Of a DNA stretch of 64,000 nucleotides, positions 1 through 64,000 are shown piece by piece (within the stretch, counting starts at the first letter, position 1; every line of letters begins with the position of its first letter). A program made the position numbers and the translations under genes. The stretch covers positions 256,001-320,000 of the forward strand of contig CAXXTF010000001.1 in assembly GCA_963665775.2 (NCBI GenBank). The letters run 5' to 3'. The notes beneath the pieces were generated by a model that was given only the letters and a program-made list of their open reading frames with translations, was not told the origin of the DNA and searched no databases. The stretch is from Dehalococcoidia bacterium. Lineage in GTDB: Bacteria; Chloroflexota; Dehalococcoidia; SM23-28-2; RBG-16-64-32.

Positions 1-359
1 ATGGCCGCGCAGGACAGGCCCGGGTAGAAGTCCACCCCCTCATGGATGCCCGCCCGATACACCCGAGGCGCGTTGGGCATCAGGTTTTCGTTGGCGGGGA
101 GGCAGACCCCCTCGATGGGGTAGACCAGGCCCGACACGGTGGATCTTATCGGCGTGCGCTCTCCTACAGCGGGAGTGGGCGAAGGCGTTGCCACAGCGGT
201 AGGCGATACAGCAGAAGTCATCGTTGGCTCCGGCTCCGCCGACGGGGTAGGCGTGGAGACCGTGGCGGAAGAGCCGGTACAGGCGCCCATAAGGAACACC
301 GCCGCCACTACCGTGGCCGTCGCTAGCGTCGCCGTCCTCTGCCCCACCGTTAAGCGCAC
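1..359 (-). CDS. M23-family metallopeptidase lipoprotein, 5' part (runs off the window start)
   Basis: Not in the ORF track. Manual translation from GTG 359 gives a lipobox (FLMGAC), a Pro/Thr linker, then LVYPIEG...NAPRVYRAGIHEGVDF (HxxxD motif of M23). Confidence 0.75.
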   Translation of the reverse strand, partial: MRLTVGQRTATLATATVVAAVFLMGACTGSSATVSTPTPSAEPEPTMTSAVSPTAVATPSPTPAVGERTPIRSTVSGLVYPIEGVCLPANENLMPNAPRVYRAGIHEGVDFYPGLSCAA

Positions 360-363
360 CCGC

Positions 364-573
364 TTACTTCTTGACCGGGTACCCTTCTTCCTCCATCGCC
401 TCCTCGACCGCTTCCATCTGCACCGCGGATGGGTCGTACTCCAACGTCACCTGCTTACTGTCCGGGTTCCCCTCAAGGAATTGCACGCTCGGCAACTTCG
501 TCACGGCCTTGCGGATACTGGCGATACAGTGGTCGCAGGTGATGTCAGGGGCCTCCAGGGTCACTCTGTTCAT
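364..573 (-). CDS. copZ: CopZ-like heavy-metal-associated copper chaperone
   Basis: 69 aa with ITCDHC (HMA CxxC); RBS-like GGAGG upstream; near copA and csoR. Confidence 0.9.
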   Translation of the reverse strand: MNRVTLEAPDITCDHCIASIRKAVTKLPSVQFLEGNPDSKQVTLEYDPSAVQMEAVEEAMEEEGYPVKK

Positions 574-585
574 AGAACCAACCTC

Positions 586-1335
586 CTACTCGATGATACT
601 GTGGTGGGTGGCCAGGCGCACGGCCTCAGCGTGGGCCGCTTCCTCCACCCTGTCGTCCAGCTTGCTTAAGGTCACATCCGGATGGCGGCGACGCAGCGCC
701 GTCTCTATGAGATGGTCAGCGAAGAGCGGGTTCTTCGGCAGTAGCGAGCCGTGCAGGTACGTCCCGTAGGCGTTGCGGTACACTGCCCCCTCGCCGCCGT
801 CCTCGCCGTTGTTCCCGAAACCGGCGATCACCCGGCCCAGGGGCTCCATCCCCTCGCCTAGATGGGTGCGGCCACCGTGGTTCTCGAATCCAGCCAGGGT
901 ACTACCCCGCCACTCCACCACCACGTTGCCGATGAACCGCCGCGCCCGCGGCCCGGGGTGCGCCGTCCACAGGTCGAACACGCCGACGCCCGGCAGCTCC
1001 TCACCCTCGCCCGTGCGGTAGAAGCGGCCCATCAGCTGATAGCCGCCGCACACCGCCAGCAGCGCCGCGCCCTCTTCGATCGCCTCCCGCAGGGCCTCGC
1101 CCTTCCCAGCCACCAGGTCTTCGGCCACCCGCCGCTGCTCCCTGTCCTGCGCCCCACCGATGAAGGCCAGATCGAATCGCTTCGCCGCCAGCTTGTCGCC
1201 CAGCTCCAACTCTTCCACCTCGAAACCGATGTCCCTCTGCTGACAGCGGCGCTGCAGGCACATGATGTTGCCTCGATCGCCGTAGATGTTCATCAGTTTC
1301 GGATAGAGATGGGCCAGCCGCAGTTTGATCTCCAC
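586..1335 (-). CDS. gatD: GatD/CobQ-like glutamine amidotransferase
   Basis: LYPKLMNIYGDRGN, VCGGYQ (catalytic Cys), FENHGG, TYLHGSLLPKNP; directly downstream of murT. Confidence 0.9.
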   Translation of the reverse strand: MEIKLRLAHLYPKLMNIYGDRGNIMCLQRRCQQRDIGFEVEELELGDKLAAKRFDLAFIGGAQDREQRRVAEDLVAGKGEALREAIEEGAALLAVCGGYQLMGRFYRTGEGEELPGVGVFDLWTAHPGPRARRFIGNVVVEWRGSTLAGFENHGGRTHLGEGMEPLGRVIAGFGNNGEDGGEGAVYRNAYGTYLHGSLLPKNPLFADHLIETALRRRHPDVTLSKLDDRVEEAAHAEAVRLATHHSIIE

Positions 1336-1336
1336 C

Positions 1337-2725
1337 TCAGTCCTCCTGCCAGAGGGCGGACCGCCCGCCCCAGCGAGCCAGCAGCCCGCGCAACTCCAGC
1401 ATGGCTGTGTAGGTCGGGATCACGTACAGAGTGGCCTCCCCCGGCGTCTCCCTCAGCGCCTGCTGCAGGGCCTGAGAGGCGTCCGGCTCCACCCGCGATA
1501 AGGAGTCCATCCCCGCGTACTTGAGGCGCAGCGCCATGTCCCAGGCGCGAGTGCCGGAGACGGTGAGCGAGCGGGTGACTCCGGCCAGGAGCTCGAAATC
1601 TACGTCCCATATCCAGGAAACGTCCCGGCCGTCGGCGATGTTGTCGTTCAGGAAGAGGAGCAAGTCCTTCTGCGAGCCGTCAGCGGTGATCGTTCGCAAC
1701 ACCTGATTCAGCCCGGCCGGGTTCTTGGCCAGGATCACCTGCACCTGCCGCCCCTCCACTGTCAGCCGCTCCTGCCGCCCGAAGCCAGCCGTAAACGACC
1801 CCATCCCCTTATCGATCTGCTCCGCCTTCACTCCCAGGGCCACGGCCGCTGCCGCTGCCGCCAGGGCGTTGTAGGCATTATACAGCCCCATCAGGGGCAG
1901 GCTGGCCGCCACTTCCCCCTCTGGCAACGATAGCGCCACGTTCAAGCCCTCTAGCCCGCTCTCCAGCCGCCGGCAGGCCACAGCCAGCGCCGGTCGCGAT
2001 GCCCCGCAGTCCTGGCATCGCCAGTGCCCCAGGTGTCCATAGAAGACCGCAGCATAGGATAGCTCGGCCCCGCAGGCGGAACACCAGCGCGCGTCGGCCG
2101 CGTGCTCGAGCCGCTCGAGGCGGCAGGAGACGTCCTCCAATCCGTAGAACAGGACATCCCCCTTCGCCGCCTCAGCCAGGGACGCGACCGAAGGGTCGTC
2201 GGCGTTGAGGACCAGCGTCGCCGTCTCCGGCAGGGCCTGGACCACCTCGCGCCAGAGGGAGGCCACGTGCTCCACCTCACCGTAGCGGTCCAGCTGATCC
2301 CGGAACAGGTTCGTGAAGAGCACCGCCCGCGGACGCAGGGCGGCCACCGCCTGCGGCAGCGTCGCCTCGTCCACCTCGAACAGCCCCAGGCGTCGCCGTC
2401 GCGCTGTGAACCCGCCGGTTAGCTGCGCCGACTGGACCAGGGCGGCGGCGATTCCCCGCATCAGGTTGGAGCCGGCACGGTTGGCCACCGGCTTCATCCC
2501 GGCAGCCTGGACTATGCTCCGCAGCAGCCGCGCCGTCGTCGTCTTGCCGTTGGTCCCGGTGACGAGGAGGCTACCCTGCCCCAGCCCCCGTGACATCCCG
2601 GACACGATCCCCGGATCGATGCGCTCTGCCACCAGGCCGGGCAGCGCGGTGCCGCCCCCGAGATGCAGCCGCCGACTGAGGGCGGCCGCCCCCTTGGCGA
2701 CGGTTATGGCGGCGATGCGTCTCAT
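1337..2725 (-). CDS. murT: MurT (lipid II isoglutaminyl synthase subunit; Mur ligase plus DUF1727)
   Basis: GTNGKTTT, FEVDEA, NLFRDQLDRYGE, CxxC...CxxC zinc insert, KNPAG, DGRDVSWIWD. Confidence 0.9.
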   Translation of the reverse strand: MRRIAAITVAKGAAALSRRLHLGGGTALPGLVAERIDPGIVSGMSRGLGQGSLLVTGTNGKTTTARLLRSIVQAAGMKPVANRAGSNLMRGIAAALVQSAQLTGGFTARRRRLGLFEVDEATLPQAVAALRPRAVLFTNLFRDQLDRYGEVEHVASLWREVVQALPETATLVLNADDPSVASLAEAAKGDVLFYGLEDVSCRLERLEHAADARWCSACGAELSYAAVFYGHLGHWRCQDCGASRPALAVACRRLESGLEGLNVALSLPEGEVAASLPLMGLYNAYNALAAAAAAVALGVKAEQIDKGMGSFTAGFGRQERLTVEGRQVQVILAKNPAGLNQVLRTITADGSQKDLLLFLNDNIADGRDVSWIWDVDFELLAGVTRSLTVSGTRAWDMALRLKYAGMDSLSRVEPDASQALQQALRETPGEATLYVIPTYTAMLELRGLLARWGGRSALWQED

Positions 2726-2747
2726 CCTTCGCTAGTCTACGCCCTTC

Positions 2748-2969
2748 TTATCCCGCTAGCCGCTTGCGCAGCCACGGCGTCACGGTGGGCATCAGGATGA
2801 TCATGCTGAGCAGGAACACCCAGCCCGCTCCGCCCACGCGGGCCACCCACGAGTAGTCGCCCGTCAGAATCGTCACCAGGAAGAAGGCCAGCGCCGCCGC
2901 CAACGACAACGTCGTGTAGACGAGCGCCGCCAGCCGACCGGAACCGGAATCCTTCGCCCGGAACCTCAT
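2748..2969 (-). CDS. Small two-TM membrane protein, translationally coupled to copA
   Basis: ATG overlaps the copA stop (ATGA at 2966-2969); two hydrophobic segments. Confidence 0.65.
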
Positions 2970-5560
2970 CGCCCCACCTCCAGGGCTGGCTCCCACTCTC
3001 GCCGCGCCGCCTCCGGCCGGGCTGCCGGCGGACCCCGCTTCACCGGCGGCTTGTAGCCCCGCATGCGCAGGCTGTTCATCGTCACGGAGAAGGAGCTCGT
3101 GGCCATCAGCAGGGCCGCCAGCTCCGGGCTCACAATCTGGGCGACGAAGGGGTAGAGGACGCCGGCCGCCAGGGGGATAGCCACCGTGTTGTACCCGAAG
3201 GCCCAGAACAGGTTCTGCCTCACCAGCCGCATGGTGGCCTTACCCACCTGGACAGCCGCCACCACGTCCAGGATGTCGTCCCGGATGAGGACCACGTTCC
3301 CCGTCTCCTTGGCGACATCGGCGCCGGAGCCGATGGCGATCCCCACGTCCGCCTGGGCCAGGGCCGGAGCGTCGTTGATGCCGTCGCCAACCATGGCCAC
3401 CACCTTCCCCTCCTCCTGAAGCTCCACCACCCGAGCCGCCTTCTCCTGTGGCAAGACCTCTGCCAGCACCCGGTCGATCCCCAGCTGGCGACCGATCGCC
3501 TGGGCCGTACGACGATTATCGCCCGTGATCATCGCCACCTCCAGGCCCAACCGTTTCAGCTCGCTAACCGCCCGCGGAGATGTCTCCTTAATGGTATCGG
3601 CCACGGCCACCAGGCCTCTGGCCCGGCCCTCCATGGCCACGAACATCACCGTCTTCCCCTCCGCTTCCAGCCGCTCGGCCTCCGCCGAGAGGCCGTCCAC
3701 GACCACCTGCCGGTCGGCCATCAGCTTACGCTTCCCCAGGAGCACCATGGCCCCGTCCAGCCTCGCTTCCACGCCGTGGCCCGGGATCGCCTGGAACCCC
3801 TCCGGCTCCCCGATGTCGATGCCGCGCTCCTGAGCGCCCCGCATAATCGCTTCACCAAGCGGATGCTCCGAGTTCTTTTCGGCCGCCGCCGCCAAGCGCA
3901 GAACCTCGTTGGGAGGGCCCGCCCGAGCCAATACGTCGGTAACCGCGGGCTGGCCCTTAGTGAGGGTGCCGGTCTTGTCCAGCACCACCACCTGCACCTT
4001 GGCCGTAGCCTCCATGGCGTCGGCGCCCTTAAACAGGATGCCGTACTCAGCCGCCTTGCCCGTCCCGGCCATCATCGCTGACGGTGTGGCAAGCCCCAGG
4101 GCGCAGGGGCAGGAGATTATCAGCACCGTCACCGAGATCAACAAGGCCAAGCCGAAGACCTCCATCTCCGCCAGCCGGTAAGGGGTCAGGATCAGGCGGC
4201 TATCCGGGGTGAACCAGAGGTCGAAGCCCACGAAGAACCAGAAGAGGAACACCGCTACGGCCAGCAGATGCACAGCCAGGATGAAGTGACCGGCTACCCT
4301 GTCGGCCAGGGCCTGGATCGGCGCCTTGGTGGTCTGCGCCTCCTCCACCAGCTTGATGATCTGCGACAGCGCCGTCTCCGCGCCGACCCGCGTCGACCGG
4401 AACCGGAAGGCGCCCGTCTTGTTCAGAGTGCCGCCGATCACCTCATCGCCGGCCCGCTTCTCCACCGGGATGCTCTCCCCCGTGACCATCGACTCATCTA
4501 CGGCGGAGTAGCCATCGAGCACCATACCATCGACCGGCACGCTCTCGCCCGGACGCACCAGGCAGACTTCGCTTAGCTCCACCTCGTCGGCTGGGACATC
4601 CACCTCCTGCCCATCGCGGATCACCCGCGCCCGCTTGGGCTGCAGCTTCATCAGCTTACAGATCGCCTCCGAGGTACGGCCGCGGGTGACCGCCTCCAGG
4701 TAGCGCCCCAGAACGATAAACGCCGTCAGCAGGGCCGCCGCCTCGTAGAAGACGACCTTATCGCCGCCGAAGCCGGCGCTCGGCCAGAAGGTATTGATTA
4801 CGGCGATGAGATAGGCGGCGCCGATACCGGTGGCGTACAGCAGGTTCATATCGGTAACGCCGCGGCGCAGCCCGTTCCAGGAGTTGATAAAGAACTGCCG
4901 TCCCGGGCCCACCACGATAGGCGTGGTCAGGGCAAACAGCCACAGCTTCTCCCCCATGAAGGTGGGTACGATGTCATCCAATATCCACTGCTCCCGGAAC
5001 ATCCCCAGCATCACTAGGGCGCCCAGGGGCCAGGCCAGCAGCATGTAGCGCAGCTGCCGCCGGATCTCCTGCTGCCGCAACTGCCGCTCCCTGTCCAGGG
5101 CGTCCTCGCCCTCGCCCTTCTCCGTCACCTCGTACCCCAGGCTGCGGACCGTCTTCTTGATGGTCGCCGCCGAGACCAGGGCGTCGGAGAACTCCACCGC
5201 CACCGTGTCCGTGGCCAGGTTCACCGCCACAGAGGTGATCCCGGGCAGGCTCCCCAGGGCCTTCCTGAGCCCCTCTTCGCCCTGGCTACCAGTCATCCCC
5301 AGCACCAGCAGCGGCAGCCGCGTCCAGGGCACCTCGTAGCCGATCTCTTCGATGACCTGCTGCATCTCCGGCAGGGAGCAGGACTGCGAGTCGAACACCA
5401 CACCCGCCTTCCCGGCGGCCAGGGAGACCGTCGCCTCCTGCACGCCGGGCAGGCGCTTCAGGGCCTTCTCCACCTTGTTGACGCAGGCGGCGCAGGTCAT
5501 CCCCGCCACGGGCAGCATGATCTCCTCTATCTTCTGTATATCCTTCTCCTCTGCCTTCAT
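2966..5560 (-). CDS. copA: Copper-translocating P1B-type ATPase
   Basis: N-terminal GMTCAAC HMA domain plus a degenerate second [35 protein letters not shown] and MxxSS TM motifs. Confidence 0.95.
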
Positions 5561-5573
5561 TCCGTTACCTTCT

Positions 5574-5789
5574 CTAGTGCGTCAGCCCCCGCTCGGCGTC
5601 CTTGCGGTACAGGACACCTACCAGCCGCCCCTCAGAGGTCGTAACCAAGATTCTACCCACTCTCCGCCTTCGCACGTGCTCCGTCATCGCTTCCAGTGGG
5701 ATGTCCGGCCGGATCGTGGTGGGGCCAGACTCCATAACCGATTCGACCGTGGCTTCGGGGTCGGCGTTTAACGCCTCCTTCCCGTCGCG
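5574..5789 (-). pseudogene. CBS-domain C-terminal fragment, in frame after the csoR stop
   Basis: Manual translation: ...EATVESVMESGPTTIRPDIPLEAMTEHVRRRRVGRILVTTSEGRLVGVLYRKDAE*; no start codon at the 5' end of the domain. Confidence 0.55.
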
Positions 5790-6056
5790 TCACCGGTTCG
5801 CCAGATCGTACAGCTCCAGCAGCTCGCTGATCACTTGCTCCTCGCGGCCGTCCCGGACACCCTGGACGACGCAGTTATGCAGGTGCCCGTCCAGCATCAG
5901 CGATTCCGTCTTCTCGATGGCGCGGCGCACGGCGAAGGTCTGCTTGAGGATGTCGGGACAGTACTTGTCCTCCTCGATCATCCCCCGAACCCCCTTCAGG
6001 TGCCCCTCGATGTAGTTCAGCCGCTTCAGCGCTTCCTGTCGCACGTTATCCTGCAT
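5790..6056 (-). CDS. csoR: CsoR/RcnR-family metal-sensing repressor
   Basis: RLNYIEGHLKGV...YCPDILKQ...GHLHNCV (C-H-C ligands); RBS GGAGAGG before ATG 6056. Confidence 0.9.
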   Translation of the reverse strand: MQDNVRQEALKRLNYIEGHLKGVRGMIEEDKYCPDILKQTFAVRRAIEKTESLMLDGHLHNCVVQGVRDGREEQVISELLELYDLANR

Positions 6057-6077
6057 GATACCTCTCCCTAAACCCAT

Positions 6078-6094
6078 ACCCCCTGGGAGGGGGT
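6078..6094. promoter_or_regulatory. Putative CsoR operator
   Basis: Inverted repeat ACCCCCT-GGG-AGGGGGT (C-tract/G-tract) about 20 bp upstream of csoR. Confidence 0.7.
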
Positions 6095-6165
6095 TTGCCA
6101 AATACAATCTACCACCCCTGAGGTGGTTCGTCAAGGGGGTCTAGGCTAGCGGCTGCGGCGCCGGC

Positions 6166-6513
6166 TTACGGATGCCGGAGAGGGTCCGTCCTCGAGTCGG
6201 GGCGGGAGCCGATGCGCTCCAGGAAGACGTCCATGACCCCGCCGCAGATCTTGTCTTCGCCGTCAATGGGGTTCGTAAGATCGACGTGCACGAGGCGGGG
6301 CTGACCGTCCTTCATGACCTCGCGCGCCTCGGACCAGACTTCGGCCTCGCCGCAGCCGCCGCCGATCGTGCCGGACATGGAGCCATCGAGACGAACGAGC
6401 ATACGGGCGCCGGCACGACGCGGCGTAGAGCCGCGGGTGGCGGCCACCGTGGCCAGAACGACGGGGACGCCGTCCTTCAGGGACTGCTCTATCTCCTGGA
6501 ACACCTCGTTCAT
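6166..6513 (-). CDS. XdhC/CoxI family, stand-alone N-terminal domain
   Basis: VLATV..TRGSTPRRAGARM...GTIGGGCGEAEV...CGGVMDVFLE. Confidence 0.85.
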   Translation of the reverse strand: MNEVFQEIEQSLKDGVPVVLATVAATRGSTPRRAGARMLVRLDGSMSGTIGGGCGEAEVWSEAREVMKDGQPRLVHVDLTNPIDGEDKICGGVMDVFLERIGSRPDSRTDPLRHP

Positions 6514-6842
6514 ATCTGCGCCAATCGCTCTCGCCTGCCGGATCAGGACGTTCGGCGAACCGATCACCTACAGTTCTATGGTAGACGAAGCCGGCGAGGA
6601 TGGCAACGGCGCTGCGTCAGGGCAGGCCGGAGCCTCACTCCTCCTCGGCACGCCACATGAAGAGGAAGTAGTACAGGAGACCGGCCCCACCACCACCGAC
6701 GAGAGGCCCAGAGACTCCGCTGAGAGCTCGAACTGAGCCACGAGTGCTCCTCTCTAGCTTTTCAGGCCGTCACGTGCGCGAAAAGCCTATCTGGCAACGG
6801 CCAAGATGTCAATACGCCCCCTATGGAGGCGAACGGTTGGGA

Positions 6843-7709
6843 TCACTCCTGGGACGTCGGGCGGCGCTCCTCGGACGCGACGCCTCGGCGCACACCCTTA
6901 ATCTCGCGCATGGGGCGGCCGCTGGCCCCGCGCCGCACCTGGATCACCTCGGCCATGATAGAGACGGCGATCTCCTCCGGAGTCTCGGCGCCGATGTGCA
7001 GGCCGATGGGGGTATGGACGCGGGCCACGGCCTCCGGGTCGGCGCCGTCGTCGATGAGGTGCTTGAGAACCGCGCTCACCCGCCGTCGCGAGCCGATCAT
7101 CCCCACGTAGGCCGCCGTCGAGTCCACCACCTGGCGCAGGCTGGCCTCGTCGTGCTTGTGGCCGCGGGTGACGCAGACGATATAGGTGTTGGCATCGATG
7201 GAGAACTCCCGCAGCGTCTCCACGAAGTCGCCACAGATGACCCGATCGGCCTCGGGAAAGCGCTCGGCGTTTGCGTAGTCGGCGCGGTCGTCCACAACGG
7301 CCACCGAGAAGCCACAGAGGTTACCGATGGTGGCCAGGGCCTTGCCGATATGGCCGCCGCCGACGACCAGGAGGGTGGCCGCCCGCTCATGCACCTCCAG
7401 CATAACCTGATAGGAGGGCCGACCCCCGGCCTCCTGGCGGCTGAGGCTGGCGCCGTCCAGAGCGAAAAACAGGGACTGGACGCCGTGGCGCCGGAAAGCG
7501 TCGGCTGCCTCTGCCTGGACGGCGGCCTGCATCGGCCCGTCATCCAGGGCACCCAGGGTGAAGCCGTCGGATCGCAGCAGAAGCTTGGCGCCCACGGCGA
7601 CCGATGCCTCCGGCGGCGCCGCGATGACCGTGGCCACCAGCACCGGCGGCCCACCCTCTAGGGCTGCCACCACCTCTGCCGCGATGCGGGCCGTAAGGTT
7701 ATCGCTCAT
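6843..7709 (-). CDS. XdhC-family molybdenum cofactor insertion chaperone
   Basis: VVGGGHIG, VTRGHKHD, YVGMIGSRRR, PIGLHIGAETPEEIAVSI. Confidence 0.9.
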   Translation of the reverse strand: MSDNLTARIAAEVVAALEGGPPVLVATVIAAPPEASVAVGAKLLLRSDGFTLGALDDGPMQAAVQAEAADAFRRHGVQSLFFALDGASLSRQEAGGRPSYQVMLEVHERAATLLVVGGGHIGKALATIGNLCGFSVAVVDDRADYANAERFPEADRVICGDFVETLREFSIDANTYIVCVTRGHKHDEASLRQVVDSTAAYVGMIGSRRRVSAVLKHLIDDGADPEAVARVHTPIGLHIGAETPEEIAVSIMAEVIQVRRGASGRPMREIKGVRRGVASEERRPTSQE

Positions 7710-8785
7710 ACGTGGAAAAGGAAATGAAGGATGTCGCCATCCTGGACAGCGTACCCCTTCCCCTCAGTACGCAGAAGACCATGCTTCCTCACCTCGGCCA
7801 GGGAGCCCAGCTCCAGGAGCTTATCCCAGGTGATGACCTCGGCCCGGATGAACCCTCGCTCCATATCGGTGTGAATGCGGCCGGCGGCCTGCAGGGCGCT
7901 GACACCGGTGGGGATGGGCCAGGCGCGGCACTCCTCCCCTACAGAGGTGTAGAAGGTGACCAGATCCAGGAGGTCCTGCGCTAGACGTAGGACGCGCCAG
8001 GTGGGGGTGTCCCCGGCCTCCATCTCGCGACGAAACTCAGCCCCTTCCTCGGGCGAAAGCTGCAACAGCTCCTCCTCCAGCCGGGCGCTCATAGCGCCAA
8101 CGGAGGTCCGGCTGGCGCCGTAACGCCCCAGGTACTCCCCCTCAACGGCGCCGGCGTTGGCCGCCTTGGCCTCATCGATGTTCAGGAGGATGAGCATCGG
8201 CTTCAGGGAGAGGAGCCCATAGTTGGCCAGGGCCTTGAGCTCATCGGGGCCCAGCACCTGATTGCGCAGCGGCAGGTCCGACTCCAGGTACTGCCGCACC
8301 CGCTGCAGCAGGAGCTGCTCCCGCTCTCCGGCCTCGCGGTCTCCCGGCCGTGCCGAGCGGAAGGTAATGTCCATCTTCTCCAACCGCCGCTCCACGATAC
8401 CCAGGTCGTTCAGCATCAGGTCGCCCTCGAAGGCCTCGATATCGCGATGGGCGTCGACGCTGCCCCGGGGATGCGGCACATCGTCGCGGTGGAAGGCCCG
8501 CACGACATGGATGAGGAGATCTGCCCTGCTCAGGGATTCGGCAGCCTCGCCAGCCGGTCCCGCTCCTGGCTGGAAGAGGGGCGGCAGATCGTGCAGATGC
8601 ACCTCGATGGGGGTGACCTTCTTGGCTGAAACCAGAGCGGCCAGCTTCTCTAACCGCTCATCGGGGATCCTGACGACGCCGATGTGCTCCTGGCGAGCGC
8701 TCCCGCCACCCGTGTGGCCGGCGGTGAGAGCCGAAAAAACGGTGGTCTTGCCGCTCAGCGGCTGCCCGACGATAGCGAGCTCCAC
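7706..8785 (-). CDS. ychF: YchF-family ATPase (Obg-like, DUF933)
   Basis: GQPLSGKTT P-loop, HVVRAF, AAGRIHTDMERGFIRAEV, EGKGYAVQDGD. Confidence 0.85.
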   Translation of the reverse strand: MELAIVGQPLSGKTTVFSALTAGHTGGGSARQEHIGVVRIPDERLEKLAALVSAKKVTPIEVHLHDLPPLFQPGAGPAGEAAESLSRADLLIHVVRAFHRDDVPHPRGSVDAHRDIEAFEGDLMLNDLGIVERRLEKMDITFRSARPGDREAGEREQLLLQRVRQYLESDLPLRNQVLGPDELKALANYGLLSLKPMLILLNIDEAKAANAGAVEGEYLGRYGASRTSVGAMSARLEEELLQLSPEEGAEFRREMEAGDTPTWRVLRLAQDLLDLVTFYTSVGEECRAWPIPTGVSALQAAGRIHTDMERGFIRAEVITWDKLLELGSLAEVRKHGLLRTEGKGYAVQDGDILHFLFHV

Positions 8786-8942
8786 AGCACCTCCTTATCC
8801 GCCCAGGGCCAGGGTAAGAGCAACGGGGTCAGGGGTCAAGGACACGCCCAGAAACTCCTGTCCAACCCCCTGTTGGTCGCTAACCTCAATAAAGTTTCGC
8901 CGACCCCTTGACAAACGGCAGCTAGCTTCTTATCAGCCAGGC

Positions 8943-9170
8943 ATGAAAAGAAAAGCGGGCACCCTCCTACCGATCGAGCTGTCCATCCTGGAAGCGGGCA
9001 TCGACCAGCACATGCACCAGCGCTATGAGTACGACGGCGATGACTATGTACAAATCAAGTACGATGGCATTGGGGCAGGGAGCGCGCCCGTCACACCGGC
9101 TGGCCCCGCGGCGCCGGTACCGCCTAGCGCGTCCGCGGGTCCAAGGCGTCCCGCAGCCCGTCGCCGATGA
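8943..9170 (+). pseudogene. Probable truncated transcriptional regulator (PadR-like N-terminus) fused to unrelated sequence
   Basis: MKRKAGTLLPIELSILEAGI, with TTGACA upstream; the sequence loses coherence after about 20 codons. Confidence 0.3.
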
Positions 9171-10038
9171 AGGTAAACGCCATCATGGTAACGGCGATCG
9201 CCACGGCCGGGTAGACCACCAGCATCGGGGTGGCGAATACCGCCCGATAGCCGGAGTCCACCATCCCGCCCCAGGTGGCCGTCGGCGGCGCGATGCCGAC
9301 GCCGATGAAGCTGAGGGCGCTCTCCGCGAAGATGGCCAGAGGCACCCCGAAGGTGAGCACCACGATGAGCGGCCCCATGCTGTTGGGCAGCATATGTACC
9401 AGCGTGACGCGAGTGCCGCCGGCCCCTACCGCTCTGGCCGCCGCGACGTACTCCCGCTCCTTGAGGGAAAGCATCTGTCCCCGCACCAGCCGCGCCACCG
9501 TCACCCAGCCAACGAGCGAGATGGCGAGGATAATCACCATCAGACTCCCACCGGGCACCTCGACGTCCTCCAGCACTTGCCTCAGCAGAATGATCGCCAG
9601 CAGGTCCGGGAAGGCGTAAGTCAGGTCTGTGAAGCGCATCAGCAGATTGTCGACCAGGCGACCGCCCATGGCCGCCGCCGCCCCGATGGGCAGCGCTATG
9701 AAGAGAATCGCGACCTGGCTGAGGATGCCGACCGACAGCGAGACGCGGGCGCCGTGGATCAGCCGACTCAGCACATCGCGGCAGGTGCCGTCCGTGCCCA
9801 GCAGGTGCTCAGCGCTGGGACCGCGAAGGGCTCCCGTCGCGCAGTCCTGAGCGTTCGGGTCGTGGGGCGCCACAACATCCGCAAAGACCGCCACCAGCAC
9901 CAGGCTCGCCACGACAATGAGGCCCAGCATGGCCAGCCGGTTCCTTAGCATTCGGCGTAGCGCCTGCCTCCAGAGGGAGCGAGCCTCCTCCGCGGGCTCC
10001 AGCCAGCCCGCCCTGGCCGTCTGTGTGATCCCTGCCAT
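9124..10038 (-). CDS. Oligopeptide ABC permease (OppC/DppC-like)
   Basis: HLLGTDGTCRDVLSRL, EYVAAARAVGA (EAA loop), GDGLRDALDPR. Confidence 0.92.
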   Translation of the reverse strand: MAGITQTARAGWLEPAEEARSLWRQALRRMLRNRLAMLGLIVVASLVLVAVFADVVAPHDPNAQDCATGALRGPSAEHLLGTDGTCRDVLSRLIHGARVSLSVGILSQVAILFIALPIGAAAAMGGRLVDNLLMRFTDLTYAFPDLLAIILLRQVLEDVEVPGGSLMVIILAISLVGWVTVARLVRGQMLSLKEREYVAAARAVGAGGTRVTLVHMLPNSMGPLIVVLTFGVPLAIFAESALSFIGVGIAPPTATWGGMVDSGYRAVFATPMLVVYPAVAIAVTMMAFTFIGDGLRDALDPRTR

Positions 10039-10041
10039 ACC

Positions 10042-10989
10042 CTATGTCCTGATCCGCGGATCGACCACGGAGTACATCATGTCCACCATCAGATTCGCCA
10101 CCACTATCACCGCAGCGTAGAAGAGCGTCACCCCCATGATCACCCCATAGTCTCGCTGGAAGACCGAAGTGACAAACTGCTTACCGATCCCCGGGATCCC
10201 GAATACGGTCTCGACGATGAACGATCCGGTCACCAGGCTGGCCGCCAGCGGCCCCGCCACGGTCAGGATCGGGATCGAGGCGTTCCGGGCAACGTGGCGC
10301 ATGAGAATCGACCGCTCCCGTAGCCCTTTCGCCTCAGCCGTGCGCACATAGTCCTGCTGGAGCACCTCCACCACGGCCGCTCGCGTGACTCGAGCCAGAT
10401 AGGCGGCTGGCAGCATCCCCAGGGTGATGGTAGGCAAGATCGCCTGCCTGGGGTCGGGCAAGAGCCACCACTTCTGCTCCCAGCCGAACACCGGAAGCCA
10501 TCCCAACTGCACGCCGAACACCACGATAAGCAGGATCCCTAGCACAAAGCTGGGAGTGCTGGCGCCCAACGTGGCGAAGGTCACGGACAGGTAGTCCACG
10601 AGGGTGTTCTGTTTCAGGGCAGCCAAGACGCCCAGGGAGACCCCCACCACCACCGCGAACACCAGGGCGAACAGCCCCAGGACGGCCGTTACCCCCAGAC
10701 CATCCACGATAATGCCGGACACGGAACGACCCTGTAGCTGAAAGGAGATGCCCAGATCGCCCTGGATGGCGTTCCCGCTAAAGGTGAGGAACTGCCGCCA
10801 GAGGGGTTCATCCAGGCCGTACTTAGCGTCCAGCTGCCGCTCCAGCGTGCTGGAAACGGGCCGTCCACTGGAATCCCACGGGCCTCCCGGCACCGCGTGC
10901 ATAAGCAAGAAGGTGACGACGGCTACGAAAAACAGAACCGGCGCCAGCCAGAGCAGCCGCCGGAGAACGAATGCCATCATAGCGAGCAT
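10042..10989 (-). CDS. Oligopeptide ABC permease (OppB/DppB-like)
   Basis: VPGGPW, GDLGISF, DYVRTAEAKGL, DPRI. Confidence 0.92.
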   Translation of the reverse strand: MLAMMAFVLRRLLWLAPVLFFVAVVTFLLMHAVPGGPWDSSGRPVSSTLERQLDAKYGLDEPLWRQFLTFSGNAIQGDLGISFQLQGRSVSGIIVDGLGVTAVLGLFALVFAVVVGVSLGVLAALKQNTLVDYLSVTFATLGASTPSFVLGILLIVVFGVQLGWLPVFGWEQKWWLLPDPRQAILPTITLGMLPAAYLARVTRAAVVEVLQQDYVRTAEAKGLRERSILMRHVARNASIPILTVAGPLAASLVTGSFIVETVFGIPGIGKQFVTSVFQRDYGVIMGVTLFYAAVIVVANLMVDMMYSVVDPRIRT

Positions 10990-11022
10990 GGGCAGGGGGC
11001 TGCCTTAGGCAACCCCCTGCCC
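10990..11022 (-). terminator. Strong stem-loop between the binding-protein and permease genes
   Basis: GGGCAGGGGGTTGCC-TAA-GGCAGCCCCCTGCCC on the minus strand; no U-tract, so probably mRNA-stabilising or attenuating. Confidence 0.6.
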
Positions 11023-11030
11023 CGCCGTCC

Positions 11031-12739
11031 CTATCGCTCGATTATCGCGGTCTGCCAGTAGAAGAAGTCACCAGGAATACCGTCGGCACCGGTCATCAGC
11101 AGGTCCTGGACGTAGGGCTTGACCAGCCAAGCCGTCTCGTCATTGAACAGCGCACACAGGGCGACGTCCTCGTCGATGAGGACCCCCTCAGCCCGCTGCC
11201 AGAGCCTCACCGCCTCCTGGGGATCGTCCGCGGCCAGGGCGGACTCCACGGCGGCATCGTACTCGGGGTTGCTGTAACCGCCGGTGTTCAGAGCGCCATC
11301 CTCCGTCCAGAGGAGAAGCCAGTTCTGGGGATGGTGGTAGTCCTGGGTGAAGCCGATGAAGGTAAGGTCATAGTCGCCACCGAAGAACGCCTCGAAAAAG
11401 GCCGCTCCATCCAGGGGCTCAAGGTCAACGCTTAGGCCCAGGTTCTGCTTCCACTGGCCCTGTAGAAACTCCGCCCGGGTGGGGTTAGGGTCAGTGTTGA
11501 AGTAGGTCAGTTCGACGGAGGAGGTGAAGTCGGCAGGCGGCTTGGGGTCAGAACCCGATACCTGCACCGAGTCGGGATCGAACACCAGCCCCTGTCCCCG
11601 CTCAGCATCGTAGTAGGGGAGAAGGCCGGGCGGGAGCCAGGCGGTAGTAGGATTACCAAGACCCTGCTGTACTTCGTTCACGAGGGTCTCACGATCGATT
11701 GCCTGACAGACACTCTCCCGGGCGTTGAGCGTATCGAATGGTGGGTGGGTCTGGTTGAACACAATGGCGACCGTAGTGGCCTGGGCCACCCGCCGCAATT
11801 CCGGGTCGTCAGACAGTCCCCGAAGACTGGCCAGGGGCACCGGAGCCATATCCAGCCCGCCACTCTGGTAGGCGGCATAGGCTGTATTCTCATCCTGGAT
11901 GATCGAAAAGACGATGCGCTCCAGGGTCGGACGCATATCCTGGTCCCAGAAGTTAGGGTTCCGCTCCAGGACGATGCGTTCGCCGTGATCCCAGGCCGCC
12001 AATCGGAAGGGTCCACTGGCCACCAGGTTGCCGGCTTCCGTCCAAACAGTGTTGGCGATGTCACCATGGCTCTCGATGACGTCCTGACGGAGGGCGGCAG
12101 TGGGCCAGAGGGACATTTGAAGGTTGAAGGTCGGTGTCGGCTGGATGAGCGTTACCTGAAGGGTGTGATCGTCCAGGGCACGGACGGCCAGGGCCTGGCG
12201 CAACGACTCGATCGTCCCCTCGTCCGCGTCGACAGCCTGGGAAAGCTCAGCCCCACCCTCGACGATGGTGGTGTAGTAGGTGTTGCCGTAGTAGGAGCCA
12301 ATACTGGGGTCCATGAGCCGCTGGAGGCCGTAGACGAAGTCCTTGGCCTGGATCGGCCGCCCGTCCTCCCAGACGGCATCCTCGCGCAGCTTGCGCGCAG
12401 CTTGAAGGTATAGGTAAGACCGTCCCCGCTGATGCCACCGTTCTCCCGGTTGGGGACCTCCACGGCCACATATGGATAGAGCTCATTTACAGTGGGATCG
12501 AAGCGGAGAAGCGTGGCAAAGATGTTCTTGGCCACCATCGCCTCCTCAGGGAAGGCGGCGAGGCTCGGATCGATGTAGTCGGGCTCGGCGCCTAGGGCCA
12601 CGCGCAGGGTCTGGTCTTCGGCCAGCCGGCCGAAGGATCCGCCATCCCCATCTTGCCCACAAGCAATCGCAGCAACAAGGGCGGCCAGAGCCACCAGAGC
12701 GATCGGCCAGAAACGCCATCTGTTAGGTAACAATCTCAT
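11031..12739 (-). pseudogene. Oligopeptide-binding lipoprotein (OppA), frameshifted
   Basis: Lipobox AIAC. An 11-bp tandem duplication CGCGCAGCTTG at 12383-12404 breaks the frame; removing it restores YTFKLREDAVWEDGRPIQAKDF. Confidence 0.88.
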
Positions 12740-12856
12740 TGCGCGCCATCCCCTTAACCTACTTACCTGCGGCAGGACACATCTTGTCCCACCTAAATAA
12801 AAAGATGGTCTGCGCGGGTTTGTGTTACATGTTCTGGCCGGAACTTTTGAGAAATC

Positions 12857-13414
12857 TCAGGAGAACGATGGATAATTAGATGAGTGATCGGGCGGGCCTA
12901 GCCGCCGTATCCGCGGCAGGAACAGCTCTCCTAGAGTGATCACCAAGCCGGCGGCGATGACCAGATCGCCAACGCTGAAGGCGTTGATCGAAGTTGGGTT
13001 TTTCCAAACCAGCGTATCGGTGAGAAACCAGAGGCGGGTGTCCTCTCGGGCCAAGAGGACATCTTTAGATTGCGGCACCCACTCACCTAGGGCTAGACCT
13101 TCTGACGGCCGGCCGATCCGCTCCAGGGTGTCGGGGCTCACGGGCATCAAGCCGCCATTGCTGGCGATAGCGACGAAGTTCAACAGCAGGCCCACGCCGA
13201 TGATCATGAGCCCCGGTCGCCGCAGGTTGGCCAAGACGAACACCAGCAGCAAGGGATAGGAAGAGACAAGCAGAACCCGCCGCGGGATATCGCTGAAGCC
13301 CAGCGGGCCAAAGATGGCGAGCAACTGCAGGGCAAGGGCCAAAAAAGCCAGTGGCCCGAGGCGGATCACCACCTTCGGGAACCACAAGCGCACGCCGAAC
13401 CTAAGACAGCGCAA
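12857..13414 (-). CDS. DUF5317-like multi-pass membrane protein
   Basis: Hydrophobic; ANLRRPG, LNFVAIASNGGLMPV and LTD...FSVGDLVI motifs as recalled for DUF5317; the start may be a few codons downstream. Confidence 0.75.
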   Translation of the reverse strand: MRCLRFGVRLWFPKVVIRLGPLAFLALALQLLAIFGPLGFSDIPRRVLLVSSYPLLLVFVLANLRRPGLMIIGVGLLLNFVAIASNGGLMPVSPDTLERIGRPSEGLALGEWVPQSKDVLLAREDTRLWFLTDTLVWKNPTSINAFSVGDLVIAAGLVITLGELFLPRIRRLGPPDHSSNYPSFS

Positions 13415-13479
13415 ACCGGGGAGGCGAAACCCCTCCGCGCAAGCCGGGACGGCCTATTCTGTTGTGGGCGATCGAACTC

Positions 13480-13569
13480 CTATCCTCGCCAGAGCGGTGC
13501 CGCAGCGGCGGCGACGAGGGCGCCGATCACTAGAAGCGAGTAGGCCATATAAGTAAGTCGTGCCTTCAT
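13480..13569 (-). CDS. 29-aa hydrophobic micro-peptide MKARLTYMAYSLLVIGALVAAAAAPLWRG
   Basis: Below the ORF-track cutoff; strong SD (GAGGGAGGGG) before ATG; own promoter; signal-peptide-like with a short Trp-containing tail. Confidence 0.75.
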   Translation of the reverse strand: MKARLTYMAYSLLVIGALVAAAAAPLWRG

Positions 13570-13613
13570 GATACCCCTCCCTCTCGGTATTACCCGAGTC
13601 AATGTAACCTATT

Positions 13614-13641
13614 AGTATACCAATTGCTAAAGGGATGTCAA
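13614..13641 (-). promoter_or_regulatory. Sigma70-type promoter for the peptide/DUF5317 genes
   Basis: TTGACA-N16-TATACT with an extended -10 TG, in an AT-rich patch. Confidence 0.65.
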
Positions 13642-13779
13642 GGGATAAATATAAGGATTTCGAAAAAAAAGCCCGTAAAGGACTTTTGCGAGCTATTATC
13701 GTCAACCGAAGCTATTACGGTCAACTGGAGGCGCCATCCGCTTCCCCTCGGGCTAGTATCCCCGGCGTCCCTCCCCAGA

Positions 13780-14073
13780 TCAGCTGTCAGCGCACCAGAT
13801 GGCCACCATCGGTTCGCCATCGGGGCTTTCGGCCGGCACGTATCGCACCATGTGCAGGTCCGCCCCGCTGCAACCGCCAACGTAAATGGCGTACTCCACC
13901 GTCACATCCGAGGTGCTGCCCGGCCAGGGCCATGAACACTCATCTTCAGACACGGCACAGCTAGTGACGGCCGAAGGAGGGCTCTCCGCGTCCGCAGACC
14001 GCGACCCGATGCTCTGACCGGCCACCAGGGCGAACAGCAGCATCGCCAACAACGCGAAAAAGCCTAATCGCAT
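13780..14073 (-). CDS. Small secreted Cys/Trp-containing hypothetical protein
   Basis: Signal peptide MRLGFFALLAMLLFALVAGQS, RBS GGGGAG, four Cys. Confidence 0.6.
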   Translation of the reverse strand: MRLGFFALLAMLLFALVAGQSIGSRSADAESPPSAVTSCAVSEDECSWPWPGSTSDVTVEYAIYVGGCSGADLHMVRYVPAESPDGEPMVAIWCADS

Positions 14074-14081
14074 TGTCTCCC

Positions 14082-14171
14082 CTAGAATAGAGGACTTTGG
14101 CCGGCCACAGTGGCCAGCATCAGGGCCAGCATGGTTACCACTAAGTTAAGATTCATGAAGTTAAGATTCAT
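14082..14171 (-). CDS. 29-aa hydrophobic micro-peptide MNLNFMNLNLVVTMLALMLATVAGQSPLF
   Basis: Strong SD GAGGAGGAG; in-frame 15-bp tandem duplication at the N-terminus; shares VAGQS with the downstream ORF. Confidence 0.6.
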   Translation of the reverse strand: MNLNFMNLNLVVTMLALMLATVAGQSPLF

Positions 14172-14253
14172 ATCGCTCCTCCTCTGCCACCAGTCTCCCA
14201 GAGCCCTCTCGCCAAAATCTCGCCGAAAGACCGAGAGGTGACGCGCGAAGGGG

Positions 14254-14286
14254 AAAAAGGAAGCGGCCCCCTCATCGGGGGCCGCT
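14254..14286 (-). terminator. Rho-independent terminator of the STAND/TPR regulator gene
   Basis: AGCGGCCCC-CGATGAG-GGGGCCGCT followed by TCCTTTTT. Confidence 0.75.
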
Positions 14287-14308
14287 ATCGAGGCTACCGT
14301 CTCTTGCT

Positions 14309-17300
14309 CTAGGCCGGCGATCTACCTCTGCTGATCTGGCGCTGAATCTCGTCGAAGTCCTGAGCTGTTTCCCCGCCGAGGTTTTCGGAGATGATTTGAG
14401 CATAGCGATTGTAGCTGTACTTAGCGGCTTCCAGGTGACCGGACTGAATGTAGTTGGTCATCAGACGATACCAGGCCGCCTCATTCAACTCGTCCACGCC
14501 GAGGATGCGCTGGCAGAGCTCGGCGCTACGCTTGAATTCGCCTGCCTGGCTGTAGGCCGCCGCCAGCGTCGTGAGGAGCCGCATGTACTGCTCCTCTGTC
14601 TGCCAGCGCAGCGTCTCCGCCCACTCCGAGTAGAAGTCCGAGGCGAAGGGACCGTTGTACTGCGCCAGCGCCTTCTCCTGCAAGGCCAACGCCTCTGGGC
14701 CGCCCTTCGGCGCCCTGTCCGCCTGCTGCAACGCCTGCTGAAATGCTGCCACGTCAAAGGGGAAATGCCCCTGGGGATCCAGGATGTACCGTCCTGAGTC
14801 CTTGGCGATGCAGTCAGGATAGAGGGCCTGCCGCAGGCGATAGAGGTTCGAGTGGAAGGCGCTGCCGGTCTTTTCGTCGGGAAGGTCGGGCCAGAGTGCG
14901 GCCACGATCTCATCCTTGCGCAAGGGGCGCCGGTGGCAGAGGAAGAAGAAGAACATCTCCTTGCTCTTCTCGCTGCGCCACTCCAGATCCGTGATCTCTC
15001 GTCCGTCGATCTCCACGCGAAGGTTGCCCAATCCGTACGCCTGTACCGTCGTGCCGGCGGACTCCGGCTGCGCTGTCTCCTGCGAAGCCTCCGCCTGCGC
15101 TCCCGCTGGGGCCCTGATCACCTTCAGCAACTGTCCAAAGTAACCATCGGCTATCTTGTTGGCGGCCGCATACTGAACCAGCAGCGGATTCCGCGCAGCC
15201 TCGACTTTCAGGAAGTGATCGTAGCCCAACCCCTGCACCAGGTTGGCCACAGTCTCCAGGCTCTCCAGGGCCAGCCGCTTGCGCTTAAGCGAGAAGTAGA
15301 CACCGCCCAGATGGAAGTGCGCGGTGGCCAGCTCTCGCTTGGCGTCCGCCTGCTTGAGGAGGCGACTGGTCTCTTCCAGAGACGATACCGCCTCCTTAGG
15401 CTGACCGCGGTCGCGCTGGATGAGGCCCCGCGTTAGAGTGCAAAGGCCCAACTCAAACACGCCCCCCCGCTCTTCCGCCTCAGCGGTGGCCCGATTCGCC
15501 CAAGACTCCCCATCGGTGATATCTCCCATGAGCCGGTATGTATTAGCGATGGCGTCCATAGTATAGATGCGAATGTAGGCCTCGTCCAAGTCGGAACCCC
15601 GTTCCAAGGCGGAGTTGTACAACTCCTGGGCGCCCTGGTACTCGCCCCTGTCCCGGCGGATATCGCCCAGGCAGGTCAGGAGATAGGCCTCTGCCTCCGA
15701 GCGTATCTCCTCCTCCACCTTCTCCAGGGCCTGCCGGAAGACCGCGTCGGCTTGATCGAAGTCACCCTGGAGGTAGTGCAGCATGCCCAGGTTATTCAGA
15801 TTCTGCACTAGCTTCTTGTCGTTGCCCAGCTTGGACCAGCGCTGGCGCGCCCGCATCAGATAGTCCGCTGCCTCCGAAAGCCGGCCCAGGGCTACCAAGG
15901 CAACGCCGATCTGGTCGCTCACGTGGGCAATGTCATAGGACTCGCCCTGAGCCTCGTAGACCTCCAGCGCACCCCTCAGCTCGTTCAGCTCCTTGTCGAA
16001 CTCGCCGCACATTCCGTAGGTGATACCCAACTCCTTGCGGGCCTCAGTCAAGAGAGAGGTAGGTCCATCGTGTTTGAGGAGTAGGGAGCGAGCCCTCGTC
16101 AGCACTTCCTCCGATTCCTTGTAGTCACCCTTGACCCGCAGGCACATTCCCTTCGTGACCAACGCCTCGGCCAGGGAAACCCACTCCTTCTCGGCCTCAA
16201 AGGAGACGATCGCCTCGGCCAGCAATGATAGGGCCCTGTCCATCTGATGCAGATAGTGAAGCATGCGCGCCTTCCACAGAATCAGCTTCGGCTGCGCCGC
16301 CAGCTCCTCCGGCGGGATCGCCTCCAGCCAGCCGGCAAGGGTATCCCACTTCCCCTCTCTGAACAGCTGCCAGCCGACCCGCTCCGTAACTTGCACGATT
16401 CGCTCCCAGGCGCTGGCCTGAAGGTAATGGTACACGGCCTCTTCCCACTCCTCCGCCTTCTCCTGGAGGCCGGCCGCCCTGAGGTTCAAGTCCCGGAAGC
16501 GCTGCGGCTCCTGGGCCCGCAAATGGCTCATGAGGAAGGCCCGTACCAGCTTGTTATAGCGATAGCGCGTCCGACCGTCGTCCTCCTGGACGATGAACAG
16601 ATTCCGCCGCTCCAGGAAGTTGATCGTCTCTTCAGCATCGTCAATCTCGAGCAGTTCATTCATGAATTCCGATTCGACCGTTCTAGGCACCGCGCTGCCC
16701 AACAGGAACTCCCGCACCTCCGACGGCAGCGAGTCAAACTGCTCCACCTTAATGTATGTGGCCAGCGTGTCCGAGCCCCGGAGCTGCTCCGGCGAGATGG
16801 AGGTGCGGGCTAGTCGCACCTTATCCGCCAGGAGAATGAGAGCTGCTGCCCAGCCCTCCGTGACCTCCGCAAGATGCTGACCATCGTCCAGGGAGATTTC
16901 CTTCCCCAGAACCTCTCGGAATAGACGTACGACTTCTTCGCAGCTGAAGGCGAAATCGGAGCTGGCGATCGTGGCCACCTCCTGGCGGGCGGACATCAGA
17001 GGCAGCACCGAAAGCTGGGGCATAGTGCGGGCAGCCAGGATCAGGTGGCAGTTCTCCGGCACCCGGTAGATCCACCCCTCCAGCGCCTGCCGCAGCTCCG
17101 GCGGCGCGCCGTCCAGATAGTGGAAGTCGTCGAGGATCATCAGGTAAGGCTCCCCGACGGCCTGCACAGCCGTGATCAACAGGTCGACCGCCTCTTCCGG
17201 GGATATCGGTTGGCCCTGGCGAAGGGCATGGGCCAGATTCCCTCCGAAGCTGGGGAATTGACGCTGGCCGGAGGCGAGGAGGTAGCGCAGGAAGCTCTCC

Positions 17301-17566
17301 AGATCCTGCTCCCTCTCGTCCAGGGAGTACCAGCAGACGGGAAGATCACAGGACCGGGCGAAGTCTAGGATGAGGGATGTCTTGCCGTATCCAGCGGGGG
17401 CGCTGATGATGGTGACTCGGCGCTCCAGCCCCTGGGCCACCAAGTCGAGCAGGCGCTGGCGGCGGATTATGGGAGGGCGACGGACAGGTAGAGCTACCTT
17501 GGAGGGATAGGGCACCTCCAGGGTCACTGGACCGCTACTATGCTTCTCAATAGTGTCAGCCATCAC
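14309..17566 (-). CDS. MalT-like STAND ATPase with TPR array and C-terminal wHTH/BTAD (SARP-like) domain
   Basis: APAGYGKT Walker A, LDDFH Walker B, TEGWAAAL, many TPR-like helices, C-terminal WRSEKSKE/LWPD/YRLRQAL and YNGPF..FYSEW. Confidence 0.88.
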   Translation of the reverse strand: MMADTIEKHSSGPVTLEVPYPSKVALPVRRPPIIRRQRLLDLVAQGLERRVTIISAPAGYGKTSLILDFARSCDLPVCWYSLDEREQDLESFLRYLLASGQRQFPSFGGNLAHALRQGQPISPEEAVDLLITAVQAVGEPYLMILDDFHYLDGAPPELRQALEGWIYRVPENCHLILAARTMPQLSVLPLMSARQEVATIASSDFAFSCEEVVRLFREVLGKEISLDDGQHLAEVTEGWAAALILLADKVRLARTSISPEQLRGSDTLATYIKVEQFDSLPSEVREFLLGSAVPRTVESEFMNELLEIDDAEETINFLERRNLFIVQEDDGRTRYRYNKLVRAFLMSHLRAQEPQRFRDLNLRAAGLQEKAEEWEEAVYHYLQASAWERIVQVTERVGWQLFREGKWDTLAGWLEAIPPEELAAQPKLILWKARMLHYLHQMDRALSLLAEAIVSFEAEKEWVSLAEALVTKGMCLRVKGDYKESEEVLTRARSLLLKHDGPTSLLTEARKELGITYGMCGEFDKELNELRGALEVYEAQGESYDIAHVSDQIGVALVALGRLSEAADYLMRARQRWSKLGNDKKLVQNLNNLGMLHYLQGDFDQADAVFRQALEKVEEEIRSEAEAYLLTCLGDIRRDRGEYQGAQELYNSALERGSDLDEAYIRIYTMDAIANTYRLMGDITDGESWANRATAEAEERGGVFELGLCTLTRGLIQRDRGQPKEAVSSLEETSRLLKQADAKRELATAHFHLGGVYFSLKRKRLALESLETVANLVQGLGYDHFLKVEAARNPLLVQYAAANKIADGYFGQLLKVIRAPAGAQAEASQETAQPESAGTTVQAYGLGNLRVEIDGREITDLEWRSEKSKEMFFFFLCHRRPLRKDEIVAALWPDLPDEKTGSAFHSNLYRLRQALYPDCIAKDSGRYILDPQGHFPFDVAAFQQALQQADRAPKGGPEALALQEKALAQYNGPFASDFYSEWAETLRWQTEEQYMRLLTTLAAAYSQAGEFKRSAELCQRILGVDELNEAAWYRLMTNYIQSGHLEAAKYSYNRYAQIISENLGGETAQDFDEIQRQISRGRSPA

Positions 17567-17633
17567 ACCCTGCTGGACGCGGGCATCGCCGATGTTTGGC
17601 GTCCAATGTTAAGACGGGCTGAGCGGCCCGGTG

Positions 17634-19009
17634 TTACTGCCGGCCGGCATGATTAATCTGCACATCTTCCGGCTCGGCTGCCCCGGCACGATCGGGTCGG
17701 GTAGCCTCGACGCATGATTCGGCCGCGTCCGCCGGTGGCGCTGGATATCCCTGCCGGCTCCCGATACGAGAGTTGGTGCCATCATCTTCGGGCGCCGCCA
17801 AGGTCACCCGGTTGCGGCCGTTCAACTTGCTGCGATAGAGAGCCACGTCAGCCTCGTACAGCAGCTGATCGGGTCGCCGACAGGGCTCCGGAAAGGCAGC
17901 CACGCCCAGGCTTATGGTGACCCGCAGCGGCTCTGGCGAATCGCGGAGAGGGCGCTGATCATGGCCTCCACGGCCGCCCGCAGCCGCCCGGCCATGATCA
18001 GCGCCCTCTCCGCATCAGTGTCATGCAGCAGGATAAAGAACTCCTCGCCCCCGAAGCGTCCGGCCACATCGTCACCGCGCAGGGTCCGGCGCAGCACGCC
18101 GCCCACCACCCGCAACACCTCGTCACCGGCCAGATGGCCCAGAGAGTTGTTGACGTTTCGCAGGAGATCCAGATCGGCCATTATTACCGCCGTCGGTCGC
18201 GGCTCCCTCTGCAAGAGGGCGACCTCTTCCCGGAAAGCGTCCAGAGACCTTCGCGCTGTGAGCAGCCCGGTCTTGGCATCGTGGTACGCCTCTTCCTGAA
18301 GCCCGGGCACAAACAGGGCTCGGTAGAAGAGGAAAAGAGGCGCGATGGCCAGGGCGACGAAAGGCGGGGTCACCGTCCACATGACGGCCATGCCGACCCC
18401 CACACAGGCCAGGGAAATATCCGTCCCTACGCTCTGCCAGGCCAGGATACCCGATTCCCTGATCCCTATTCCCCGCGCCAGGCGCAGGACCGTCGCCACC
18501 ATGGCGTGATTCAGGACAGTAAGGGTGGATGCGGTCACTAACGCGGCCCATACCACCTGCCAGGACCCGATCTCGACGCTGTCACCCGCTACGATACGGA
18601 AATTGGCCCAGGCGACCAGGACGTTCAGCAGGTACGTGGCCATGTTGAACGTCTGGATGTACCAGGGGTAGCGATACTTTAGCCACTCCGGCAGCATGGC
18701 CAGCACCACAAGCAAGACCAGCAGCGGCGGCTCCAGGAGCAGAATCGCGGCCAGGAGGAAGGCCGGTGTGGCGTGATACGATTGTCGGTTGGGAGCATCG
18801 ACCATGAAGAGCTGGGCCGCCGCCGTCAGGGGTACCAGCAGCGCGAAGGCCAGCAGCGCCTCCGTATCCGGCAGGCCAGGGCGGTCCCCTATAGAGGGGC
18901 GGACCACTACAAAAAGGATGACAGCGCCCACGGCCAGGGCGTAGATGACCGCCAGGTATATCCGGGCCAACGTCGACAGAGCAAGCGGTGGATTCTCCTC
19001 CGCCGGCAT
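17634..19009 (-). pseudogene. Membrane-sensor diguanylate cyclase (GGEEF), frameshifted
   Basis: About 7 TM segments, then DAKTGL, VNNSLGHLAGD, RFGGEEF. The C-terminus (VTISLGVA...ADVALYRSKLNGRNRV) is in another frame after about 17945. Confidence 0.85.
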
Positions 19010-19074
19010 CGCGGCCGATGGTTCAGCGGGCGTTTCTGCGGGCAGAGCCTGCTTCCTTACCCCACGGCTTCACC

Positions 19075-20411
19075 TCAGTCGCCCACGAGGACGCTCCGCC
19101 ACAAAACGCTGTCGTAGAGGATTTCGCCTGTCTCCGGGTCGATAAGGTCATTGGGGGTAGCGCCATGGTTGGCCTGACCATGGGTTTTGGCATGGATAGC
19201 GGCAAAAGCATCGACCCGCGGCGCCTGGGAACCGTCCAGTGGCTGGCCCGTCCGCATGAGACGGAACTTGACTTGGTCCGGCGTGAGATCCGGGTCATCC
19301 TCCAGCATGAGAGCGACGACTCCAGAGACGACGGCCGCCGAAGGAGATGTACCGCTCAGGCGCAGGTAGCGGCCATCCACCACGGCCTCCGGCATCGCCC
19401 GCGCTAGGTAGGAGCCACGGCTGGCCAGAGCGGAGAGGATCCCCTGACCCGGGGCAATCACCTCCGGCTTGGCGTAACCGTCCACGGTCCGGCCGCGGCT
19501 GGACCAATCGACCACCGTATCGTCGGCGGTATCGGCAGTGCCGGCGTCATCAAAGGCGCCCACGGTGATGACGTAGGGATCGTTAGCCGGGGCGTGATCC
19601 ACGGCGAACTCCTCATCGCCGTCGTTGCCGGCTGCCACAACGACCACAATGTCGTGGAACCAGGCCTGCTCCACCGCCGCGTCCAGCGGGTCCTGGAGGT
19701 AGCTGTCGGCGACGGAGGAGACGAGGAGTTCGCCACCCGGATGTCGTACTCATCCCGGTGGTCCACCGCCCACTGCAAGGCGGCTACCACGTCGCTGGCC
19801 AGGGCGCGACCCTCGCGGTCGGCCACCTTAAGGCTTAATATCTGGGCCCCGGGGGCTATCCCCGTGTAGGCATCCGCCTCACCGGCGATCCCACCGGCCA
19901 GGCTGCCGCTAAGGTCATTCCCATCCGCGACACCGCTGTCGATAACGGCGACCGTTATGCCCTCGCCGCTGATCCCCTCGTCCCAAGCGGCGACGGCGTT
20001 GACAGCGAACGGGTACGCCACTCCCAGATCAGATGTGCCGTCCTGGTCGTCGTCATTGCCAGACGCCATCATTTCGGCGTCCAGCGACACCACCAGTACG
20101 GCCGGATCGCGGGCCAGCCGGTCGATCTCCGTTGGCGGCAGCGTCGCCGCGAAGCCATCGATCAGCGGCAGCTGCGCCGAGGTCTCGACCGAGCCCGCCA
20201 GTTGGCCGCCCGCCCGGGCGGTCCCCTCCCGCACCCGCACTATCACGGGTACGTCTTCCCCTGGGTGCTGCGCCGTGTAGACGGCCACCCCGAGACGCAC
20301 CCTCTCCTGCGACCCCATATCCGCTTCGCCGAGCCCCATCCAGACCAGGGCAGCCAAGACGGCAAAGGCGGTCAATCCCCGAATCAAGTTGCGCCCAGAC
20401 ATCCTCTTCAT
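19075..20411 (-). pseudogene. Secreted S8 (subtilisin-like) serine protease, disrupted
   Basis: Signal peptide and propeptide, VAVIDSG (Asp), AAGN, SGTSPS (Ser). The HGT catalytic-His segment is missing and there is a frameshift near 19725. Confidence 0.85.
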
Positions 20412-20454
20412 GCTCCTGCCCTCACTATCAAGCCATACCCGACCGAATCTTTAC

Positions 20455-22158
20455 CCCGAATCCACCGAAGGACGGCCTTGGGGACAGTCCTTGAAGAAGC
20501 CATCGGGTGCTCCTCTGAATCTGGGATAATGGTTTTGGAACAGAAACCAGCCCGGAAACAAGGAGCACCCAATAGATGCTGCCACAGAACAAACCCGACC
20601 GTATCCGCATCCTCTTTGACGACCATCGCCTGGTGGCCAATGCCGGCCTGCTCCTGCCAGCCACCCTAGCCCGGCACCTGGGCCTGCGGGAACTCGTCGA
20701 CCATCACCTTGACCTCGGCGGAGCGCCGGGACGGGCGAACACTGGGGACAAGATGCTGACGCTGGTCGCTTCCGCGCTGGCAGGCGGCGACTGCATCGAC
20801 GACGCCGATGCGCTGCGCGCTGGTGGGACGGTCGGTGTTCTAGGCTGCGTGGTCAAGGCGCCATCCACCCTGGGGACCTTCCTGCGCAGCTTCCGGTGGG
20901 GGCATGTCCGTCAACTCGACCGCGTGAGCCGCCAGTTGTTGGCCCGGGCCTGGGCCGCTGGGGCCGGACCCGGCGACTCGCCCCTGACCATCGACCTGGA
21001 CTCGACCATCTGCGAAACCTATGGACTGGCCAAGGAGGGAGCGCGCCACCACGGCTATACCGGCGCCCGCGGCTATCACCCGCTGCTGGCCATTGCCGCC
21101 GGCACCGGCGAGGTGCTGATGTCCCGGCTGCGCGAGGGCCGGGCCAACACCGCCCGTGGCGCCGCCCACTTCCTGCGTGAGACGGTGGGGCGGGTGCGCT
21201 ACGGCGGGGCCAGGGGACAACTCACGGTGCGGGCCGACAGCGGCTTCTACGCCCACACTGTCGTTGCCGCCTGCCGGGAAATGGATGTCCGCTTCTCTAT
21301 CACCATCCGCCAGCGCGCCAGCCTGCGGGACCTGATCGAGGCGATACCAGAGGAGGACTGGACTCCCATTCCCTACTGGATGGACGGCGCCGCCGATGTC
21401 GCCGAGACGACTTACACCCCGTTCCAGACCAAGCCGGACGCCGCGCCGGTGCGGCTCATTGTCCGGCGGGTGAAGCCGATGCCCGGTTCCCAGCTCGCCC
21501 TCTTCGCCAGATACAGCTATCACGCCTTCATCACCGACCGCGATGGGGAGACGCTGGAACTGGAGGCCGATCATCGCCGCCACGCCGAGGTCGAGAACGC
21601 CATACGCGACCTCAAGTACGGCGTCGGGCTGAACCACATGCCGTCGGGGCGCTTCGCCGCCAACGGCGCCTGGCTGGCGGTCCAGGTGATGGCGCATAAC
21701 CTGGCCCGCTGGACAGCCCGCATCGGCCTGGGTCAGCAGATCGTGACCACCAAGACCCTCAGGCGGCGGGTCTTCGCTCTCGTGGGACGGATCACCCGCT
21801 CGGCGCGCCGCCTCACTTTGCATCTCCCCCGGCGCTGGCCTTGAGAAACCCAGTTCAGTCGCGCCTTGGCCCGGCTGCAAGCCATTCCATTCCCGGCCTG
21901 ACGGCCAGCCTGCAACTGACCCAACGTCCCCGCAATCTCGCGCCACCCCGGTCGCGAGAGTCCCCTGCTGCGTATCCTCTCGCCATCCCGCGCATCGCAA
22001 CTCCCGCATAGGGCCTTAGGGGCCCTGTGCGGCGACTGAAGACCGTCCGCCGGCCTCCCATCTACCCCAAGACCCCAGGCCATCTCCCCTGTAGCTCCCT
22101 CACCCACCCCCTTCCGCTGTCCTCACGCCGTCCATCCGTGTCCTTCGGTGGATTCGGG
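20455..22158 (+). mobile_element. IS1380-family insertion sequence
   Basis: 19-bp terminal inverted repeats CCCGAATCCACCGAAGGAC; 5-bp target duplication TTTAC at 20450-20454 and 22159-22163. Confidence 0.92.
20576..21844 (+). CDS. IS1380-family DDE transposase, probably with a late nonsense codon
   Basis: TIDLDST, GYHPLL, RADSGFY, HAEVENAIRDLK; the frame continues past the TGA as ETQFSRALARLQAIPFPA*. Confidence 0.9.
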   Translation: MLPQNKPDRIRILFDDHRLVANAGLLLPATLARHLGLRELVDHHLDLGGAPGRANTGDKMLTLVASALAGGDCIDDADALRAGGTVGVLGCVVKAPSTLGTFLRSFRWGHVRQLDRVSRQLLARAWAAGAGPGDSPLTIDLDSTICETYGLAKEGARHHGYTGARGYHPLLAIAAGTGEVLMSRLREGRANTARGAAHFLRETVGRVRYGGARGQLTVRADSGFYAHTVVAACREMDVRFSITIRQRASLRDLIEAIPEEDWTPIPYWMDGAADVAETTYTPFQTKPDAAPVRLIVRRVKPMPGSQLALFARYSYHAFITDRDGETLELEADHRRHAEVENAIRDLKYGVGLNHMPSGRFAANGAWLAVQVMAHNLARWTARIGLGQQIVTTKTLRRRVFALVGRITRSARRLTLHLPRRWP

Positions 22159-22195
22159 TTTACACCAAGCATGGATGCGCGGCGCAACTTATCTC

Positions 22196-23311
22196 TTACG
22201 GCCAACGCGTTGAGGAGCAGTTAAGTGCTGGTTGACAGATAGTTTGCGCCACCCGCGGGTCGAACTGCTGGCCGCCGCAGCGCTCCAGCTCTTGAGTCGC
22301 CATCTGCAGGGAGAGGACGTTGCGGTAGGAGCGGTGGGTGGTCATGGCATCGAAGGCGTCGCTCACCAGGATGATACGGGACCCGATGGGGATATCCTCA
22401 CCCGACAAGCCGTCCGGATAGCCGCCGCCATCGTAATGCTCGTGGTGATGGCCTACTATAGGTGCCGCCGCTGCCAGGGCTGGTATCCGGTTGAGGATGT
22501 CCCTGCCCACCAGCGGGTGATTCCGCACTACCGTCTTCTCTTCCTCGGTGAGGGGACCCCCCTTGAGCAGTATTCGATCGGGCATGGCCAGCTTCCCGAT
22601 GTCGTGCAGGAGAGCGGCCTCCTCGATCAGGTTCTGACGGGCTGGGGAGAGGCCTATCTCCTTCGCCACCCGCTTAGCGTACCAGGCAGCGCGGCTCGTC
22701 TGGCCGGCCAGAGCCCCCGTCTTCCGCTCCAGCGCGGCCACCAGGGCCGTTATGGGATCGCTCACCCTGCGCTTGCGCCTCCAGGCGCTGTCTTCGGCGC
22801 AGACCAGATCACCCCAGTAGCCTACTTTGTTACCGCCCACGGCCTTGGCCCAGTACATCGCCGCCTCCGCACCGTACACCAACTCCGCCTCCGAATGGGC
22901 AGACTCGGGATAGCTGGCCACCCCCAGACTGACCATCGCCTCGCCGATGGGCGTTCGCACGGCGCTCGCCACCTTCGCCCGCAGTTTCTCGGCCAGCAAG
23001 ACGGCGGCCCGCGCCGACACCTCCGGGAGGAGGGACGCCAACATGTCTCCGCCCACTCGATAGGCGGGCCCAGCCCGCGAAGCGATGACGACCCGGAACT
23101 CTTGCAGAACCCTATCGCCTATCTCCCAGCCGATGGAGTCGTTCACGAGCCGGAAGCTGTCCAGCCCGGCAACGATGACGCTTAGCGCGGTGCCTTCCTG
23201 CTCCGCCTGCCTGAAGAAGGCCGCTACCTGCTCACCGAACGCCTGATGGTCATCACCGGCAGAACCCAGGTCCAACGCCGTAGCCGGCAGGTTCACCTCT
23301 AGTGGACTCAT
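22196..23311 (-). CDS. Degenerate GGDEF plus HD-GYP c-di-GMP phosphodiesterase
   Basis: GGDML in place of GGDEF; LHDIGK, HHEHYDGGGYPDGL, DAFDAMT. Confidence 0.88.
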   Translation of the reverse strand: MSPLEVNLPATALDLGSAGDDHQAFGEQVAAFFRQAEQEGTALSVIVAGLDSFRLVNDSIGWEIGDRVLQEFRVVIASRAGPAYRVGGDMLASLLPEVSARAAVLLAEKLRAKVASAVRTPIGEAMVSLGVASYPESAHSEAELVYGAEAAMYWAKAVGGNKVGYWGDLVCAEDSAWRRKRRVSDPITALVAALERKTGALAGQTSRAAWYAKRVAKEIGLSPARQNLIEEAALLHDIGKLAMPDRILLKGGPLTEEEKTVVRNHPLVGRDILNRIPALAAAAPIVGHHHEHYDGGGYPDGLSGEDIPIGSRIILVSDAFDAMTTHRSYRNVLSLQMATQELERCGGQQFDPRVAQTICQPALNCSSTRWP

Positions 23312-23673
23312 GATCCCTCTATCGCCACTTTTCTTCTACACAACGCCACAATGAGAAGGATGCCGGAGTGGCGAAGACGTTACACTGAAAAGACCCCCAG
23401 CGCCCGACAGCCCGTAAGAGGCCAGGACGGCCTCTGGGCAAGACCGTCGGTCTACTGATTTAACGGAATAAGCTGGTGATGGCTGCTGCGAGCAAAGCAG
23501 AAGCTCTTCGCGAGACTGGGCAGGCATGGAGACTTCCTTCTGGCTGCGATGACTCCATGGATTATCGAGGGACCGGAAGAGACGCGCGGCGGCAGCTCTA
23601 AGCCGCAGCCTGGGATGGTGACCACATCCCTGTTCGCCGCTCCCTGGTATACTCTAGTCTGCCTTTCGAAGCC

Positions 23674-24189
23674 ATGGATTTGAAACGCTTTATCCGAGAC
23701 GTGCCGGACTTCCCGGAGCCCGGTGTCCTATTCCGTGATATCACGCCCCTTCTCCAGAACCCAGAGGCGTTCCAGCACGCCATCGGGAAGCTGACGGATC
23801 GGTTCCAGGGCAGAGGCTTGGAGGCCGTCGTGGGCATCGAATCGCGCGGCTTCCTGTTCGCGGCGCCGCTGGCGATTAACCTGGGAGTGCCCCTGGTGCC
23901 TGTGCGCAAGACCGGCAAGCTACCGGCGGCCCACCTGACCGTGGAGTACTCCCTGGAATACGGCACCGGCCAGTTGGAAATCCACAGCGATGCCCTGGAG
24001 AGCGGTGCGGTGGTGATCATCGTTGACGATCTAATTGCGACGGGCGGGTCTGCTTTGGCCGCCGCCAAGCTGGTGGAGTCTCTGGGGGCGGTGGTGCACG
24101 CCTTCGCCTTCCTGGTGGAGCTCGTCGGCCTGGGCGGACGGGAACGGCTACAGGGCTACGAAGTAGTGTCGCTGACGCGCTACCAGTAG
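23674..24189 (+). CDS. apt: Adenine phosphoribosyltransferase
   Basis: VPDFPEPGVLFRDITPLL, GIESRGF, YSLEYG, VDDLIATGGS. Confidence 0.97.
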   Translation: MDLKRFIRDVPDFPEPGVLFRDITPLLQNPEAFQHAIGKLTDRFQGRGLEAVVGIESRGFLFAAPLAINLGVPLVPVRKTGKLPAAHLTVEYSLEYGTGQLEIHSDALESGAVVIIVDDLIATGGSALAAAKLVESLGAVVHAFAFLVELVGLGGRERLQGYEVVSLTRYQ

Positions 24190-24259
24190 GCCTCGGATGT
24201 CCACAGTGTAATCGGACCCGACCTCGGCGCGGATGGAATCGATGACCTCATCCGAGCCT

Positions 24260-26617
24260 TCAGTCCTCCTTGCAGACGATCACGTTTCTGGCCTTCAGAG
24301 CGTCTATCTGGTCTGGACCGTACCCCAACTCCTCCAGGATCGCCCTGGTGCTGGCCCCCAGCGGCTCCAGTACACCGACCTCGCCCGGCGTCTTTAGCAG
24401 ATCGACATGCATGCCCGTCTGCTGCATACAGTCTACTAAACCCGGATAACTATAGGTGGTGATGTCCTGCTCGTAGCGCCCGTCCCATTCGTCGAGGAGG
24501 AAGTCAGGCCAGGCGCCATTGGCCACGGCGCAGGCCACGTCCCTGGCCTGGAGCAGCTCCTCCCATTCCTGGGCACCCCGCTCCTTGAACAACGGCTCCA
24601 GAAGGGCCAGCAGAGCCTCCTTATGGGCCTTGCGTCCCCCCTTGCTGGAGAAGCGAGGATCGTCGTGCCACTCGGGGTGGCCGACCGCCTCACAGAAGGC
24701 CGACCACTCCTCATCGGTCAGGACGGCCAGGAACACCCAGCCCTCTTTGGCCCGATAGAGGCGATACAGGGGACCCAGGCCGTACTGCCCCTTGTCGGGG
24801 ATAGGCCGCGGCGGCTTGCCCTCGTAGCGCAGGAAGTCGTCTGAGAAGAGGTAGGCCGCACTGCACAGCATGGTGGTCTCCAGGTTCTGGCTGTCGCCAC
24901 TCAGCTCCCGCGCTCGTAGGCCTAGCAGAAGCGCCACCGTCACCCCCAGGAGGCCACCGTGGTCACTGGTCCGCTTATCCTGAGGGGGGTTCCCTTCGCC
25001 CGCCTGAAGGACCTCCCCGCCGGCCATGGCCGAGATTACCCCATCGAAGGCGGGCCGACGGGCATCGGGGCCGCTGGAGCCGAAGGAGGCGGAATTCAGG
25101 TACACCAGCCGCGGGTTGATCTTCCGAAGGGTTTCGTAATCTATGGCTAGCCGCTCCGGCACCCCGGGCCGGAAGTTATGGATAAAGATGTCGGCACCAG
25201 CCACGAGCTGGCGCAGGATCTCCATGCCCTCGGACGTCTTCAGGTCGATGGAGATCCGCTCCTTCCCCCGATTCACCCGCAAGAAGAGCTCACCAATGTG
25301 AGCAGCAAAGGGGTCGCCCTCCAGGGTCTCTACCTTGATGACCCGGGCCCCCAGGTCTCTTAGGATGGCGGGGCCACCGGGCGCCGCCGCCCACGTGGCT
25401 AGGTCGAGGATGGTGACTCCGTTCAAGGCCCCCTGGGGCAAGGCCGGCGCTGGGGAGACCCGGGCAGGCTTAGCGACGGGAGCGGGCGCACCCTTCACTC
25501 TGGCCAGTACCTCCCCGGTGTGCTGCCCCAGCAGGGGCGCCGGGCCCGGAAATTGCCATTCTCGCCCCACAAACTTCACCAGGGGACCTACCTGCTTCAT
25601 CCTCCCCACCATCGGGTCGTCCACCTCGATAACGTGGCCGTTGTGCAGTATTTGCGGGTAGTCCATAAGCTCCTGGGTGGTCATGATGACCCCGCAGGCC
25701 GCGTCCTGCTCATTCAATATCCTCATCCACTCGTCCCGAGACTTGGTCCTGTAGGCGGCATCTATCAAGGAATTGAGATAGGCTGCGTCTTCGGGAGAAA
25801 GCCGGGTACCGCGCCCCTGAAAGCGGGGGTCGGTGAAATACTCCTGGATGCCCAGGGCCCGCATCATATTCTCAACGATGCGCCCTGCGCTGTGGGAATG
25901 GATCCACTTGCCGTCGGCGCATTCGCCAATCCGAGTCGCGCCGCTGTTGCGGGGGTCCCTTCCCGCAATAGAGGTCAGGGACTTGTAGAGTTCTGGTGTT
26001 TCGCACCGAAATCCGCCGTATGAGAAGACGTATAGTGCCTGTACCATCGTGGACTCGACCTTCTGGCCCACCCCGGTCTTCTCTTTCAGGTGAAGGGCAG
26101 CCAGGATGCCGACGAGCCCCTGGATCGCCGACCCGAAGCTGCACTTGAACACGGCATCGTAGTGGAGCTCATCGCCCCGATAACCGTTCTGGATGACGTG
26201 CTGGCCACACTTGGCCGAAACGATCCCCTCGTACCCCTTATAGTGGCGGTACTTGCCCTTCTGACCAAAGGCCGAAATCGAAAGGTAGATGAGGCCCAGG
26301 TTCACCTGAGCTAGCCCCTCGTAGCCGAGGCCCAACCGCTCGGCTACCCCTGGCCGGAAGTTCTCTATGACTACGTCGCTCTCTCTGGCCAGGGCCTGGG
26401 CCGCCTGGCGGCCCTCCTCCGTCTTCAGGTCCAGGATGACGCTCTTCTTCCCCCGGTTCCACTGGAGGAAAGCAGGCAGATGTCGAAACGCCTCCCCCGC
26501 AGGGGGCTCCACCTTAATGACTTCGGCCCCGTAGTCGGCCAGGATCATGCCGGGGATGGCCCCGTATCCCTGGCCGAGGTCCAGGACTCTCAGGCCGTCA
26601 CAAGCTATAACCGTCAC
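24260..26617 (-). CDS. Tandem two-domain family III (CaiB/BaiF) CoA-transferase
   Basis: Two copies of D(Y/L)GAxVIKVE...NRGK...NFRPGV; GTG start with GGAGGA (the track starts at 26668). Confidence 0.9.
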   Translation of the reverse strand: MTVIACDGLRVLDLGQGYGAIPGMILADYGAEVIKVEPPAGEAFRHLPAFLQWNRGKKSVILDLKTEEGRQAAQALARESDVVIENFRPGVAERLGLGYEGLAQVNLGLIYLSISAFGQKGKYRHYKGYEGIVSAKCGQHVIQNGYRGDELHYDAVFKCSFGSAIQGLVGILAALHLKEKTGVGQKVESTMVQALYVFSYGGFRCETPELYKSLTSIAGRDPRNSGATRIGECADGKWIHSHSAGRIVENMMRALGIQEYFTDPRFQGRGTRLSPEDAAYLNSLIDAAYRTKSRDEWMRILNEQDAACGVIMTTQELMDYPQILHNGHVIEVDDPMVGRMKQVGPLVKFVGREWQFPGPAPLLGQHTGEVLARVKGAPAPVAKPARVSPAPALPQGALNGVTILDLATWAAAPGGPAILRDLGARVIKVETLEGDPFAAHIGELFLRVNRGKERISIDLKTSEGMEILRQLVAGADIFIHNFRPGVPERLAIDYETLRKINPRLVYLNSASFGSSGPDARRPAFDGVISAMAGGEVLQAGEGNPPQDKRTSDHGGLLGVTVALLLGLRARELSGDSQNLETTMLCSAAYLFSDDFLRYEGKPPRPIPDKGQYGLGPLYRLYRAKEGWVFLAVLTDEEWSAFCEAVGHPEWHDDPRFSSKGGRKAHKEALLALLEPLFKERGAQEWEELLQARDVACAVANGAWPDFLLDEWDGRYEQDITTYSYPGLVDCMQQTGMHVDLLKTPGEVGVLEPLGASTRAILEELGYGPDQIDALKARNVIVCKED

Positions 26618-26909
26618 GGCATCCTCCAGCATCGCCCCCAACGTAGGAGCGCAGATGTCAGAATACAAGAGCCGGAAGTCATCTTCAACGTTTGTGATGT
26701 TTAAGGAGGGCCTTGCTGAAGCGGCTTTCTGGATGTAACAGAAAGCGTCCCCATTCGGTCTCGGCAGGTGAGAGGGGTAGGAATGCCCGCTACAAGATTC
26801 TTCAGAATTTTGGCGTTTGGTGCTTGCCGGCGCTATCTCAGATCCAGACCGACACCGGTACGCTCTAGGGTGGCGACCTGAGGCAAGCGACTAGGGTACA
26901 ATCGACGGC

Positions 26910-27856
26910 ATGGAGAATGACCCGCCTCCTGCCGAGGCAGTGCCCAAGAACGGCGTCACCTACTTCATCCGCCATCTCACTGAGGTCGCACAGATTCTGC
27001 CCCGGCTGGAGAAAGACCGCCTTTTCTGCGTCTACGCCATCTGCCAACTTGAGCCTGAGCGGTTTCCCCACACTAGGTGGTACGTCGCGGAGGGCGAAGC
27101 TGGTGAGGCGCTGGTCATGCACGGCACGGGCAGCTTGAGGAGCAGTCTATACGGCTATGGCGCGGACCTCTTCTGCATGGGAGACCCAGGCGCGTTAGAC
27201 GTCGTGTTGTCGCTCCATCCGGGCCCGCGCTATGTGTCCCGATTGTGGGCTCAGGTCGAGCATGGCCCAATTCTGAGGCGTCGCTTCCGCCTAGTTGATG
27301 ACTACCCGATGGCCCTTAATCGATCCGGCAGTGAGGAGGAAGGGCCGGTCGAGCCACCGGTCCAACGACTTACGGGAGATGACATTGGGGAGGTCAACCG
27401 TCTGTACCGGGCCTGTGGCGGCTCGCTAGGGCGTTATCGCAGGGAGCTAATAGAACGCGGACTCTGGTACGGGATTTATGAGGATGGGCACATAGTTGCC
27501 CTCAATTCTGCAGATGCCAACTCGCCCACGCATGGAATGTTGCTGCACGGCCGAACCCTAGTGCACCCCAAGTACAGGGGCGGCACTATTTGGACCTCCT
27601 GCGCACTGCTCGACTACGAGACACGTCAAAGACATACCCCCTGCACGTGGGCACACAGGATACCAGGAACGAAGGTGTGCAGCGGGTGCTTGCGCGCAGA
27701 GGCAAAATCTCAACAGGGGTTGGGCAAGTCCTGGAGACGCGGGCCTACCGTCGCGACCCAGTGGGCCTGGCCAGCCTCATCCGGCGGGTGCTGGCACGGC
27801 GGCGGGCGATGAGAGCTCAGGGCAGTGGATCTTCACCCGACGAACAGGAGAGTTAG
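26910..27856 (+). pseudogene. GNAT-like acetyltransferase, frameshifted
   Basis: WYGIYEDGHIVA...VHPKYRG, then a frameshift in a G-run near 27580; paralog at 43828-44500. Confidence 0.6.
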
Positions 27857-27924
27857 AGCCGATAACTTCGGTTGACGAAGTTGGAAGTCCGCAGAACCGC
27901 CGCCCTATTTGTCAGCCTTGAGGG

Positions 27925-28322
27925 GTGACGATGGCCAAGTCCTCGATTGAGAAGGCCATCGAGCAGTACGGACGGGATATAGACGAGCTTCCGACGTTCC
28001 TGGCTCGGAAGGACACCGATAAAGTCGGTTTCGTGACCCTGAAACACCACAACGAGGGAGCGGCTGAAGTGCTTGTGATGACCGTATCACCTGATCTGCA
28101 CCGTCAGGGGGTCGGTCAGCACACTCTGCGTCGGGCGGAGCAGTGGCTGAATGAGTCTGGCACCCGATACCTCCAAGTCAAGATCCTTGGCCCTTCCCAT
28201 CCGGACGAGAACTACGCGAAGACGCGGGAGTTCTATTCGGCGATGGGTTCTGGCCACTGGAAGAGCTGAAGGCACTATGGGGCGAGTCCAATCCGGCTAT
28301 AGTGATGGTCAAGGCCTTGTAG
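27925..28322 (+). pseudogene. GNAT N-acetyltransferase fragment, frameshifted
   Basis: VSPDLHRQGVG, YLQVK, YAKTREFY; the C-terminus PLEELKALWGESNPAIVMVKAL is in another frame. Confidence 0.7.
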
Positions 28323-28360
28323 TGAGTTCACTTTTGATATCTCTGACCGCTACGGTATAG

Positions 28361-28891
28361 ATGATGCAGGAGAAAGGCGATCAAGAATCCTGGATACACC
28401 CTGAGGTCGAGTTACGGACGTCTCCTATTCACGGGCGAGGGATGTTCGCTAAGTCTCCACTGAAGACCTACGAGGTGGTTGTCGTCTGGGCCCGCAGTTT
28501 CGTGACGCGTGAGGCTGCCCAGCGAGCAAGGGCTCAAGGAAAGATCGTCATGCAGCTCGACGATGACCTCTATAGCATTGAAGAACGGGGCACCGACGAC
28601 ACCTACTTCATGAACCACTCGTGCGATCCCAGTGTCTGGATGGTAGACGCAGTGACCTTGGTCGCCCACCGTGATATCCTGCCTGGCGAGGAGTTGACCG
28701 TCGACTACGCCCTTTTCGAAGCGGATGAGAGTTTCGTCGCCGCTTGGGAGTGTAGCTGCCGCTCAGCAAAATGCCGTAGCCTGGTTACGGGCATAGACTG
28801 GACGCATCCAGAGCTCCAAGTGCGGTATCAAGGTCATTTCTCGCCCCTGATCAATAAGCGGATAGCGGACCTGAATTCCGGCAGCAGGTGA
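28361..28891 (+). CDS. SET-domain protein with post-SET cysteines
   Basis: SPIHGRGMFA, FMNHSCDP, GEELTVDY, CSCRSAKCR. Confidence 0.92.
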   Translation: MMQEKGDQESWIHPEVELRTSPIHGRGMFAKSPLKTYEVVVVWARSFVTREAAQRARAQGKIVMQLDDDLYSIEERGTDDTYFMNHSCDPSVWMVDAVTLVAHRDILPGEELTVDYALFEADESFVAAWECSCRSAKCRSLVTGIDWTHPELQVRYQGHFSPLINKRIADLNSGSR

Positions 28892-28940
28892 CCGAATCGC
28901 CACGGGGATAACGATGAAGCCGAGGACAACCTCAACCCTC

Positions 28941-29021
28941 CTGCAGAAGGACGCCACAGAGGCACTGGACGCCCTGCTCAGGACCTAATCGTCTCCGGGT
29001 TGCCGCCAACGTTGCCGTCAA
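28941..29021 (+). pseudogene. Probable C-terminal remnant of a tyrosine integrase plus arm-type direct repeats
   Basis: LQKDATEALDALLRT* resembles the end of the intact integrase (IQKEAAGKVAVAL); followed by TTGCCGCCAA-cg-TTGCCGTCAA. Confidence 0.45.
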
Positions 29022-29077
29022 ACGGCCTCGCCCGCACCGGCTGACCCATGTCGAAGCAGGATTTCAGATACAAAAAC

Positions 29078-29152
29078 TGGAGCCACCGGGGAGATTCGAA
29101 CTCCCGACCTGCGGTTTACGAAACCGCTGCTCTACCGCTGAGCTACAGTGGC
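29078..29152 (-). tRNA. tRNA-Thr (anticodon CGT)
   Basis: GCCACTG...TAGCTCAGCGGTAGAGC, anticodon arm GCGGT-TTCGTAA-ACCGC, GTTCGAATC T-loop, encoded CCA. Confidence 0.97.
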
Positions 29153-29244
29153 CTCTGCGCTATTTTAGATACAAAATGTGGACTATGGCTAGCGTCCCTG
29201 TTCTTTCGCCGGCCAGGTTGACCCCAATTCTGACCCCAACCCGC

Positions 29245-30384
29245 TCACGATTGCGGCCACAGGGCCACTGCTACCTTGCCAGCGGCTTCCTTCTGTATGT
29301 CCAGGGCCACATGGGCATAGATGTTCATGGTGGTGCTGATCTGGGCGTGTCCAAGTATCTCCATTGCCACTCTCGCCGGTACGCCCTGGGCTGCCATTAG
29401 GGAGGCGCTTGCGTGGCGCAGATCATGGTAGCGCATTCCAGGAACGGCTGCCACCTCCAACAGCTTGCGGAATCGCCGGCTGACGTGGAAGCCCGCTAGG
29501 GGACAGCCTCTTTCGTCGGTGAACACGAGGTCGCCCCAGGCGTCGCCTTCCCAGGCCGGACCGATCCTCAGGCGTTCCTCCGTCTGGCGGCTCCGGTGCT
29601 GCCTGAGAGACGCAGCCACGGGCGCGGGCAGGGCCACTGTACGGCGGGAACGCGCCGTCTTGGGTTCAAAGAACTCGTACCTACCGTTGACCCGCTGTAT
29701 TGTTCGCTGAACGGTTAGCTTGCCACCCTCCAGGTCCACGTCGCCCCACCTTAAGCCCAGGGCCTCGCTCTGCCGCAGCCCACAGGCCAGGGCCACCGTG
29801 AAAAGTCCTTCCAGGCGATCGCCCATGACAGCAGCCAGTATGCGACGGGCGTCCTCGGATGTAAGGGCCAGAACCTCACGCTCTGGCACATGAGGCGCAT
29901 CTGCCAGACTTGCCACGTTCCGGCCCACCAGGCCAAGGCGCATGGCATGGTTGAGGGCGTTGCGTAGGACTGCCCGGCTGTGAGCCACGGTGCGCGGGGA
30001 GACTCCCTTGCTGGACACGGTGCTTAGCATCGCTTCCACTTGCTGGGGGGTGAGCCGGGCTAGGCGGATACGTCCTATCTCTGGCACTATGTGGAGCCGC
30101 GTGATCTCATGATAGCGCCGGAAGGTCTTGGGCCTCACCTTGTGGACCGCGCTATCCCTCAACCACGCTTCCAAGAAAGCGCCGATTGTCTGGCGCTCGC
30201 CGGACGCGGGTAGCCCCTCGGCAATGGCCCTCTGAGCCTGGAGTAGCCTCTGGCCGGCTTCTCGGCGCGTCTTGGCAAACAGAGACTTGCGTTTACCTCC
30301 GGGGAGCGAAATCCGCGCTTCCCAGCGGCCATCCGCTCGCTTGCGTAGGTTGCCTTCCGAGTTGCCTCGCCTATTTGCCATCAC
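29245..30384 (-). CDS. Tyrosine recombinase/integrase
   Basis: GEG-like N-terminal arm domain, GLRQSEALGLRW, PKT, YHDLRH, LGHAQISTTMNIYAH; TGACCCCAA direct repeats downstream (about 29219-29239). Confidence 0.95.
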   Translation of the reverse strand: MMANRRGNSEGNLRKRADGRWEARISLPGGKRKSLFAKTRREAGQRLLQAQRAIAEGLPASGERQTIGAFLEAWLRDSAVHKVRPKTFRRYHEITRLHIVPEIGRIRLARLTPQQVEAMLSTVSSKGVSPRTVAHSRAVLRNALNHAMRLGLVGRNVASLADAPHVPEREVLALTSEDARRILAAVMGDRLEGLFTVALACGLRQSEALGLRWGDVDLEGGKLTVQRTIQRVNGRYEFFEPKTARSRRTVALPAPVAASLRQHRSRQTEERLRIGPAWEGDAWGDLVFTDERGCPLAGFHVSRRFRKLLEVAAVPGMRYHDLRHASASLMAAQGVPARVAMEILGHAQISTTMNIYAHVALDIQKEAAGKVAVALWPQS

Positions 30385-31306
30385 GGTCCTCCGCTTCGGG
30401 CTCCTTAGACGCCTGCTCGCTTAGCTTGAGGCCCTGCAGGGCTCTACTGATCCATAGATCATCCAGCCCTTGTTTGGCTGCTACCTGGGGGTCTCTTAGG
30501 GCCGCTTCTGCTTCGTCGCACTGCCCGGACAGCGCATTTTCTACGTAGGCCCAAACGTCGCTAGAGGCCTTGTCCAGGATGTTTTGAACCTGCTCCTCGG
30601 CTCTTTCAGCTGGGATACCTTTCTCCCGTGCCTTATCTAGTAATTTGGCCTTAAGGCGATCTCGGCCGGCCTCCACAGCTCTGTCGTGAACACTCTTGAC
30701 ATAGTCGCGGGCCGCAGCGTATATTTCCGGGCGTCCTCGCGTGAGGAGGTGCATCAGGTGCATTGGCGCCACGAGTATGTGCCCAGCCTGAACTGCTTCG
30801 TAGTAGGGGCGCCGCTGCTCCACTCCCCGCCAGGGAGCGAAGGCCAAGAAGGTGTCAAGGTCAGCGGTAGTCTCGCCTCGCTCGGTTCGCACCATGTAGT
30901 TGTGCGCCATCACGTAAACGGCCCACAGATCAAAATCAGGCGCGGCCAGCCTGATTCGCGTGATCCATTCCGCTTCTTTCTCTGTCACGTCACTGCGTCG
31001 CCCCTCCGACCGGATAATTAGCTCCGCCAGGACTGAGGGGACAGAGGCGGCTTCAGTGGGTGCGGCCTTGGCTAGGCTCCACGGTTGTGACCGGTCGCGG
31101 GGGAGGCCCTCGTCTATTATGCGCCGGATGTGTCTGGGGTCAGGGGCCGAGAGACCTTGATTTTCTAGCTCGATCTGAATCTCTTCCGGAGACTTCCCAA
31201 GTCGACGTTGCTCTGCGACTACACGCCGAACATCGTCCCCATACTTCCTTGGCGCACCCCGCTTCTTCGGCGTACTCTCCGGTTTCTCAGCCTGTAATTC
31301 TGTCAT
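30371..31306 (-). CDS. Hypothetical protein, possible HTH regulator of the integrative element
   Basis: 311 aa ORF overlapping the integrase start; basic N-terminus with an HTH-like segment. Confidence 0.6.
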   Translation of the reverse strand: MTELQAEKPESTPKKRGAPRKYGDDVRRVVAEQRRLGKSPEEIQIELENQGLSAPDPRHIRRIIDEGLPRDRSQPWSLAKAAPTEAASVPSVLAELIIRSEGRRSDVTEKEAEWITRIRLAAPDFDLWAVYVMAHNYMVRTERGETTADLDTFLAFAPWRGVEQRRPYYEAVQAGHILVAPMHLMHLLTRGRPEIYAAARDYVKSVHDRAVEAGRDRLKAKLLDKAREKGIPAERAEEQVQNILDKASSDVWAYVENALSGQCDEAEAALRDPQVAAKQGLDDLWISRALQGLKLSEQASKEPEAEDRDGK

Positions 31307-31417
31307 TATATCCTCCTTGACGCATTAACAAAGGATCCAATAACCTTTAGCTGTCTAAGAAATTATAGCCGGATATAGGTGGTTAGGTCAAGATCACCCA
31401 AGAACACGGAGGGAGCC

Positions 31418-31618
31418 ATGGATGACAAGCTACTAGTGAACCTGATCCAAGGTGCGAACCGGATTTCAGTGAGCAGAAGCACCCTGTACAAGCTGATCCA
31501 GTCAGGCCAAATCAGGCCGATTCGGATTGGACGATCAGTACGAATATCTGTCGAGGAGCTCGATCGCTTCGTCGAGCAGCTGCAACGGGAGCAGGCGGAA
31601 ATGGATGGTGAACGATGA
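31418..31618 (+). CDS. Excisionase-family HTH DNA-binding protein
   Basis: ISVSRSTLYKLIQSGQIRPIRIGRSVRI; RBS GGAGGGAG. Confidence 0.85.
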   Translation: MDDKLLVNLIQGANRISVSRSTLYKLIQSGQIRPIRIGRSVRISVEELDRFVEQLQREQAEMDGER

Positions 31619-32644
31619 CGGGGGCCACAAATGCCAACGGCGGGGAACAATCACAAATCACACCCCCTAGGGGTTTGGGAATGAATGAAACATTCCCCGC
31701 CGGGGTTGTGACGGTATCTGGTCTGAAGGTCATAGCTGAGAAGGAGTCCGCTCGGGGATGGACCCTGGATGGGGTGCTGCGCCGAGGGTCACTGGCCATC
31801 CTCGCCGCTCCGCCGAAGACTGGCAAGTCCACATTGGCGCTGGAATTGGCCCTGTCGGTGTTCCAGGGAGTCGACTTCCTGGAGCGGGCAACCAGCCAAG
31901 GCAGGGTGCTCTACATCCAGGCTGAGGACGCCCCCAGCGTTACCTGGGAGAGGCTAGAAAAGATGCTCGGAGAGGAGAAGCAAGATGACTAATCCGGCGG
32001 TCAACGACGATGAGGGCCCACTGTCCTACCACGGGCAGTTCGGCCTCAAGGATATTCCAGCTCTAAAGGAGTACATCAAGGAGCACGACCTCGAGCTGGT
32101 GGTCATAGACTCCCTTCGGCGCATTCACGGAAACAATGAGAACGAGAGCGATCAGATGGCGTTCGTTTTCGACCCGCTTCGTCAGCTGGCCAGGGATACA
32201 GGCTGCACCATCCTCCTTATCCATCACACGCGAAAGAGTGAAGGGAACTCCTTCACCGATCCTTTCAGGGGCTCCACGGAGATCACCGCAGCGGTGGACT
32301 GGCTCCTGCTCCTCAAAGAGCAAGGCGGCAACCTGGTCTTAGAGGGGGTGGGTAAGGATGGCCGACTCGAACCGCTCCATGTGGAGAGGATGGAGAACCT
32401 GCGACATGTTGTCCGGGGCTCAGCGCAGGTGCCGGGCAGGAAGTTGCTAACGACCGAGATCGAGGACCTGCTGGCTATGCGCGGGCCACAGACGACGAAG
32501 GAGCTCGCTGAGCTTCTGGACCGCAACGAGGGGACGACCTCCAACGCCGTCACCAAACTGAAGAATGCTGGCAGGATTGCGTCAGTGGAGAAGGTTCCGG
32601 GAAAGGGTGGAGGGAACAAATGGCAGTGGATTACGCAAACATAA
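31615..32644 (+). CDS. RecA-like AAA_25 (RepA-type) helicase split into two ORFs (31615-31992 and 31985-32644), with C-terminal HTH
   Basis: AAPPKTGKS and VLYIQAED in ORF1; VVIDSL, IHHTRK and RGSTEI in ORF2. Confidence 0.78.
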
Positions 32645-33179
32645 CATTCATTCACGCACATACCCCTAAGGGGGGTGATGTGATGAATGTTGCCACATGG
32701 CCGATATTCGTATTGGGCGGTCGCACCAAATGTATGAATGGCCCATTTGGGTTAGCGGGAATGCCCCCAACCTGCATCATCGGGTGCATTCCTTGCACGT
32801 CAGTTTACTAATGTTGGTCGGGTATAGCGTTTGTGTCGGTTGACATCGTGGACACGGTGCCGTGTCCGCCTGTCGCCGGTGACCTCACCGATCACGAATC
32901 AGCATCACTATAGGAGGTAACCATGGGACTCGGAGTAGGGTCTAAGAAGGGAATGCTCCCGCCGCTCGTCAGCTGCGATGGCTGTGGTGAGATCGTTGCA
33001 GATTGGAGCAGAGGGGTAGTCACATTTGAGCCGCAGGGTGAAGATGGGATCGGGCCGGCCAAGGTCTATCACAAGGGAAAATGTGACCCAGCGGGACTTG
33101 GAAGGCCGCGTCCAGCAGACGCCGCTCGATGGATGGAACTTGCTGACTACTTCGCCTACCTCCTCTGGAATTACGGCCT

Positions 33180-33510
33180 GGGTGAGCGCCTTGCGCTCGG
33201 GGAACGTCCCGTCCTTCAGGAAGTCCCGGAAGTCCGCAACGTACCGCGCTATCTCCTCGGTGGTGGGAGGCTCCACCCTCCGCTGCTCAAGCTGAGTGGC
33301 GGCGTCCTCCCGCGCAGCCTCCAACTGCTCCTCGCGGTGCCTCGGCGAGAAGATGCGGGGCGACAGGACCTCTAACGTCACCAAGCTCGGCGTCGATGAC
33401 ATCCAGCCGACCGGCCAGCTCTCCGGCCATAGCATCGACTTCCTCCGCCACCAGCGTCACCAGCTCCACGATGGTCTCCTCGGTGAGAATCCGTTCCCTG
33501 ATCTTCATCC
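33180..33510 (-). pseudogene. Probable large serine recombinase C-terminal fragment
   Basis: KIRERILTEETIVELVTLVAEE...EEIARYVADFRDFLKDGTFPERKAL coiled-coil tail, with an internal deletion. Confidence 0.5.
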
Positions 33511-33889
33511 TCTGGACACAATAGACACGAAAAGCTCAGGTGCTCGTGGGAGGTCGATTTGGGTCCATTCAAGATTGCTAGACAGTAGCGTGCCTGCCAG
33601 AGAGGGTGGGGCCGTAGGGAATGGCGTGGCGCACAGCCTAGGTACCGAACCCGGCTAGGCCGTCCGAAGCTGAGCTAGACGAGCCGGGATAGATGAGTCG
33701 TCTCATCACTGGCCAGTAGTATCCTCGGCCTGGCTACGGATGCGACGGCGTCTTCGCCGAGACCGAGTAGGTCCCGCACAACGCGCTGATCCATCTCAAT
33801 TATTACTCCGCCCTTTACAGCCGGCCGCTTAAACGGACATTTTCCCTGAACAGCGACACCGTGCCAGCACCATTCAATGCTGTCCTCCA

Positions 33890-34573
33890 TCAACCGCGCG
33901 TGGCAATCCAGACGACATGATGTGCGCCTCCCTTGCGGCTGCTTCCACCACGCGCCCGCACCTTGACTTCATCCACCTCGAAACCGGCACGGCGCAAACG
34001 TCTGACGAATGGCGGTTGAGAACCGGCAGACCATATCGCCAATACCCCGCCGCGCCGCAACGCCGCGTAGGTGGCGGTCAGCCCCGGCAGGCTGTAAAGC
34101 CAGTTGTTGCTCTTTCGGACCATCGCCTCCGCGCCATTGTCGACATCAAGCATGATGGCATCGTAGTCACCTCTGGCGGCCGTTATCAACTGGACAACGT
34201 CGGCTTCATGGAGTTCAGTCCGGCGGTCGTCAAGAGGTCGGCCGGCCAAATCGGCAAGCACTCCCCTGTTCCATTCAACCACGGCTGGCACCAGCTCCGC
34301 GACCACCACCCGGGCATCCTCGCCAAGGATGTCCAGCGCCGTTCTCACCGAGTAGCCCATTCCCAGACCGCCAATCAGAATGCGGGCCCTCGGCCGTTTT
34401 GCCAAGTTCTGACAGCCCAGTCTGGCCATGGCTTCTTCTGACCCATAAACCCGGCTATTCATGAGTTCCAGGTTATCCGCTTTGAGCGAGAACTCAGAGT
34501 CATGTTGGTACAAAACGAGCTCCGCTCCTCCGCCAGGGGTTTGGGCCCGGCCGATCAACTGCCAGGGTTTCAT
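33890..34573 (-). CDS. Spermidine-synthase-like SAM-dependent methyltransferase
   Basis: ELMNSR, LIGGLGMGYS, DAIMLDVDNG. Confidence 0.85.
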   Translation of the reverse strand: MKPWQLIGRAQTPGGGAELVLYQHDSEFSLKADNLELMNSRVYGSEEAMARLGCQNLAKRPRARILIGGLGMGYSVRTALDILGEDARVVVAELVPAVVEWNRGVLADLAGRPLDDRRTELHEADVVQLITAARGDYDAIMLDVDNGAEAMVRKSNNWLYSLPGLTATYAALRRGGVLAIWSAGSQPPFVRRLRRAGFEVDEVKVRARGGSSRKGGAHHVVWIATRG

Positions 34574-35108
34574 TGATACCTCACGATCATGTCTGGAGCA
34601 GCCGGGGCAATATCCTAGGCGGGGTCCGATTCCGTGAACCACTGGATCACCCGGGCGATCTCTTCAGGTCTGTTTCAGGACGATAATGCATCTCCCGCAG
34701 TCCCTCTCCCGGATGCCGGAATCGTTCCCGGGGGGTTCCCTGAAGGTTTGCTCTCTGTTCCTGGGCAGGGAGCCGCACATGGGTTTCCCTGTCTGTCCCG
34801 CTGCCGGGTAGTGTTCCGCCGCCGGCGGTCTGCTCAGGGTCATTTTGCCTCCCCCTCCGCCTCCTTTCGAGAACTGGATGACGTGAGGGATTGCCGCTAT
34901 TCAGGATCCACTCTATTCTAACCAGCCTGCTTCTCAGCACCAGCCGGACGCAGGGAGAATCCGTTGACGCTTGACCAACCCTTCCCGGCGCAACCGGTCT
35001 TCCACGGTCTCCACGTCCGCTTAGTGGGAATCTCAAACCCGGCCAGTTGGTACTCGCAGCATGGTAGGCCAGTGCCAGGCTTTCGAGATCAGACGATGTT
35101 ACCGTAGC

Positions 35109-35291
35109 TCAGCGAAGATTTCTTATTACAATTCCGATACCTCGAAGAGAGCGGGCTTCATCGACAGAGGCGGGCTCGGCCGCCAGCATCCGCAGCGCGA
35201 GGTTGATCGCCTCGCGCTTGGTAGCGAGCCGGTAACGCCGCATGACCTCGGCGCACGCCTGATCGTCAATGTCCACGTTGGTGCGTGCCAT
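35109..35291 (-). pseudogene. VapB-family antitoxin with altered C-terminus; no toxin gene seen
   Basis: MARTNVDIDD...TKREAINLALR. Confidence 0.7.
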
Positions 35292-35760
35292 GCACGTATC
35301 ATACACCCGAAGGTGAAGGCTGGCAAGCCCTCCTACGTGAGCAGACGCCACACCATAAGGATACTGACCCCAGCAGGGCGAACAACATGGCGGCCGCCAG
35401 GCCCAGACTGAGAGCCAATCGTCTCGTCCTCCCGTGCGCAGCGCGCTCCTTGCGATACGCCTCCGTCACCTCCTCGTATGCGTCTTCGCTGGCGGATGCG
35501 GCGTCCCTGGCCTCGTCCCGTTCCCGCTCCAACTCCGATGCCGTCCGCTCCAGTCCCCGCACGGTCCGCTCAAGGTCTGATCTTGGACTGGGTGAGCAGG
35601 TTCGGGTCGAACCGTCGTGAGCGCAACTGATTTGAGGCTGAGTCATAGCGACAGTTGCGGGTACCCTATAGCATACGGAACCGATAGAATCTCCGAGAGG
35701 CCAATAGCAATGCAAGATTTACGAGACTCTTCAGGAAGGTAGATCCAGTTTCCGAGAACC

Positions 35761-36000
35761 ATGCCCTCTAGGATTGATTGGACAGACGAAACGTGGAACC
35801 CCGTAACCGGTTGCACTCGCGTATCTCCGGGGTGTGACCATTGCTACATGTTCTCGCTCTATCCACGCTTGAAAGCGATGGCGGTCCCCGGTTACGAGTC
35901 GGCACCGGATGAGGTTCAGTTGCAGCCCCAAAGGTTGGGTGCACCGTTGTCGTGGCAAACGCCGCGCCGCATCTTCGTCAACAGCATGGCGGACCGATAG
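35761..36000 (+). pseudogene. Phage Gp37/Gp68 (DUF5131) N-terminal fragment
   Basis: IDWTDETWNPVTGCTRVSPGCDHCY...IFVNSM, truncated. Confidence 0.85.
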
Positions 36001-37324
36001 TTCCTGCGCAGGCTGTAACCCGAGCCGCCGCCTAGGGTGCTGACCCCTCCCCCTGGATGATGGTGGGAATGCCGCAGGTTTCCTGGGCCGCCATTATCTC
36101 GGCCACCGCCATCATCATTTCCGGCGATGGTGTGGGCGGCGCCGCGCTCGACTCCAGGTCGGCAAGGTCGGCAAAGGCCTGGTAGACGATGAACAGGTTC
36201 TCCAGGTCCGTCTGCTCGGATACGCAGCGGAGTTGGGAGGGCAAAAGAAATGCGTCTTCTTCCGGAACAGGTCCCGACATGGCTTGCGCTTCTTCGTCGG
36301 TCAGGCAGAGCAGCATGGTTATACCGAAGCGCAAGGAGTCTGTCTCGCTCATCGTCTCGCCCGGCACCCCGAGCTCTGCGAAAACGTCCTTGATGCAGGC
36401 CTGGCTATCATCGGACAGCCCGCCCGGCTGGAGCGACATCATGGCTAGGCTCAGGTCGATGGCGTTGTCCGGCTCCAGGCATTGCAGTGGGAACGTATCG
36501 AATCCCATGGCACTCTCGGACAGGGTCAGATCCTGCATAGCTTCGTAGCTCGCGTCCCCTATCGCAGCGCGCAGGCAGTCGGCTTCACCTTCGGAAAGCG
36601 ACGCGATCAGTTCGGCCCCCGTGGTGGTCTCGTCGATATCGCTCAGAGACATCATTGCGGGGGCTGCGGTGGGATCGGGGGCCGGCGCTGCGGTGGGATC
36701 GGGGGTCGGCGCTGCGGTGGGATCGGGGGCCGGCGCTGCGGTGGGATCGGGGGCCGGCGCTGCGGTGGGATCGGGGGTCGGCGCTGCGGTGGGATCGGGG
36801 GCCGGCGCTGCGGTGGGATCGGGGGTCGGCGCTGCGGACTCGCCGCACGCCGCGAAAACCAAAGCCCCCGCCACCAGCGCTACCAGCAGTACGGCAAGGG
36901 TTTTTGGCACACAAGTATATAATTCCCTAATTTTACTCCCGCCCCTAGCACGCATAAAAGTAATTTGAAACCCGATCTCAGTCAATTCCCATTATCTAGC
37001 GCTTAGAGCGCGCCTGTCAATTCGACCGCTTTCCGTGAGCTTCCAGCTGATAATCCGGCCATCTTTAATGTCGATGGCTAGATTGCCAGTACCGCCAGTC
37101 CCTAGTAGGGCGGCGAGTCTCTGTCGTATCTCGGCGGGAAGCGCGTCCTGCATCACTCCTCCGTTACCGGTGCAAGCATCGCTGGATCGCCCCCTAACAG
37201 CTGCCAAGCCTGCTCGCGGGACACGCCGGCGTCGATCAACTCCGCCCCACATCCAGGTCGCCGCCCCGCGTCCAGCCGAGCATCGTGTAGGCGGCGCCCC
37301 AGAAGGCCCGCAGCGCTGCCGGCT
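35773..37324. repeat. Copy 1 of a ~1.55 kb inverted duplication
   Basis: Near-identical to the reverse complement of 60792-62358. Confidence 0.92.
36032..36985 (-). CDS. Acidic Cys-rich lipoprotein with a P(A/T)PDPTAA repeat linker
   Basis: Lipobox VFAACG; about 7 copies of a 24-bp repeat at ~36663-36837; the true start is probably the GTG near 36910. Confidence 0.8.
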   Translation of the reverse strand: MTEIGFQITFMRARGGSKIRELYTCVPKTLAVLLVALVAGALVFAACGESAAPTPDPTAAPAPDPTAAPTPDPTAAPAPDPTAAPAPDPTAAPTPDPTAAPAPDPTAAPAMMSLSDIDETTTGAELIASLSEGEADCLRAAIGDASYEAMQDLTLSESAMGFDTFPLQCLEPDNAIDLSLAMMSLQPGGLSDDSQACIKDVFAELGVPGETMSETDSLRFGITMLLCLTDEEAQAMSGPVPEEDAFLLPSQLRCVSEQTDLENLFIVYQAFADLADLESSAAPPTPSPEMMMAVAEIMAAQETCGIPTIIQGEGSAP

Positions 37325-37326
37325 TT

Positions 37327-37899
37327 GTGCCCCCTGGAATGTTTGGGCACAACGAGGCGTTGGTACCCTCAGCCTTCGACTTGGAGACCGCCAAACAACT
37401 GCTGCAGGAGTCCCGCTATGGCGGGGCGGAGAACCTGCCGCCCATCACGTCCTACGCTGATGACGACGCCATCCATTGGGCATGGCGGGACCACTTAGGA
37501 CTGGAAGTCGAGGCGGTTTCGGTATTCGAGTTCTCCGATTTCCTAGAGCGTTTGGACAACGAGGAGTATGGCGTTTTCACCGCTGGTTGGTGCGCCGACT
37601 ACCCCGACCCCCAAAACTTCCTGCATGTGCTCTTCCACAGTGAGAGCGCGGAGAACCGGTTCGGCTACGAGAACGAGGAGGTGGACGCACTGTTGGAGGA
37701 AGCGGCCGTGGAGCCGGACCCGGACCGTCGCGCCAGCCTCTACAATCAAGCTGAGCAGATGGTCTTGGACGACTGGGTTGCCGTGCCCCTGCGTCACAAC
37801 AATGATTACTTATTAGTGCGCCCCTACGTAAAGGGGTTTGAGCTCACCCCCATAGGCGTGTCGCAGCTGCAGAACATCTCCATAGAGCGTGGCCAATGA
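37327..37899 (+). pseudogene. OppA-family binding protein, C-terminal fragment
   Basis: PPGM, GWCADYPDPQNFL, LVRPYVKG; the 5' end is cut at the inverted-repeat boundary. Confidence 0.85.
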
Positions 37900-39215
37900 A
37901 GCGTACGCTGGTGGCCGCGCTCCTGACTCTCACCGTGGCATTGGCGCTGACGGCTTGCGGTGAACCATCGCCAAAGCCCACGACGACGCCTGCGGTGGAG
38001 ATCGCTCCCGTTCCCACGCCAATCGCGGAGGTCACACCAACGCCTTCTCCGACGCCTACGCCGGTGAGCACGCCTGCTCCGGTGATCACATCCACGCCGG
38101 AGCAGGCGACCCCAGTGGTCACAGAAACGCCTGCTCCAGTGACCACACCCACGCCAGAGCCGACGCCGGAGGTTACACCCGCGCCGCCACCTCCCGAGGC
38201 TGATTTCGAGGTGAGTGTCAGCGAGGCGGCGTTGCAGTTGCCGGATTCCATCTCCTTCCATCTGGAGGGCAGCGGAGAACGCCCCATTGAAGTGATTGAT
38301 GTTGAGTTTGGCACCAAGCACGTCTTCTCATGCGCATCAAGCTCCTACTGGACCGCGCGGACGGACTTCGAGGCTGACGAGGAGGTCTCGGTCACTTGGG
38401 ACTGGGACATGAGACGGAGTGGCTCCATGCCACCGGGGGCGCTCATCTGGTGGCGATGGAGGGTGGTGGACGACCTGGGTCAGGAGTTCCGCACATCCCG
38501 TGAAGAGACGGTGTTTACTGATGACCGCTTCGAGTGGCAGTCCCACACTGACAGCCACATCATCTACTACTGGTACGCTGGAGGGGCCGACTTCGGGCAG
38601 CGCCTTGCGGATGGCACTCGTGGCGGTCTGGAGACGCTACAGTTGGGCCGGGAGCATGTGGCGCCCATCAAGGCGTTTGTCTATGAGAGTGCAGGGGACG
38701 TGCAGGGCGCCATACTATTCGCACAAGCATGGACTGGAGGCGTGGCCTTTGTGGGCCACAATATCCTGTTGATAGCTGTCAACCCGGATGAGTTCGAGGA
38801 GCAACTGCAGGGAGTCATCCACGAGTTGGCCCACCTTCTGGTTGAGGAAGTCACATTCAACTGTTTCGGTGGACTTCCGACTTGGCTTGACGAGGGTCTC
38901 GCCGTCTACGCCGAGGGGAGGCTGCCTGATTTTCAGCAGCGTGCGCTTGATGAGGCCATCGCCAACGATTCTCTGATCAGCCTGCGCAGCTTGAGCAGCA
39001 GCTTCCCGGCTGCCGACACGGGGGCAACCCTCTCCTACGCCCTTAGCTACAGCCTCGTCGACTACCTGATCGAAGCCCACGGATGGCCCAAGATGCAAGA
39101 GCTTCTAGCCGTGTTCGCCGGAGGCTCAACGGACGAGAACGCCATCCGGCAGGTCTATGGCTGGGACTACGCGCAGTTTGAAGCGGCTTGGCGCGAGTCG
39201 TTGGGCCTCGAGTAA
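37896..39215 (+). CDS. Peptidase MA-clan (gluzincin-like) lipoprotein
   Basis: Lipobox LTAC, Pro/Thr linker, IHELAH...PTWLDEGLA. Confidence 0.88.
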   Translation: MKRTLVAALLTLTVALALTACGEPSPKPTTTPAVEIAPVPTPIAEVTPTPSPTPTPVSTPAPVITSTPEQATPVVTETPAPVTTPTPEPTPEVTPAPPPPEADFEVSVSEAALQLPDSISFHLEGSGERPIEVIDVEFGTKHVFSCASSSYWTARTDFEADEEVSVTWDWDMRRSGSMPPGALIWWRWRVVDDLGQEFRTSREETVFTDDRFEWQSHTDSHIIYYWYAGGADFGQRLADGTRGGLETLQLGREHVAPIKAFVYESAGDVQGAILFAQAWTGGVAFVGHNILLIAVNPDEFEEQLQGVIHELAHLLVEEVTFNCFGGLPTWLDEGLAVYAEGRLPDFQQRALDEAIANDSLISLRSLSSSFPAADTGATLSYALSYSLVDYLIEAHGWPKMQELLAVFAGGSTDENAIRQVYGWDYAQFEAAWRESLGLE

Positions 39216-39350
39216 GTACACGTATCGGATAGTCCTTGATTAGTACCGGCTCCTCCTGAGATTTAGCCCAGCGACCTCTGTCTTTGACGGCCCAATTCGC
39301 GACGTTACAATTGCCCAAGGCACCGCTACGATCGAGAAGGAGATATTGTA

Positions 39351-39450
39351 ATGCCGTTTTATGCCAAGGGTAATGTCCGAATCCGCTACGAGGAAGTTGG
39401 GGCCGGTTTCCTGCTTCTGGTAAATCCCGGCGGCGGGTTGAACTCTAGAG
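39351..39450 (+). pseudogene. Alpha/beta hydrolase N-terminal stub cut by an IS end
   Basis: MPFYAKGNVRIRYEEVGAGFLLLVNPGGGLNS with RBS AAGGAG. Confidence 0.55.
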
Positions 39451-40105
39451 TGTTGGCAACCAGCAAAAATGGGACAGTGTGAGACCCGAGAGATCAGGGG
39501 TCGGATAGAGGTCTCGTAAGCTCCCTGATGGCCCTATTGTGCTGTCTTCGCCGTTGGATTGTTTGGGCCTGCACCTCCTTTCTTCTTAGTAGGATCTCCT
39601 GCCGCCTTCCCTTGGGGACATCCGAGGGCGTCACGTTGCCGAGGGCCTTGTGATAGCGTCGGTAGTTGTAGTAGCTGACGAAGGCCACGATGGCCGCCTC
39701 CAAGTCTGAAGGCATCTCATACGGCAGTTGGTTCACATCACGCTTGAGGGTCTGGTGGTAGCGCTCCAGCTTGCCGTTGGTCTGAGGATGGAAAGGGGCT
39801 GCCAGGATGTGCCTAATGCCCACCATACCCAGGTAGTCTCTGAAGGCTCTGGATACATAGCCGGGGCCGTTGTCGCTCAGCAGCCTGGTCCGGTCTGTTA
39901 TCGGGATCTGGTCCATGCCGGTCCTGTCCACGGCCTCTTGGACCACCTCTATGAAGGAGTCGGATGTCATATCCCTCTGAAGCCTGTGGGCCAGGCCTGT
40001 CCTGAGCTTGTCGAAGGGATGAATCGTGAGTAGTCGTCCATGACGGTGACCATGTAGTAGTAGCCCCAGCCCTCCACCCTGAAGTAGGAGGCATCGGTGG
40101 CCCAG
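39451..40105 (-). mobile_element. Partial IS3-like element (rve integrase-core transposase fragment)
   Basis: WATDASYF...DDYSRFI, LLSDNG, HPQTNGKLERYH; TG-starting end at 39451; a 23-bp insertion causes a frameshift. Confidence 0.8.
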
Positions 40106-40520
40106 GCCGAGGAATCCCGGCTCCGGGACCGGCTCGAACTGGACTCCTCCGGCACCGACCGGCTCATGCTCGACGCGAAGCTGGCCGCCATCGCCTTCGG
40201 CGGGACCTTCACCGGAGCGTCCACTCAGCTCTATAAGACTGGTAATTATCGGCTTGCCACACCCAAAGGATCTCACTACAATTCAAGTGATCTAAGGCGA
40301 ACGGCTGGGTTACAACACAGGTGGCACGCTCGCCTTCGTGGTAGGAACGCTGCCTAAGACCTGCGGCGAAAATTCTAGCCGAGCGAGTCGCGGAGACCGT
40401 CCACGCGCTGCGGTAAACCACCAGTCCGCACATCTGGCATCCACCGAATATCAAGCCGACAATGCTTGCGAGAACCAGGCATCCCGACCAAGCACTATTG
40501 TCATTACGGGACTGAGATCG

Positions 40521-41432
40521 ATGCTTCGCTGTTCGCTCATCGCAGGGGTCTTCGCGGCGACGGTTGCCCTGTCGGCCTGCGGAGCGAGTGAAGCCGTGCC
40601 CCCCACGTCGGCCCCCGTGCAGACACCTCCCACAGTGACGCCGGAAGCCGCCTGGGCAATCGAGGACGCCTATCACAGCTTTGGCAACCCGGACGCCGGC
40701 GTGGTGGTGGTGAACAGCCAGGGCGGACCAATGCCGGCCCTTGTCCGAAAGCGTGAGATACTTGAGAAGCTGGGCCTGCTCAACCTCGAACGCATACACC
40801 TAGTGAATGTCCATCAAGCCCAGACCATCAACCCCGCCCCATTCACCGCCGCAGACATCACGTTCGACGAAGCCAAGGCGGCTGATGGGGAAAGCGTGGA
40901 GGTCCTGGCCGCCCTCGTGGACCACTTCCAGGCTCAAGGCAAGACGGTCTACGTTGTCGGGATATCCTTCGGCGCATTCATGGTCCAGGAGCTCCTCGCC
41001 ACGCAGGGCAACGTCGCCGAGGGATATCTGATTGCCAATGGACGGCTCGACATGCCGCCTACGATATGGACGGTGTTCGCCGAGGGCCGTACCGTCGGCT
41101 TCGTGGACGGCGTGGAGATCGAGGACCCCAGGACTGGAGGGCACGAACCGGCCCCCGAGGGCACGGTCCCGCTCCAGCGCAACATGGCCCGGCTCGCGGC
41201 CGGCCTCGGACACTACCGCTACACCGAACGGCTCGCCGGTGTCGACATGACCAACGTGGTATACCTTTCCGGGACCTTAGACGAGCAGGTGGGACGCCTC
41301 AGCGATGCCGAGGTCGCGTTCCTCGCCGAACGCGGGGCGGACGTCGTTCAATATGACGGCGGCCATTCCGTGCCCGATGCCGCAGCCCTCGATGCCTTCG
41401 GCCGCCTCTTTCCCTCCGGTCTTCTCAACTGA
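40521..41432 (+). CDS. Alpha/beta-hydrolase-fold lipoprotein
   Basis: Lipobox LSACG, QGGP, GISFG nucleophile elbow, GTLD, GGHS. Confidence 0.75.
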   Translation: MLRCSLIAGVFAATVALSACGASEAVPPTSAPVQTPPTVTPEAAWAIEDAYHSFGNPDAGVVVVNSQGGPMPALVRKREILEKLGLLNLERIHLVNVHQAQTINPAPFTAADITFDEAKAADGESVEVLAALVDHFQAQGKTVYVVGISFGAFMVQELLATQGNVAEGYLIANGRLDMPPTIWTVFAEGRTVGFVDGVEIEDPRTGGHEPAPEGTVPLQRNMARLAAGLGHYRYTERLAGVDMTNVVYLSGTLDEQVGRLSDAEVAFLAERGADVVQYDGGHSVPDAAALDAFGRLFPSGLLN

Positions 41433-41596
41433 TATCTGCTCGGTAGTTTTTGGAGTTTTGCACTTCCCTCCGCACACACCCGCACACAGCGCATAGGGGC
41501 GGGCGGGCTGGCCTGATCAAGACTCCGGCCCTCCGGGTTGGAGGCTCCTCCATTCGTTGGAAGCGGTCATGTGGCCCCTAAGTCGGCGACCGTGAG

Positions 41597-42709
41597 TGAC
41601 CTTGCCCCCGAAAACGAGTCCAGGCCCAATGTTAGTAATCAGGGGTTCTGGACCAGAGAAAGGGGCAGAAGGATTGGGCAGGCAGCATCACACGGCAGAG
41701 GAGATCATCAACAAGTTGAGGGAGGCGGAGGTCGGGCTGGCTAAGGGCCTGGCCGTGCCCGAGGTCTGCAGGAAGCTGGGCGTGGCAGAGCAGACCTACT
41801 ACCGCTGGCGGAAGGAGTATGGCGGCCTGAGGAGGCAACAGGCCACCGCCTGCCGTCTCTTCGCCGGGCCTGCCAGGTTCTGGGGCAGGAGCGATCGACG
41901 CAGCGGCGGTGGGGTTCTCCTCCCGACGATGAAGGGAGGCTGCTGAGGCGGATGGTGGAGCTAGCGACCGAGTACGGGCGCTACGGTTACCGACGGGTCA
42001 CCGCCTTGCTGCGAAAGGAGGGTTTTCAGGTGAACCACAAGCGGGTAGAGCGACTCTGGCGGCGGGAAGGGCTGAAGGTGCCGGCGAAGCAGCCGAAGCG
42101 GAGGCGGCTATGGCTGACCGATGGCTCCTGCGTTAGGCTCAGGCCGACTGAGCCCAACCACGTCTGGAGCTACGACTTCGTGTTTACCCGCACCAGCGAC
42201 GGCCGTCCCCTGCGGCTCTTGACGGTGCTGGACGAGTTCACAAGGGAGTGCCTGGCTATCCAGGTGGCGAGGCAGATCACCAGTGATGACGTGCTGGCAC
42301 GCCTGGCCCAGCTCTTCGTCGAGCGCGGGACGCCTCGCTACCTGCGCTCGGACAACGGGCCAGAGTTCACGGCACGGGCGCTCCGGACCTGGCTAGAGCG
42401 GGTAGGCGTGCAGACTCTGTATATCGAGCCCGGGAGCCCCTGGGAGAACGGCTACATCGAGTCGTTCAATGGGAAGCTACGTGATGAACTATTGAATGGG
42501 GAGGTGTTCGACACGGTGCTGGAAGCACAGGTCCTCTGCGAGCGGTGGCGACGGAACTACAACGAGGTGCGCCCGCATAGCGCTCTCGGCTACCGGCCGC
42601 CAGCACCGCAAGCGATCGTGCCATGGCCGGGCTCCACCGCGCCATCCCTGGAGACTACGGCGATGGCCACACTAACATAGCCTGTGGTAGCGTTTATGGG
42701 GGCAGGTCA
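41597..42709 (+). mobile_element. IS3-family (IS407-like) element, internally rearranged
   Basis: Ends TGACCTTGCCCCC...GGGGGCAGGTCA; orf[29 protein letters not shown]; orfA/orfB junction deleted. Confidence 0.92.
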
Positions 42710-43183
42710 CTCTTCGTCGCGACTGCCGCCGGTATGTATCTCACGTTCCGCCCCTACGAGCGCTTCCTATCCTTGCTCGGCGCCTTCGCGTTCTTGGCTG
42801 CGGGTGTCTCATTCATGTCGGGGATGGTGGCCAGGCTAACACTCACGCAGTTGGCTCGCGAGTTCGGAGGCACCAGCGGTATCGAGGCCGATCAGATCGT
42901 GCCTGCCGCTCGTGCCGTTGCACTCGCGAGCGAGTGGGCGCTTCTCGCAGGGCTCGGCTTCTTCGGCCTGGGCCTTCTGGCGCTCGGCATCCTCATGATC
43001 TGGCGACGACCTTTGCCACTCGGGCTCGGCTGGACGGCCGCAGGCTGCGGCATCCTTATAATCGTGGGTATGCCAACGTTTTTCATATCGGTAGCCGGGT
43101 CTCTGATAGGCTTCGTGTGGCTCATCGTCGCCGGCGGATGGCTGGTGTGGCGTGGCACTAGTGAGGCTGGTGAGGCTGGCTAG
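42710..43183 (+). pseudogene. Membrane protein (DUF4386-like) C-terminal fragment truncated by the IS
   Basis: Several TM helices beginning right at the IS end. Confidence 0.5.
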
Positions 43184-43620
43184 CTGGGTCTGATTAGTCG
43201 ATAGGGGCTGAGAGGGGTCAGTAGGCCCCGACACCTGGACCTGCTGAGGCGTGCGCGTGAGTTAGAAGACGCCTTATTTATAGTCGCACCATTAGTCATC
43301 CTTCATGACAGGACTAAGACTTTGGCTCATGCTAGACTCCCTTGGCGGGAAGCCGACCCCCCTTTTTGCCTTTTTACTTCTCTCAGAATATTAACGTCAA
43401 CTATATACGTACATGTACGGCACCCCCGTCGTGGGTTCCCGTCGACGCATCGCGGCCTAGCACGGCGGGCGCCTGGACGGACAGGAAACGGAAGAGAAGA
43501 GAGAAACGCCAACCTCTCGTGCCTACCATCCGTCGGGTGCGTTTCCTCATGCACTATAACCGTTACGTAAAGTAGGGGAGTGCGCGGAGGGCTTGACTCG
43601 CTAGTGTAATGTGATAGCTG

Positions 43621-43716
43621 ACAGGGCTCGCCAGGGCTCTGTCGCCTTTATCCGGCCCTCCTTCGCTGTCTTGTCCTACAGCGAAAGAGGGCCAACTGTT
43701 GCCACGGAGCCCTTTT
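43621..43716 (+). ncRNA. Candidate small structured RNA
   Basis: Long hairpin 43633-43713 (AGGGCTC/GAGCCCT, GGCCCTC/GAGGGCC, TTCGCTGT/ACAGCGAA) followed by Ts; TTGACT-N16-TAGCTG upstream. Confidence 0.35.
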
Positions 43717-43827
43717 AGGGAGGGCGTATGGAAGAGCGCATGCTTGCGATTAGGCGTTGTAACGGGCGCGAACGAGGGGCGCATTCGTATCTGCGGCGGG
43801 GCACAGGGCGGACCTCGTTAATCCCAG

Positions 43828-44500
43828 TCATGCGCTCTTCGGCGCCCTGCGTCGTGCCAGGACCCGCCGGATGAGGCTCGCCAGGCCCACTGGGTCGCGA
43901 CGGTAGGCCGAGGTCGCCAGCACCTCCATGGCGAGTCTCTTCGACGATTTTCCCTCCGCTTCTCGCCGCCTTCTGCGCTGCACCACTGTTGAGTTCAAGG
44001 GGTCCATAGTATTCACCCTAACCGAGTACACATTATCATCTGACTGGTTTCGGCGATTGGCGTATTCCGGTAGGTCCGCGTAACGGCGCCCCCGATACTT
44101 CGGGTGAACCATTGTCCGGCCACCTACCCTGACGCCATACGTAGGGTAGAGAATATCCCCGCCGTAGAGCGCAACAAGGTGCCCATCCTCAAACACTCCG
44201 TACCAGGGGCTTCGGTCGATGAGCTTGCCGCGCAGAATCCCGAAGGAGCCCGCTGCACGTCTCAAACGGTTAATTTCGCCAATGTCGGCGCTCGTAAGGC
44301 GTCTCGCAAGGTTATCATCCGGCCCGAGGTCAGGATTCCTGCCACCGTCGGTCCTCGCCGAGACCTGATACGGAGAGTCCCGCAGAAGGAAAAAGCACCG
44401 CCTAAGTACCGGCCCATGGTTGACCTGAGCCCAGAGTCTGGACACATAGCGCGGGCCGGGGTGCATTGACAGTGTGCCATTCAGTGCCGCAGGGTTGCCC
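43828..44500 (-). pseudogene. GNAT-like protein, N-terminally truncated paralog of 26910-27856
   Basis: Shared HPGPRYVSRLWAQV, WYG.xEDGH, VHPKYRG, AYRRDPVGLASLIRRVLARRRA. Confidence 0.65.
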
Positions 44501-44747
44501 AGGCCGTGCCATGCCAGCGCACAATGGTGTCGGGTTGGACGACGACAACGGCTGAGCGCCAGCGAGACCAGCGGCGGGAGAGCCAGCACCAGAGCAGGCG
44601 GTCCGCCGGTTCAAGGCGCGGGCGCCGGGCCGAGCGCATCAGGATGGCGAGCTGATGGCGCAGGGCCAGGTTCTAAAGTTCGACGTCCTGCCGGGCTCGC
44701 AAGGCGTTACGTATAGTGCCGATGAGCAGAAAGATGTAGATATTCAT
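44500..44747 (-). mobile_element. Transposase/integrase-core element, N-terminal remnant
   Basis: Manual translation MNIYIFLLIG...EL*NLALRHQLAIL...PRLEPADRLLW..LSRRWSRWRSAVVVVQPDTIVRWH. Confidence 0.65.
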
Positions 44748-44823
44748 TGTCCAGATCCTTCTTGTGGCGAACGCTACGCGAGGCCACTGCGCCTATGCCC
44801 CGCCCGATCCAGCCTGCCCGATT

Positions 44824-47229
44824 CTAGGATGGCGCTGCAACCGGCTCAGGCCAAGTCACCACGCCAGCTTTCTGTAGGCCGTTGATCTCGTTGGTCGTGT
44901 AGCCCAGTTCCTCGAGAATCAGCTTAGTATGTTCGCCGGTTCGGTTCCCTGAGCCTGCCACGCCCGGCGTCAGCGAAAGATGAACACCAGGTGCGTTCCG
45001 GATGTATTTCCCCCAAACAGGGTGTTCAGCTTCAACAGACAGTTCATTAGCTCGAATCTGTTCGTCGTTCATAAAGAAAGTGTAGTGCTGCCCGGCGTCT
45101 GCCACAACGCATCCAATATCGTGTCCTGCTAGATACTGTTCCCATTCCACCGCTGTTCGCCCTTCGAATAACTCTTCCAAGCAAGCAGCCAACTCCGTGT
45201 CGTGCTCAGCGCGCGCCGTCGGGCTGACGAAGCGGTGGTCTCCTAGCCACTCTTCCTTGTTCAGGGCCTTACACAAACCTTCCCACTCCCGTCGGACCAA
45301 ACAAGCCAAGAAAACCCAGCCCTCTCGACAGTGATAGAGCCTATAGAGGGCTCCGAGACCGCGAAGTTCGGTATCGGGAAGGACGCGGGGCGGCTTGCCC
45401 TCGTACCTGATGAAGTCGCCAGAGTTAGCATAGGCATTGGAGCGGAGCATGCTGGTCTCCAGATACTGTCCCTGCCCAGTCTTCTCGCGTGCATAAAGGC
45501 CCAGCAGCAAGGCGGTACCGACAACGATGGCGCCGGTGGCATCCGGGTTGCCATCGTTCGCTTTGGCGAGATGAACAGATATTCGTTTCACCTCATCTAG
45601 GGTGAGCGGCGTGCCCGGCGCGGGCGGAACGCCCGGGCCCGCCTGATAAAGAGCCCCACCACAGATAGCGCCAAAGGTCACCCAGTATGCTGGCCTCGAG
45701 GCGAAGGGGCCACTGGACCCATAACCCCCTGCACTCAGATATATGAGTCTGGGATTTATCCTCTTGAGAGTTTCGTACTCCATACCCAGCCGCTCTGGAA
45801 CTCCTGGGCGGTAGTTGTGCATCAGCAGGTCCGTTTTCTCAACCAGCTTATACAGGATTTCCCTGCCGTTCGCCGTCTTGAGATCGACCGCTAGGCTTTC
45901 CTTTCCCTGAACTGTCTTGAGTGCTCCATTTCTGCGCAGCGGATCACCTTCCAGAGGTTCGAGCTTGATCACCCGCGCGCCTAGGTCAGCGAGCAAACTT
46001 GCACCGTACGGCCCTCCCCAGTAGGTAGCAAGCTCGAGCAACGTAACTCCTTCCAGCGCATGCCGAGGCAGCGAGCCTCTTCCGAACCGCCGTTCACGGT
46101 TCCGTTCTAGCCCGCCAAGGATCTGGCTAGTGTGCTGACCAAGGGTCGGAGCAGACACCAGAGCCTCTGAGGGAGCATCATTGAACTTCACAAGTGGGCT
46201 AAGTTGCGCCACCTTCCCGTACTGCTCGTGTTCGACCTCTATTGCGTCACCATTGTGTATGACCTGAGGGTGCTCCATGGCCTGCTGGGTACTCCTGAAC
46301 GGCTCAACTGAGATGTTTGAATCGGCCATCAATATTTCCATCCACTCGTCCAGGGTCTTCTCCTGGATTCTTAGCAACAGCAACTGCCATAGATCCTCAG
46401 CCGCTGTCCCAGTAGAGACGACCCTAGTGGGCATGGCCTGTTCACCAGCAAAAACGTCCTCCATTTCCACGGCCTTGAGAAATGCGCGGAACTCGCGGTC
46501 GCCAACGTTCGCAAACTGCAGCCAGTATCCATCCTTCGTGGACGCGATTAATGACCGATAGGAAGGCCCCATGCTGTGATAATTGGTGAATATTTCTGGA
46601 TAGCGGTCCCTAAGCTGGACTATTAGCCAGTTGAACATTTCATAGCAGCCGAGGGCTTGCAGCAGACTTGTTTGGACGAGCTGCCCCTTGCCTGTTCGTT
46701 CCCGGACAAAGAGCGCCGCCACGATTCCTTGGAGCGCAAGTTGGGAGGCACCCATACTGGCCACCGGCACACAAGCGTAAATCGGTCCACCACGCTCTAG
46801 TTGCCCTTCGTACTCCATCATGCGACCTGCCTTAGCGTGTACCACTCCCTCGTACGCTTTGTAGCCGGCAATTGGCCCGTTCTCCCCGAACCCAGTAATG
46901 GAGCAGTAGACAAGAGATGGGTTTTGCTCTGACAAAGTCTCGTACCCAATGCCGAGGCGGTCGGCAACTCCTGGGCGGAAGTTGTTTATGACAACGTCTG
47001 ATGTCACTCCTAGTCGCTGGGCGTCTGCCCTGCCTCGCTCTGATTTCAGATCGATGACTACACTCTTTTTCCCTCGGTACCACTGAATAGAAGCGGGAAC
47101 GTGACGAAATGGGTCCCCGCCCGGGGGCTCCACCTTGATAACCTCGGCGCCGTAATCGGCCATGACCATCGTGGCGATGCCACTCGGCATTCCTGAGCCG
47201 AAATCAGTCACTCTGAGGCCCTGAAACAC
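44824..47229 (-). CDS. Tandem two-domain family III CoA-transferase
   Basis: Two CaiB/BaiF repeats; GTG start with GGAGGT. Confidence 0.9.
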   Translation of the reverse strand: MFQGLRVTDFGSGMPSGIATMVMADYGAEVIKVEPPGGDPFRHVPASIQWYRGKKSVVIDLKSERGRADAQRLGVTSDVVINNFRPGVADRLGIGYETLSEQNPSLVYCSITGFGENGPIAGYKAYEGVVHAKAGRMMEYEGQLERGGPIYACVPVASMGASQLALQGIVAALFVRERTGKGQLVQTSLLQALGCYEMFNWLIVQLRDRYPEIFTNYHSMGPSYRSLIASTKDGYWLQFANVGDREFRAFLKAVEMEDVFAGEQAMPTRVVSTGTAAEDLWQLLLLRIQEKTLDEWMEILMADSNISVEPFRSTQQAMEHPQVIHNGDAIEVEHEQYGKVAQLSPLVKFNDAPSEALVSAPTLGQHTSQILGGLERNRERRFGRGSLPRHALEGVTLLELATYWGGPYGASLLADLGARVIKLEPLEGDPLRRNGALKTVQGKESLAVDLKTANGREILYKLVEKTDLLMHNYRPGVPERLGMEYETLKRINPRLIYLSAGGYGSSGPFASRPAYWVTFGAICGGALYQAGPGVPPAPGTPLTLDEVKRISVHLAKANDGNPDATGAIVVGTALLLGLYAREKTGQGQYLETSMLRSNAYANSGDFIRYEGKPPRVLPDTELRGLGALYRLYHCREGWVFLACLVRREWEGLCKALNKEEWLGDHRFVSPTARAEHDTELAACLEELFEGRTAVEWEQYLAGHDIGCVVADAGQHYTFFMNDEQIRANELSVEAEHPVWGKYIRNAPGVHLSLTPGVAGSGNRTGEHTKLILEELGYTTNEINGLQKAGVVTWPEPVAAPS

Positions 47230-47522
47230 TGGGGCACCTCCGTTCGCTTCAGCGTCGCAACTGGGGGGCGAGGTCGCCCGCAAGCCATCGCCATTCGCTA
47301 GTTAACGATGTCGTGCTTGAGTCGCATCTAGCCCGTTCCGATAAGTATGGTCGGCGTATGCACTCTAATTCTCGGCCAGCGCAAGTGTCAACTGTCCAAT
47401 GGCTATGTGAGTAAATGCACAAGCTTGCTCGGCTTTAAGTCTTTCGAAATATGGTTGACAGAAGCATAGGGTCACATTAGAGTTCTGATAGAATAAGTAA
47501 ATTGCCGACATAGGAGGCCTTT

Positions 47523-48716
47523 ATGAAGCTGCTCGAAGGTTTCAGAGTTCTGGACATGTCTCGCCTGATCCCGGGACCCCTCGCAACCATGTTCCTCGCC
47601 GATCTGGGCGCGGATGTTATCAAGGTCGAAGACCCTAAGGTTGGTGACTACTTTCGACTCTCCGGCGAGGAGTCGCACGGAGGGTGGCGAACGGCATTCG
47701 TCTACCTGAATCGTAATAAGCGCAGTGTGACTGCGGATTTCAAGACAGAAGAAGGGCGAAAGGTCGTGTACGACCTCGCGAAGACCTCTGATGCATTCAT
47801 TGAGGGTGCTCGGCCTGGATCCACCGCCAAGCTCGGATTTGGATACGACGTACTGAAGGCTATTAATTCTAGGATCGTGTATTGCTCATTGACCGGCTTC
47901 GGGCAGACAGGTCCTTTTGCGCAGTTAGCAACGCACGGAGGTGCGTATGACGCGGTTACTGGAGTTGCCGTACCGCGCCAGATCAAGGACGGGAGCTTTG
48001 TACAGTATCGGCCATATCCTCATATTGGTACGACTTCGGGTCCCTGGCTCGCTGTCATGGCCATGCTCGCCGCACTGTTAAGGGCCCAACGAACTGGAGA
48101 AGGGGCATATATCGACATCTCATGCGCTGATGCCAGCCTAGTGGCTCTGGACAGGGAGATTGAGCCGGTTCTAAATGGCGACCATCGGGGCTGGCCAGAT
48201 CCCGAAGAGAACGTGTCCGTGAAGTACTGCTATTACAAGACGAAGGATGACCGATTCATGTTGATCCAGGCAATCGAGCAGCATTTCTGGGAGCATTTCT
48301 GTGAAACCGTCGGGCGCCCGGACCTGAAGGGGAGAGGTGAATGGGGAGCCAGCCGCATGGACAGCTCCTCTGGTGACGCCGAACTCAGGCAAGAATTGAT
48401 CGGCCTTTTCAGAACCAGGACGCAGGCTGAGTGGACTCAACATTTCCTGGATAACAACATAGCGGGAGCGCCCTACTACCCGCTGGACGAGGTGGCTCAC
48501 ACTGAGCTGTTTCGTTCTCGGGAAATGATCGTAGAGCAAGAGCATCCCGCGGCGGGAAACGTCTCGATGGTCGGCAGCGCCATAAAGATCGAGGGTGAAG
48601 CGTTTGAGATCGCGAGGCCGGCGCCTGCGCTGGGTGGGGACACCAAGGAGGTCCTCGCTGAGCTCGGATACAGCGATCAAGAGATACGATCCTTGAAGGA
48701 TCGTGGATTGGTCTGA
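47523..48716 (+). CDS. Single-domain family III CoA-transferase-like protein
   Basis: LIPGPLATMFLADLGADVIKVEDP, NRNKRS, SLTGFGQTGP; RBS AGGAGG. Confidence 0.9.
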   Translation: MKLLEGFRVLDMSRLIPGPLATMFLADLGADVIKVEDPKVGDYFRLSGEESHGGWRTAFVYLNRNKRSVTADFKTEEGRKVVYDLAKTSDAFIEGARPGSTAKLGFGYDVLKAINSRIVYCSLTGFGQTGPFAQLATHGGAYDAVTGVAVPRQIKDGSFVQYRPYPHIGTTSGPWLAVMAMLAALLRAQRTGEGAYIDISCADASLVALDREIEPVLNGDHRGWPDPEENVSVKYCYYKTKDDRFMLIQAIEQHFWEHFCETVGRPDLKGRGEWGASRMDSSSGDAELRQELIGLFRTRTQAEWTQHFLDNNIAGAPYYPLDEVAHTELFRSREMIVEQEHPAAGNVSMVGSAIKIEGEAFEIARPAPALGGDTKEVLAELGYSDQEIRSLKDRGLV

Positions 48717-48809
48717 CCATTGGATAGATTGCCCCCTTGTGCTTACATTGATCTACGGACTCCGTTGAAGTACTGCTTGGGCCGGTGAGGCTCGAAGGAG
48801 GGCGGGTAG

Positions 48810-49202
48810 ATGAACGTTACCGGGCTGGACCACATAAGCGTCGCGGTGCGCGACATGGAGCAGGCGGAGCGGAACTGGGAGCAGGTGCTGGGGAGGAAGG
48901 CCGGCGCGCATTCGACACCGGAGGAGACCCCCCACACTCAATTCTTCTTCGGCGATGGAAAGCCGTATATTGAGCTGCTCTCCTCCACCTCACCGGACGG
49001 GGAGGTAGCCAAGTTTGTGGAGAGGAGGGGTGAGGGGCTATATCTGGCCTGCTTCAGGGTAGACGACGTCTCCGCCGCGGCTGCGGAACTTAAGGACCTC
49101 GGTTACCGGGTGTTCCAGTATGGCGAGGAGCACACCACCTTTATCCATCCAAAGGATCTTAACGGCGTACTATTGGAGATCACAGAAAGGGAAGAACGGT
49201 GA
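48810..49202 (+). CDS. VOC/glyoxalase family (methylmalonyl-CoA epimerase-like)
   Basis: LDHISVAVRD, IELL, RRGEGLY, FIHPKDLNGVLLE. Confidence 0.85.
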   Translation: MNVTGLDHISVAVRDMEQAERNWEQVLGRKAGAHSTPEETPHTQFFFGDGKPYIELLSSTSPDGEVAKFVERRGEGLYLACFRVDDVSAAAAELKDLGYRVFQYGEEHTTFIHPKDLNGVLLEITEREER

Positions 49203-49259
49203 TCGCCATCGCTATGATCGCCACGTGCAGGCCTAAGTTTGCCAGATAGGAGAAGAAAG

Positions 49260-50960
49260 ATGCCGTACGAGAACTATTGGACACGCCTCCAAAGAAGGCG
49301 GATGAATCGTCGCTGGTTCCTAAGAACATCTGCGGTTGGAGCGGGAGGACTGGCCGCCGCAGCAGTGGTGGGCTGCGGAGATGATGAGGAAACGGCGATA
49401 CCTACTCCAACAGCCACTCCCACTCCGGGAGCCACGCCAACAGCTGCGCCGAAGCGGGGCGGAACACTGAAGACTATCAGGCAGCTTGAGCCGCCAAATC
49501 TGGACCTCCATACGGTTGCCACTGTCTCTTTATCGGCGTCAGGTCCAGCAATGGCCTATAGCCGACTTGTGAAGCTAGATACGGGACCCGAGGGGCTGCA
49601 GAAGAACACCATCATAGTGCTGCCGGATGCGGCTGAGATGTGGGAGGTCCCCGATCCACAGACGTATATCTTTCAGCTTCATCGCGGGATGAAGTTCTTC
49701 GATATTGCGCCAGTTAGCGCTCGGGAAGTGGTCGCGGACGACGTCGTGTACAGCTTTAACCGGCAGATCGACGAGGGGGTCAACAAGAGCCAGCTAGGGC
49801 CGATCAGCAGTATCGTGGCGGTGGACAGTCACACCGTACGCATCGAGATAACCCGCCCGGACGTCGACCAGCTCGGAACCTTTGCGGAAACTCACAATAG
49901 GATCGTTGCCAAAGAGGCGGTGGAGGTGAACGGGCACCTCGAGGACCTGCCGGTGATAGGCAGTGGTGCTTTCATGGTAGATGAGTGGACATCAAAACAG
50001 TTCCTGCGATACGTCCGCAACCCCAATTACCACCTGGGCGACCTACCGTACTTCGATGCCATCGAAGAGACGTTTAACAGAGACCGGCCTATATTCTTGG
50101 AAGCTTTGCGCCTGGGCAGGATCCACACGAGTGGTGTGCAGGGCACAGGAAATCTTAATCCCGACGAGGCGGCCGCCCTGGCGGATGCTGTGCCCGAGAT
50201 GGTGATCTTCACGCGAGCGAGCTCGGCGGTGACAGGCCTGTACGCCCATGCTCAGCAGCCCCCAACAAATGACGTGCGTGTGCGTCAAGCCCTCGGGATG
50301 GCTATTGACCGCCAGGCCTTCATCAATGACCTCTTGCAGGGTAACGGGCAACTTGGATCGGGGGTCAGACTACCTACCGCCCGGGCAGAGCTGTCCCAGA
50401 CGGAGCTCGGCACGCTGCTTGCTAGGGATATAGAGGGCGCGAGGAACCTATTAAGCGAAGCGAACGTTACGGACTGGACACCTGAACTGCTGATATCGGC
50501 CCGCAATCCGGTGCCCGGTGAATTCGTTCAGGCACAGCTCAGAGAGATCGGGGTCAATGCCACTACCGATACATACGACGTCCCGCGGCTTACTGAGCGA
50601 ATCTACAATCACGAATTCGAGATACTGTTGGGCGGAAGTGGTCGCGGGTCAACTACAAATGCGGACCTTGATGTTCGTTTTCACAGCGGTGGCTCAATCA
50701 ACATTCCCGACATCCGTGACGCCCAGTTGGACACATGGATCGAGCAGCAAGCCTCAGAGACCGACGAGGACACGCGCATCGATCTGTTGAAGAGAATCCA
50801 GCGGCGAATCATTGAGTTGGCGGTGCCCAGCCCCATCGCGGCCCAAAACCAAATAGGTGCCTACAGACCAGAACTAAAGGACTGGGCGCCCGGTTTGGGC
50901 GGCGATTACTGGGTGTCCGAAATCTATGACGGCGCTTGGTTCGATTCAGCGGCCGGTTAA
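49260..50960 (+). CDS. Family 5 ABC substrate-binding protein with Tat lipoprotein signal
   Basis: RRWFL...VGCG, PKRGGTL, DVVYSF, DVRVRQAL. Confidence 0.9.
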   Translation: MPYENYWTRLQRRRMNRRWFLRTSAVGAGGLAAAAVVGCGDDEETAIPTPTATPTPGATPTAAPKRGGTLKTIRQLEPPNLDLHTVATVSLSASGPAMAYSRLVKLDTGPEGLQKNTIIVLPDAAEMWEVPDPQTYIFQLHRGMKFFDIAPVSAREVVADDVVYSFNRQIDEGVNKSQLGPISSIVAVDSHTVRIEITRPDVDQLGTFAETHNRIVAKEAVEVNGHLEDLPVIGSGAFMVDEWTSKQFLRYVRNPNYHLGDLPYFDAIEETFNRDRPIFLEALRLGRIHTSGVQGTGNLNPDEAAALADAVPEMVIFTRASSAVTGLYAHAQQPPTNDVRVRQALGMAIDRQAFINDLLQGNGQLGSGVRLPTARAELSQTELGTLLARDIEGARNLLSEANVTDWTPELLISARNPVPGEFVQAQLREIGVNATTDTYDVPRLTERIYNHEFEILLGGSGRGSTTNADLDVRFHSGGSINIPDIRDAQLDTWIEQQASETDEDTRIDLLKRIQRRIIELAVPSPIAAQNQIGAYRPELKDWAPGLGGDYWVSEIYDGAWFDSAAG

Positions 50961-51083
50961 TCACTTCCGACCTGGAGAGGTTACTGGAGGTACAGGAGCG
51001 GGAAACGAGGGCATCAGCGACAAGCCTACAGAGGGCAAGCCGGCGGCAGATGCCTGCCGAAGACGATCCGATGGGAGCTACCG

Positions 51084-53528
51084 ATGAGAGCGGTTTGCGG
51101 GGGACTGCGGGTGATCGACTTCAGCTGGGGAATGGCCGGAGGCATCGCCACGATGGTTCTTGCCGACAATGGCGCTGAGGTCATCAAGGTCGAGCCGCCC
51201 ACGGGGGATCCGTTCAGACATCTTCCAGCATTCCGTCAGTGGCATCGCGGAAAGAAAAGTTTAGTTCTAGATCTCAAGACCGCGTACGGCAAGCACACCG
51301 CTCAAAGTCTGGCAGCAACGGCTGATGTTGTGACAGAGAGCTTCAGGCCGGGCGTCGCTGATCGCCTAGGCATCGGTTACGAAGAGCTCCTAACGAACAA
51401 CCCAGGTCTGGTGTATTGCTCTATCACCGGCTTCGGCGAGAGTGGCGCCTACGCACAGTACAAAGCCTATGAGGGCGTGGTGCAAGCCAAGGCAGGTCGA
51501 ATGAGCTGGTTTGGAGGCCAACTAGACCGGCCCGGCCCTGCCTTCGCTGCGGTGCCTGTGGCCAGTTTCGGCGCATCTCAACTGGCCCTCCAGGGTATCC
51601 TTGCGGCCCTTTACGTGAGGGAGAAGACGGGCCACGGCCAAAAGGTGCACACCAGTTTGCTCCACGCGGTCGGCTGCTACGATATGTTCAACTGGGCGAT
51701 TGGGCAGCTACGCGAGCGGTTTCCTAAGGATTTCCCGGCACTGCGGAGCTTGGGCCCATCCTATCATTATCTCGTTGCCGTCACAAAGGACGGCCATTGG
51801 ATTCAGTTCGCAAACGCGGGTCAGCGGCAATTCAGAGCGTTCCTCCGAGCCGTCGAAATGGAGGAGGTCTTTGAAGCGGTGGGCGCAGGTGATCAGAGAA
51901 TGGTCTTCCAAGCAACAACCTTTGAGGAACTGTGGGAGCTACTCCTGCTGAAGATTCAGGAACGATCTTTGGCCGAGTGGATGGACATCTTCCTGGCAGA
52001 CCCAGACATCTCTGTAGAGCCGATCCGTGATACGCAAAGTGCGATGGAGCATCCGCAGATGCTGCATAACGGACACGTCATCGAGATAGAGGACCCTGAG
52101 GTCGGAAAGATCAAGGAACTGGGACCATTGGTCCAGTTGGCCGCCACGCCCTCACAGATTGGCGGATCTTCTCCAGAATTGGGGAGGGACGCTGGGATGC
52201 TGCCGTTGCAAGGCCGCTCGAGCGCCGCAATTCTCCCCAATACCTCGAAACCGCCCAAGCATGCCCTCGACGGCGTAACTATATTGGAGTTGGCCAGTTT
52301 CTATGCCGGCCCATTCGGCACCAGCCTCCTCGCTGACCTTGGGGCACGGGTCATCAAGATCGAGCCACTGGATGGTGATCCTATGCGAGTAAGTGAGAAC
52401 GCGCTCAAGACCACGCAAGGCAAGGAGAGCATATGTCTCGACCTGAAGAGGCAACAGGGCAAGGAGATCTTCTATAGGTTGGCGGAGAAGGCCGACTTGC
52501 TCATGCACACTTATCGCGCCGGAGTGGCAGAACGTCTAGGAATAGACTATGGCACGCTGAAGCAGATCAACCCGAACCTAGTATACCTCTACGCCAGTGC
52601 GTACGGGTCCTCCGGACCCTTCGTTCATCGCCCCGCGTACCACCCCACTTTCGGCGCTATAAGCGGCGGGGCCGCCTATCAGGCAGGTGACGGGACTCCA
52701 CCCACACCTGGGCAAGACATGCCTATGGAAGACGTTCGCCGTATATCGCGCTGCCTATCTAAGGCCAACGAGGGTAATCCTGATCCGACCTCAGCTCTGG
52801 TGGCTGGTACAGCCCTCCTAATGGGCCTCCTAGCGCGGCAGCGAACGGGTAAGGGGCAGTATGTGGGGAGAACAATGCTCTGCTCTAACGCGTATGCCAA
52901 CTCCGATGACTTCATCGAGTTCAAAGGTAAGCGGCCCCGCAAGCCGGTAGATCCCGGCTGCTACGGTTTGGGCGCATTGTATCGGCTGTACCGATGCCGC
53001 CAGGGGTGGATCTTCCTCGCCTGCCTAACAGGCGATGAGTGGGAGCGCCTCTGCAGAGCCGTCGATTATAGTGAGCTCTCGGTAGATGGACGATTTAGCA
53101 ACGCTGAATCGCGCGTGAGGCACGATTCAGAGCTAGTCGCAATTCTAGAGGAAGTGTTTCTGCGTAGAACGGCCACACAGTGGGAGGAAGACCTGACCGA
53201 CCACGACCTAGGCTGCGTTGTCGCCGATGGCGGGGAATACTGGATCTTCTTCAACACGGATCCCCACGTTGATGCCAATTGCATGGCTGTAGAAGTGGAC
53301 CATCCAAAGTGGGGCACATATCGCCGCCACACTCCCAACGTCCAGATGTCACTCACGCCTGGTGTTGCTGGGCCGGGCAACCGAGCCGGTGAGCACTCGC
53401 GTCAAATCCTAGAAGAGTTGGGCTACAGCGCAACCCAAATCGATGATCTTGGCTTGACGAGTATTGTCGCTTGGCCCGGAGGGGCTGCGGCGCCGTTGGT
53501 CGGTGGCGCAGACAGTGGGGTGAGGTAG
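51084..53528 (+). CDS. Tandem two-domain family III CoA-transferase
   Basis: Close paralog of 44824-47229. Confidence 0.9.
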   Translation: MRAVCGGLRVIDFSWGMAGGIATMVLADNGAEVIKVEPPTGDPFRHLPAFRQWHRGKKSLVLDLKTAYGKHTAQSLAATADVVTESFRPGVADRLGIGYEELLTNNPGLVYCSITGFGESGAYAQYKAYEGVVQAKAGRMSWFGGQLDRPGPAFAAVPVASFGASQLALQGILAALYVREKTGHGQKVHTSLLHAVGCYDMFNWAIGQLRERFPKDFPALRSLGPSYHYLVAVTKDGHWIQFANAGQRQFRAFLRAVEMEEVFEAVGAGDQRMVFQATTFEELWELLLLKIQERSLAEWMDIFLADPDISVEPIRDTQSAMEHPQMLHNGHVIEIEDPEVGKIKELGPLVQLAATPSQIGGSSPELGRDAGMLPLQGRSSAAILPNTSKPPKHALDGVTILELASFYAGPFGTSLLADLGARVIKIEPLDGDPMRVSENALKTTQGKESICLDLKRQQGKEIFYRLAEKADLLMHTYRAGVAERLGIDYGTLKQINPNLVYLYASAYGSSGPFVHRPAYHPTFGAISGGAAYQAGDGTPPTPGQDMPMEDVRRISRCLSKANEGNPDPTSALVAGTALLMGLLARQRTGKGQYVGRTMLCSNAYANSDDFIEFKGKRPRKPVDPGCYGLGALYRLYRCRQGWIFLACLTGDEWERLCRAVDYSELSVDGRFSNAESRVRHDSELVAILEEVFLRRTATQWEEDLTDHDLGCVVADGGEYWIFFNTDPHVDANCMAVEVDHPKWGTYRRHTPNVQMSLTPGVAGPGNRAGEHSRQILEELGYSATQIDDLGLTSIVAWPGGAAAPLVGGADSGVR

Positions 53529-53530
53529 TC

Positions 53531-54481
53531 TTGCAGCAGTATTTGATCCGAAGGGTGCTCCTGATGATCCCCACCTTGATAATCGTGACCGTCATTATCT
53601 TCTCCATGGTGCGGATCCTGCCGGGCGATGTGGTCCTCCAGCAGGTATCCGAATATCCCGCGTACAGTGAAGACGAAATCGAAGCCCTCCGTGACAAGCT
53701 GGGCATCAACAGGTCTTGGCTCGCTCAATATCCCGAATGGCTCGGAGGCGTGGTTGTTGGCAATCTGGGTACATCCCTGTGGTCTAACGATGACATCGGA
53801 GCATTGATTATCGATCGAATTCCCGTGACTCTCGAGTTGGCCATCCTAGCATTCATCATGGCCAACAGCATTGCCCTCGTATTTGGTGCTATATCTGCAA
53901 TTCGACAGGACACATCCGTAGATTATGTCCTACGCGTCCTAAGCATAACTGGCCTGTCAATGCCTAACTTCTGGATAGCCACGATGGTGATTATCTTCGG
54001 CGCCCGCCTCTTAAATTATCTACCTCCGCTGAGATATACCCCCTTCATGGATGACCCGCTGACGAACTTAGAGCAATTTATTCTGCCAGCAGGTATTCTT
54101 GGTGTCGCCCTGTCGTCTAGCATCATGCGAATGACGCGTTCAGCAGTTCTCGAGGTCCTGCGCCAGGACTATGTCCGCACAGCCTGGGCTAAAGGTCTCC
54201 GGGAGCGGCAGATCGTCATCCGCCATGTTCTCAAGAATGCCCTCATGCCAGTAGTTACTCTGCAAGGTACCCAGCTCGCTTTCCTTTTGTCGGGATCCGT
54301 CATCATCGAGATCATCTTCAGTCTGCCGGGGATCGGGCTCCTGACATACGACTCCATCTTGAACCGAGACTACACCGTGGTACAGGCGACTACGCTGGTC
54401 TTTGGTGCGATCTTCATGTTGATTAATCTAACAGTTGATCTAAGCTATGCCTGGCTCGACCCGCGAGTCAAGTACAACTAG
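53531..54481 (+). CDS. Peptide/nickel-type ABC permease
   Basis: LPGDVV, GNLGTSL, DYVRTAWAKGL, LDPRV. Confidence 0.92.
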   Translation: MQQYLIRRVLLMIPTLIIVTVIIFSMVRILPGDVVLQQVSEYPAYSEDEIEALRDKLGINRSWLAQYPEWLGGVVVGNLGTSLWSNDDIGALIIDRIPVTLELAILAFIMANSIALVFGAISAIRQDTSVDYVLRVLSITGLSMPNFWIATMVIIFGARLLNYLPPLRYTPFMDDPLTNLEQFILPAGILGVALSSSIMRMTRSAVLEVLRQDYVRTAWAKGLRERQIVIRHVLKNALMPVVTLQGTQLAFLLSGSVIIEIIFSLPGIGLLTYDSILNRDYTVVQATTLVFGAIFMLINLTVDLSYAWLDPRVKYN

Positions 54482-54494
54482 GAAGTGTAAGAGC

Positions 54495-55490
54495 ATGGCA
54501 AGATCGTCCAGTTTTCAGAGCCGGGAGGAATTGTTCCATAGACAATCCTATCTGGTTCTCCTTGCCACGATCGGGACTCTTGGAAAAGGCCTGCGCACGT
54601 TCGCTCGTACTAAGCCTTTAGGGGCAGCGGGAGCCCTCGTTCTTGTCACAATGATCGTAATGGCGCTTGGCGCCGATTTAATCGCCCCCTATGATCCTCT
54701 GGCGATCGATACCCCTATCCGACTGAGCGCACCTAGCTGGGATCACTTTTTTGGCACCGACCAGCTGGGACGCGACCTATTGAGCCGCATCATCCATGCT
54801 ACTCGGCCATCTCTTTATACGGGCCTCATAGTTGTTACCGCAACCGCCTTTCTCGGCACCGTATTCGGCGTCACATCGGCTTACTTTGGCGGACCCTATG
54901 ATCTGCTGCTTCAACGGGTCGTTGATGCATTTCAGGCTCTCCCTGGCCTGATCTTCGCAATGGCCCTCGTCTCACTGTTTAGTTCGGGCATTCATATCTG
55001 GATTATTAGCTTGCCGGTCGTCTGGCACACCATACCCCTCGTGATCGTGGCGGTGTTGATCATCCTGATGACACCATCAACAATCCGTGTAGTTAGGGCG
55101 GCTACCTTTGGCGTGCTGAACAATCCGTACGTAGATGCTGCCAACGTCATCGGCTGTACTCGAGTGCGGATCATCGGGCGTCACCTGGTACCAAATATTA
55201 TGGCTCCGATCATCGTAGTCGCGTCAGTCCAACTGGGTGTCGTAATCTTAATCGAGGCAAGCCTTAGCTTCCTGGGCTTGGGTCTACCTCCGCCACACCC
55301 CAGCTGGGGTGGCATGCTTCAAGGTGACGGCCGGAATTACATGACTACTGCACCCTGGCTTGCCATTTTCCCTGGTCTAGCGATTACTTCGGCTGTCCTC
55401 GCCTTTAACCTGTTTGGAGACGGAGTTAGAGACGTCCTTGACCCACGGATGAGGGGGACTCGCGGTTCGGGCAAGATGGGCGGCCGATGA
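54495..55490 (+). CDS. Peptide/nickel-type ABC permease
   Basis: GTDQLGRDLLSR, EASLSFLGLG, GDGVRDVLDPR. Confidence 0.92.
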   Translation: MARSSSFQSREELFHRQSYLVLLATIGTLGKGLRTFARTKPLGAAGALVLVTMIVMALGADLIAPYDPLAIDTPIRLSAPSWDHFFGTDQLGRDLLSRIIHATRPSLYTGLIVVTATAFLGTVFGVTSAYFGGPYDLLLQRVVDAFQALPGLIFAMALVSLFSSGIHIWIISLPVVWHTIPLVIVAVLIILMTPSTIRVVRAATFGVLNNPYVDAANVIGCTRVRIIGRHLVPNIMAPIIVVASVQLGVVILIEASLSFLGLGLPPPHPSWGGMLQGDGRNYMTTAPWLAIFPGLAITSAVLAFNLFGDGVRDVLDPRMRGTRGSGKMGGR

Positions 55491-55714
55491 ATAAGACCCT
55501 CAATCAGTTAGTGGCGATAGGCTCTGCCTCTGAGGAAGCACCTAAGGTCTAACCTTCAACCTTTGTGGGGTGCCAAAATGTCGTCCGTATCTGGGCGGGG
55601 TTGACTTGATGAGGTGATTGGGCCAGCGTTGGGCCAGTACGTTCCAACAACGCTGTGTTGCCGCTCGCTACGGCGTTGGTCACGTTACCTTTGAGGTCCG
55701 GCATCGCCTGCTTC

Positions 55715-56987
55715 TGACCTGCCCCCCTAAACGCTACCACAGGCTATGTTAGTGTGGCCATCGCCGTAGTCTCCAGGGATGGCGCGGTGGAGCCCGGCCA
55801 TGGCACGATCGCTTGCGGTGCTGGCGGCCGGTAGCCGAGAGCGCTATGCGGGCGCACCTCGTTGTAGTTCCGTCGCCACCGCTCGCAGAGGACCTGTGCT
55901 TCCAGCACCGTGTCGAACACCTCCCCATTCAATAGTTCATCACGTAGCTTCCCATTGAACGACTCGATGTAGCCGTTCTCCCAGGGGCTCCCGGGCTCGA
56001 TATACAGAGTCTGCACGCCTACCCGCTCTAGCCAGGTCCGGAGCGCACGTGCCGTGAACTCTGGCCCGTTGTCCGAGCGCAGGTAGCGAGGCGTCCCGCG
56101 CTCGACGAAGAGCTGGGCCAGCTCTGCCAGCACGTCATCACTGGTGATCTGCCTCGCCACCTGGATAGCCAGGCACTCCCTTGTGAACTCGTCCAGCACC
56201 GTCAAGAGCCGCAGGGGACGGCCGTCGCTGGTGCGGGTAAACACGAAGTCGTAGCTCCAGACGTGGTTGGGCTCAGTCGGCCTGAGCCTAACGCAGGAGC
56301 CATCGGTCAGCCATAGCCGCCTCCGCTTCGGCTGCTTCGCCGGCACCTTCAGCCCTTCCCGCCGCCAGAGCCGCTCTACCCGCTTGTGGTTCACCCGAAA
56401 ACCCTCCTCTCGCAGCAGGGCGGTCACCCGTCGGTAACCGTAGCGCCCGTACTCGGTCGCTAGCTCCACCATCCGCCTCAGCAGCCTCCCTTCATCGTCG
56501 AGAGGAGAACCCCACCGCCGCTGCGTCGATCGCTCCTGCCCCAGAACCTGGCAGGCCCGGCGCTCCGAGACGACCGCGTGGCCCAACGCATTCCGCACCC
56601 AGGCCACCGCCTGCCGTCTCTTCGCCGGGCTCAGAAGTTTCCCTGCACCGCCTCCTTAAGGATGGCGTTGTCCAGGGAGAGGTTTGCTACCAGCTTCTTC
56701 AGCCGCAGGTTCTCCTGCTCCAGCTCCCGCAGCCGCTTGGCCTGTTGCCTCCTCAGGCCGCCATACTCCTTCCGCCAGCGGGAGTAGGTCTGCTCTGCCA
56801 CGCCCAGCTTCCTGCAGACCTCGGGCACGGCCAGGCCCTTAGCCAGCCCGACCTCCGCCTCCCTCAACTTGTTGATGATCTCCTCTGCCGTGTGACGCTG
56901 CCTGCCCAAGCCTTCTGCCCCCTTTCTCTGGTCCAGAACCCCTGATTACTAACATTGGGCCTGGACTCGTTTTCGGGGGCAAGGTCA
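55715..56987 (-). mobile_element. Apparently intact IS3-family (IS407-like) element
   Basis: Both ends present; orfA 56631-56909, orfB ending at 55744; GGGAAAC slippery heptamer at 56637-56643 for a -1 frameshift. Confidence 0.93.
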
Positions 56988-57323
56988 CATCGACATCAAC
57001 CAACGGACAAATTGACAGTAGCAAGTAAGGAGATTTACACTCAGGTGAATCAATTTCTAGCTATGCGAAGTCAAGTACTTTAATCCCTATTATACGCCGT
57101 CGCCACGACGGTCAGATGCGGCGGTATCCGGAGTTTCACGTCCTGGTATACAGCCGAGAAGTGTCGCTTGGCGGTTCCACTCTCTGCATTCGCTGACCGC
57201 AGCCACTGTAGGCCCAGATGCCCTCAACGCGGAGCCCCCACTCATATTGGGCACGATCGACACATAGTGTAATACGCGTGACAGTACGTGACCATTCCCA
57301 CCTGGCGCACTGGCGAATTGCGC

Positions 57324-58775
57324 CTATTCGAAAGCGTAGAGGTTAGCCCCTTCATCGACCACGTAAATCGCTTCGGCCGTGATCACGACATCACTACTGA
57401 TCCATTTCGCAGTCTGGAAGCTCCACCTGACGTCGCCCGTGTCAGAGCTAAGTGCGTAGAGGTGATCGCCCGCGCCTACGTAGAGCGTGTCGCCAGCGAC
57501 GGCCGGAGCACCCAGGACGGCTCCTGCACCTTGGTATGTCCATCTGGGCTCTCTAGTCTCTAGGTCCAAGGCCAACACTTGGCCACTGCTAGTGCCAAAG
57601 TAGAGAGCCCGTTCGGTTACAGCTGGCGGTGCTATCAGGGACTCGTCCACGAAGTAGCTCCACATGAGACCGCTGGGCAGTGGTGGTCGCGGCGCCACGC
57701 CCGCTAGCCATAGATTCGTCCATATGCCGCGCGTCGGCTCCCAGAAGGGTGCCCGTGTGTCGGTGTCGATGTCAAGTGCCAGAATGCCACCGACGTCAAC
57801 GGCTACATACGTCGTGCCCTCCAGGACTGCCGGAGTTCCCACCACGTTCCCCGACAAAATATTGTAGGTGAAGAAATTCTCGCCAGAACCGACATCAAAG
57901 TAGAAAATCTGGTCGCTAGTCGCCACCAGCATCCAATCGCCAGTCCAGGTCACCGCTGAACCGGGCCAGCTCTTCTCCACGTCCCCTTCCCACAACTTCT
58001 CTCCGGTCACAGCATCCACGCTGGTCAGCCGGCCCTTGTTGGCGCTCAGCACATAGACCGCCCCGTTCACCACTACCGGTGACCATAGAAGAGGGCCGGG
58101 CGCCCGAAACGACCACAGGATCTCTCCCACCTCCCGGTCCAGGGCCATCAGACGCTCATTTGCCAGGGCAACGTAGAGTCTCTCGTCGTCCACCGCCGGC
58201 GTGCCGTTGGCCGGTGCCCCCAGCGGCGTCTCCCAGCGCTTTGCCCCGCTAGTTACATCCAAGGCTACGGCTCGATTGTCGCTGGTGGCGACATAAACCA
58301 AACCACCGACCACGGCGGGTGCCGTGACGGACGATGCTTCCAGGTTGACGCTCCACTTCAGACGACCTGAGTGAGGCTGCTGCTCCGGTATAGAACGCGT
58401 GTGTGCCAGGTCATAGCCATACATTGCCCACTCGCCAGAGTTAGAATTAGAGCTGGTCATTGTGGATCCGGACGGAAGGGGCGAAGAGGGCCCTGGGGAA
58501 AGGCAAACTGCCATAAGGCCAGCTGCTGAGACGGTCAGCAGCCACACGAGAACGCGGCGACGCCGGCGTCCCCGGCGGACGTGGCGCTCCTGATCTGCAT
58601 CATGGCGCAACACCTCGCCCTCGCCGACTACACGCCCGCCCTCTAGGCGGCTCCGGCAGTCCTGACAGAAGGTCCCGCCGTATTCGTTAACCATGCCGCA
58701 GACGCGGCAAACTATCAGCTCGTGCTCGGAGCCTGCTTCGTCGGTCTGTGTCAATGGCGGCTTCTCACCTGTCAC
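57324..58775 (-). CDS. PQQ-like beta-propeller repeat protein with N-terminal zinc ribbon and TM anchor
   Basis: CRVCG...FCQDC, a TM segment, WAMYGYD, repeated ALD..TG...W units. Confidence 0.85.
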   Translation of the reverse strand: MTGEKPPLTQTDEAGSEHELIVCRVCGMVNEYGGTFCQDCRSRLEGGRVVGEGEVLRHDADQERHVRRGRRRRRVLVWLLTVSAAGLMAVCLSPGPSSPLPSGSTMTSSNSNSGEWAMYGYDLAHTRSIPEQQPHSGRLKWSVNLEASSVTAPAVVGGLVYVATSDNRAVALDVTSGAKRWETPLGAPANGTPAVDDERLYVALANERLMALDREVGEILWSFRAPGPLLWSPVVVNGAVYVLSANKGRLTSVDAVTGEKLWEGDVEKSWPGSAVTWTGDWMLVATSDQIFYFDVGSGENFFTYNILSGNVVGTPAVLEGTTYVAVDVGGILALDIDTDTRAPFWEPTRGIWTNLWLAGVAPRPPLPSGLMWSYFVDESLIAPPAVTERALYFGTSSGQVLALDLETREPRWTYQGAGAVLGAPAVAGDTLYVGAGDHLYALSSDTGDVRWSFQTAKWISSDVVITAEAIYVVDEGANLYAFE

Positions 58776-59110
58776 TCGGCTACAGCTACGAACTGTCGGT
58801 CACGGACGCCTTGCTTCCGCCCGAGATGACCGAAAAGGTTGCCGAAGTTCATCTGACTCGACCCAATTATACGCTTTTGAATGATTTTCTTGGCCATATT
58901 ATGTGCCTGAAAAGGTCCGTCGGTTATCCTGTAGGGCGGCAATAGTCAGAGCGCCTGTGCACGGCACCTCGCTCGTTCTAGTATGTGCCCGGCGCTCCCC
59001 CGAGCCAGATTCGGGCAGGTTCGGCCGTTACCGTCCCCGTTTCTCCCACCTTCTCCGCATCTGCCCTTAACTCGCCGCCACAGCAGAGTGATGAATGCAA
59101 CACGGCCTAA

Positions 59111-59188
59111 TGACCTTGCCCCCGAAAACGAGTCCAGGCCCAATGTTAGTAATCAGGGGTTCTGGACCAGAGAAAGGGGGCAGAAGGA
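59111..59188 (+). mobile_element. Isolated left end of the IS3 element
   Basis: Near-identical to the first ~78 bp of the copies at 41597 and 56987. Confidence 0.9.
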
Positions 59189-59344
59189 TCGGTGCTTATA
59201 TACTTGACGCAACAGAGCGTGACACAATTGGGGAGGGCTGCGAGGCCCGTTTCAGCGCCGCCATCACCTCGTCCCGCGTCGCTCCAGGCTCGTGCTCCTC
59301 TAGTTTCTTCGGTGGGTGCTTCTGACCTTGCGGGCCTCTGGGCA

Positions 59345-59536
59345 TTAGTCCCTAGCCTGCCGCGCCGCCATTGCGTCGAGACGCTGCTCGATCTCGTACA
59401 CCGCCTCGCGCGTGCGGTCGACCTTGTGCATGCTCCAGCGCGTCAGCCAGACCGGCATCCAGACACCGAGGGTGAGAACCATCGCGATGATGTGGACGCT
59501 GTGGTTGAAATCTTTGTCCTGGTGCGGTGCAGCCAT
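59345..59536 (-). CDS. Small single-TM hypothetical protein
   Basis: RBS AAGGAGG; NHSVHII..LTLGVWMPVW. Confidence 0.6.
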   Translation of the reverse strand: MAAPHQDKDFNHSVHIIAMVLTLGVWMPVWLTRWSMHKVDRTREAVYEIEQRLDAMAARQARD

Positions 59537-59609
59537 GAGATGCCTCCTTTATTAGTGGTTCGGACAAAAGTCCATCCCAAACGTATTATACCTTGCCGAC
59601 TGACGATAT

Positions 59610-60154
59610 TTGCATCGGAGTATGTGCTTGTGTGTCAACACGGTGACAAAGCTCCTAGTAGACGCTGGGGAAGCCTGCCAGAAGTTCCACGATGAAGCGG
59701 TCCGGGACGTTCCGTCCAGCCGGATTGAAGTTGATGAGATTTGGGCCTTCTGCTACGCCAAGGCCAGAACAGTGCCCCATGCTGTATCGGCCCCTGAAGG
59801 CGCCGGCGATGCATGGGACCTGGACTGGTATAGACCGGGACTCCAAGCTCATCCTCTCCTGGGCCGTTAGCCCTGGGCGCGGCGGCGAGTACGCTATAGA
59901 GTTTATGGACGATTTACGGTCCCGGCTGGCTAACCGAGTACAGATAACCACAGATGGTCACCGGGCTTACCTGGAGGCCATAGAGGGCGCTTTCGGCGGC
60001 GACGTAGACTATGCTCAACTGGTGAAGCTGTACGGGCCTGCATCAAGCTCAGAGGCGCAACGACGATACAGCCCAGCGGAGTGTATCGGTGCTAACAAGA
60101 TTCCGGTTGTCGGAACCCCCGATTGGGACTCAATCAGTACGTCGATAGTGGAGC
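59610..60154 (+). mobile_element. IS1-like transposase fragment, frameshifted and cut by IS3
   Basis: NTVTKLLVDAG, EVDEIWAF, WTGIDRDSKLI, QITTDGHRAY, ISTS.VE. Confidence 0.7.
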
Positions 60155-60480
60155 TGACCTGCCCCCCTAAACGCTACCACAGGCTATGTTAGTGTGGCCA
60201 TCGCCGTAGTCTCCAGGGATGGCGCGGTGGAGCCCGGCCATGGCACGATCGCTTGCGGTGCTGGCGGCCGGTAGCCGAGAGCGCTATGCGGGCGCACCTC
60301 GTTGTAGTTCCGTCGCCACCGCTCGCAGAGGACCTGTGCTTCCAGCACCGTGTCGAACACCTCCCCATTCAATAGTTCATCACGTAGCTTCCCATTGAAC
60401 GACTCGATGTAGCCGTTCTCCCAGGGGCTCCCGGGCTCGATATACAGAGTCTGCACGCCTACCCGCTCTAGCCAGGTCCG
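60155..60480 (-). mobile_element. Right-end fragment of the IS3 element
   Basis: Identical to 55715-56040. Confidence 0.92.
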
Positions 60481-60541
60481 CGGCGCTGAGCCTCGTGATC
60501 GTCGGCGCCTATCTCATCCTCGTCGCCAATCAAGGAAGCTC

Positions 60542-60880
60542 GTGATGCCGGCCCTGGCCAAGGCGTTCAACATCATCAAGCTCGGCAGTGGGGCGTTCCC
60601 TGCCTTCAGCGGCGTCAATGGACTGATCTCCCACGTCGACGGCAGGCCGACCAAGTCGGGCCAGGCAGTGGACGAGGCCGGCTCGCTGCGCGTAGCGGCG
60701 ATCTGGATCGCCAACACCGTCCTCGCGGACGAGATCTCGTCGCTGACCATGAAGATCGTCCTCAGGGACGACCAGACGCGGCGGCCGCAGGAGCCGGCAG
60801 CGCTGCGGGCCTTCTGGGGCGCCGCCTACACGATGCTCGGCTGGACGCGGGGCGGCGACCTGGATGTGGGGCGGAGTTGA
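60542..60880 (+). pseudogene. Probable phage portal protein, N-terminal fragment
   Basis: KSGQAVDEAGSLRVAAIWIANTVLADEISSLTMKIV resembles HK97-type portal N-termini (from recall). Confidence 0.5.
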
Positions 60881-62358
60881 TCGACGCCGGCGTGTCCCGC
60901 GAGCAGGCTTGGCAGCTGTTAGGGGGCGATCCAGCGATGCTTGCACCGGTAACGGAGGAGTGATGCAGGACGCGCTTCCCGCCGAAATACGACAGAGACT
61001 CACCGCCCTACTAGGGACTGGCGGTACTGGCAATCTAGCCATCGACATTAAAGATGGCCGGATTATCAGCTGGAAGCTCACGGAAAGCGGTCGAATTGAC
61101 AGGCGCGCTCTAAGCGCTAGATAATGGGAATTGACTGAGATCGGGTTTCAAATTACTTTTATGCGTGCTAGGGGCGGGAGTAAAATTTATGCGTGCTAGG
61201 GGCGGGAGTAAAATTAGGGAATTATATACTTGTGTGCCAAAAACCCTTGCCGTACTGCTGGTAGCGCTGGTGGCGGGGGCTTTGGTTTTCGCGGCGTGCG
61301 GCGAGTCCGCAGTGCCGGCGAGTCCGCAGCGCCGGCCCCCGATCCCACCGCAGCGCCGGCCCCCGATCCCACCGCAGCGCCGGCCCCCGATCCCACCGCA
61401 GCGCCGGCCCCCGATCCCACCGCAGCCCCCGATCCCACCGCAGCGCCGGCCCCCGATCCCACCGCAGCCCCCGCAATGATGTCTCTGAGCGATATCGACG
61501 AGACCACCACGGGGGCCGAACTGATCGCGTCGCTTTCCGAAGGTGAAGCCGACTGCCTGCGCGCTGCGATAGGGGACGCGAGCTACGAAGCTATGCAGGA
61601 CCTGACCCTGTCCGAGAGTGCCATGGGATTCGATACGTTCCCACTGCAATGCCTGGAGCCGGACAACGCCATCGACCTGAGCGTAGCCATGATGTCGCTC
61701 CAGGCGGGCGGGCTGTCCGATGATAGCCAGGCCTGCATCAAGGACGTTTTCGCAGAGCTCGGGGTGCCGGGCGAGACGATGAGCGAGACAGACTCCTTGC
61801 GCTCCTTTATAACCATGCTGCTCTGCCTGACCGACGAAGAAGCGCAAGCCATGTCGGGACCTGTTCCGGAAGAAGACGCACTTCCTTTGCCCTCCCAACT
61901 ACGCTGCGTAGCCGAGCAGACGGACCTGGAGAACCTGTTCATCATCTACCAGGCCTTTGCCGACCTTGCCGACCTGGAGTCGAGCGCGGCGCCGCCCACA
62001 CCATCGCCGGAAATGATGATGGCGGTGGCCGAGATAATGGCGGCCCAGGAAACCTGCGGCATTCCCACCATCATCCAGGGGGAGGGGTCAGCACCCTAGG
62101 CGGCGGCTCGGGTTACAGCCTGCGCAGGAACTATCGGTCCGCCATGCTGTTGACGAAGATGCGGCGCGGCGTTTGCCACGACAACGGTGCACCCAACCTT
62201 TGGGGCTGCAACTGAACCTCATCCGGTGCCGACTCGTAACCGGGGACCGCCATCGCTTTCAAGCGTGGATAGAGCGAGAACATGTAGCAATGGTCACACC
62301 CCGGAGATACGCGAGTGCAACCGGTTACGGGGTTCCACGTTTCGTCTGTCCAATCAAT
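60792..62358. repeat. Copy 2 of the ~1.55 kb inverted duplication
   Basis: Reverse complement of 35773-37324, with added 28-bp and 17-bp tandem duplications and fewer 24-bp repeats. Confidence 0.92.
61234..62099 (+). pseudogene. Second copy of the repeat lipoprotein, frameshifted just after the lipobox
   Basis: A 17-bp duplication at ~61299-61332 separates the signal peptide from the mature domain. Confidence 0.8.
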
Positions 62359-62389
62359 GGGAATTATATACTATTCTAGCCACGCCACC

Positions 62390-62554
62390 CTAAACGGTGA
62401 CGGTGCCGCTTACCGATGCGTTGGGGTTCCGGCCTGATGCCACTTCCAACGTAGCGTTGGATGGCCCTGACTCGCTCTGGCAGGCGGCCGCCGCCATCGG
62501 GACTGTCCAGATGCCTATAACCGTAAGCAGAGCGGCCTTGACGCTGGTCTTCAT
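62390..62554 (-). pseudogene. YbaY-like lipoprotein, N-terminal fragment
   Basis: MKTSVKAALL...AAAACQ...ASVSGTVTV*. Confidence 0.45.
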
Positions 62555-62723
62555 CGGGCAACCTCGGTGACGAGGATAAGATTGGGCTACATCCGGTAAC
62601 AACAATTATATAGACGCAGTCCGGAGCATATTTGTTCCAGGGCTCACGGGGCTTGCCGCGTTTGAGTGCACGCTGTTCGATCTGTCGCCTTCAAGGTCTT
62701 CTAGTGTCTCTTAAAATGGCCGT

Positions 62724-63716
62724 TCAAGGCGCCCAGACGTTGAAGTTTTCGAAGCTGGGCTCCCCCGTATGGCTATCGAATAAGCCACCCATCGCGCTAG
62801 TTCCACCGCTTGCCTGGTTGTGGCCCAGGTCCAGCTTGGCAACCAACTGGTCGTTTACGAAAAACCAGCCGGACTCCTCGATTGCGATCACTAGCAGGTG
62901 GTTTCTATTCAGTAACCTTATCCCTGCGTCCGATAGGTAGCCATCCGCACCGCCATCGCCAACGTCGCTGATTTCGTGGAACCACCGGGCGTTATCGGTC
63001 AGTCCGATTACCTCCACGTGGTTACGTTCTGCGAAACGAATTATGAAGCCGTAATCCCAATCACGTCCAGGTGGATTGACGAATTCGGCTTCTGCTACCA
63101 AGTCCCGTGTCCACACCCCGCTATGATGCTGGGCTACGAACTCCGCTTCATATTCCAGCTTCCCTTCGGCGGGGCCGTAGCGCCTGCTCAACCGGTCGCC
63201 TCTGAAATTCTCGAACCGGGTGACCGCGCCCGCGACTTCATCGCCTTTAGACGCTCCGGTAATGACTGCGACGTCTCCAGCCTCGGTCACGGCTGATAAA
63301 TCGAGAGCGGAGACAAATTCGCCGTTGACGGAAAGCCAGCCGCGTTCTTTGATGGCGACTACTCTCAGGTGGTTCCGGCCCCCGGCGCCGGTGTCGAAGG
63401 TTTTGAGGGTTCCACCGCCCACCCGTTGGGTGTCGGCGTTTGACGTTTCCCTCCAACCAAGATACCAACGCCGGTCGCTTGTTACCACGAAGTGAATAGA
63501 CAGGCCGGTGTTTTCTCGTCGAAATATGAACCCGTAGTCCCAATCGTTCGAAGTTGCGGAATACGGGTTGACGAAGGTAGCTTCCACTATCATGTCGCCA
63601 ATAGAAACGCCGGCAAACTCAGTCTCGATGAACCCGTCCGATGGGTCGTGCCGTAGTTCGCCGCTGGTGGGGCTGAAATCGCTGCTCCTACTGAGTAGGC
63701 TCCGAACATGCTTCAT
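62724..63716 (-). CDS. Hypothetical beta-rich protein with two internal repeats
   Basis: Duplicated unit EA(T/E)FVNP...WDYGFI.R...NHL.V.AI.E.GW..VN...V..LDL...FENF. Confidence 0.7.
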   Translation of the reverse strand: MKHVRSLLSRSSDFSPTSGELRHDPSDGFIETEFAGVSIGDMIVEATFVNPYSATSNDWDYGFIFRRENTGLSIHFVVTSDRRWYLGWRETSNADTQRVGGGTLKTFDTGAGGRNHLRVVAIKERGWLSVNGEFVSALDLSAVTEAGDVAVITGASKGDEVAGAVTRFENFRGDRLSRRYGPAEGKLEYEAEFVAQHHSGVWTRDLVAEAEFVNPPGRDWDYGFIIRFAERNHVEVIGLTDNARWFHEISDVGDGGADGYLSDAGIRLLNRNHLLVIAIEESGWFFVNDQLVAKLDLGHNQASGGTSAMGGLFDSHTGEPSFENFNVWAP

Positions 63717-64000
63717 CGGCGGGCAGCCCTACGTTTCCGGAACTATTCACCGCCGTTACCACGTAGCAGTACGTTGTCCCAGGCTCCAAGTCTGAGTTCG
63801 TGTACAGCGTTAGTCCCACGGGCACGCTGGCCACGAAGGGGTACAGCCCTCCTGAGGCCGTACCGCGCCAGATGTTGTAGTGATCAACATCCTGACCCAG
63901 GATGGGGTTCCAGACCAGTGTGATCTTGCCGCTGGCCCCCCCGGGAATGGCCTCCAACCCGGTCACCTGGTCCGGCGGCGTACCGCCCGGCGTGGCGGTC
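63688..64000 (-). CDS. Fibronectin type III domain, partial (runs in from the window end)
   Basis: PDQVTGLEA...ITLVW...YNIWRG...YTNSDLEPGTTYCYVVTAVN. Confidence 0.75.
   Translation of the reverse strand, partial: TATPGGTPPDQVTGLEAIPGGASGKITLVWNPILGQDVDHYNIWRGTASGGLYPFVASVPVGLTLYTNSDLEPGTTYCYVVTAVNSSGNVGLPADEACSEPTQ

What the first reader, a model, noticed from the sequence alone, without database searches (positions are those of the whole stretch)
9124..23311. Candidate undescribed peptide-signalling/c-di-GMP system: micro-peptides, DUF5317, STAND-TPR regulator, membrane GGDEF, S8 protease, HD-GYP and Opp
Seen: apart from the inserted IS, every gene from 23311 down to 9124 is on the minus strand. 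The order is HD-GYP, secreted S8 protease, multi-TM GGDEF, MalT-like ATPase-TPR-BTAD regulator, two 29-aa hydrophobic micro-ORFs with strong SD sites, a small secreted protein, DUF5317, then oppA/B/C. Known: Agr and RRNPP systems pair a tiny precursor with a membrane processing enzyme, a membrane or TPR receptor, and Opp import. GGDEF and HD-GYP domains make and break c-di-GMP. Inference: DUF5317 matures the peptide, the TM sensor of the cyclase and/or the TPR array senses it, c-di-GMP is the output, and the S8 protease releases or quenches the signal. No histidine kinase is present, unlike Agr or ComQXP. Several parts are decayed in this copy, and the Opp link may be coincidental.
Basis: partly seen in the sequence, partly recalled or inferred. 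Interest (0 to 1): 0.9.

Follow-up and report, generated by a model that had tools for sequence, protein, structure and literature searches.

The report
Micro-peptide cassette with STAND-SARP regulator, DUF5317
An uncultured Chloroflexota bacterium carries a conserved set of tiny peptide genes, a large ATPase-TPR-SARP regulator, a membrane protein of unknown function and a peptide importer that together look like a new peptide-signalling circuit, while the neighbouring c-di-GMP and protease genes are not a conserved part of it.

Summary
Comparison with 20 relatives' loci and 35 public loci splits the finding in two.

- **Conserved in Chloroflexota:** a MalT-like STAND ATPase-TPR regulator with a C-terminal SARP DNA-binding domain. 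It is followed by 24-32-aa micro-ORFs behind GGCGAGA direct repeats with an 11-bp period, a small Cys-rich secreted protein, and a second micro-ORF directly upstream of DUF5317. An OppABC set without ATPase genes often follows.
- **The micro-ORFs are coding.** Sequence differences are in excess at third codon positions, and the stop codon, Shine-Dalgarno site and C-terminal tail are conserved.
- **The repeat marks a small regulon.** It occurs 43 times in 17 of 26 related genomes, against 0 for a reversed control.
- **Not conserved in this clade:** the TM-GGDEF, S8 protease and HD-GYP genes. However, DUF5317 sits directly beside GGDEF-HD-GYP genes in Actinomycetota and other phyla (10 of 35 loci), and there no micro-ORF is present.

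Best reading (about 0.4): a Phr/SHP-like peptide loop with a STAND-SARP receptor. The main rival is an AfsR-AfsS-like regulator whose small ORFs are outputs. The role of DUF5317 is unresolved; it shows only a weak, local likeness to the catalytic segment of LspA.

The parts
14309..17566 (-). STAND regulator: MalT-like NOD (about residues 20-459), TPR sensor array (about 430-800), C-terminal SARP domain (winged helix plus BTAD, about 874-1080)
   Evidence: Pfam AAA_16, TPR_12, TPR_MalT and BTAD. PDB MalT 8bob_C E 8e-38 for residues 20-427. AfsR SARP 8hvr_I E 4e-8 and EmbR 2fez E 0.0018 for the last 246 aa. NCBIfam MalT 250 bits, below its cut-off of 537. It is the only copy in the genome.
14262..14286 (-). 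Intrinsic-terminator-like hairpin after the regulator gene
   Evidence: 10-pair stem with 9 GC pairs, followed by TCCTTTTTCC.
14207..14224 (-). Direct repeats GGCGAGA-N4-GGCGAGA (11-bp period) upstream of microA; putative SARP binding site
   Evidence: Exact match. The same block precedes nearly every microA copy in relatives. 43 exact matches in 17 of 26 related genomes against 0 for the reversed control.
14082..14171 (-). microA, 29 aa (MNLNFMNLNLVVTMLALMLATVAGQSPLF): basic/polar N-terminus, hydrophobic helix, conserved tail VA(A/G)(Q/G)SP(L/F)(F/I/L)
   Evidence: 24 homologous ORFs in 13 of 20 relatives' loci plus the window, in 1-3 tandem copies. Differences by codon position 1651/1120/2824.
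13780..14073 (-). sec97: 97-aa secreted protein with 4 invariant Cys; its signal peptide resembles microA
   Evidence: tblastn hits in 13 of 20 relatives' loci. Alignment A4 has invariant C39, C46, C68 and C94. No Pfam, NCBIfam or PADLOC family.
13570..13650 (-). Promoter-like TTGACA-16-TATACT (13641-13614) and two covarying inverted repeats upstream of microB
   Evidence: 11 of 12 hexamer matches, with TG before the second hexamer. Alignment A3: 82% of cells paired, with 0 of 500 shuffles reaching the observed covariation score.
13480..13569 (-). microB, 29 aa (MKARLTYMAYSLLVIGALVAAAAAPLWRG): single hydrophobic helix, then a small-residue run, Pro and an aromatic tail
   Evidence: Present 42-104 nt upstream of DUF5317 in 20 of 20 relatives' loci. 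Differences by codon position 645/490/1011.
12857..13414 (-). DUF5317 membrane protein, four TM helices, loop 86-147; invariant N79, G87, G88, M90, K117, D133, S147, G149, D150, P167, R168
   Evidence: PF17248 E 2e-26. Alignment A1. AF2 model with pLDDT 90. Single copy in the genome. The start codon is uncertain: the closest database form has 178 aa.
11031..12739 (-). oppA (SBP_bac_5) pseudogene: 11-bp tandem duplication at 12382-12403 shifts the frame
9124..10989 (-). oppB (10042-10989) and oppC (9124-10038); no ABC ATPase gene in the locus
   Evidence: Pfam BPD_transp_1 and OppC_N. No Walker A plus LSGGQ pattern in the window or in 12 relatives' loci. OppD/F-type domains occur elsewhere in the genome.
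17634..19009 (-). TM-GGDEF diguanylate cyclase gene (GGEEF motif), frameshifted near 17948-17960; neighbour, not conserved in the cassette
   Evidence: A sister strain's contigs (X8, X9) lack one base at 17948 and one at 17960. By arithmetic this puts the two parts in one frame (inference).
19075..20411 (-). S8 subtilase gene with signal peptide, frameshifted near 19720; neighbour, not conserved in the cassette
   Evidence: S8 hits in 2 of 20 relatives' loci.
20455..22158 (+). IS element (DDE_Tnp_1_4 transposase 20576-21844), 19-nt perfect inverted repeats, TTTAC target duplication, inserted between genes
22196..23311 (-). Degenerate GGDEF (GGDML) plus HD-GYP phosphodiesterase; one of 3 HD-GYP genes in the genome
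   Evidence: 33-36% identical over about 350 aa to the GGDEF-HD-GYP genes that directly precede DUF5317 in other phyla.

Best explanation
The conserved unit is a Chloroflexota cassette built around a STAND regulator with a MalT-like ATPase, a TPR sensor and a C-terminal SARP DNA-binding domain. The TM-GGDEF, S8 and HD-GYP genes are lineage-specific neighbours of it.

**Shown, or strongly indicated by comparison**
- The regulator gene is followed by tiny coding ORFs.
- Each microA copy sits behind GGCGAGA heptamers repeated every 11 bp. This is the layout SARP activators use.
- A second tiny ORF, microB, always directly precedes DUF5317.
- An OppABC set without ATPase genes often follows.

**Inferred mechanism**
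- The micro-proteins insert into or cross the membrane through their signal-peptide-like helix.
- They are cut after the small-residue run (..VAG|QSPLF, ..AAA|PLWRG).
- The 5-7-residue tail is taken up by Opp and binds the TPR sensor.
- Binding releases the STAND switch. The SARP domain then activates the repeat-bearing promoters: microA-sec97, and elsewhere in the genome Tad-pilus and other genes. This would make a positive-feedback 'pump-probe' loop like Phr/Rap or SHP/Rgg.
- DUF5317 is the membrane partner of microB-type peptides, possibly the enzyme that cuts them.

In this strain the circuit is eroding: oppA is broken.
For: **Cassette conservation**
- The regulator lies upstream of DUF5317 in 17 of 20 relatives' loci and in 17 of 35 public loci.
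- microB is present in 20 of 20 loci.
- microA is present in 13 of 20 loci, in 1-3 tandem copies.
- Micro-ORFs with a ..[AG][AG]AP.. tail also occur in Anaerolineaceae and Chloroflexia loci.

**Coding evidence**
- Differences are in excess at the third codon position: 1651/1120/2824 for microA and 645/490/1011 for microB.
- Stop codon, SD site and tail are conserved.

**Regulator**
- MalT NOD, E 8e-38.
- AfsR SARP, E 4e-8.
- BTAD, E 6e-18.

**Operator**
- 11-bp-phased heptamers occur upstream of microA.
- Distant loci carry different heptamers with the same period before their single micro-ORF: CGCGAGA, CCGTAAGA, GTGACA.
- The layout matches the SARP rule quoted in the Introduction of PMC10936776.
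- There are 43 exact sites in 17 of 26 genomes against 0 for the reversed control. There are none in family f2 (0 of 4), which also lacks DUF5317 (0 of 6).

**Opp link**
- Opp genes lie next to DUF5317 in 11 of 20 loci.
- They are retained beside regulator, micro-ORFs and sec97 in G010, where DUF5317 and microB are gone.

**DUF5317 with microB**
- The co-fold gave weak support: score 0.50 against 0.00 for the best of 3 controls.
- The mark was reached by 58 of 80 solved complexes and 2 of 110 mismatched pairs. At 0.60 or under it was reached by only 7 of those 80 and by both mismatches.
- The runs agree in at least 85% of contacts, and the partner's pLDDT is at least 65.
- My own alignments were used, so these counts hold only roughly.
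Against: - No expression, secretion, cleavage or binding data exist, and no RNA run holds the stretch.
- The microA tail (QSPLF-like) is nearly the same across genera whose regulators are only 50-65% identical. Known RRNPP pheromones diversify quickly, so this conservation suits a structural or sorting motif as well as a signal.
- A third repeat-driven micro-ORF family (M..RTRN.IKW..) is hydrophilic and has no signal peptide. This fits small ORFs acting as outputs.
- The Opp set lacks ATPases in cis.
- Opp is absent from several loci whose contigs continue past DUF5317: L031, L036, L038, L041, L043, L045 and L048.
- oppA is broken in the window. In the sister strain oppB has a 1-base deletion and microA a 13-base deletion.
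- DUF5317 also occurs with HD-GYP and no micro-ORF (10 loci). Its role need not involve peptides.
Confidence: 0.4

Rival explanations
1. AfsR-AfsS-like circuit. The STAND-SARP regulator senses some other ligand through its TPR domain and switches on adjacent small ORFs as outputs. microA and microB would be small membrane proteins that modulate DUF5317 or other membrane complexes, and the IKW family would be a small cytoplasmic protein. There is no autoinduction, and Opp is a nutritional neighbour.
For: - A SARP-NOD-TPR regulator that activates an adjacent small ORF through 11-bp direct repeats is the known AfsR/afsS arrangement (PMC10936776, abstract and Introduction passages).
- The repeats also precede non-peptide genes: a Flp pilin in G005, a TadE-like gene in G000, and other proteins.
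- The hydrophilic IKW micro-ORFs are driven by the same repeats.
- The tail is conserved across genera.
- The weak DUF5317-microB co-fold (score 0.50 against control 0.00; calibration counts as given under the best explanation) fits a small-subunit role equally well.
Against: - Opp stays linked to the regulator and micro-ORFs across many genera, even after loss of DUF5317.
- The micro-ORFs look like signal peptides with a short conserved C-terminal tail, not like AfsS.
- microA is a truncated copy of a genuine signal peptide, that of sec97.
Confidence: 0.35
2. Peptide, DUF5317, TM-GGDEF, S8, HD-GYP and Opp form one circuit with c-di-GMP as the output.
For: - DUF5317 directly follows GGDEF-HD-GYP genes in 10 of 35 public loci from other phyla.
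- The window's HD-GYP protein is 33-36% identical to those proteins over about 350 aa.
- The genome has only 3 HD-GYP loci and about 6 GGDEF loci in 2.35 Mb. One of each lies within 10 kb of DUF5317.
- In L066 the regulator, a micro-ORF, DUF5317 and a PAS-HD-GYP gene lie together.
Against: - Among 20 relatives' loci of about 20 kb, GGDEF-domain hits occur in 2 and lie several kb away. There were no HD-GYP-domain hits, and S8 hits occur in 2.
- HD-GYP-linked loci have no micro-ORF: 0 of 10.
- No GGCGAGA repeat lies near the GGDEF, S8 or HD-GYP genes in the window.
- S8 and GGDEF are pseudogenes here.
Confidence: 0.1
3. Bacteriocin or RiPP-like locus. The tandem micro-ORFs are toxin or precursor peptides, DUF5317 gives immunity or maturation, and the STAND-SARP protein is the pathway regulator.
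For: - Precursor-like genes occur in tandem multi-copy.
- SARPs classically control secondary-metabolite clusters (PMC10972967, abstract in the search listing).
- The TPR region gives a weak hit to RiPP-associated TPR models, far below their cut-offs.
Against: - No modification enzyme, peptidase-domain ABC exporter or radical-SAM gene was seen in the conserved cassette.
- The conserved part of the peptide is a 5-residue tail with no Cys, Ser or Thr pattern.
- The N-terminus looks like a Sec signal peptide, not a leader peptide.
Confidence: 0.07

Closest known systems
RRNPP-type peptide quorum sensing (Rap/Phr, PlcR/PapR, NprR/NprX, Rgg/SHP, AimR/AimP) of Bacillota and their phages
   Same: A small propeptide gene lies next to a cytoplasmic TPR-containing receptor. 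The precursor has a hydrophobic N-terminal part and a short C-terminal tail that would be the mature signal. Opp genes could bring the peptide back in. Propeptide genes occur in tandem.
   Different: - The receptor is a 1085-aa STAND ATPase with a SARP output domain, not a compact TPR-HTH or phosphatase.
- Its only sequence likeness to a Rap protein is a generic TPR hit (6t3h, E 5.7e-5).
- The phylum is Chloroflexota. The RRNPP survey I searched (term search of PMC10075063) does not mention Chloroflexi.
- The peptide tail is conserved across genera.
- A DUF5317 membrane protein is part of the unit.
AfsR-AfsS of Streptomyces (SARP-NOD-TPR regulator activating an adjacent small ORF)
   Same: The same three domain types occur (SARP, STAND NOD, TPR). 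11-bp-phased direct repeats overlap the promoter of an adjacent small ORF. The SARP domains align with E 4e-8.
   Different: - The domain order is reversed, with the SARP domain at the C-terminus.
- The NOD is MalT-like.
- The small ORFs are 24-32-aa signal-peptide-like proteins, not a 63-aa AfsS.
- No AfsK-type kinase was seen.
- Opp and DUF5317 are linked.
MalT (STAND transcription activator of E. coli)
   Same: The N-terminal NOD is homologous (8bob_C, E 8e-38; NF003420, 250 bits). A TPR-like sensor follows.
   Different: The score is below the equivalog cut-off of 537 bits. The output domain is SARP rather than LuxR-type HTH. The target genes are micro-ORFs.
Lipoprotein signal peptidase LspA (Peptidase A8)
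   Same: Both are four-helix membrane proteins. hhalign places the two invariant Asp of DUF5317 (D133 and D150, in ..FLTD.. and ..FSVGD..) on the ..VTDF..FNVAD.. segment of LspA. That this segment holds the catalytic dyad is recalled, not tested. The micro-ORFs carry a lipobox-like L/V-A-G/A run, but with Gln, Ala or Pro where the Cys would be.
   Different: - hhalign probability is only 9.7% (P 0.0033, 40 columns).
- No Pfam A8 hit, no PDB sequence hit, and no LspA among the fold matches.
- The long loop lies between helices 3 and 4, not after helix 1.
- A canonical LspA is present as well, in 24 of 26 genomes.
HD-GYP/DUF5317 gene pairs of Actinomycetota and other phyla
   Same: The same DUF5317 family (34-43% identity) and the same GGDEF-like plus HD-GYP architecture as the window's 22196-23311 gene.
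   Different: There the two genes are adjacent or overlapping and no micro-ORF or STAND regulator is present. In the window they are 9 kb apart and separated by five other genes and an IS.

Membership tests
DUF5317 (PF17248) | Match to the Pfam model above its gathering score | tested here: met
   93.2 bits against a cut-off of 25, E 2e-26. All 33 aligned relatives match.
SARP transcription activators | OmpR-type winged helix followed by a BTAD domain | tested here: met
   BTAD E 6e-18, residues 937-1078. AfsR SARP domain 8hvr_I E 4e-8 and EmbR 2fez E 0.0018, covering residues about 874-1080.
SARP transcription activators | Target promoters with direct repeats spaced 11 or 22 bp, the 3' repeat about 8 bp from the -10 element | tested here: inconclusive
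   The 11-bp period is met, and the repeats are conserved and enriched. The -10 element and transcription start are not mapped. A CACTG(T/G)-like hexamer lies 7-11 nt after the last repeat. Binding was not tested.
STAND NTPases (MalT-like) | NOD/NB-ARC-type ATPase followed by a repeat sensor domain | tested here: met
   MalT 8bob_C E 8e-38 for residues 20-427. TPR_12, five stretches.
MalT equivalog | Full-length match above the NCBIfam cut-off and a LuxR-type HTH | tested here: not met
   250 bits against a cut-off of 537, covering only model positions 4-442 of 903.
RRNPP quorum sensing | Small propeptide gene adjacent to a TPR-containing cytoplasmic receptor gene | tested here: met
   microA lies 138 nt downstream of the regulator gene. 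The arrangement is conserved in 13 of 20 loci, and a micro-ORF is present in all STAND-linked loci.
RRNPP quorum sensing | Receptor homologous or structurally alike to Rap/NprR/PlcR/Rgg/AimR | tested here: inconclusive
   Only a generic TPR hit to a Rap protein (6t3h, E 5.7e-5). No structural comparison was made.
RRNPP quorum sensing | Secretion and cleavage of the propeptide, Opp-dependent re-import, and peptide binding that changes receptor activity | not testable with these tools
   Only sequence features and Opp linkage are available.
AfsR-AfsS system | N-terminal SARP, then NOD, then TPR; AfsS-like small protein as target | tested here: not met
   The domain order is NOD-TPR-SARP. The small ORFs are hydrophobic and 24-32 aa. 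Homology to AfsS was not tested.
Peptidase A8 (LspA) | Match to the family profile | tested here: not met
   No PF01252 hit at E up to 10 for any of 33 DUF5317 members. hhalign against 25 LspA gave probability 9.7%.
Peptidase A8 (LspA) | LspA-like fold with two Asp at the outer ends of neighbouring helices | tested here: inconclusive
   No LspA among the Foldseek or VIA-align rows. The local alignment of the two Asp has P 0.0033.
c-di-GMP turnover enzymes | GG(D/E)EF motif in the cyclase; HD and GYP motifs in the phosphodiesterase | tested here: met
   GGEEF in 17912-19009, although the domain is split by a frameshift. HD..HHEHYDGGGYP in 22196-23311, whose own GGDEF-like domain reads GGDML.

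The most novel reading that the evidence does not exclude
Chloroflexota have a peptide quorum-sensing system of their own. DUF5317 would be a distant, LspA-like intramembrane aspartyl peptidase. It would cut Cys-less, lipobox-like micro-preproteins (..VAG|QSPLF, ..LAAG|APFMMP) and release 5-7-residue pheromones. Opp would re-import these, and the TPR sensor of a STAND-SARP activator would read them. The activator would control Tad pili and other surface genes through GGCGAGA repeats. This would be the first cytoplasmic-receptor peptide signalling circuit outside Bacillota. It would also assign a function to DUF5317, whose HD-GYP-linked forms in other phyla would then couple the same chemistry to c-di-GMP.
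Probability: 0.15. Interest if true: 0.9.

Novelty: new variant of a known kind. Interest (0 to 1): 0.62.

Why it matters
- Peptide signalling through imported peptides and cytoplasmic TPR receptors is described for Bacillota and their phages (abstract of PMC10075063). A conserved analogue with a STAND-SARP receptor in uncultured Dehalococcoidia would widen that picture.
- It would give DUF5317 a testable role. No paper in the searched library mentions the family.
- Independently of the signalling model, three families of conserved, unannotated 24-32-aa genes and a clear 18-nt regulon marker give concrete handles for studying regulation in a phylum with few genetic tools.
- The repeat sites point to Flp/Tad pili as a likely controlled trait.

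Tried and rejected
**DUF5317 fold and relatives**
- hmmsearch of the DUF5317 profile against PDB sequences gave 0 hits at E up to 10.
- Foldseek of the pLDDT-90 model against PDB gave nothing at E 0.001 or better.
- VIA-align wide gave a best Z of 8.0, on generic helical bundles and designed proteins. This is within the tool's stated background.
- The ESM Atlas gave no usable hit.
- Pfam at E up to 10 gave only noise. This included one Peptidase_U4 hit in 1 of 33 members at E 0.07.
- LspA membership is therefore rejected as a family assignment and kept only as a weak mechanistic lead.

**Other searches that gave nothing useful**
- The sec97 structure had mean pLDDT 60.8, too low for a fold search, so none was run.
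- Rfam on 9000-24000 gave only a chance miRNA hit, far below its gathering score.
- PADLOC gave no defence-system match beyond a generic TPR hit and HD-domain noise.
- Expression: no RNA holder is listed for 12800-14400.
- Literature: 'DUF5317' gave 0 papers. 'RRNPP' with 'Chloroflexi' gave 1 unrelated paper. BTAD, signaling peptide and oligopeptide permease gave no paper linking them. Supplementary files were not opened and may hold relevant tables.
- A broad ORF listing of GC-rich distant loci was too noisy to use. Targeted tblastn and motif scans replaced it.

**Assembly error considered and rejected**
- I considered that the frameshifts were long-read assembly errors.
- This is rejected because short contigs of independent runs agree with the window and because the oppA lesion is an 11-bp duplication.

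- The look-up of encoding contigs is marked closed and was not called.

Full report
**What is in the window**

All genes from 9124 to 23311 lie on the minus strand, except an IS transposase. Pfam identifies the following.

- OppC (9124-10038) and OppB (10042-10989).
- An SBP_bac_5 OppA split over two frames (11031-12314 and 12152-12739).
- DUF5317 (12857-13414, E 2e-26).
- A 1085-aa protein with AAA_16, TPR and BTAD domains (14309-17566).
- A multi-TM GGDEF protein (17912-19009) whose domain ends in another frame (17634-17903).
- An S8 subtilase in two frames (19075-19674 and 19458-20411).
- A DDE_Tnp_1_4 transposase (20576-21844, plus strand).
- A degenerate-GGDEF plus HD-GYP protein (22196-23311).

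Between the regulator and DUF5317 lie three small genes.

- microA (14082-14171, 29 aa, MNLNFMNLNLVVTMLALMLATVAGQSPLF).
- A 97-aa protein with a signal peptide and four Cys (13780-14073).
- microB (13480-13569, 29 aa, MKARLTYMAYSLLVIGALVAAAAAPLWRG).

Both micro-ORFs have strong Shine-Dalgarno sites.

**The decay is real**

- oppA carries an 11-bp tandem duplication at 12382-12403.
- GGDEF and S8 change frame near 17950 and 19720.
- The IS spans 20455-22158, with perfect 19-nt inverted repeats and a TTTAC duplication on both sides. It lies between the S8 and HD-GYP genes.
- Contigs from runs X1 and X3 (two studies) match 9000-20477 with 0 and 1 differences. One of them may be the window's source.
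- Runs X8 and X9 (two further studies) hold a sister strain with 31-32 substitutions and seven indels.
- Among those indels are single-base omissions at 17948 and 17960. By arithmetic these would put the two GGDEF parts in one frame; this is my inference.
- The sister strain also has a 1-base omission in oppB (10557), two 1-base insertions in oppA, and a 13-base omission inside microA (14098).
- The lineage is therefore losing parts of the locus in different ways.

**Which organism**

Named relatives of the DUF5317 protein, and the public loci, come from Dehalococcoidia and other Chloroflexota metagenome-assembled genomes. The genome held has 2.35 Mb in 2 contigs. It has one DUF5317 gene and one such regulator.

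**What is conserved**

DUF5317 occurs in 26 of 41 related genomes. I fetched up to 20 kb around it in 20 loci and searched them with the window's proteins.

| Neighbour of DUF5317 | Relatives' loci (of 20) |
|---|---|
| Regulator upstream on the same strand | 17 |
| sec97 | 13 |
| Opp genes | 11 (one on the opposite strand) |
| GGDEF-domain hits, several kb away | 2 |
| HD-GYP-domain hits | 0 |
| S8 hits | 2 |

- Of the three loci without the regulator, two have 10 kb of upstream sequence with a different gene there, and one is cut by the contig end.
- A scan for small ORFs with an SD site found microB 42-104 nt upstream of DUF5317 in all 20 loci.
- The same scan found microA in 13 loci, in 1-3 tandem copies. 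Counting the window, that is 24 ORFs.
- The microA consensus is ..(K/R)LNW(I/L)VT.LA..LA.VA(A/G)(Q/G)SP(L/F)(F/I/L)-stop.
- In the most distant loci a single 27-32-aa ORF lies between the regulator and DUF5317. It ends ..AG(T/A)APW.(F/W)P or ..AGAPFM.P.

A scan of one genome per species found 35 loci, 6 of which duplicate the first set.

- 17 have the regulator upstream. All 17 have a micro-ORF, including 47-48-aa forms in an Anaerolineaceae and a Chloroflexia genome.
- 10 have a GGDEF-HD-GYP or HD-GYP gene directly beside DUF5317. One of these, L066, also has the regulator. They come from Actinomycetes, Thermoleophilia, Gaiellaceae, Sysuimicrobiota, an unclassified bacterium and the Anaerolineaceae genome.
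- The nine HD-GYP loci without a regulator show no micro-ORF of this type.
- Of the remaining nine loci, five have neither neighbour and four are cut off upstream.

**The micro-ORFs are genes**

- Across homologues, differences fall mainly on third codon positions: 1651/1120/2824 for the last 18 codons of microA, and 645/490/1011 for the first 20 codons of microB.
- The window's QSPLF tail uses CAA AGT CCT CTA where relatives use CAG AGC CCG CTG.
- Stop position, SD site and start codon are conserved.
- microA resembles the first 24 residues of sec97 in the same locus. It probably arose as a truncated copy of that signal peptide together with its promoter.

**The regulator and its sites**

- Residues 20-427 match the MalT NOD (8bob_C, E 8e-38).
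- The last 246 residues match the SARP domain of AfsR (8hvr_I, E 4e-8) and EmbR.
- The protein is thus a STAND switch with a TPR sensor and a SARP output. It has the same three domain types as AfsR, in reverse order.
- Upstream of nearly every microA copy lies GGCGAG.-N4-GGCGAGA-N4-GGCGAGA, followed by ..CTGAGACACTG.. and the SD site.
- In the window the exact GGCGAGATTTTGGCGAGA is at 14207-14224. It lies just after a strong terminator that ends the regulator gene.
- Distant loci have other heptamers with the same 11-bp period before their single micro-ORF.
- According to the Introduction of PMC10936776 (passages read), SARP target promoters carry direct repeats 11 or 22 bp apart, with the 3' repeat 8 bp from the -10 element.
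- The exact 18-nt pattern occurs 43 times in 17 of 26 related genomes. The reversed control occurs 0 times. The pattern is missing from family f2, which also lacks DUF5317.
- In the window's genome the pattern has three exact sites: the microA promoter; a site in a Flp/Tad pilus locus, where a decayed microA start is fused to a TadE-like gene; and a site before a 471-aa acidic repeat protein.
- In relatives, extra sites precede an Flp pilin, a homologue of the repeat protein, and two other small protein families.
- This is the footprint of a small regulon that includes surface structures.

**microB, DUF5317 and Opp**

- microB has its own near-consensus promoter-like site (TTGACA-16-TATACT with TG).
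- Two inverted repeats upstream keep their pairing through compensating changes. Their role is unexplained.
- DUF5317 relatives share invariant N79, G87, G88, M90, K117, D133, S147, G149, D150, P167 and R168.
- The model (pLDDT 90) has four membrane helices and a 60-residue loop between helices 3 and 4.
- No solved structure or family matched.
- A profile comparison with 25 LspA proteins from the same genomes gave one local alignment. It places ..FLTD133.. and ..FSVGD150.. on ..VTDF..FNVAD.. (probability 9.7%, P 0.0033, 40 columns). That this LspA segment holds the catalytic pair is my recollection.
- The micro-ORFs end their helix with a lipobox-like L/V-A-G/A run that lacks the Cys. I treat the protease idea as a lead only.
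- Canonical LspA is present as well.
- Co-folding DUF5317 with microB gave weak support: 0.50 against 0.00 for the best of 3 controls. The full calibration counts are given in the For line.
- The Opp set never has ATPase genes beside it, by a pattern scan of the window and 12 loci. OppD/F-type genes lie elsewhere in the genome.
- In G010, DUF5317 and microB are missing, but the regulator, micro-ORFs, a sec97 remnant and OppABC remain together. Opp is therefore tied to the regulator and peptide part, and microA does not strictly need DUF5317.

**How it most likely works**

Comparison shows a STAND-SARP regulator, repeat-bearing promoters, coding micro-ORFs, and the microB-DUF5317 pair. The rest is inferred.

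- The micro-proteins are exported or membrane-inserted and are cut after the small-residue run.
- The tail peptides return through Opp and bind the TPR sensor.
- The SARP domain then activates the repeat promoters. This would be a positive-feedback loop like Phr/Rap or SHP/Rgg.
- I put this at about 0.4.

Three observations count against it.

- The tail is conserved across genera.
- A third, hydrophilic micro-ORF family (M..RTRN.IKW.., 26-29 aa) is driven by the same repeats in some genomes.
- Opp is missing from several loci.

These observations fit the main rival (about 0.35). In that reading the circuit is AfsR-AfsS-like and the small ORFs are outputs.

DUF5317 does pair with HD-GYP genes elsewhere, and here one of the genome's 3 HD-GYP genes and one of about 6 GGDEF genes lie within 10 kb. 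But relatives with the peptide cassette do not keep them, and HD-GYP-linked loci have no micro-ORF.

**Novelty**

I found no paper on DUF5317 and none linking RRNPP-type signalling or BTAD regulators with peptides and Opp in Chloroflexota.

Noticed in passing
L129 (G010:C16) about 6700-6910; L026/L045, L058, L060; L044: A third micro-ORF family of 26-29 aa (M..R(T/I)R(N/K).IKW..). It is hydrophilic and basic, occurs in 2-3 tandem copies, and each copy found by the motif scan lies behind the same GGCGAGA-type repeats. It is not present in the window.
   Followed up: partly
G000:C2:1307160 (L088): An exact GGCGAGA-N4-GGCGAGA site lies inside a Flp/Tad pilus locus (prepilin peptidase, three tandem Flp pilins). 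There a decayed copy of the microA start is fused in frame to a TadE-like gene, followed by a TadG-like gene. In G005 the same repeat precedes an Flp pilin gene (L150).
   Followed up: partly
G000:C2:832168 (L087) and G000:C2:390886 (L091): Further repeat sites. One lies before a 4-codon remnant ORF and a 471-aa protein full of EEAAAALVR-like repeats; a homologue with the same site is in G004 (L145). A one-mismatch site lies before a 34-aa hydrophobic ORF next to what looks like a tRNA gene.
   Followed up: partly
window 13575-13650 (minus strand): Two short inverted repeats upstream of microB keep complementarity through compensating changes in 16 loci. One lies between the -35-like and -10-like hexamers. 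The other lies in the leader and is followed by a conserved GGTAATC. Whether they are an operator, an RNA hairpin or both is unknown.
   Followed up: partly
window 20455-22158: The IS region has summed contig depth of 10^4-10^5 in all four runs laid, against about 10 for the flanks. Contigs break at its ends. Relatives of this IS are therefore very abundant in those samples.
   Followed up: no
window 10557, 12282, 12723, 14098, 17948, 17960, 19087-19110, 19886-19939: A sister strain in runs X8 and X9 differs by indels exactly in oppB, oppA, microA (13 bases), GGDEF and S8. The two strains are decaying independently at this locus.
   Followed up: partly
L160 (G010:C16:1-17000): This genome is 97% complete and has no DUF5317 hit. 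It keeps the regulator, IKW micro-ORFs, one microA, a sec97 remnant and OppABC, with about 480 nt where microB-DUF5317 would be.
   Followed up: yes
L033, L034 (genus g4): Two tandem microA copies with their repeats, sec97, microB, DUF5317 and Opp are present. Upstream lies a 212-aa metallo-beta-lactamase-fold-like gene instead of the regulator. The regulator was not found within 10 kb.
   Followed up: no
window 9124-12739 and 12 relatives' loci: The OppABC set beside the cassette never has an ABC ATPase gene next to it. Three OppD/F-type domains lie elsewhere in the genome.
   Followed up: partly

Follow-up and report, generated by a model that had tools for sequence, protein, structure and literature searches.

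A conserved 29-codon gene for a predicted membrane mini-protein lies beside DUF5317 in Chloroflexota and may encode a client of this membrane protein

A 29-codon open reading frame on the minus strand of the window, by which we mean the whole 64,000-nucleotide stretch of Dehalococcoidia DNA analysed here, is, judged from its sequence and that of its relatives, a real gene, the product of which would be a very small membrane protein with a single pass. In Chloroflexota, ORFs of this family almost always lie just upstream of the gene for DUF5317, a membrane protein, and the peptide gene is tied genetically to the type of DUF5317 that carries a lysine in its conserved loop. Around the pair lie conserved signalling genes, for a STAND-SARP regulator and for c-di-GMP enzymes. 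Our best explanation, to which we give a probability of roughly 0.4, is that DUF5317 has in the peptide a dedicated membrane client, which it may cut at an A-x-A-P boundary. Gene callers mostly overlook the conserved gene of the peptide; DUF5317, which has no recognised fold, gains in its product a first concrete testable partner, and in a phylum with few cultivated members both are linked to c-di-GMP enzymes and to a regulator of the STAND-SARP type.

The mini-protein gene occupies positions 13480..13569 on the minus strand (29 codons and a stop) and was assigned from its reading frame, its conservation beside DUF5317 and its coding signature. Translation from the ATG at 13569 to the TAG at 13482-13480 gives MKARLTYMAYSLLVIGALVAAAAAPLWRG; an alternative frame of 40 codons opens at a TTG at 13602, and the ATG is favoured by the relatives. 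The basic N-terminus, hydrophobic core, Ala run and short tail described in an earlier note on this DNA are all present, as K2 and R4, one membrane helix, an Ala run followed by Pro25, and the tail LWRG. Since positive charges tend to stay inside (the positive-inside rule), the N-terminus is predicted to be cytoplasmic and the C-terminal tail to lie outside. The gene is present in a single copy in the genome. Its exact product was absent from a collection of about 15 billion catalogued proteins, in which two relatives of the peptide are listed as singletons without a name, one originating from NCBI. Neither the window peptide nor the other peptides scanned gave a family at E ≤ 0.01 in Pfam or NCBIfam, and the best row, OppC_N at E 0.013 for one relative, is a membrane helix matching a membrane helix. 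For a 47-residue relative, the Protein Atlas returned unnamed look-alike clusters of 44-47 residues at scores of 0.93-0.95 (74-102 members in the ESM Atlas) as well as DUF7503 at 0.88, and Pfam gave no family for it at E values up to 10.

Among 41 genomes of relatives, a set that includes the window's own genome, 26 carry DUF5317. Among the fetched loci with upstream DNA (28 loci; L008 and L030 in our numbering, whose upstream DNA is cut off, were left out), every one carries upstream an ORF of the same build, 24-32 codons long and separated from the conserved DUF5317 region by 46-92 nt. We then compared a wider set, with one genome per species, which added 80 DUF5317 loci from named records, mostly from Dehalococcoidia, Anaerolineae and Caldilineae with a few from Actinomycetota. 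Beyond the groups compared here, the DUF5317 family is also listed for Thermus, Thermotoga and other phyla. After removal of duplicates, 90 distinct loci remained, 83 of them with at least 250 nt of upstream DNA. In these we looked, by one fixed rule, for an ORF 20-50 codons long that has a ribosome-binding motif, a Lys or Arg near the start and a segment with 15 of 16 residues hydrophobic or small. The small-ORF search upstream of DUF5317 homologues that the earlier note had suggested thereby recovered a conserved peptide ORF in 71 of the 83 distinct loci by rule and in 77 when inspection was added, counts that are not independent events because the loci come from related genomes. The loci missed by the rule and showing a family-like frame by eye (L065, L075, L087, L099, L106 and L108) failed on length, start context or distance. 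The other six, namely L081 together with L094, L095, L104, L107 and L111 from Actinomycetota, showed no peptide frame by rule or inspection. As a control, the same rule was positive for 11 of 1502 ORFs of at least 200 aa in the window's own genome, using a 260-nt upstream window against 330 nt for the DUF5317 loci. Across the distinct loci, the peptide ORF lies 22-188 nt upstream of DUF5317, on the same strand.

We analyzed the coding signature in the 14 peptide copies of exactly 29 codons. Pairwise differences at codon positions 1, 2 and 3 numbered 987, 575 and 1406, respectively. In frame, 755 codon differences were synonymous and 1153 non-synonymous, and the two shifted frames of the same copies gave 305 synonymous to 1540 non-synonymous and 129 to 1672. 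Read as a pattern of substitutions, these counts show selection on the peptide ORF acting at the protein level.

The gene is preceded by a sigma-70-type promoter (13614..13641, minus strand) made of TTGACA, a 16-nt spacer with an extended TG, and TATACT, which scored 11 of 12 in our promoter scan; the -35 lies at 13641-13636, the TG at 13622-13621 and the -10 at 13619-13614. Three promoter-like sites were found between 12700 and 14400, compared to 0.7 ± 0.9 in shuffles, and all 22 aligned loci keep the -35 TTGACA unchanged. In the relatives, the spacer of 16-17 nt carries an inverted repeat with compensatory changes, of which the window copy is degenerate. A hairpin, CTCGG-gtaata-CCGAG, lies in the 5'-UTR near the predicted transcript start (13583..13598, minus strand) and is paired in the relatives too, where it stands at the same place, is followed by GGTAATC and keeps its pairing through compensatory changes. 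For the spacer repeat and the 5'-UTR hairpin together, 80.8% of cells were paired in the 22 aligned loci compared to 33-46% with the partners slid, and the covariation score was 0.304 compared to at most 0.123 when slid; none of 500 shuffles reached the observed score. Further upstream, a T-rich block, TTTTTTTTCGAAAT (13657..13670, minus strand, about -45 to -55), with the consensus TTCGAnAT conserved in relatives, would sit at the position of an UP element. Two direct repeats, TTGACCGTAATAGC and TTGACGATAATAGC (13692..13724, minus strand), may form a regulator site, and the downstream copy aligns with the box TTGAC[CG]ATAA[CG] of the relatives.

A ribosome-binding site, GGAGGGG, lies 4 nt before the ATG (13574..13580, minus strand), and a G-rich motif occupies this place in all 28 related loci. 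By contrast, when the nearest DUF5317 start was considered, a ribosome-binding motif was found for only 4 of the 28 DUF5317 genes. The start codons differ in the same direction: 24 ATG and 4 GTG for the peptide, against 10 GTG, 8 TTG and 5 ATG for DUF5317, with none found in 5 loci. This asymmetry suggests that the peptide is translated far more efficiently than DUF5317. Between the two genes, no terminator-like site was found in our scan of the window. The interval holds a GC hairpin (13419..13437, minus strand) with no T run after it; its fold was no better than chance (z +0.44, with 128 of 200 shuffles folding at least as well), and no intergenic hairpin of conserved place or sequence was seen in the 28 related loci. 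An Rfam scan of 12700-14400 at E ≤ 5 gave chance-level rows and no riboswitch. The peptide gene and DUF5317 are probably co-transcribed from the peptide's promoter, and one transcript yielding much peptide and little DUF5317 would be expected because of the signal asymmetry, the lack of a terminator-like site and the lack of a conserved hairpin. Overall, the promoter of its own and the strong Shine-Dalgarno sequence that the earlier note had attributed to the peptide gene are borne out, and its proposal that the peptide is made in excess is a fair one since the expression signals of the peptide gene are far stronger than those of DUF5317. The GC hairpin that it described before the DUF5317 gene does exist, whereas a role of this hairpin in tuning expression is not supported by the folding and conservation results.

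DUF5317 itself is encoded at 12857..13414 on the minus strand (Pfam PF17248, E 2.1e-26, 93.2 bits compared to a cut-off of 25), with start candidates at TTG 13414, GTG 13393 and TTG 13387, and the profile was matched by all 26 aligned relatives. The structural model (mean pLDDT 87.3, pTM 0.78) has helices at 12-27, 35-54, 59-77 and 140-162 and, between helices 3 and 4, a conserved loop of about 60 residues containing NGGLMP, SKDV, L-x-D and FSxGD. This loop is predicted to face outward because basic residues are found in the N-terminal part, in the link from helix 2 to helix 3 and behind helix 4. In 35 diverse members, G67, N71, N78, G80, M82, P83, S139, G141 and D142 are invariant and Q22, N55, D125 and G148 are kept in at least 90%; the conserved polar residues (Q22, N71, N78, D125, S139 and D142) cluster at the outer helix ends and in the loop. 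The lysine of the SKD segment was found in 73 of 75 peptide-linked loci compared to none of the six peptide-less loci, in which the loop is also shorter (45-51 residues, compared to a median of 56). The link between the Lys-loop and the peptide is striking, yet it follows the family tree. The six peptide-less proteins keep S139, D142 and an Asp equivalent to D125, and the core function of DUF5317 therefore requires no peptide.

Comparisons of DUF5317 with known folds and families were negative. A sequence profile search of the PDB gave 0 matches, Foldseek with the model against the PDB gave none at E ≤ 0.001, the best Z of a wide VIA-align search was 7.8, to generic helical bundles, and the Protein Atlas gave no usable named match. 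Peptidase_A24 was not matched in Pfam scans, and a look for longer fused forms found one protein, carrying PF17248 alone. Our literature search found no paper naming 'DUF5317' or 'PF17248'.

We then evaluated a possible contact between the two products by complex prediction. DUF5317 and the peptide scored 0.37, which amounts to weak support, compared to 0.01 for the best of three controls; with a partner of 29 residues and custom-made alignments, the job falls outside the range over which the score was calibrated. In that calibration, 58 of 80 solved complexes attained the mark of the prediction, as did 2 of 110 mismatched pairs; at scores of 0.60 or less, it was attained by only 7 of the 80 solved complexes and by both mismatches. 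The contact runs agreed in at least 92% of contacts, with a partner pLDDT of at least 64. This prediction would raise the odds of contact a little, and it does not bear on cleavage.

Members of the peptide family share a basic N-terminal part, one hydrophobic helix, a small-residue run, usually a Pro, and a tail of 3-15 residues. The basic part is 3-5 residues long in the group of the window peptide, Anaerolineae-type forms have one of about 20, and in these longer peptides the cytoplasmic N-terminal segment is conserved as well. Small residues are conserved in the helix (G16, A17 and A24); in the close set, the Ala before the Pro position (A24) is invariant and is followed by Pro in 20 of 28 peptides and by Ala or Gly in the others. 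The tail differs between lineages and is patterned within each, as x-aromatic-x-W-[GR] or aromatic-hydrophobic-R in Dehalococcoidia and x-G-G-x-I-G-x in Anaerolineae, and the tails of L063 and L074 are identical despite differing N-terminal parts. With its basic n-region (K2 and R4), hydrophobic core, Ala run and invariant A24, the peptide has the features of a signal peptidase I substrate; however, Pro follows the invariant Ala in most copies and just the short tail lies beyond it. A Pro right after an A-x-A site is known to block signal peptidase I.

In the client reading, the peptide would insert into the membrane and its helix would pack on the four-helix bundle of DUF5317. The A-x-A-P boundary and the short tail would then be shown to the outward loop, that is, to the SKD Lys segment, D125, S139 and D142. 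DUF5317 might act on this boundary by cleavage or turnover, as a membrane enzyme made in small amounts whose client is plentiful. Physical contact of the peptide with DUF5317, and above all any cleavage, is something that we infer. We place the client role slightly ahead because of the asymmetry of the expression signals, because the best-kept boundary of the peptide resembles a cleavage site and because the conserved polar residues of DUF5317 are enzyme-like. Several observations nevertheless speak against it: DUF5317 has no significant similarity to any peptidase or solved structure, its S139, D142 and D125-equivalent persist where the peptide is missing, a Pro after A-x-A fits an uncleaved anchor equally well, the conserved cytoplasmic part of the Anaerolineae-type peptides suits a lasting subunit, and the synteny is drawn from related genomes.

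Nearly as likely as the client role is that of a stable, uncut accessory or regulatory subunit, an extra helix bound to DUF5317 that would tune a c-di-GMP-linked membrane signalling module. Synteny with DUF5317 and the complex prediction also suit this role, as do the co-occurrence of the Lys-loop with the peptide and the lack of a significant match between DUF5317 and any enzyme. G16, A17 and A24 are small residues of the kind used in helix packing, the tails keep family-level patterns (with L063 and L074 identical in the tail), and the longer forms conserve their cytoplasmic N-terminal segment. However, a one-to-one subunit would not usually show so strong an asymmetry of expression signals, conservation of the peptide is highest at the small-residue/Pro boundary, which looks like a cleavage site, and the outward-facing Asp, Ser and Asn residues conserved in DUF5317 look enzyme-like.

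The surroundings of the pair were analyzed in the window and in the 80 fetched loci. Upstream lies a gene for a 1085-aa regulator (14309..17566, minus strand) with an AAA_16/NACHT-type NTPase, TPR repeats and a C-terminal SARP (BTAD) domain according to Pfam, the last 256 aa of which match the AfsR SARP (8hvr_I, E 3.3e-8) and EmbR (2fez, E 0.0015); 48 of the 80 loci have a homologue on the same strand, upstream of the pair. Domain scans identified a GGDEF protein (17912-19009) and a GGDEF and HD-GYP protein (22196-23311) beyond it. Directly downstream of DUF5317, the window encodes an SBP_bac_5 binding protein of the Opp type and two OppB/OppC-type permeases. The binding protein was found downstream in 16 of the 80 loci, and matches to the window's protein occurred only in Dehalococcoidia-type loci. 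The order in Anaerolineae/Caldilineae-type loci is regulator, peptide, DUF5317, a small protein and a GAF/PAS-HD-GYP protein, the small protein being weakly similar to RiPP leaders of the NHLP clan (E 1.1e-5, 25.4 bits, below the cut-off of 40). At the two Actinomycetota loci scanned, L094 and L107, an HD-GYP protein with a weak MASE9 match precedes the peptide-less DUF5317, and that of L107 also carries GGDEF. In the flanks examined, no modification enzyme or leader peptidase was recognised among the signalling enzymes (GGDEF, HD-GYP, GAF/PAS), the transporter and the family-less proteins. A split subtilase gene lies 5.5 kb off in the window. The literature search found no paper joining 'nitrile hydratase leader peptide' with 'HD-GYP'.

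A second mini-ORF of 29 codons, MNLNFMNLNLVVTMLALMLATVAGQSPLF, lies at 14082..14171 on the minus strand, its stop 8 nt short of the next gene. Of 20 testable loci, 18 conserve it, with 419 synonymous and 357 non-synonymous differences in frame, compared to 70/750 and 16/788 in the shifted frames. The next gene (13780..14073, minus strand) encodes a predicted secreted protein of 97 aa with four Cys and no known family, which gave 0 matches in a PDB profile search and had matches only in close Dehalococcoidia-type loci among the loci searched. We also noted that the product of the second mini-ORF resembles the signal peptide of this neighbouring secreted protein.

The client reading can be carried further, to a proposal that we regard as doubtful, namely a phylum-wide Chloroflexota module for peptide handling. 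DUF5317 would then be a new membrane-embedded peptidase, with an outward Asp pair and a local layout convergent with signal peptidase II, that would cut the abundant mini-protein at A-x-A-P; the tail or the anchor would feed c-di-GMP and STAND-SARP control, and the second mini-protein (14171..14082) would act in the same circuit.

Less probable still is the proposal of the earlier note that the peptide is a pheromone or RiPP-like precursor; in such a reading its tail, released outside the cell, would be a cell-to-cell signal sensed by the STAND-SARP regulator, maybe after uptake by the Opp-type system. The precursor-like layout agrees with this view, and so do the TPR-bearing regulator directly upstream in many loci, the binding protein and permeases downstream in the window, and the NHLP-clan-like small protein after DUF5317 in Anaerolineae-type loci, its score below cut-off notwithstanding. 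Against these, the tail is not hypervariable between relatives, each locus has a single precursor copy, and tails of 3-5 residues would make very short signals; the window's Opp-type binding protein is confined to Dehalococcoidia-type loci among those fetched, and the flanks yielded no modification enzyme. A species-specific pheromone is thus not supported: the tails keep their family patterns, to the point of identity in L063 and L074. Nor is there support for DUF5317 as the processing enzyme that the earlier note had made of it, since neither peptidases nor solved folds were matched significantly in the fold and profile comparisons, which identified no peptidase and no exporter.

We consider it improbable that the peptide gene is a cis-acting leader ORF, whose translation rather than its product would control the poorly initiated DUF5317 gene. 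Such control would suit the lack of a ribosome-binding motif in 24 of 28 DUF5317 genes, their mostly weak starts and the placement of the ORF a short way upstream on the same strand, but selection at the amino-acid level across phylum-scale divergence argues against it, together with the variable gap, the lack of a conserved intergenic structure and a complex prediction above its controls. A variant in which the leader ORF would target the mRNA to the membrane was rejected by reasoning, as a chain of 24-32 residues ends inside the ribosome tunnel. Least credible is an independent membrane-active peptide, like a type I toxin or bacteriocin, that stands beside DUF5317 by chance, or a chance ORF: although many such peptides are likewise small, hydrophobic and cationic, this gene has one genomic copy in a chromosomal synteny fixed across classes, an unrepressed consensus promoter with a strong ribosome-binding site and no opposite-strand promoter-like site within it, neither the antisense RNA gene nor the multi-copy or mobile occurrence of type I toxins was found, and the coding signature excludes a chance ORF.

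We compared the pair with known systems that join a short hydrophobic peptide to a larger partner. In the Flp prepilin/TadV system, a small membrane aspartyl peptidase is encoded right after the highly expressed gene of a small hydrophobic precursor. The present pair differs in that the pilin motif Gly-x4-Glu-Tyr is absent from the aligned peptides, no tad genes were recognised in the scanned part of the window and DUF5317 lacks the Peptidase_A24 match. In the RRNPP and Agr-type systems SHP-Rgg, ComS-ComR, Phr-Rap and AgrD-AgrB, the precursor is short, basic and hydrophobic towards its N-terminus, and ends in a short C-terminal part. The window peptide resembles these in its precursor-like build, with a TPR-bearing regulator beside it and an Opp-type system next door, but the regulator is a STAND NTPase with SARP output, the tail is not hypervariable and no processing or export protein was identified. 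An RRNPP receptor combines an HTH or phosphatase domain with TPR, whereas the neighbour found here is an AAA_16/NACHT-TPR protein with SARP.

LspA (signal peptidase II, MEROPS A8, PF01252) is a small membrane protein with about 130-150 aligned residues and conserved Asp in NLxDR and FNVAD. These Asp residues are outward-facing and catalytic, and the substrates have a boundary of small residues. Using hhalign, we observed that FSxGD of DUF5317 and the following helix fall on FNVAD of LspA, at a probability of 4.2%/3.4% (P 0.0097/0.013) over the last 36-38 columns only, which is not significant. In Pfam, one of 26 DUF5317 members matched Peptidase_A8, at E 0.12, and LspA was not among the listed Foldseek or VIA-align matches for DUF5317. 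Of three weak Peptidase_A8 matches, the two that were read turned out to be a different small LspA-like protein and not DUF5317. An ordinary LspA is encoded elsewhere in the genome, and the peptide, having no Cys, has no lipobox and differs in this from LspA substrates. The likeness between DUF5317 and LspA is local and not significant, a lead and not membership.

Finally, MgrB-PhoQ, AcrZ-AcrB, KdpF-KdpABC and CydX offer a comparison with small membrane proteins of fewer than 50 residues, which have one helix and contact a larger membrane protein; KdpF and CydX are encoded in the operon of their partner. The window peptide has no sequence relation to them, and differs in its A-x-A-P boundary and in expression signals much stronger than those of its candidate partner. 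Like them, it is short, with 29 residues and a single predicted helix, its gene adjoins that of a candidate partner in a conserved arrangement, and it appears to be missed by routine annotation.

We analyzed the regulatory region of the 29-codon mini membrane protein gene (13569..13480, minus strand), which lies upstream of the DUF5317 gene (13414..12857, minus strand). In alignment A4, which includes 22 loci of the L003-L029 series, an inverted repeat was observed within the spacer between the -35 and -10 elements of its promoter, together with a hairpin in the 5'-UTR that is followed by GGTAATC (13583-13641 for the two elements, minus strand). The pairing of both elements was preserved by compensatory changes across the 22 loci: 80.8% of the cells were paired, compared to 33-46% for slid versions, and the covariation score reached 0.304, compared to at most 0.123 when slid. 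The two elements could represent an operator, a DNA structure or an RNA structure. The copy of the spacer repeat carried by the window itself is degenerate. Further upstream, at 13692-13724 on the minus strand, TTGACCGTAATAGC and TTGACGATAATAGC form a pair of direct repeats at a distance of 19 nt. In the relatives, a conserved box TTGAC[CG]ATAA[CG] sits some 95 nt before the -35 element, and in several loci it is joined by a second, weaker copy some 20 nt further along. This box may be a site for the SARP-type regulator, the 1085-aa AAA_16/NACHT-TPR-BTAD protein encoded at 14309..17566 (minus strand).

A second mini-ORF of 29 codons, MNLNFMNLNLVVTMLALMLATVAGQSPLF, was found at 14082-14171 on the minus strand. 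It is conserved and preceded by a strong ribosome-binding site, and the gene of the 97-aa predicted secreted protein begins 8 nt past its stop codon. A counterpart was detected in 18 of the 20 testable loci, with a C-terminal end of the form VA[AG]QSP[LF]F or VAGQS[VA]FI. When differences were counted in frame, 419 were synonymous and 357 non-synonymous, versus 70/750 and 16/788 in the two shifted frames; the coding signature of the mini-ORF is clear. Its product is similar to the 97-aa protein's own signal peptide (MRL...LVAGQS).

Regarding the DUF5317 gene itself, a palindromic GCGCC-n4-GGCGCC was present at the very start of the reading frame in nine loci (L009, L010, L015, L020, L022, L023, L025, L027 and L029), and an ATG, GTG or TTG start was not found in the expected stretch of five loci. 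These two observations hint at an unusual or regulated initiation. One copy (L028:1477-2184, plus strand) carries a C-terminal extension with cysteine pairs of the zinc-ribbon type, and is probably the single member among the 26 aligned that matched Pfam DUF1451 (E 0.00049).

Elsewhere in the window, the SBP_bac_5 binding-protein gene (11031-12739, minus strand) and the subtilase (Peptidase_S8) gene (19075-20411, minus strand) each show up as two overlapping frames, which are frameshifts, either real or due to assembly errors. Between the subtilase gene and a GGDEF plus HD-GYP gene (22196-23311) lies a DDE transposase gene (20576-21844, plus strand; DDE_Tnp_1_4, E 8.7e-55).

Among the fetched loci, L172 (782-1168) and L170 (551-1081) encode, both on the plus strand, a small divergent LspA-like membrane protein with a Peptidase_A8 match below the cut-off and a retained T-N-V-A-D motif. 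In both loci this gene lies next to a long, coiled-looking ORF of the opposite strand, and in L172 the ORF immediately upstream has a GGDEF-like end (GGEEF, by eye). In 30 Anaerolineae- and Caldilineae-type loci (within L058-L110, for example L090:3035-3445), DUF5317 is directly followed by a small protein and then by a GAF/PAS-HD-GYP protein. This small protein has a variable C-terminal tail and a conserved domain spanning some 60 residues (E-I-N-R-L-L-x-A-A-V-V ... L-x-E-F-A), and weakly matches, below the cut-off (E 1.1e-5), NCBIfam NF038399 of the NHLP-clan.
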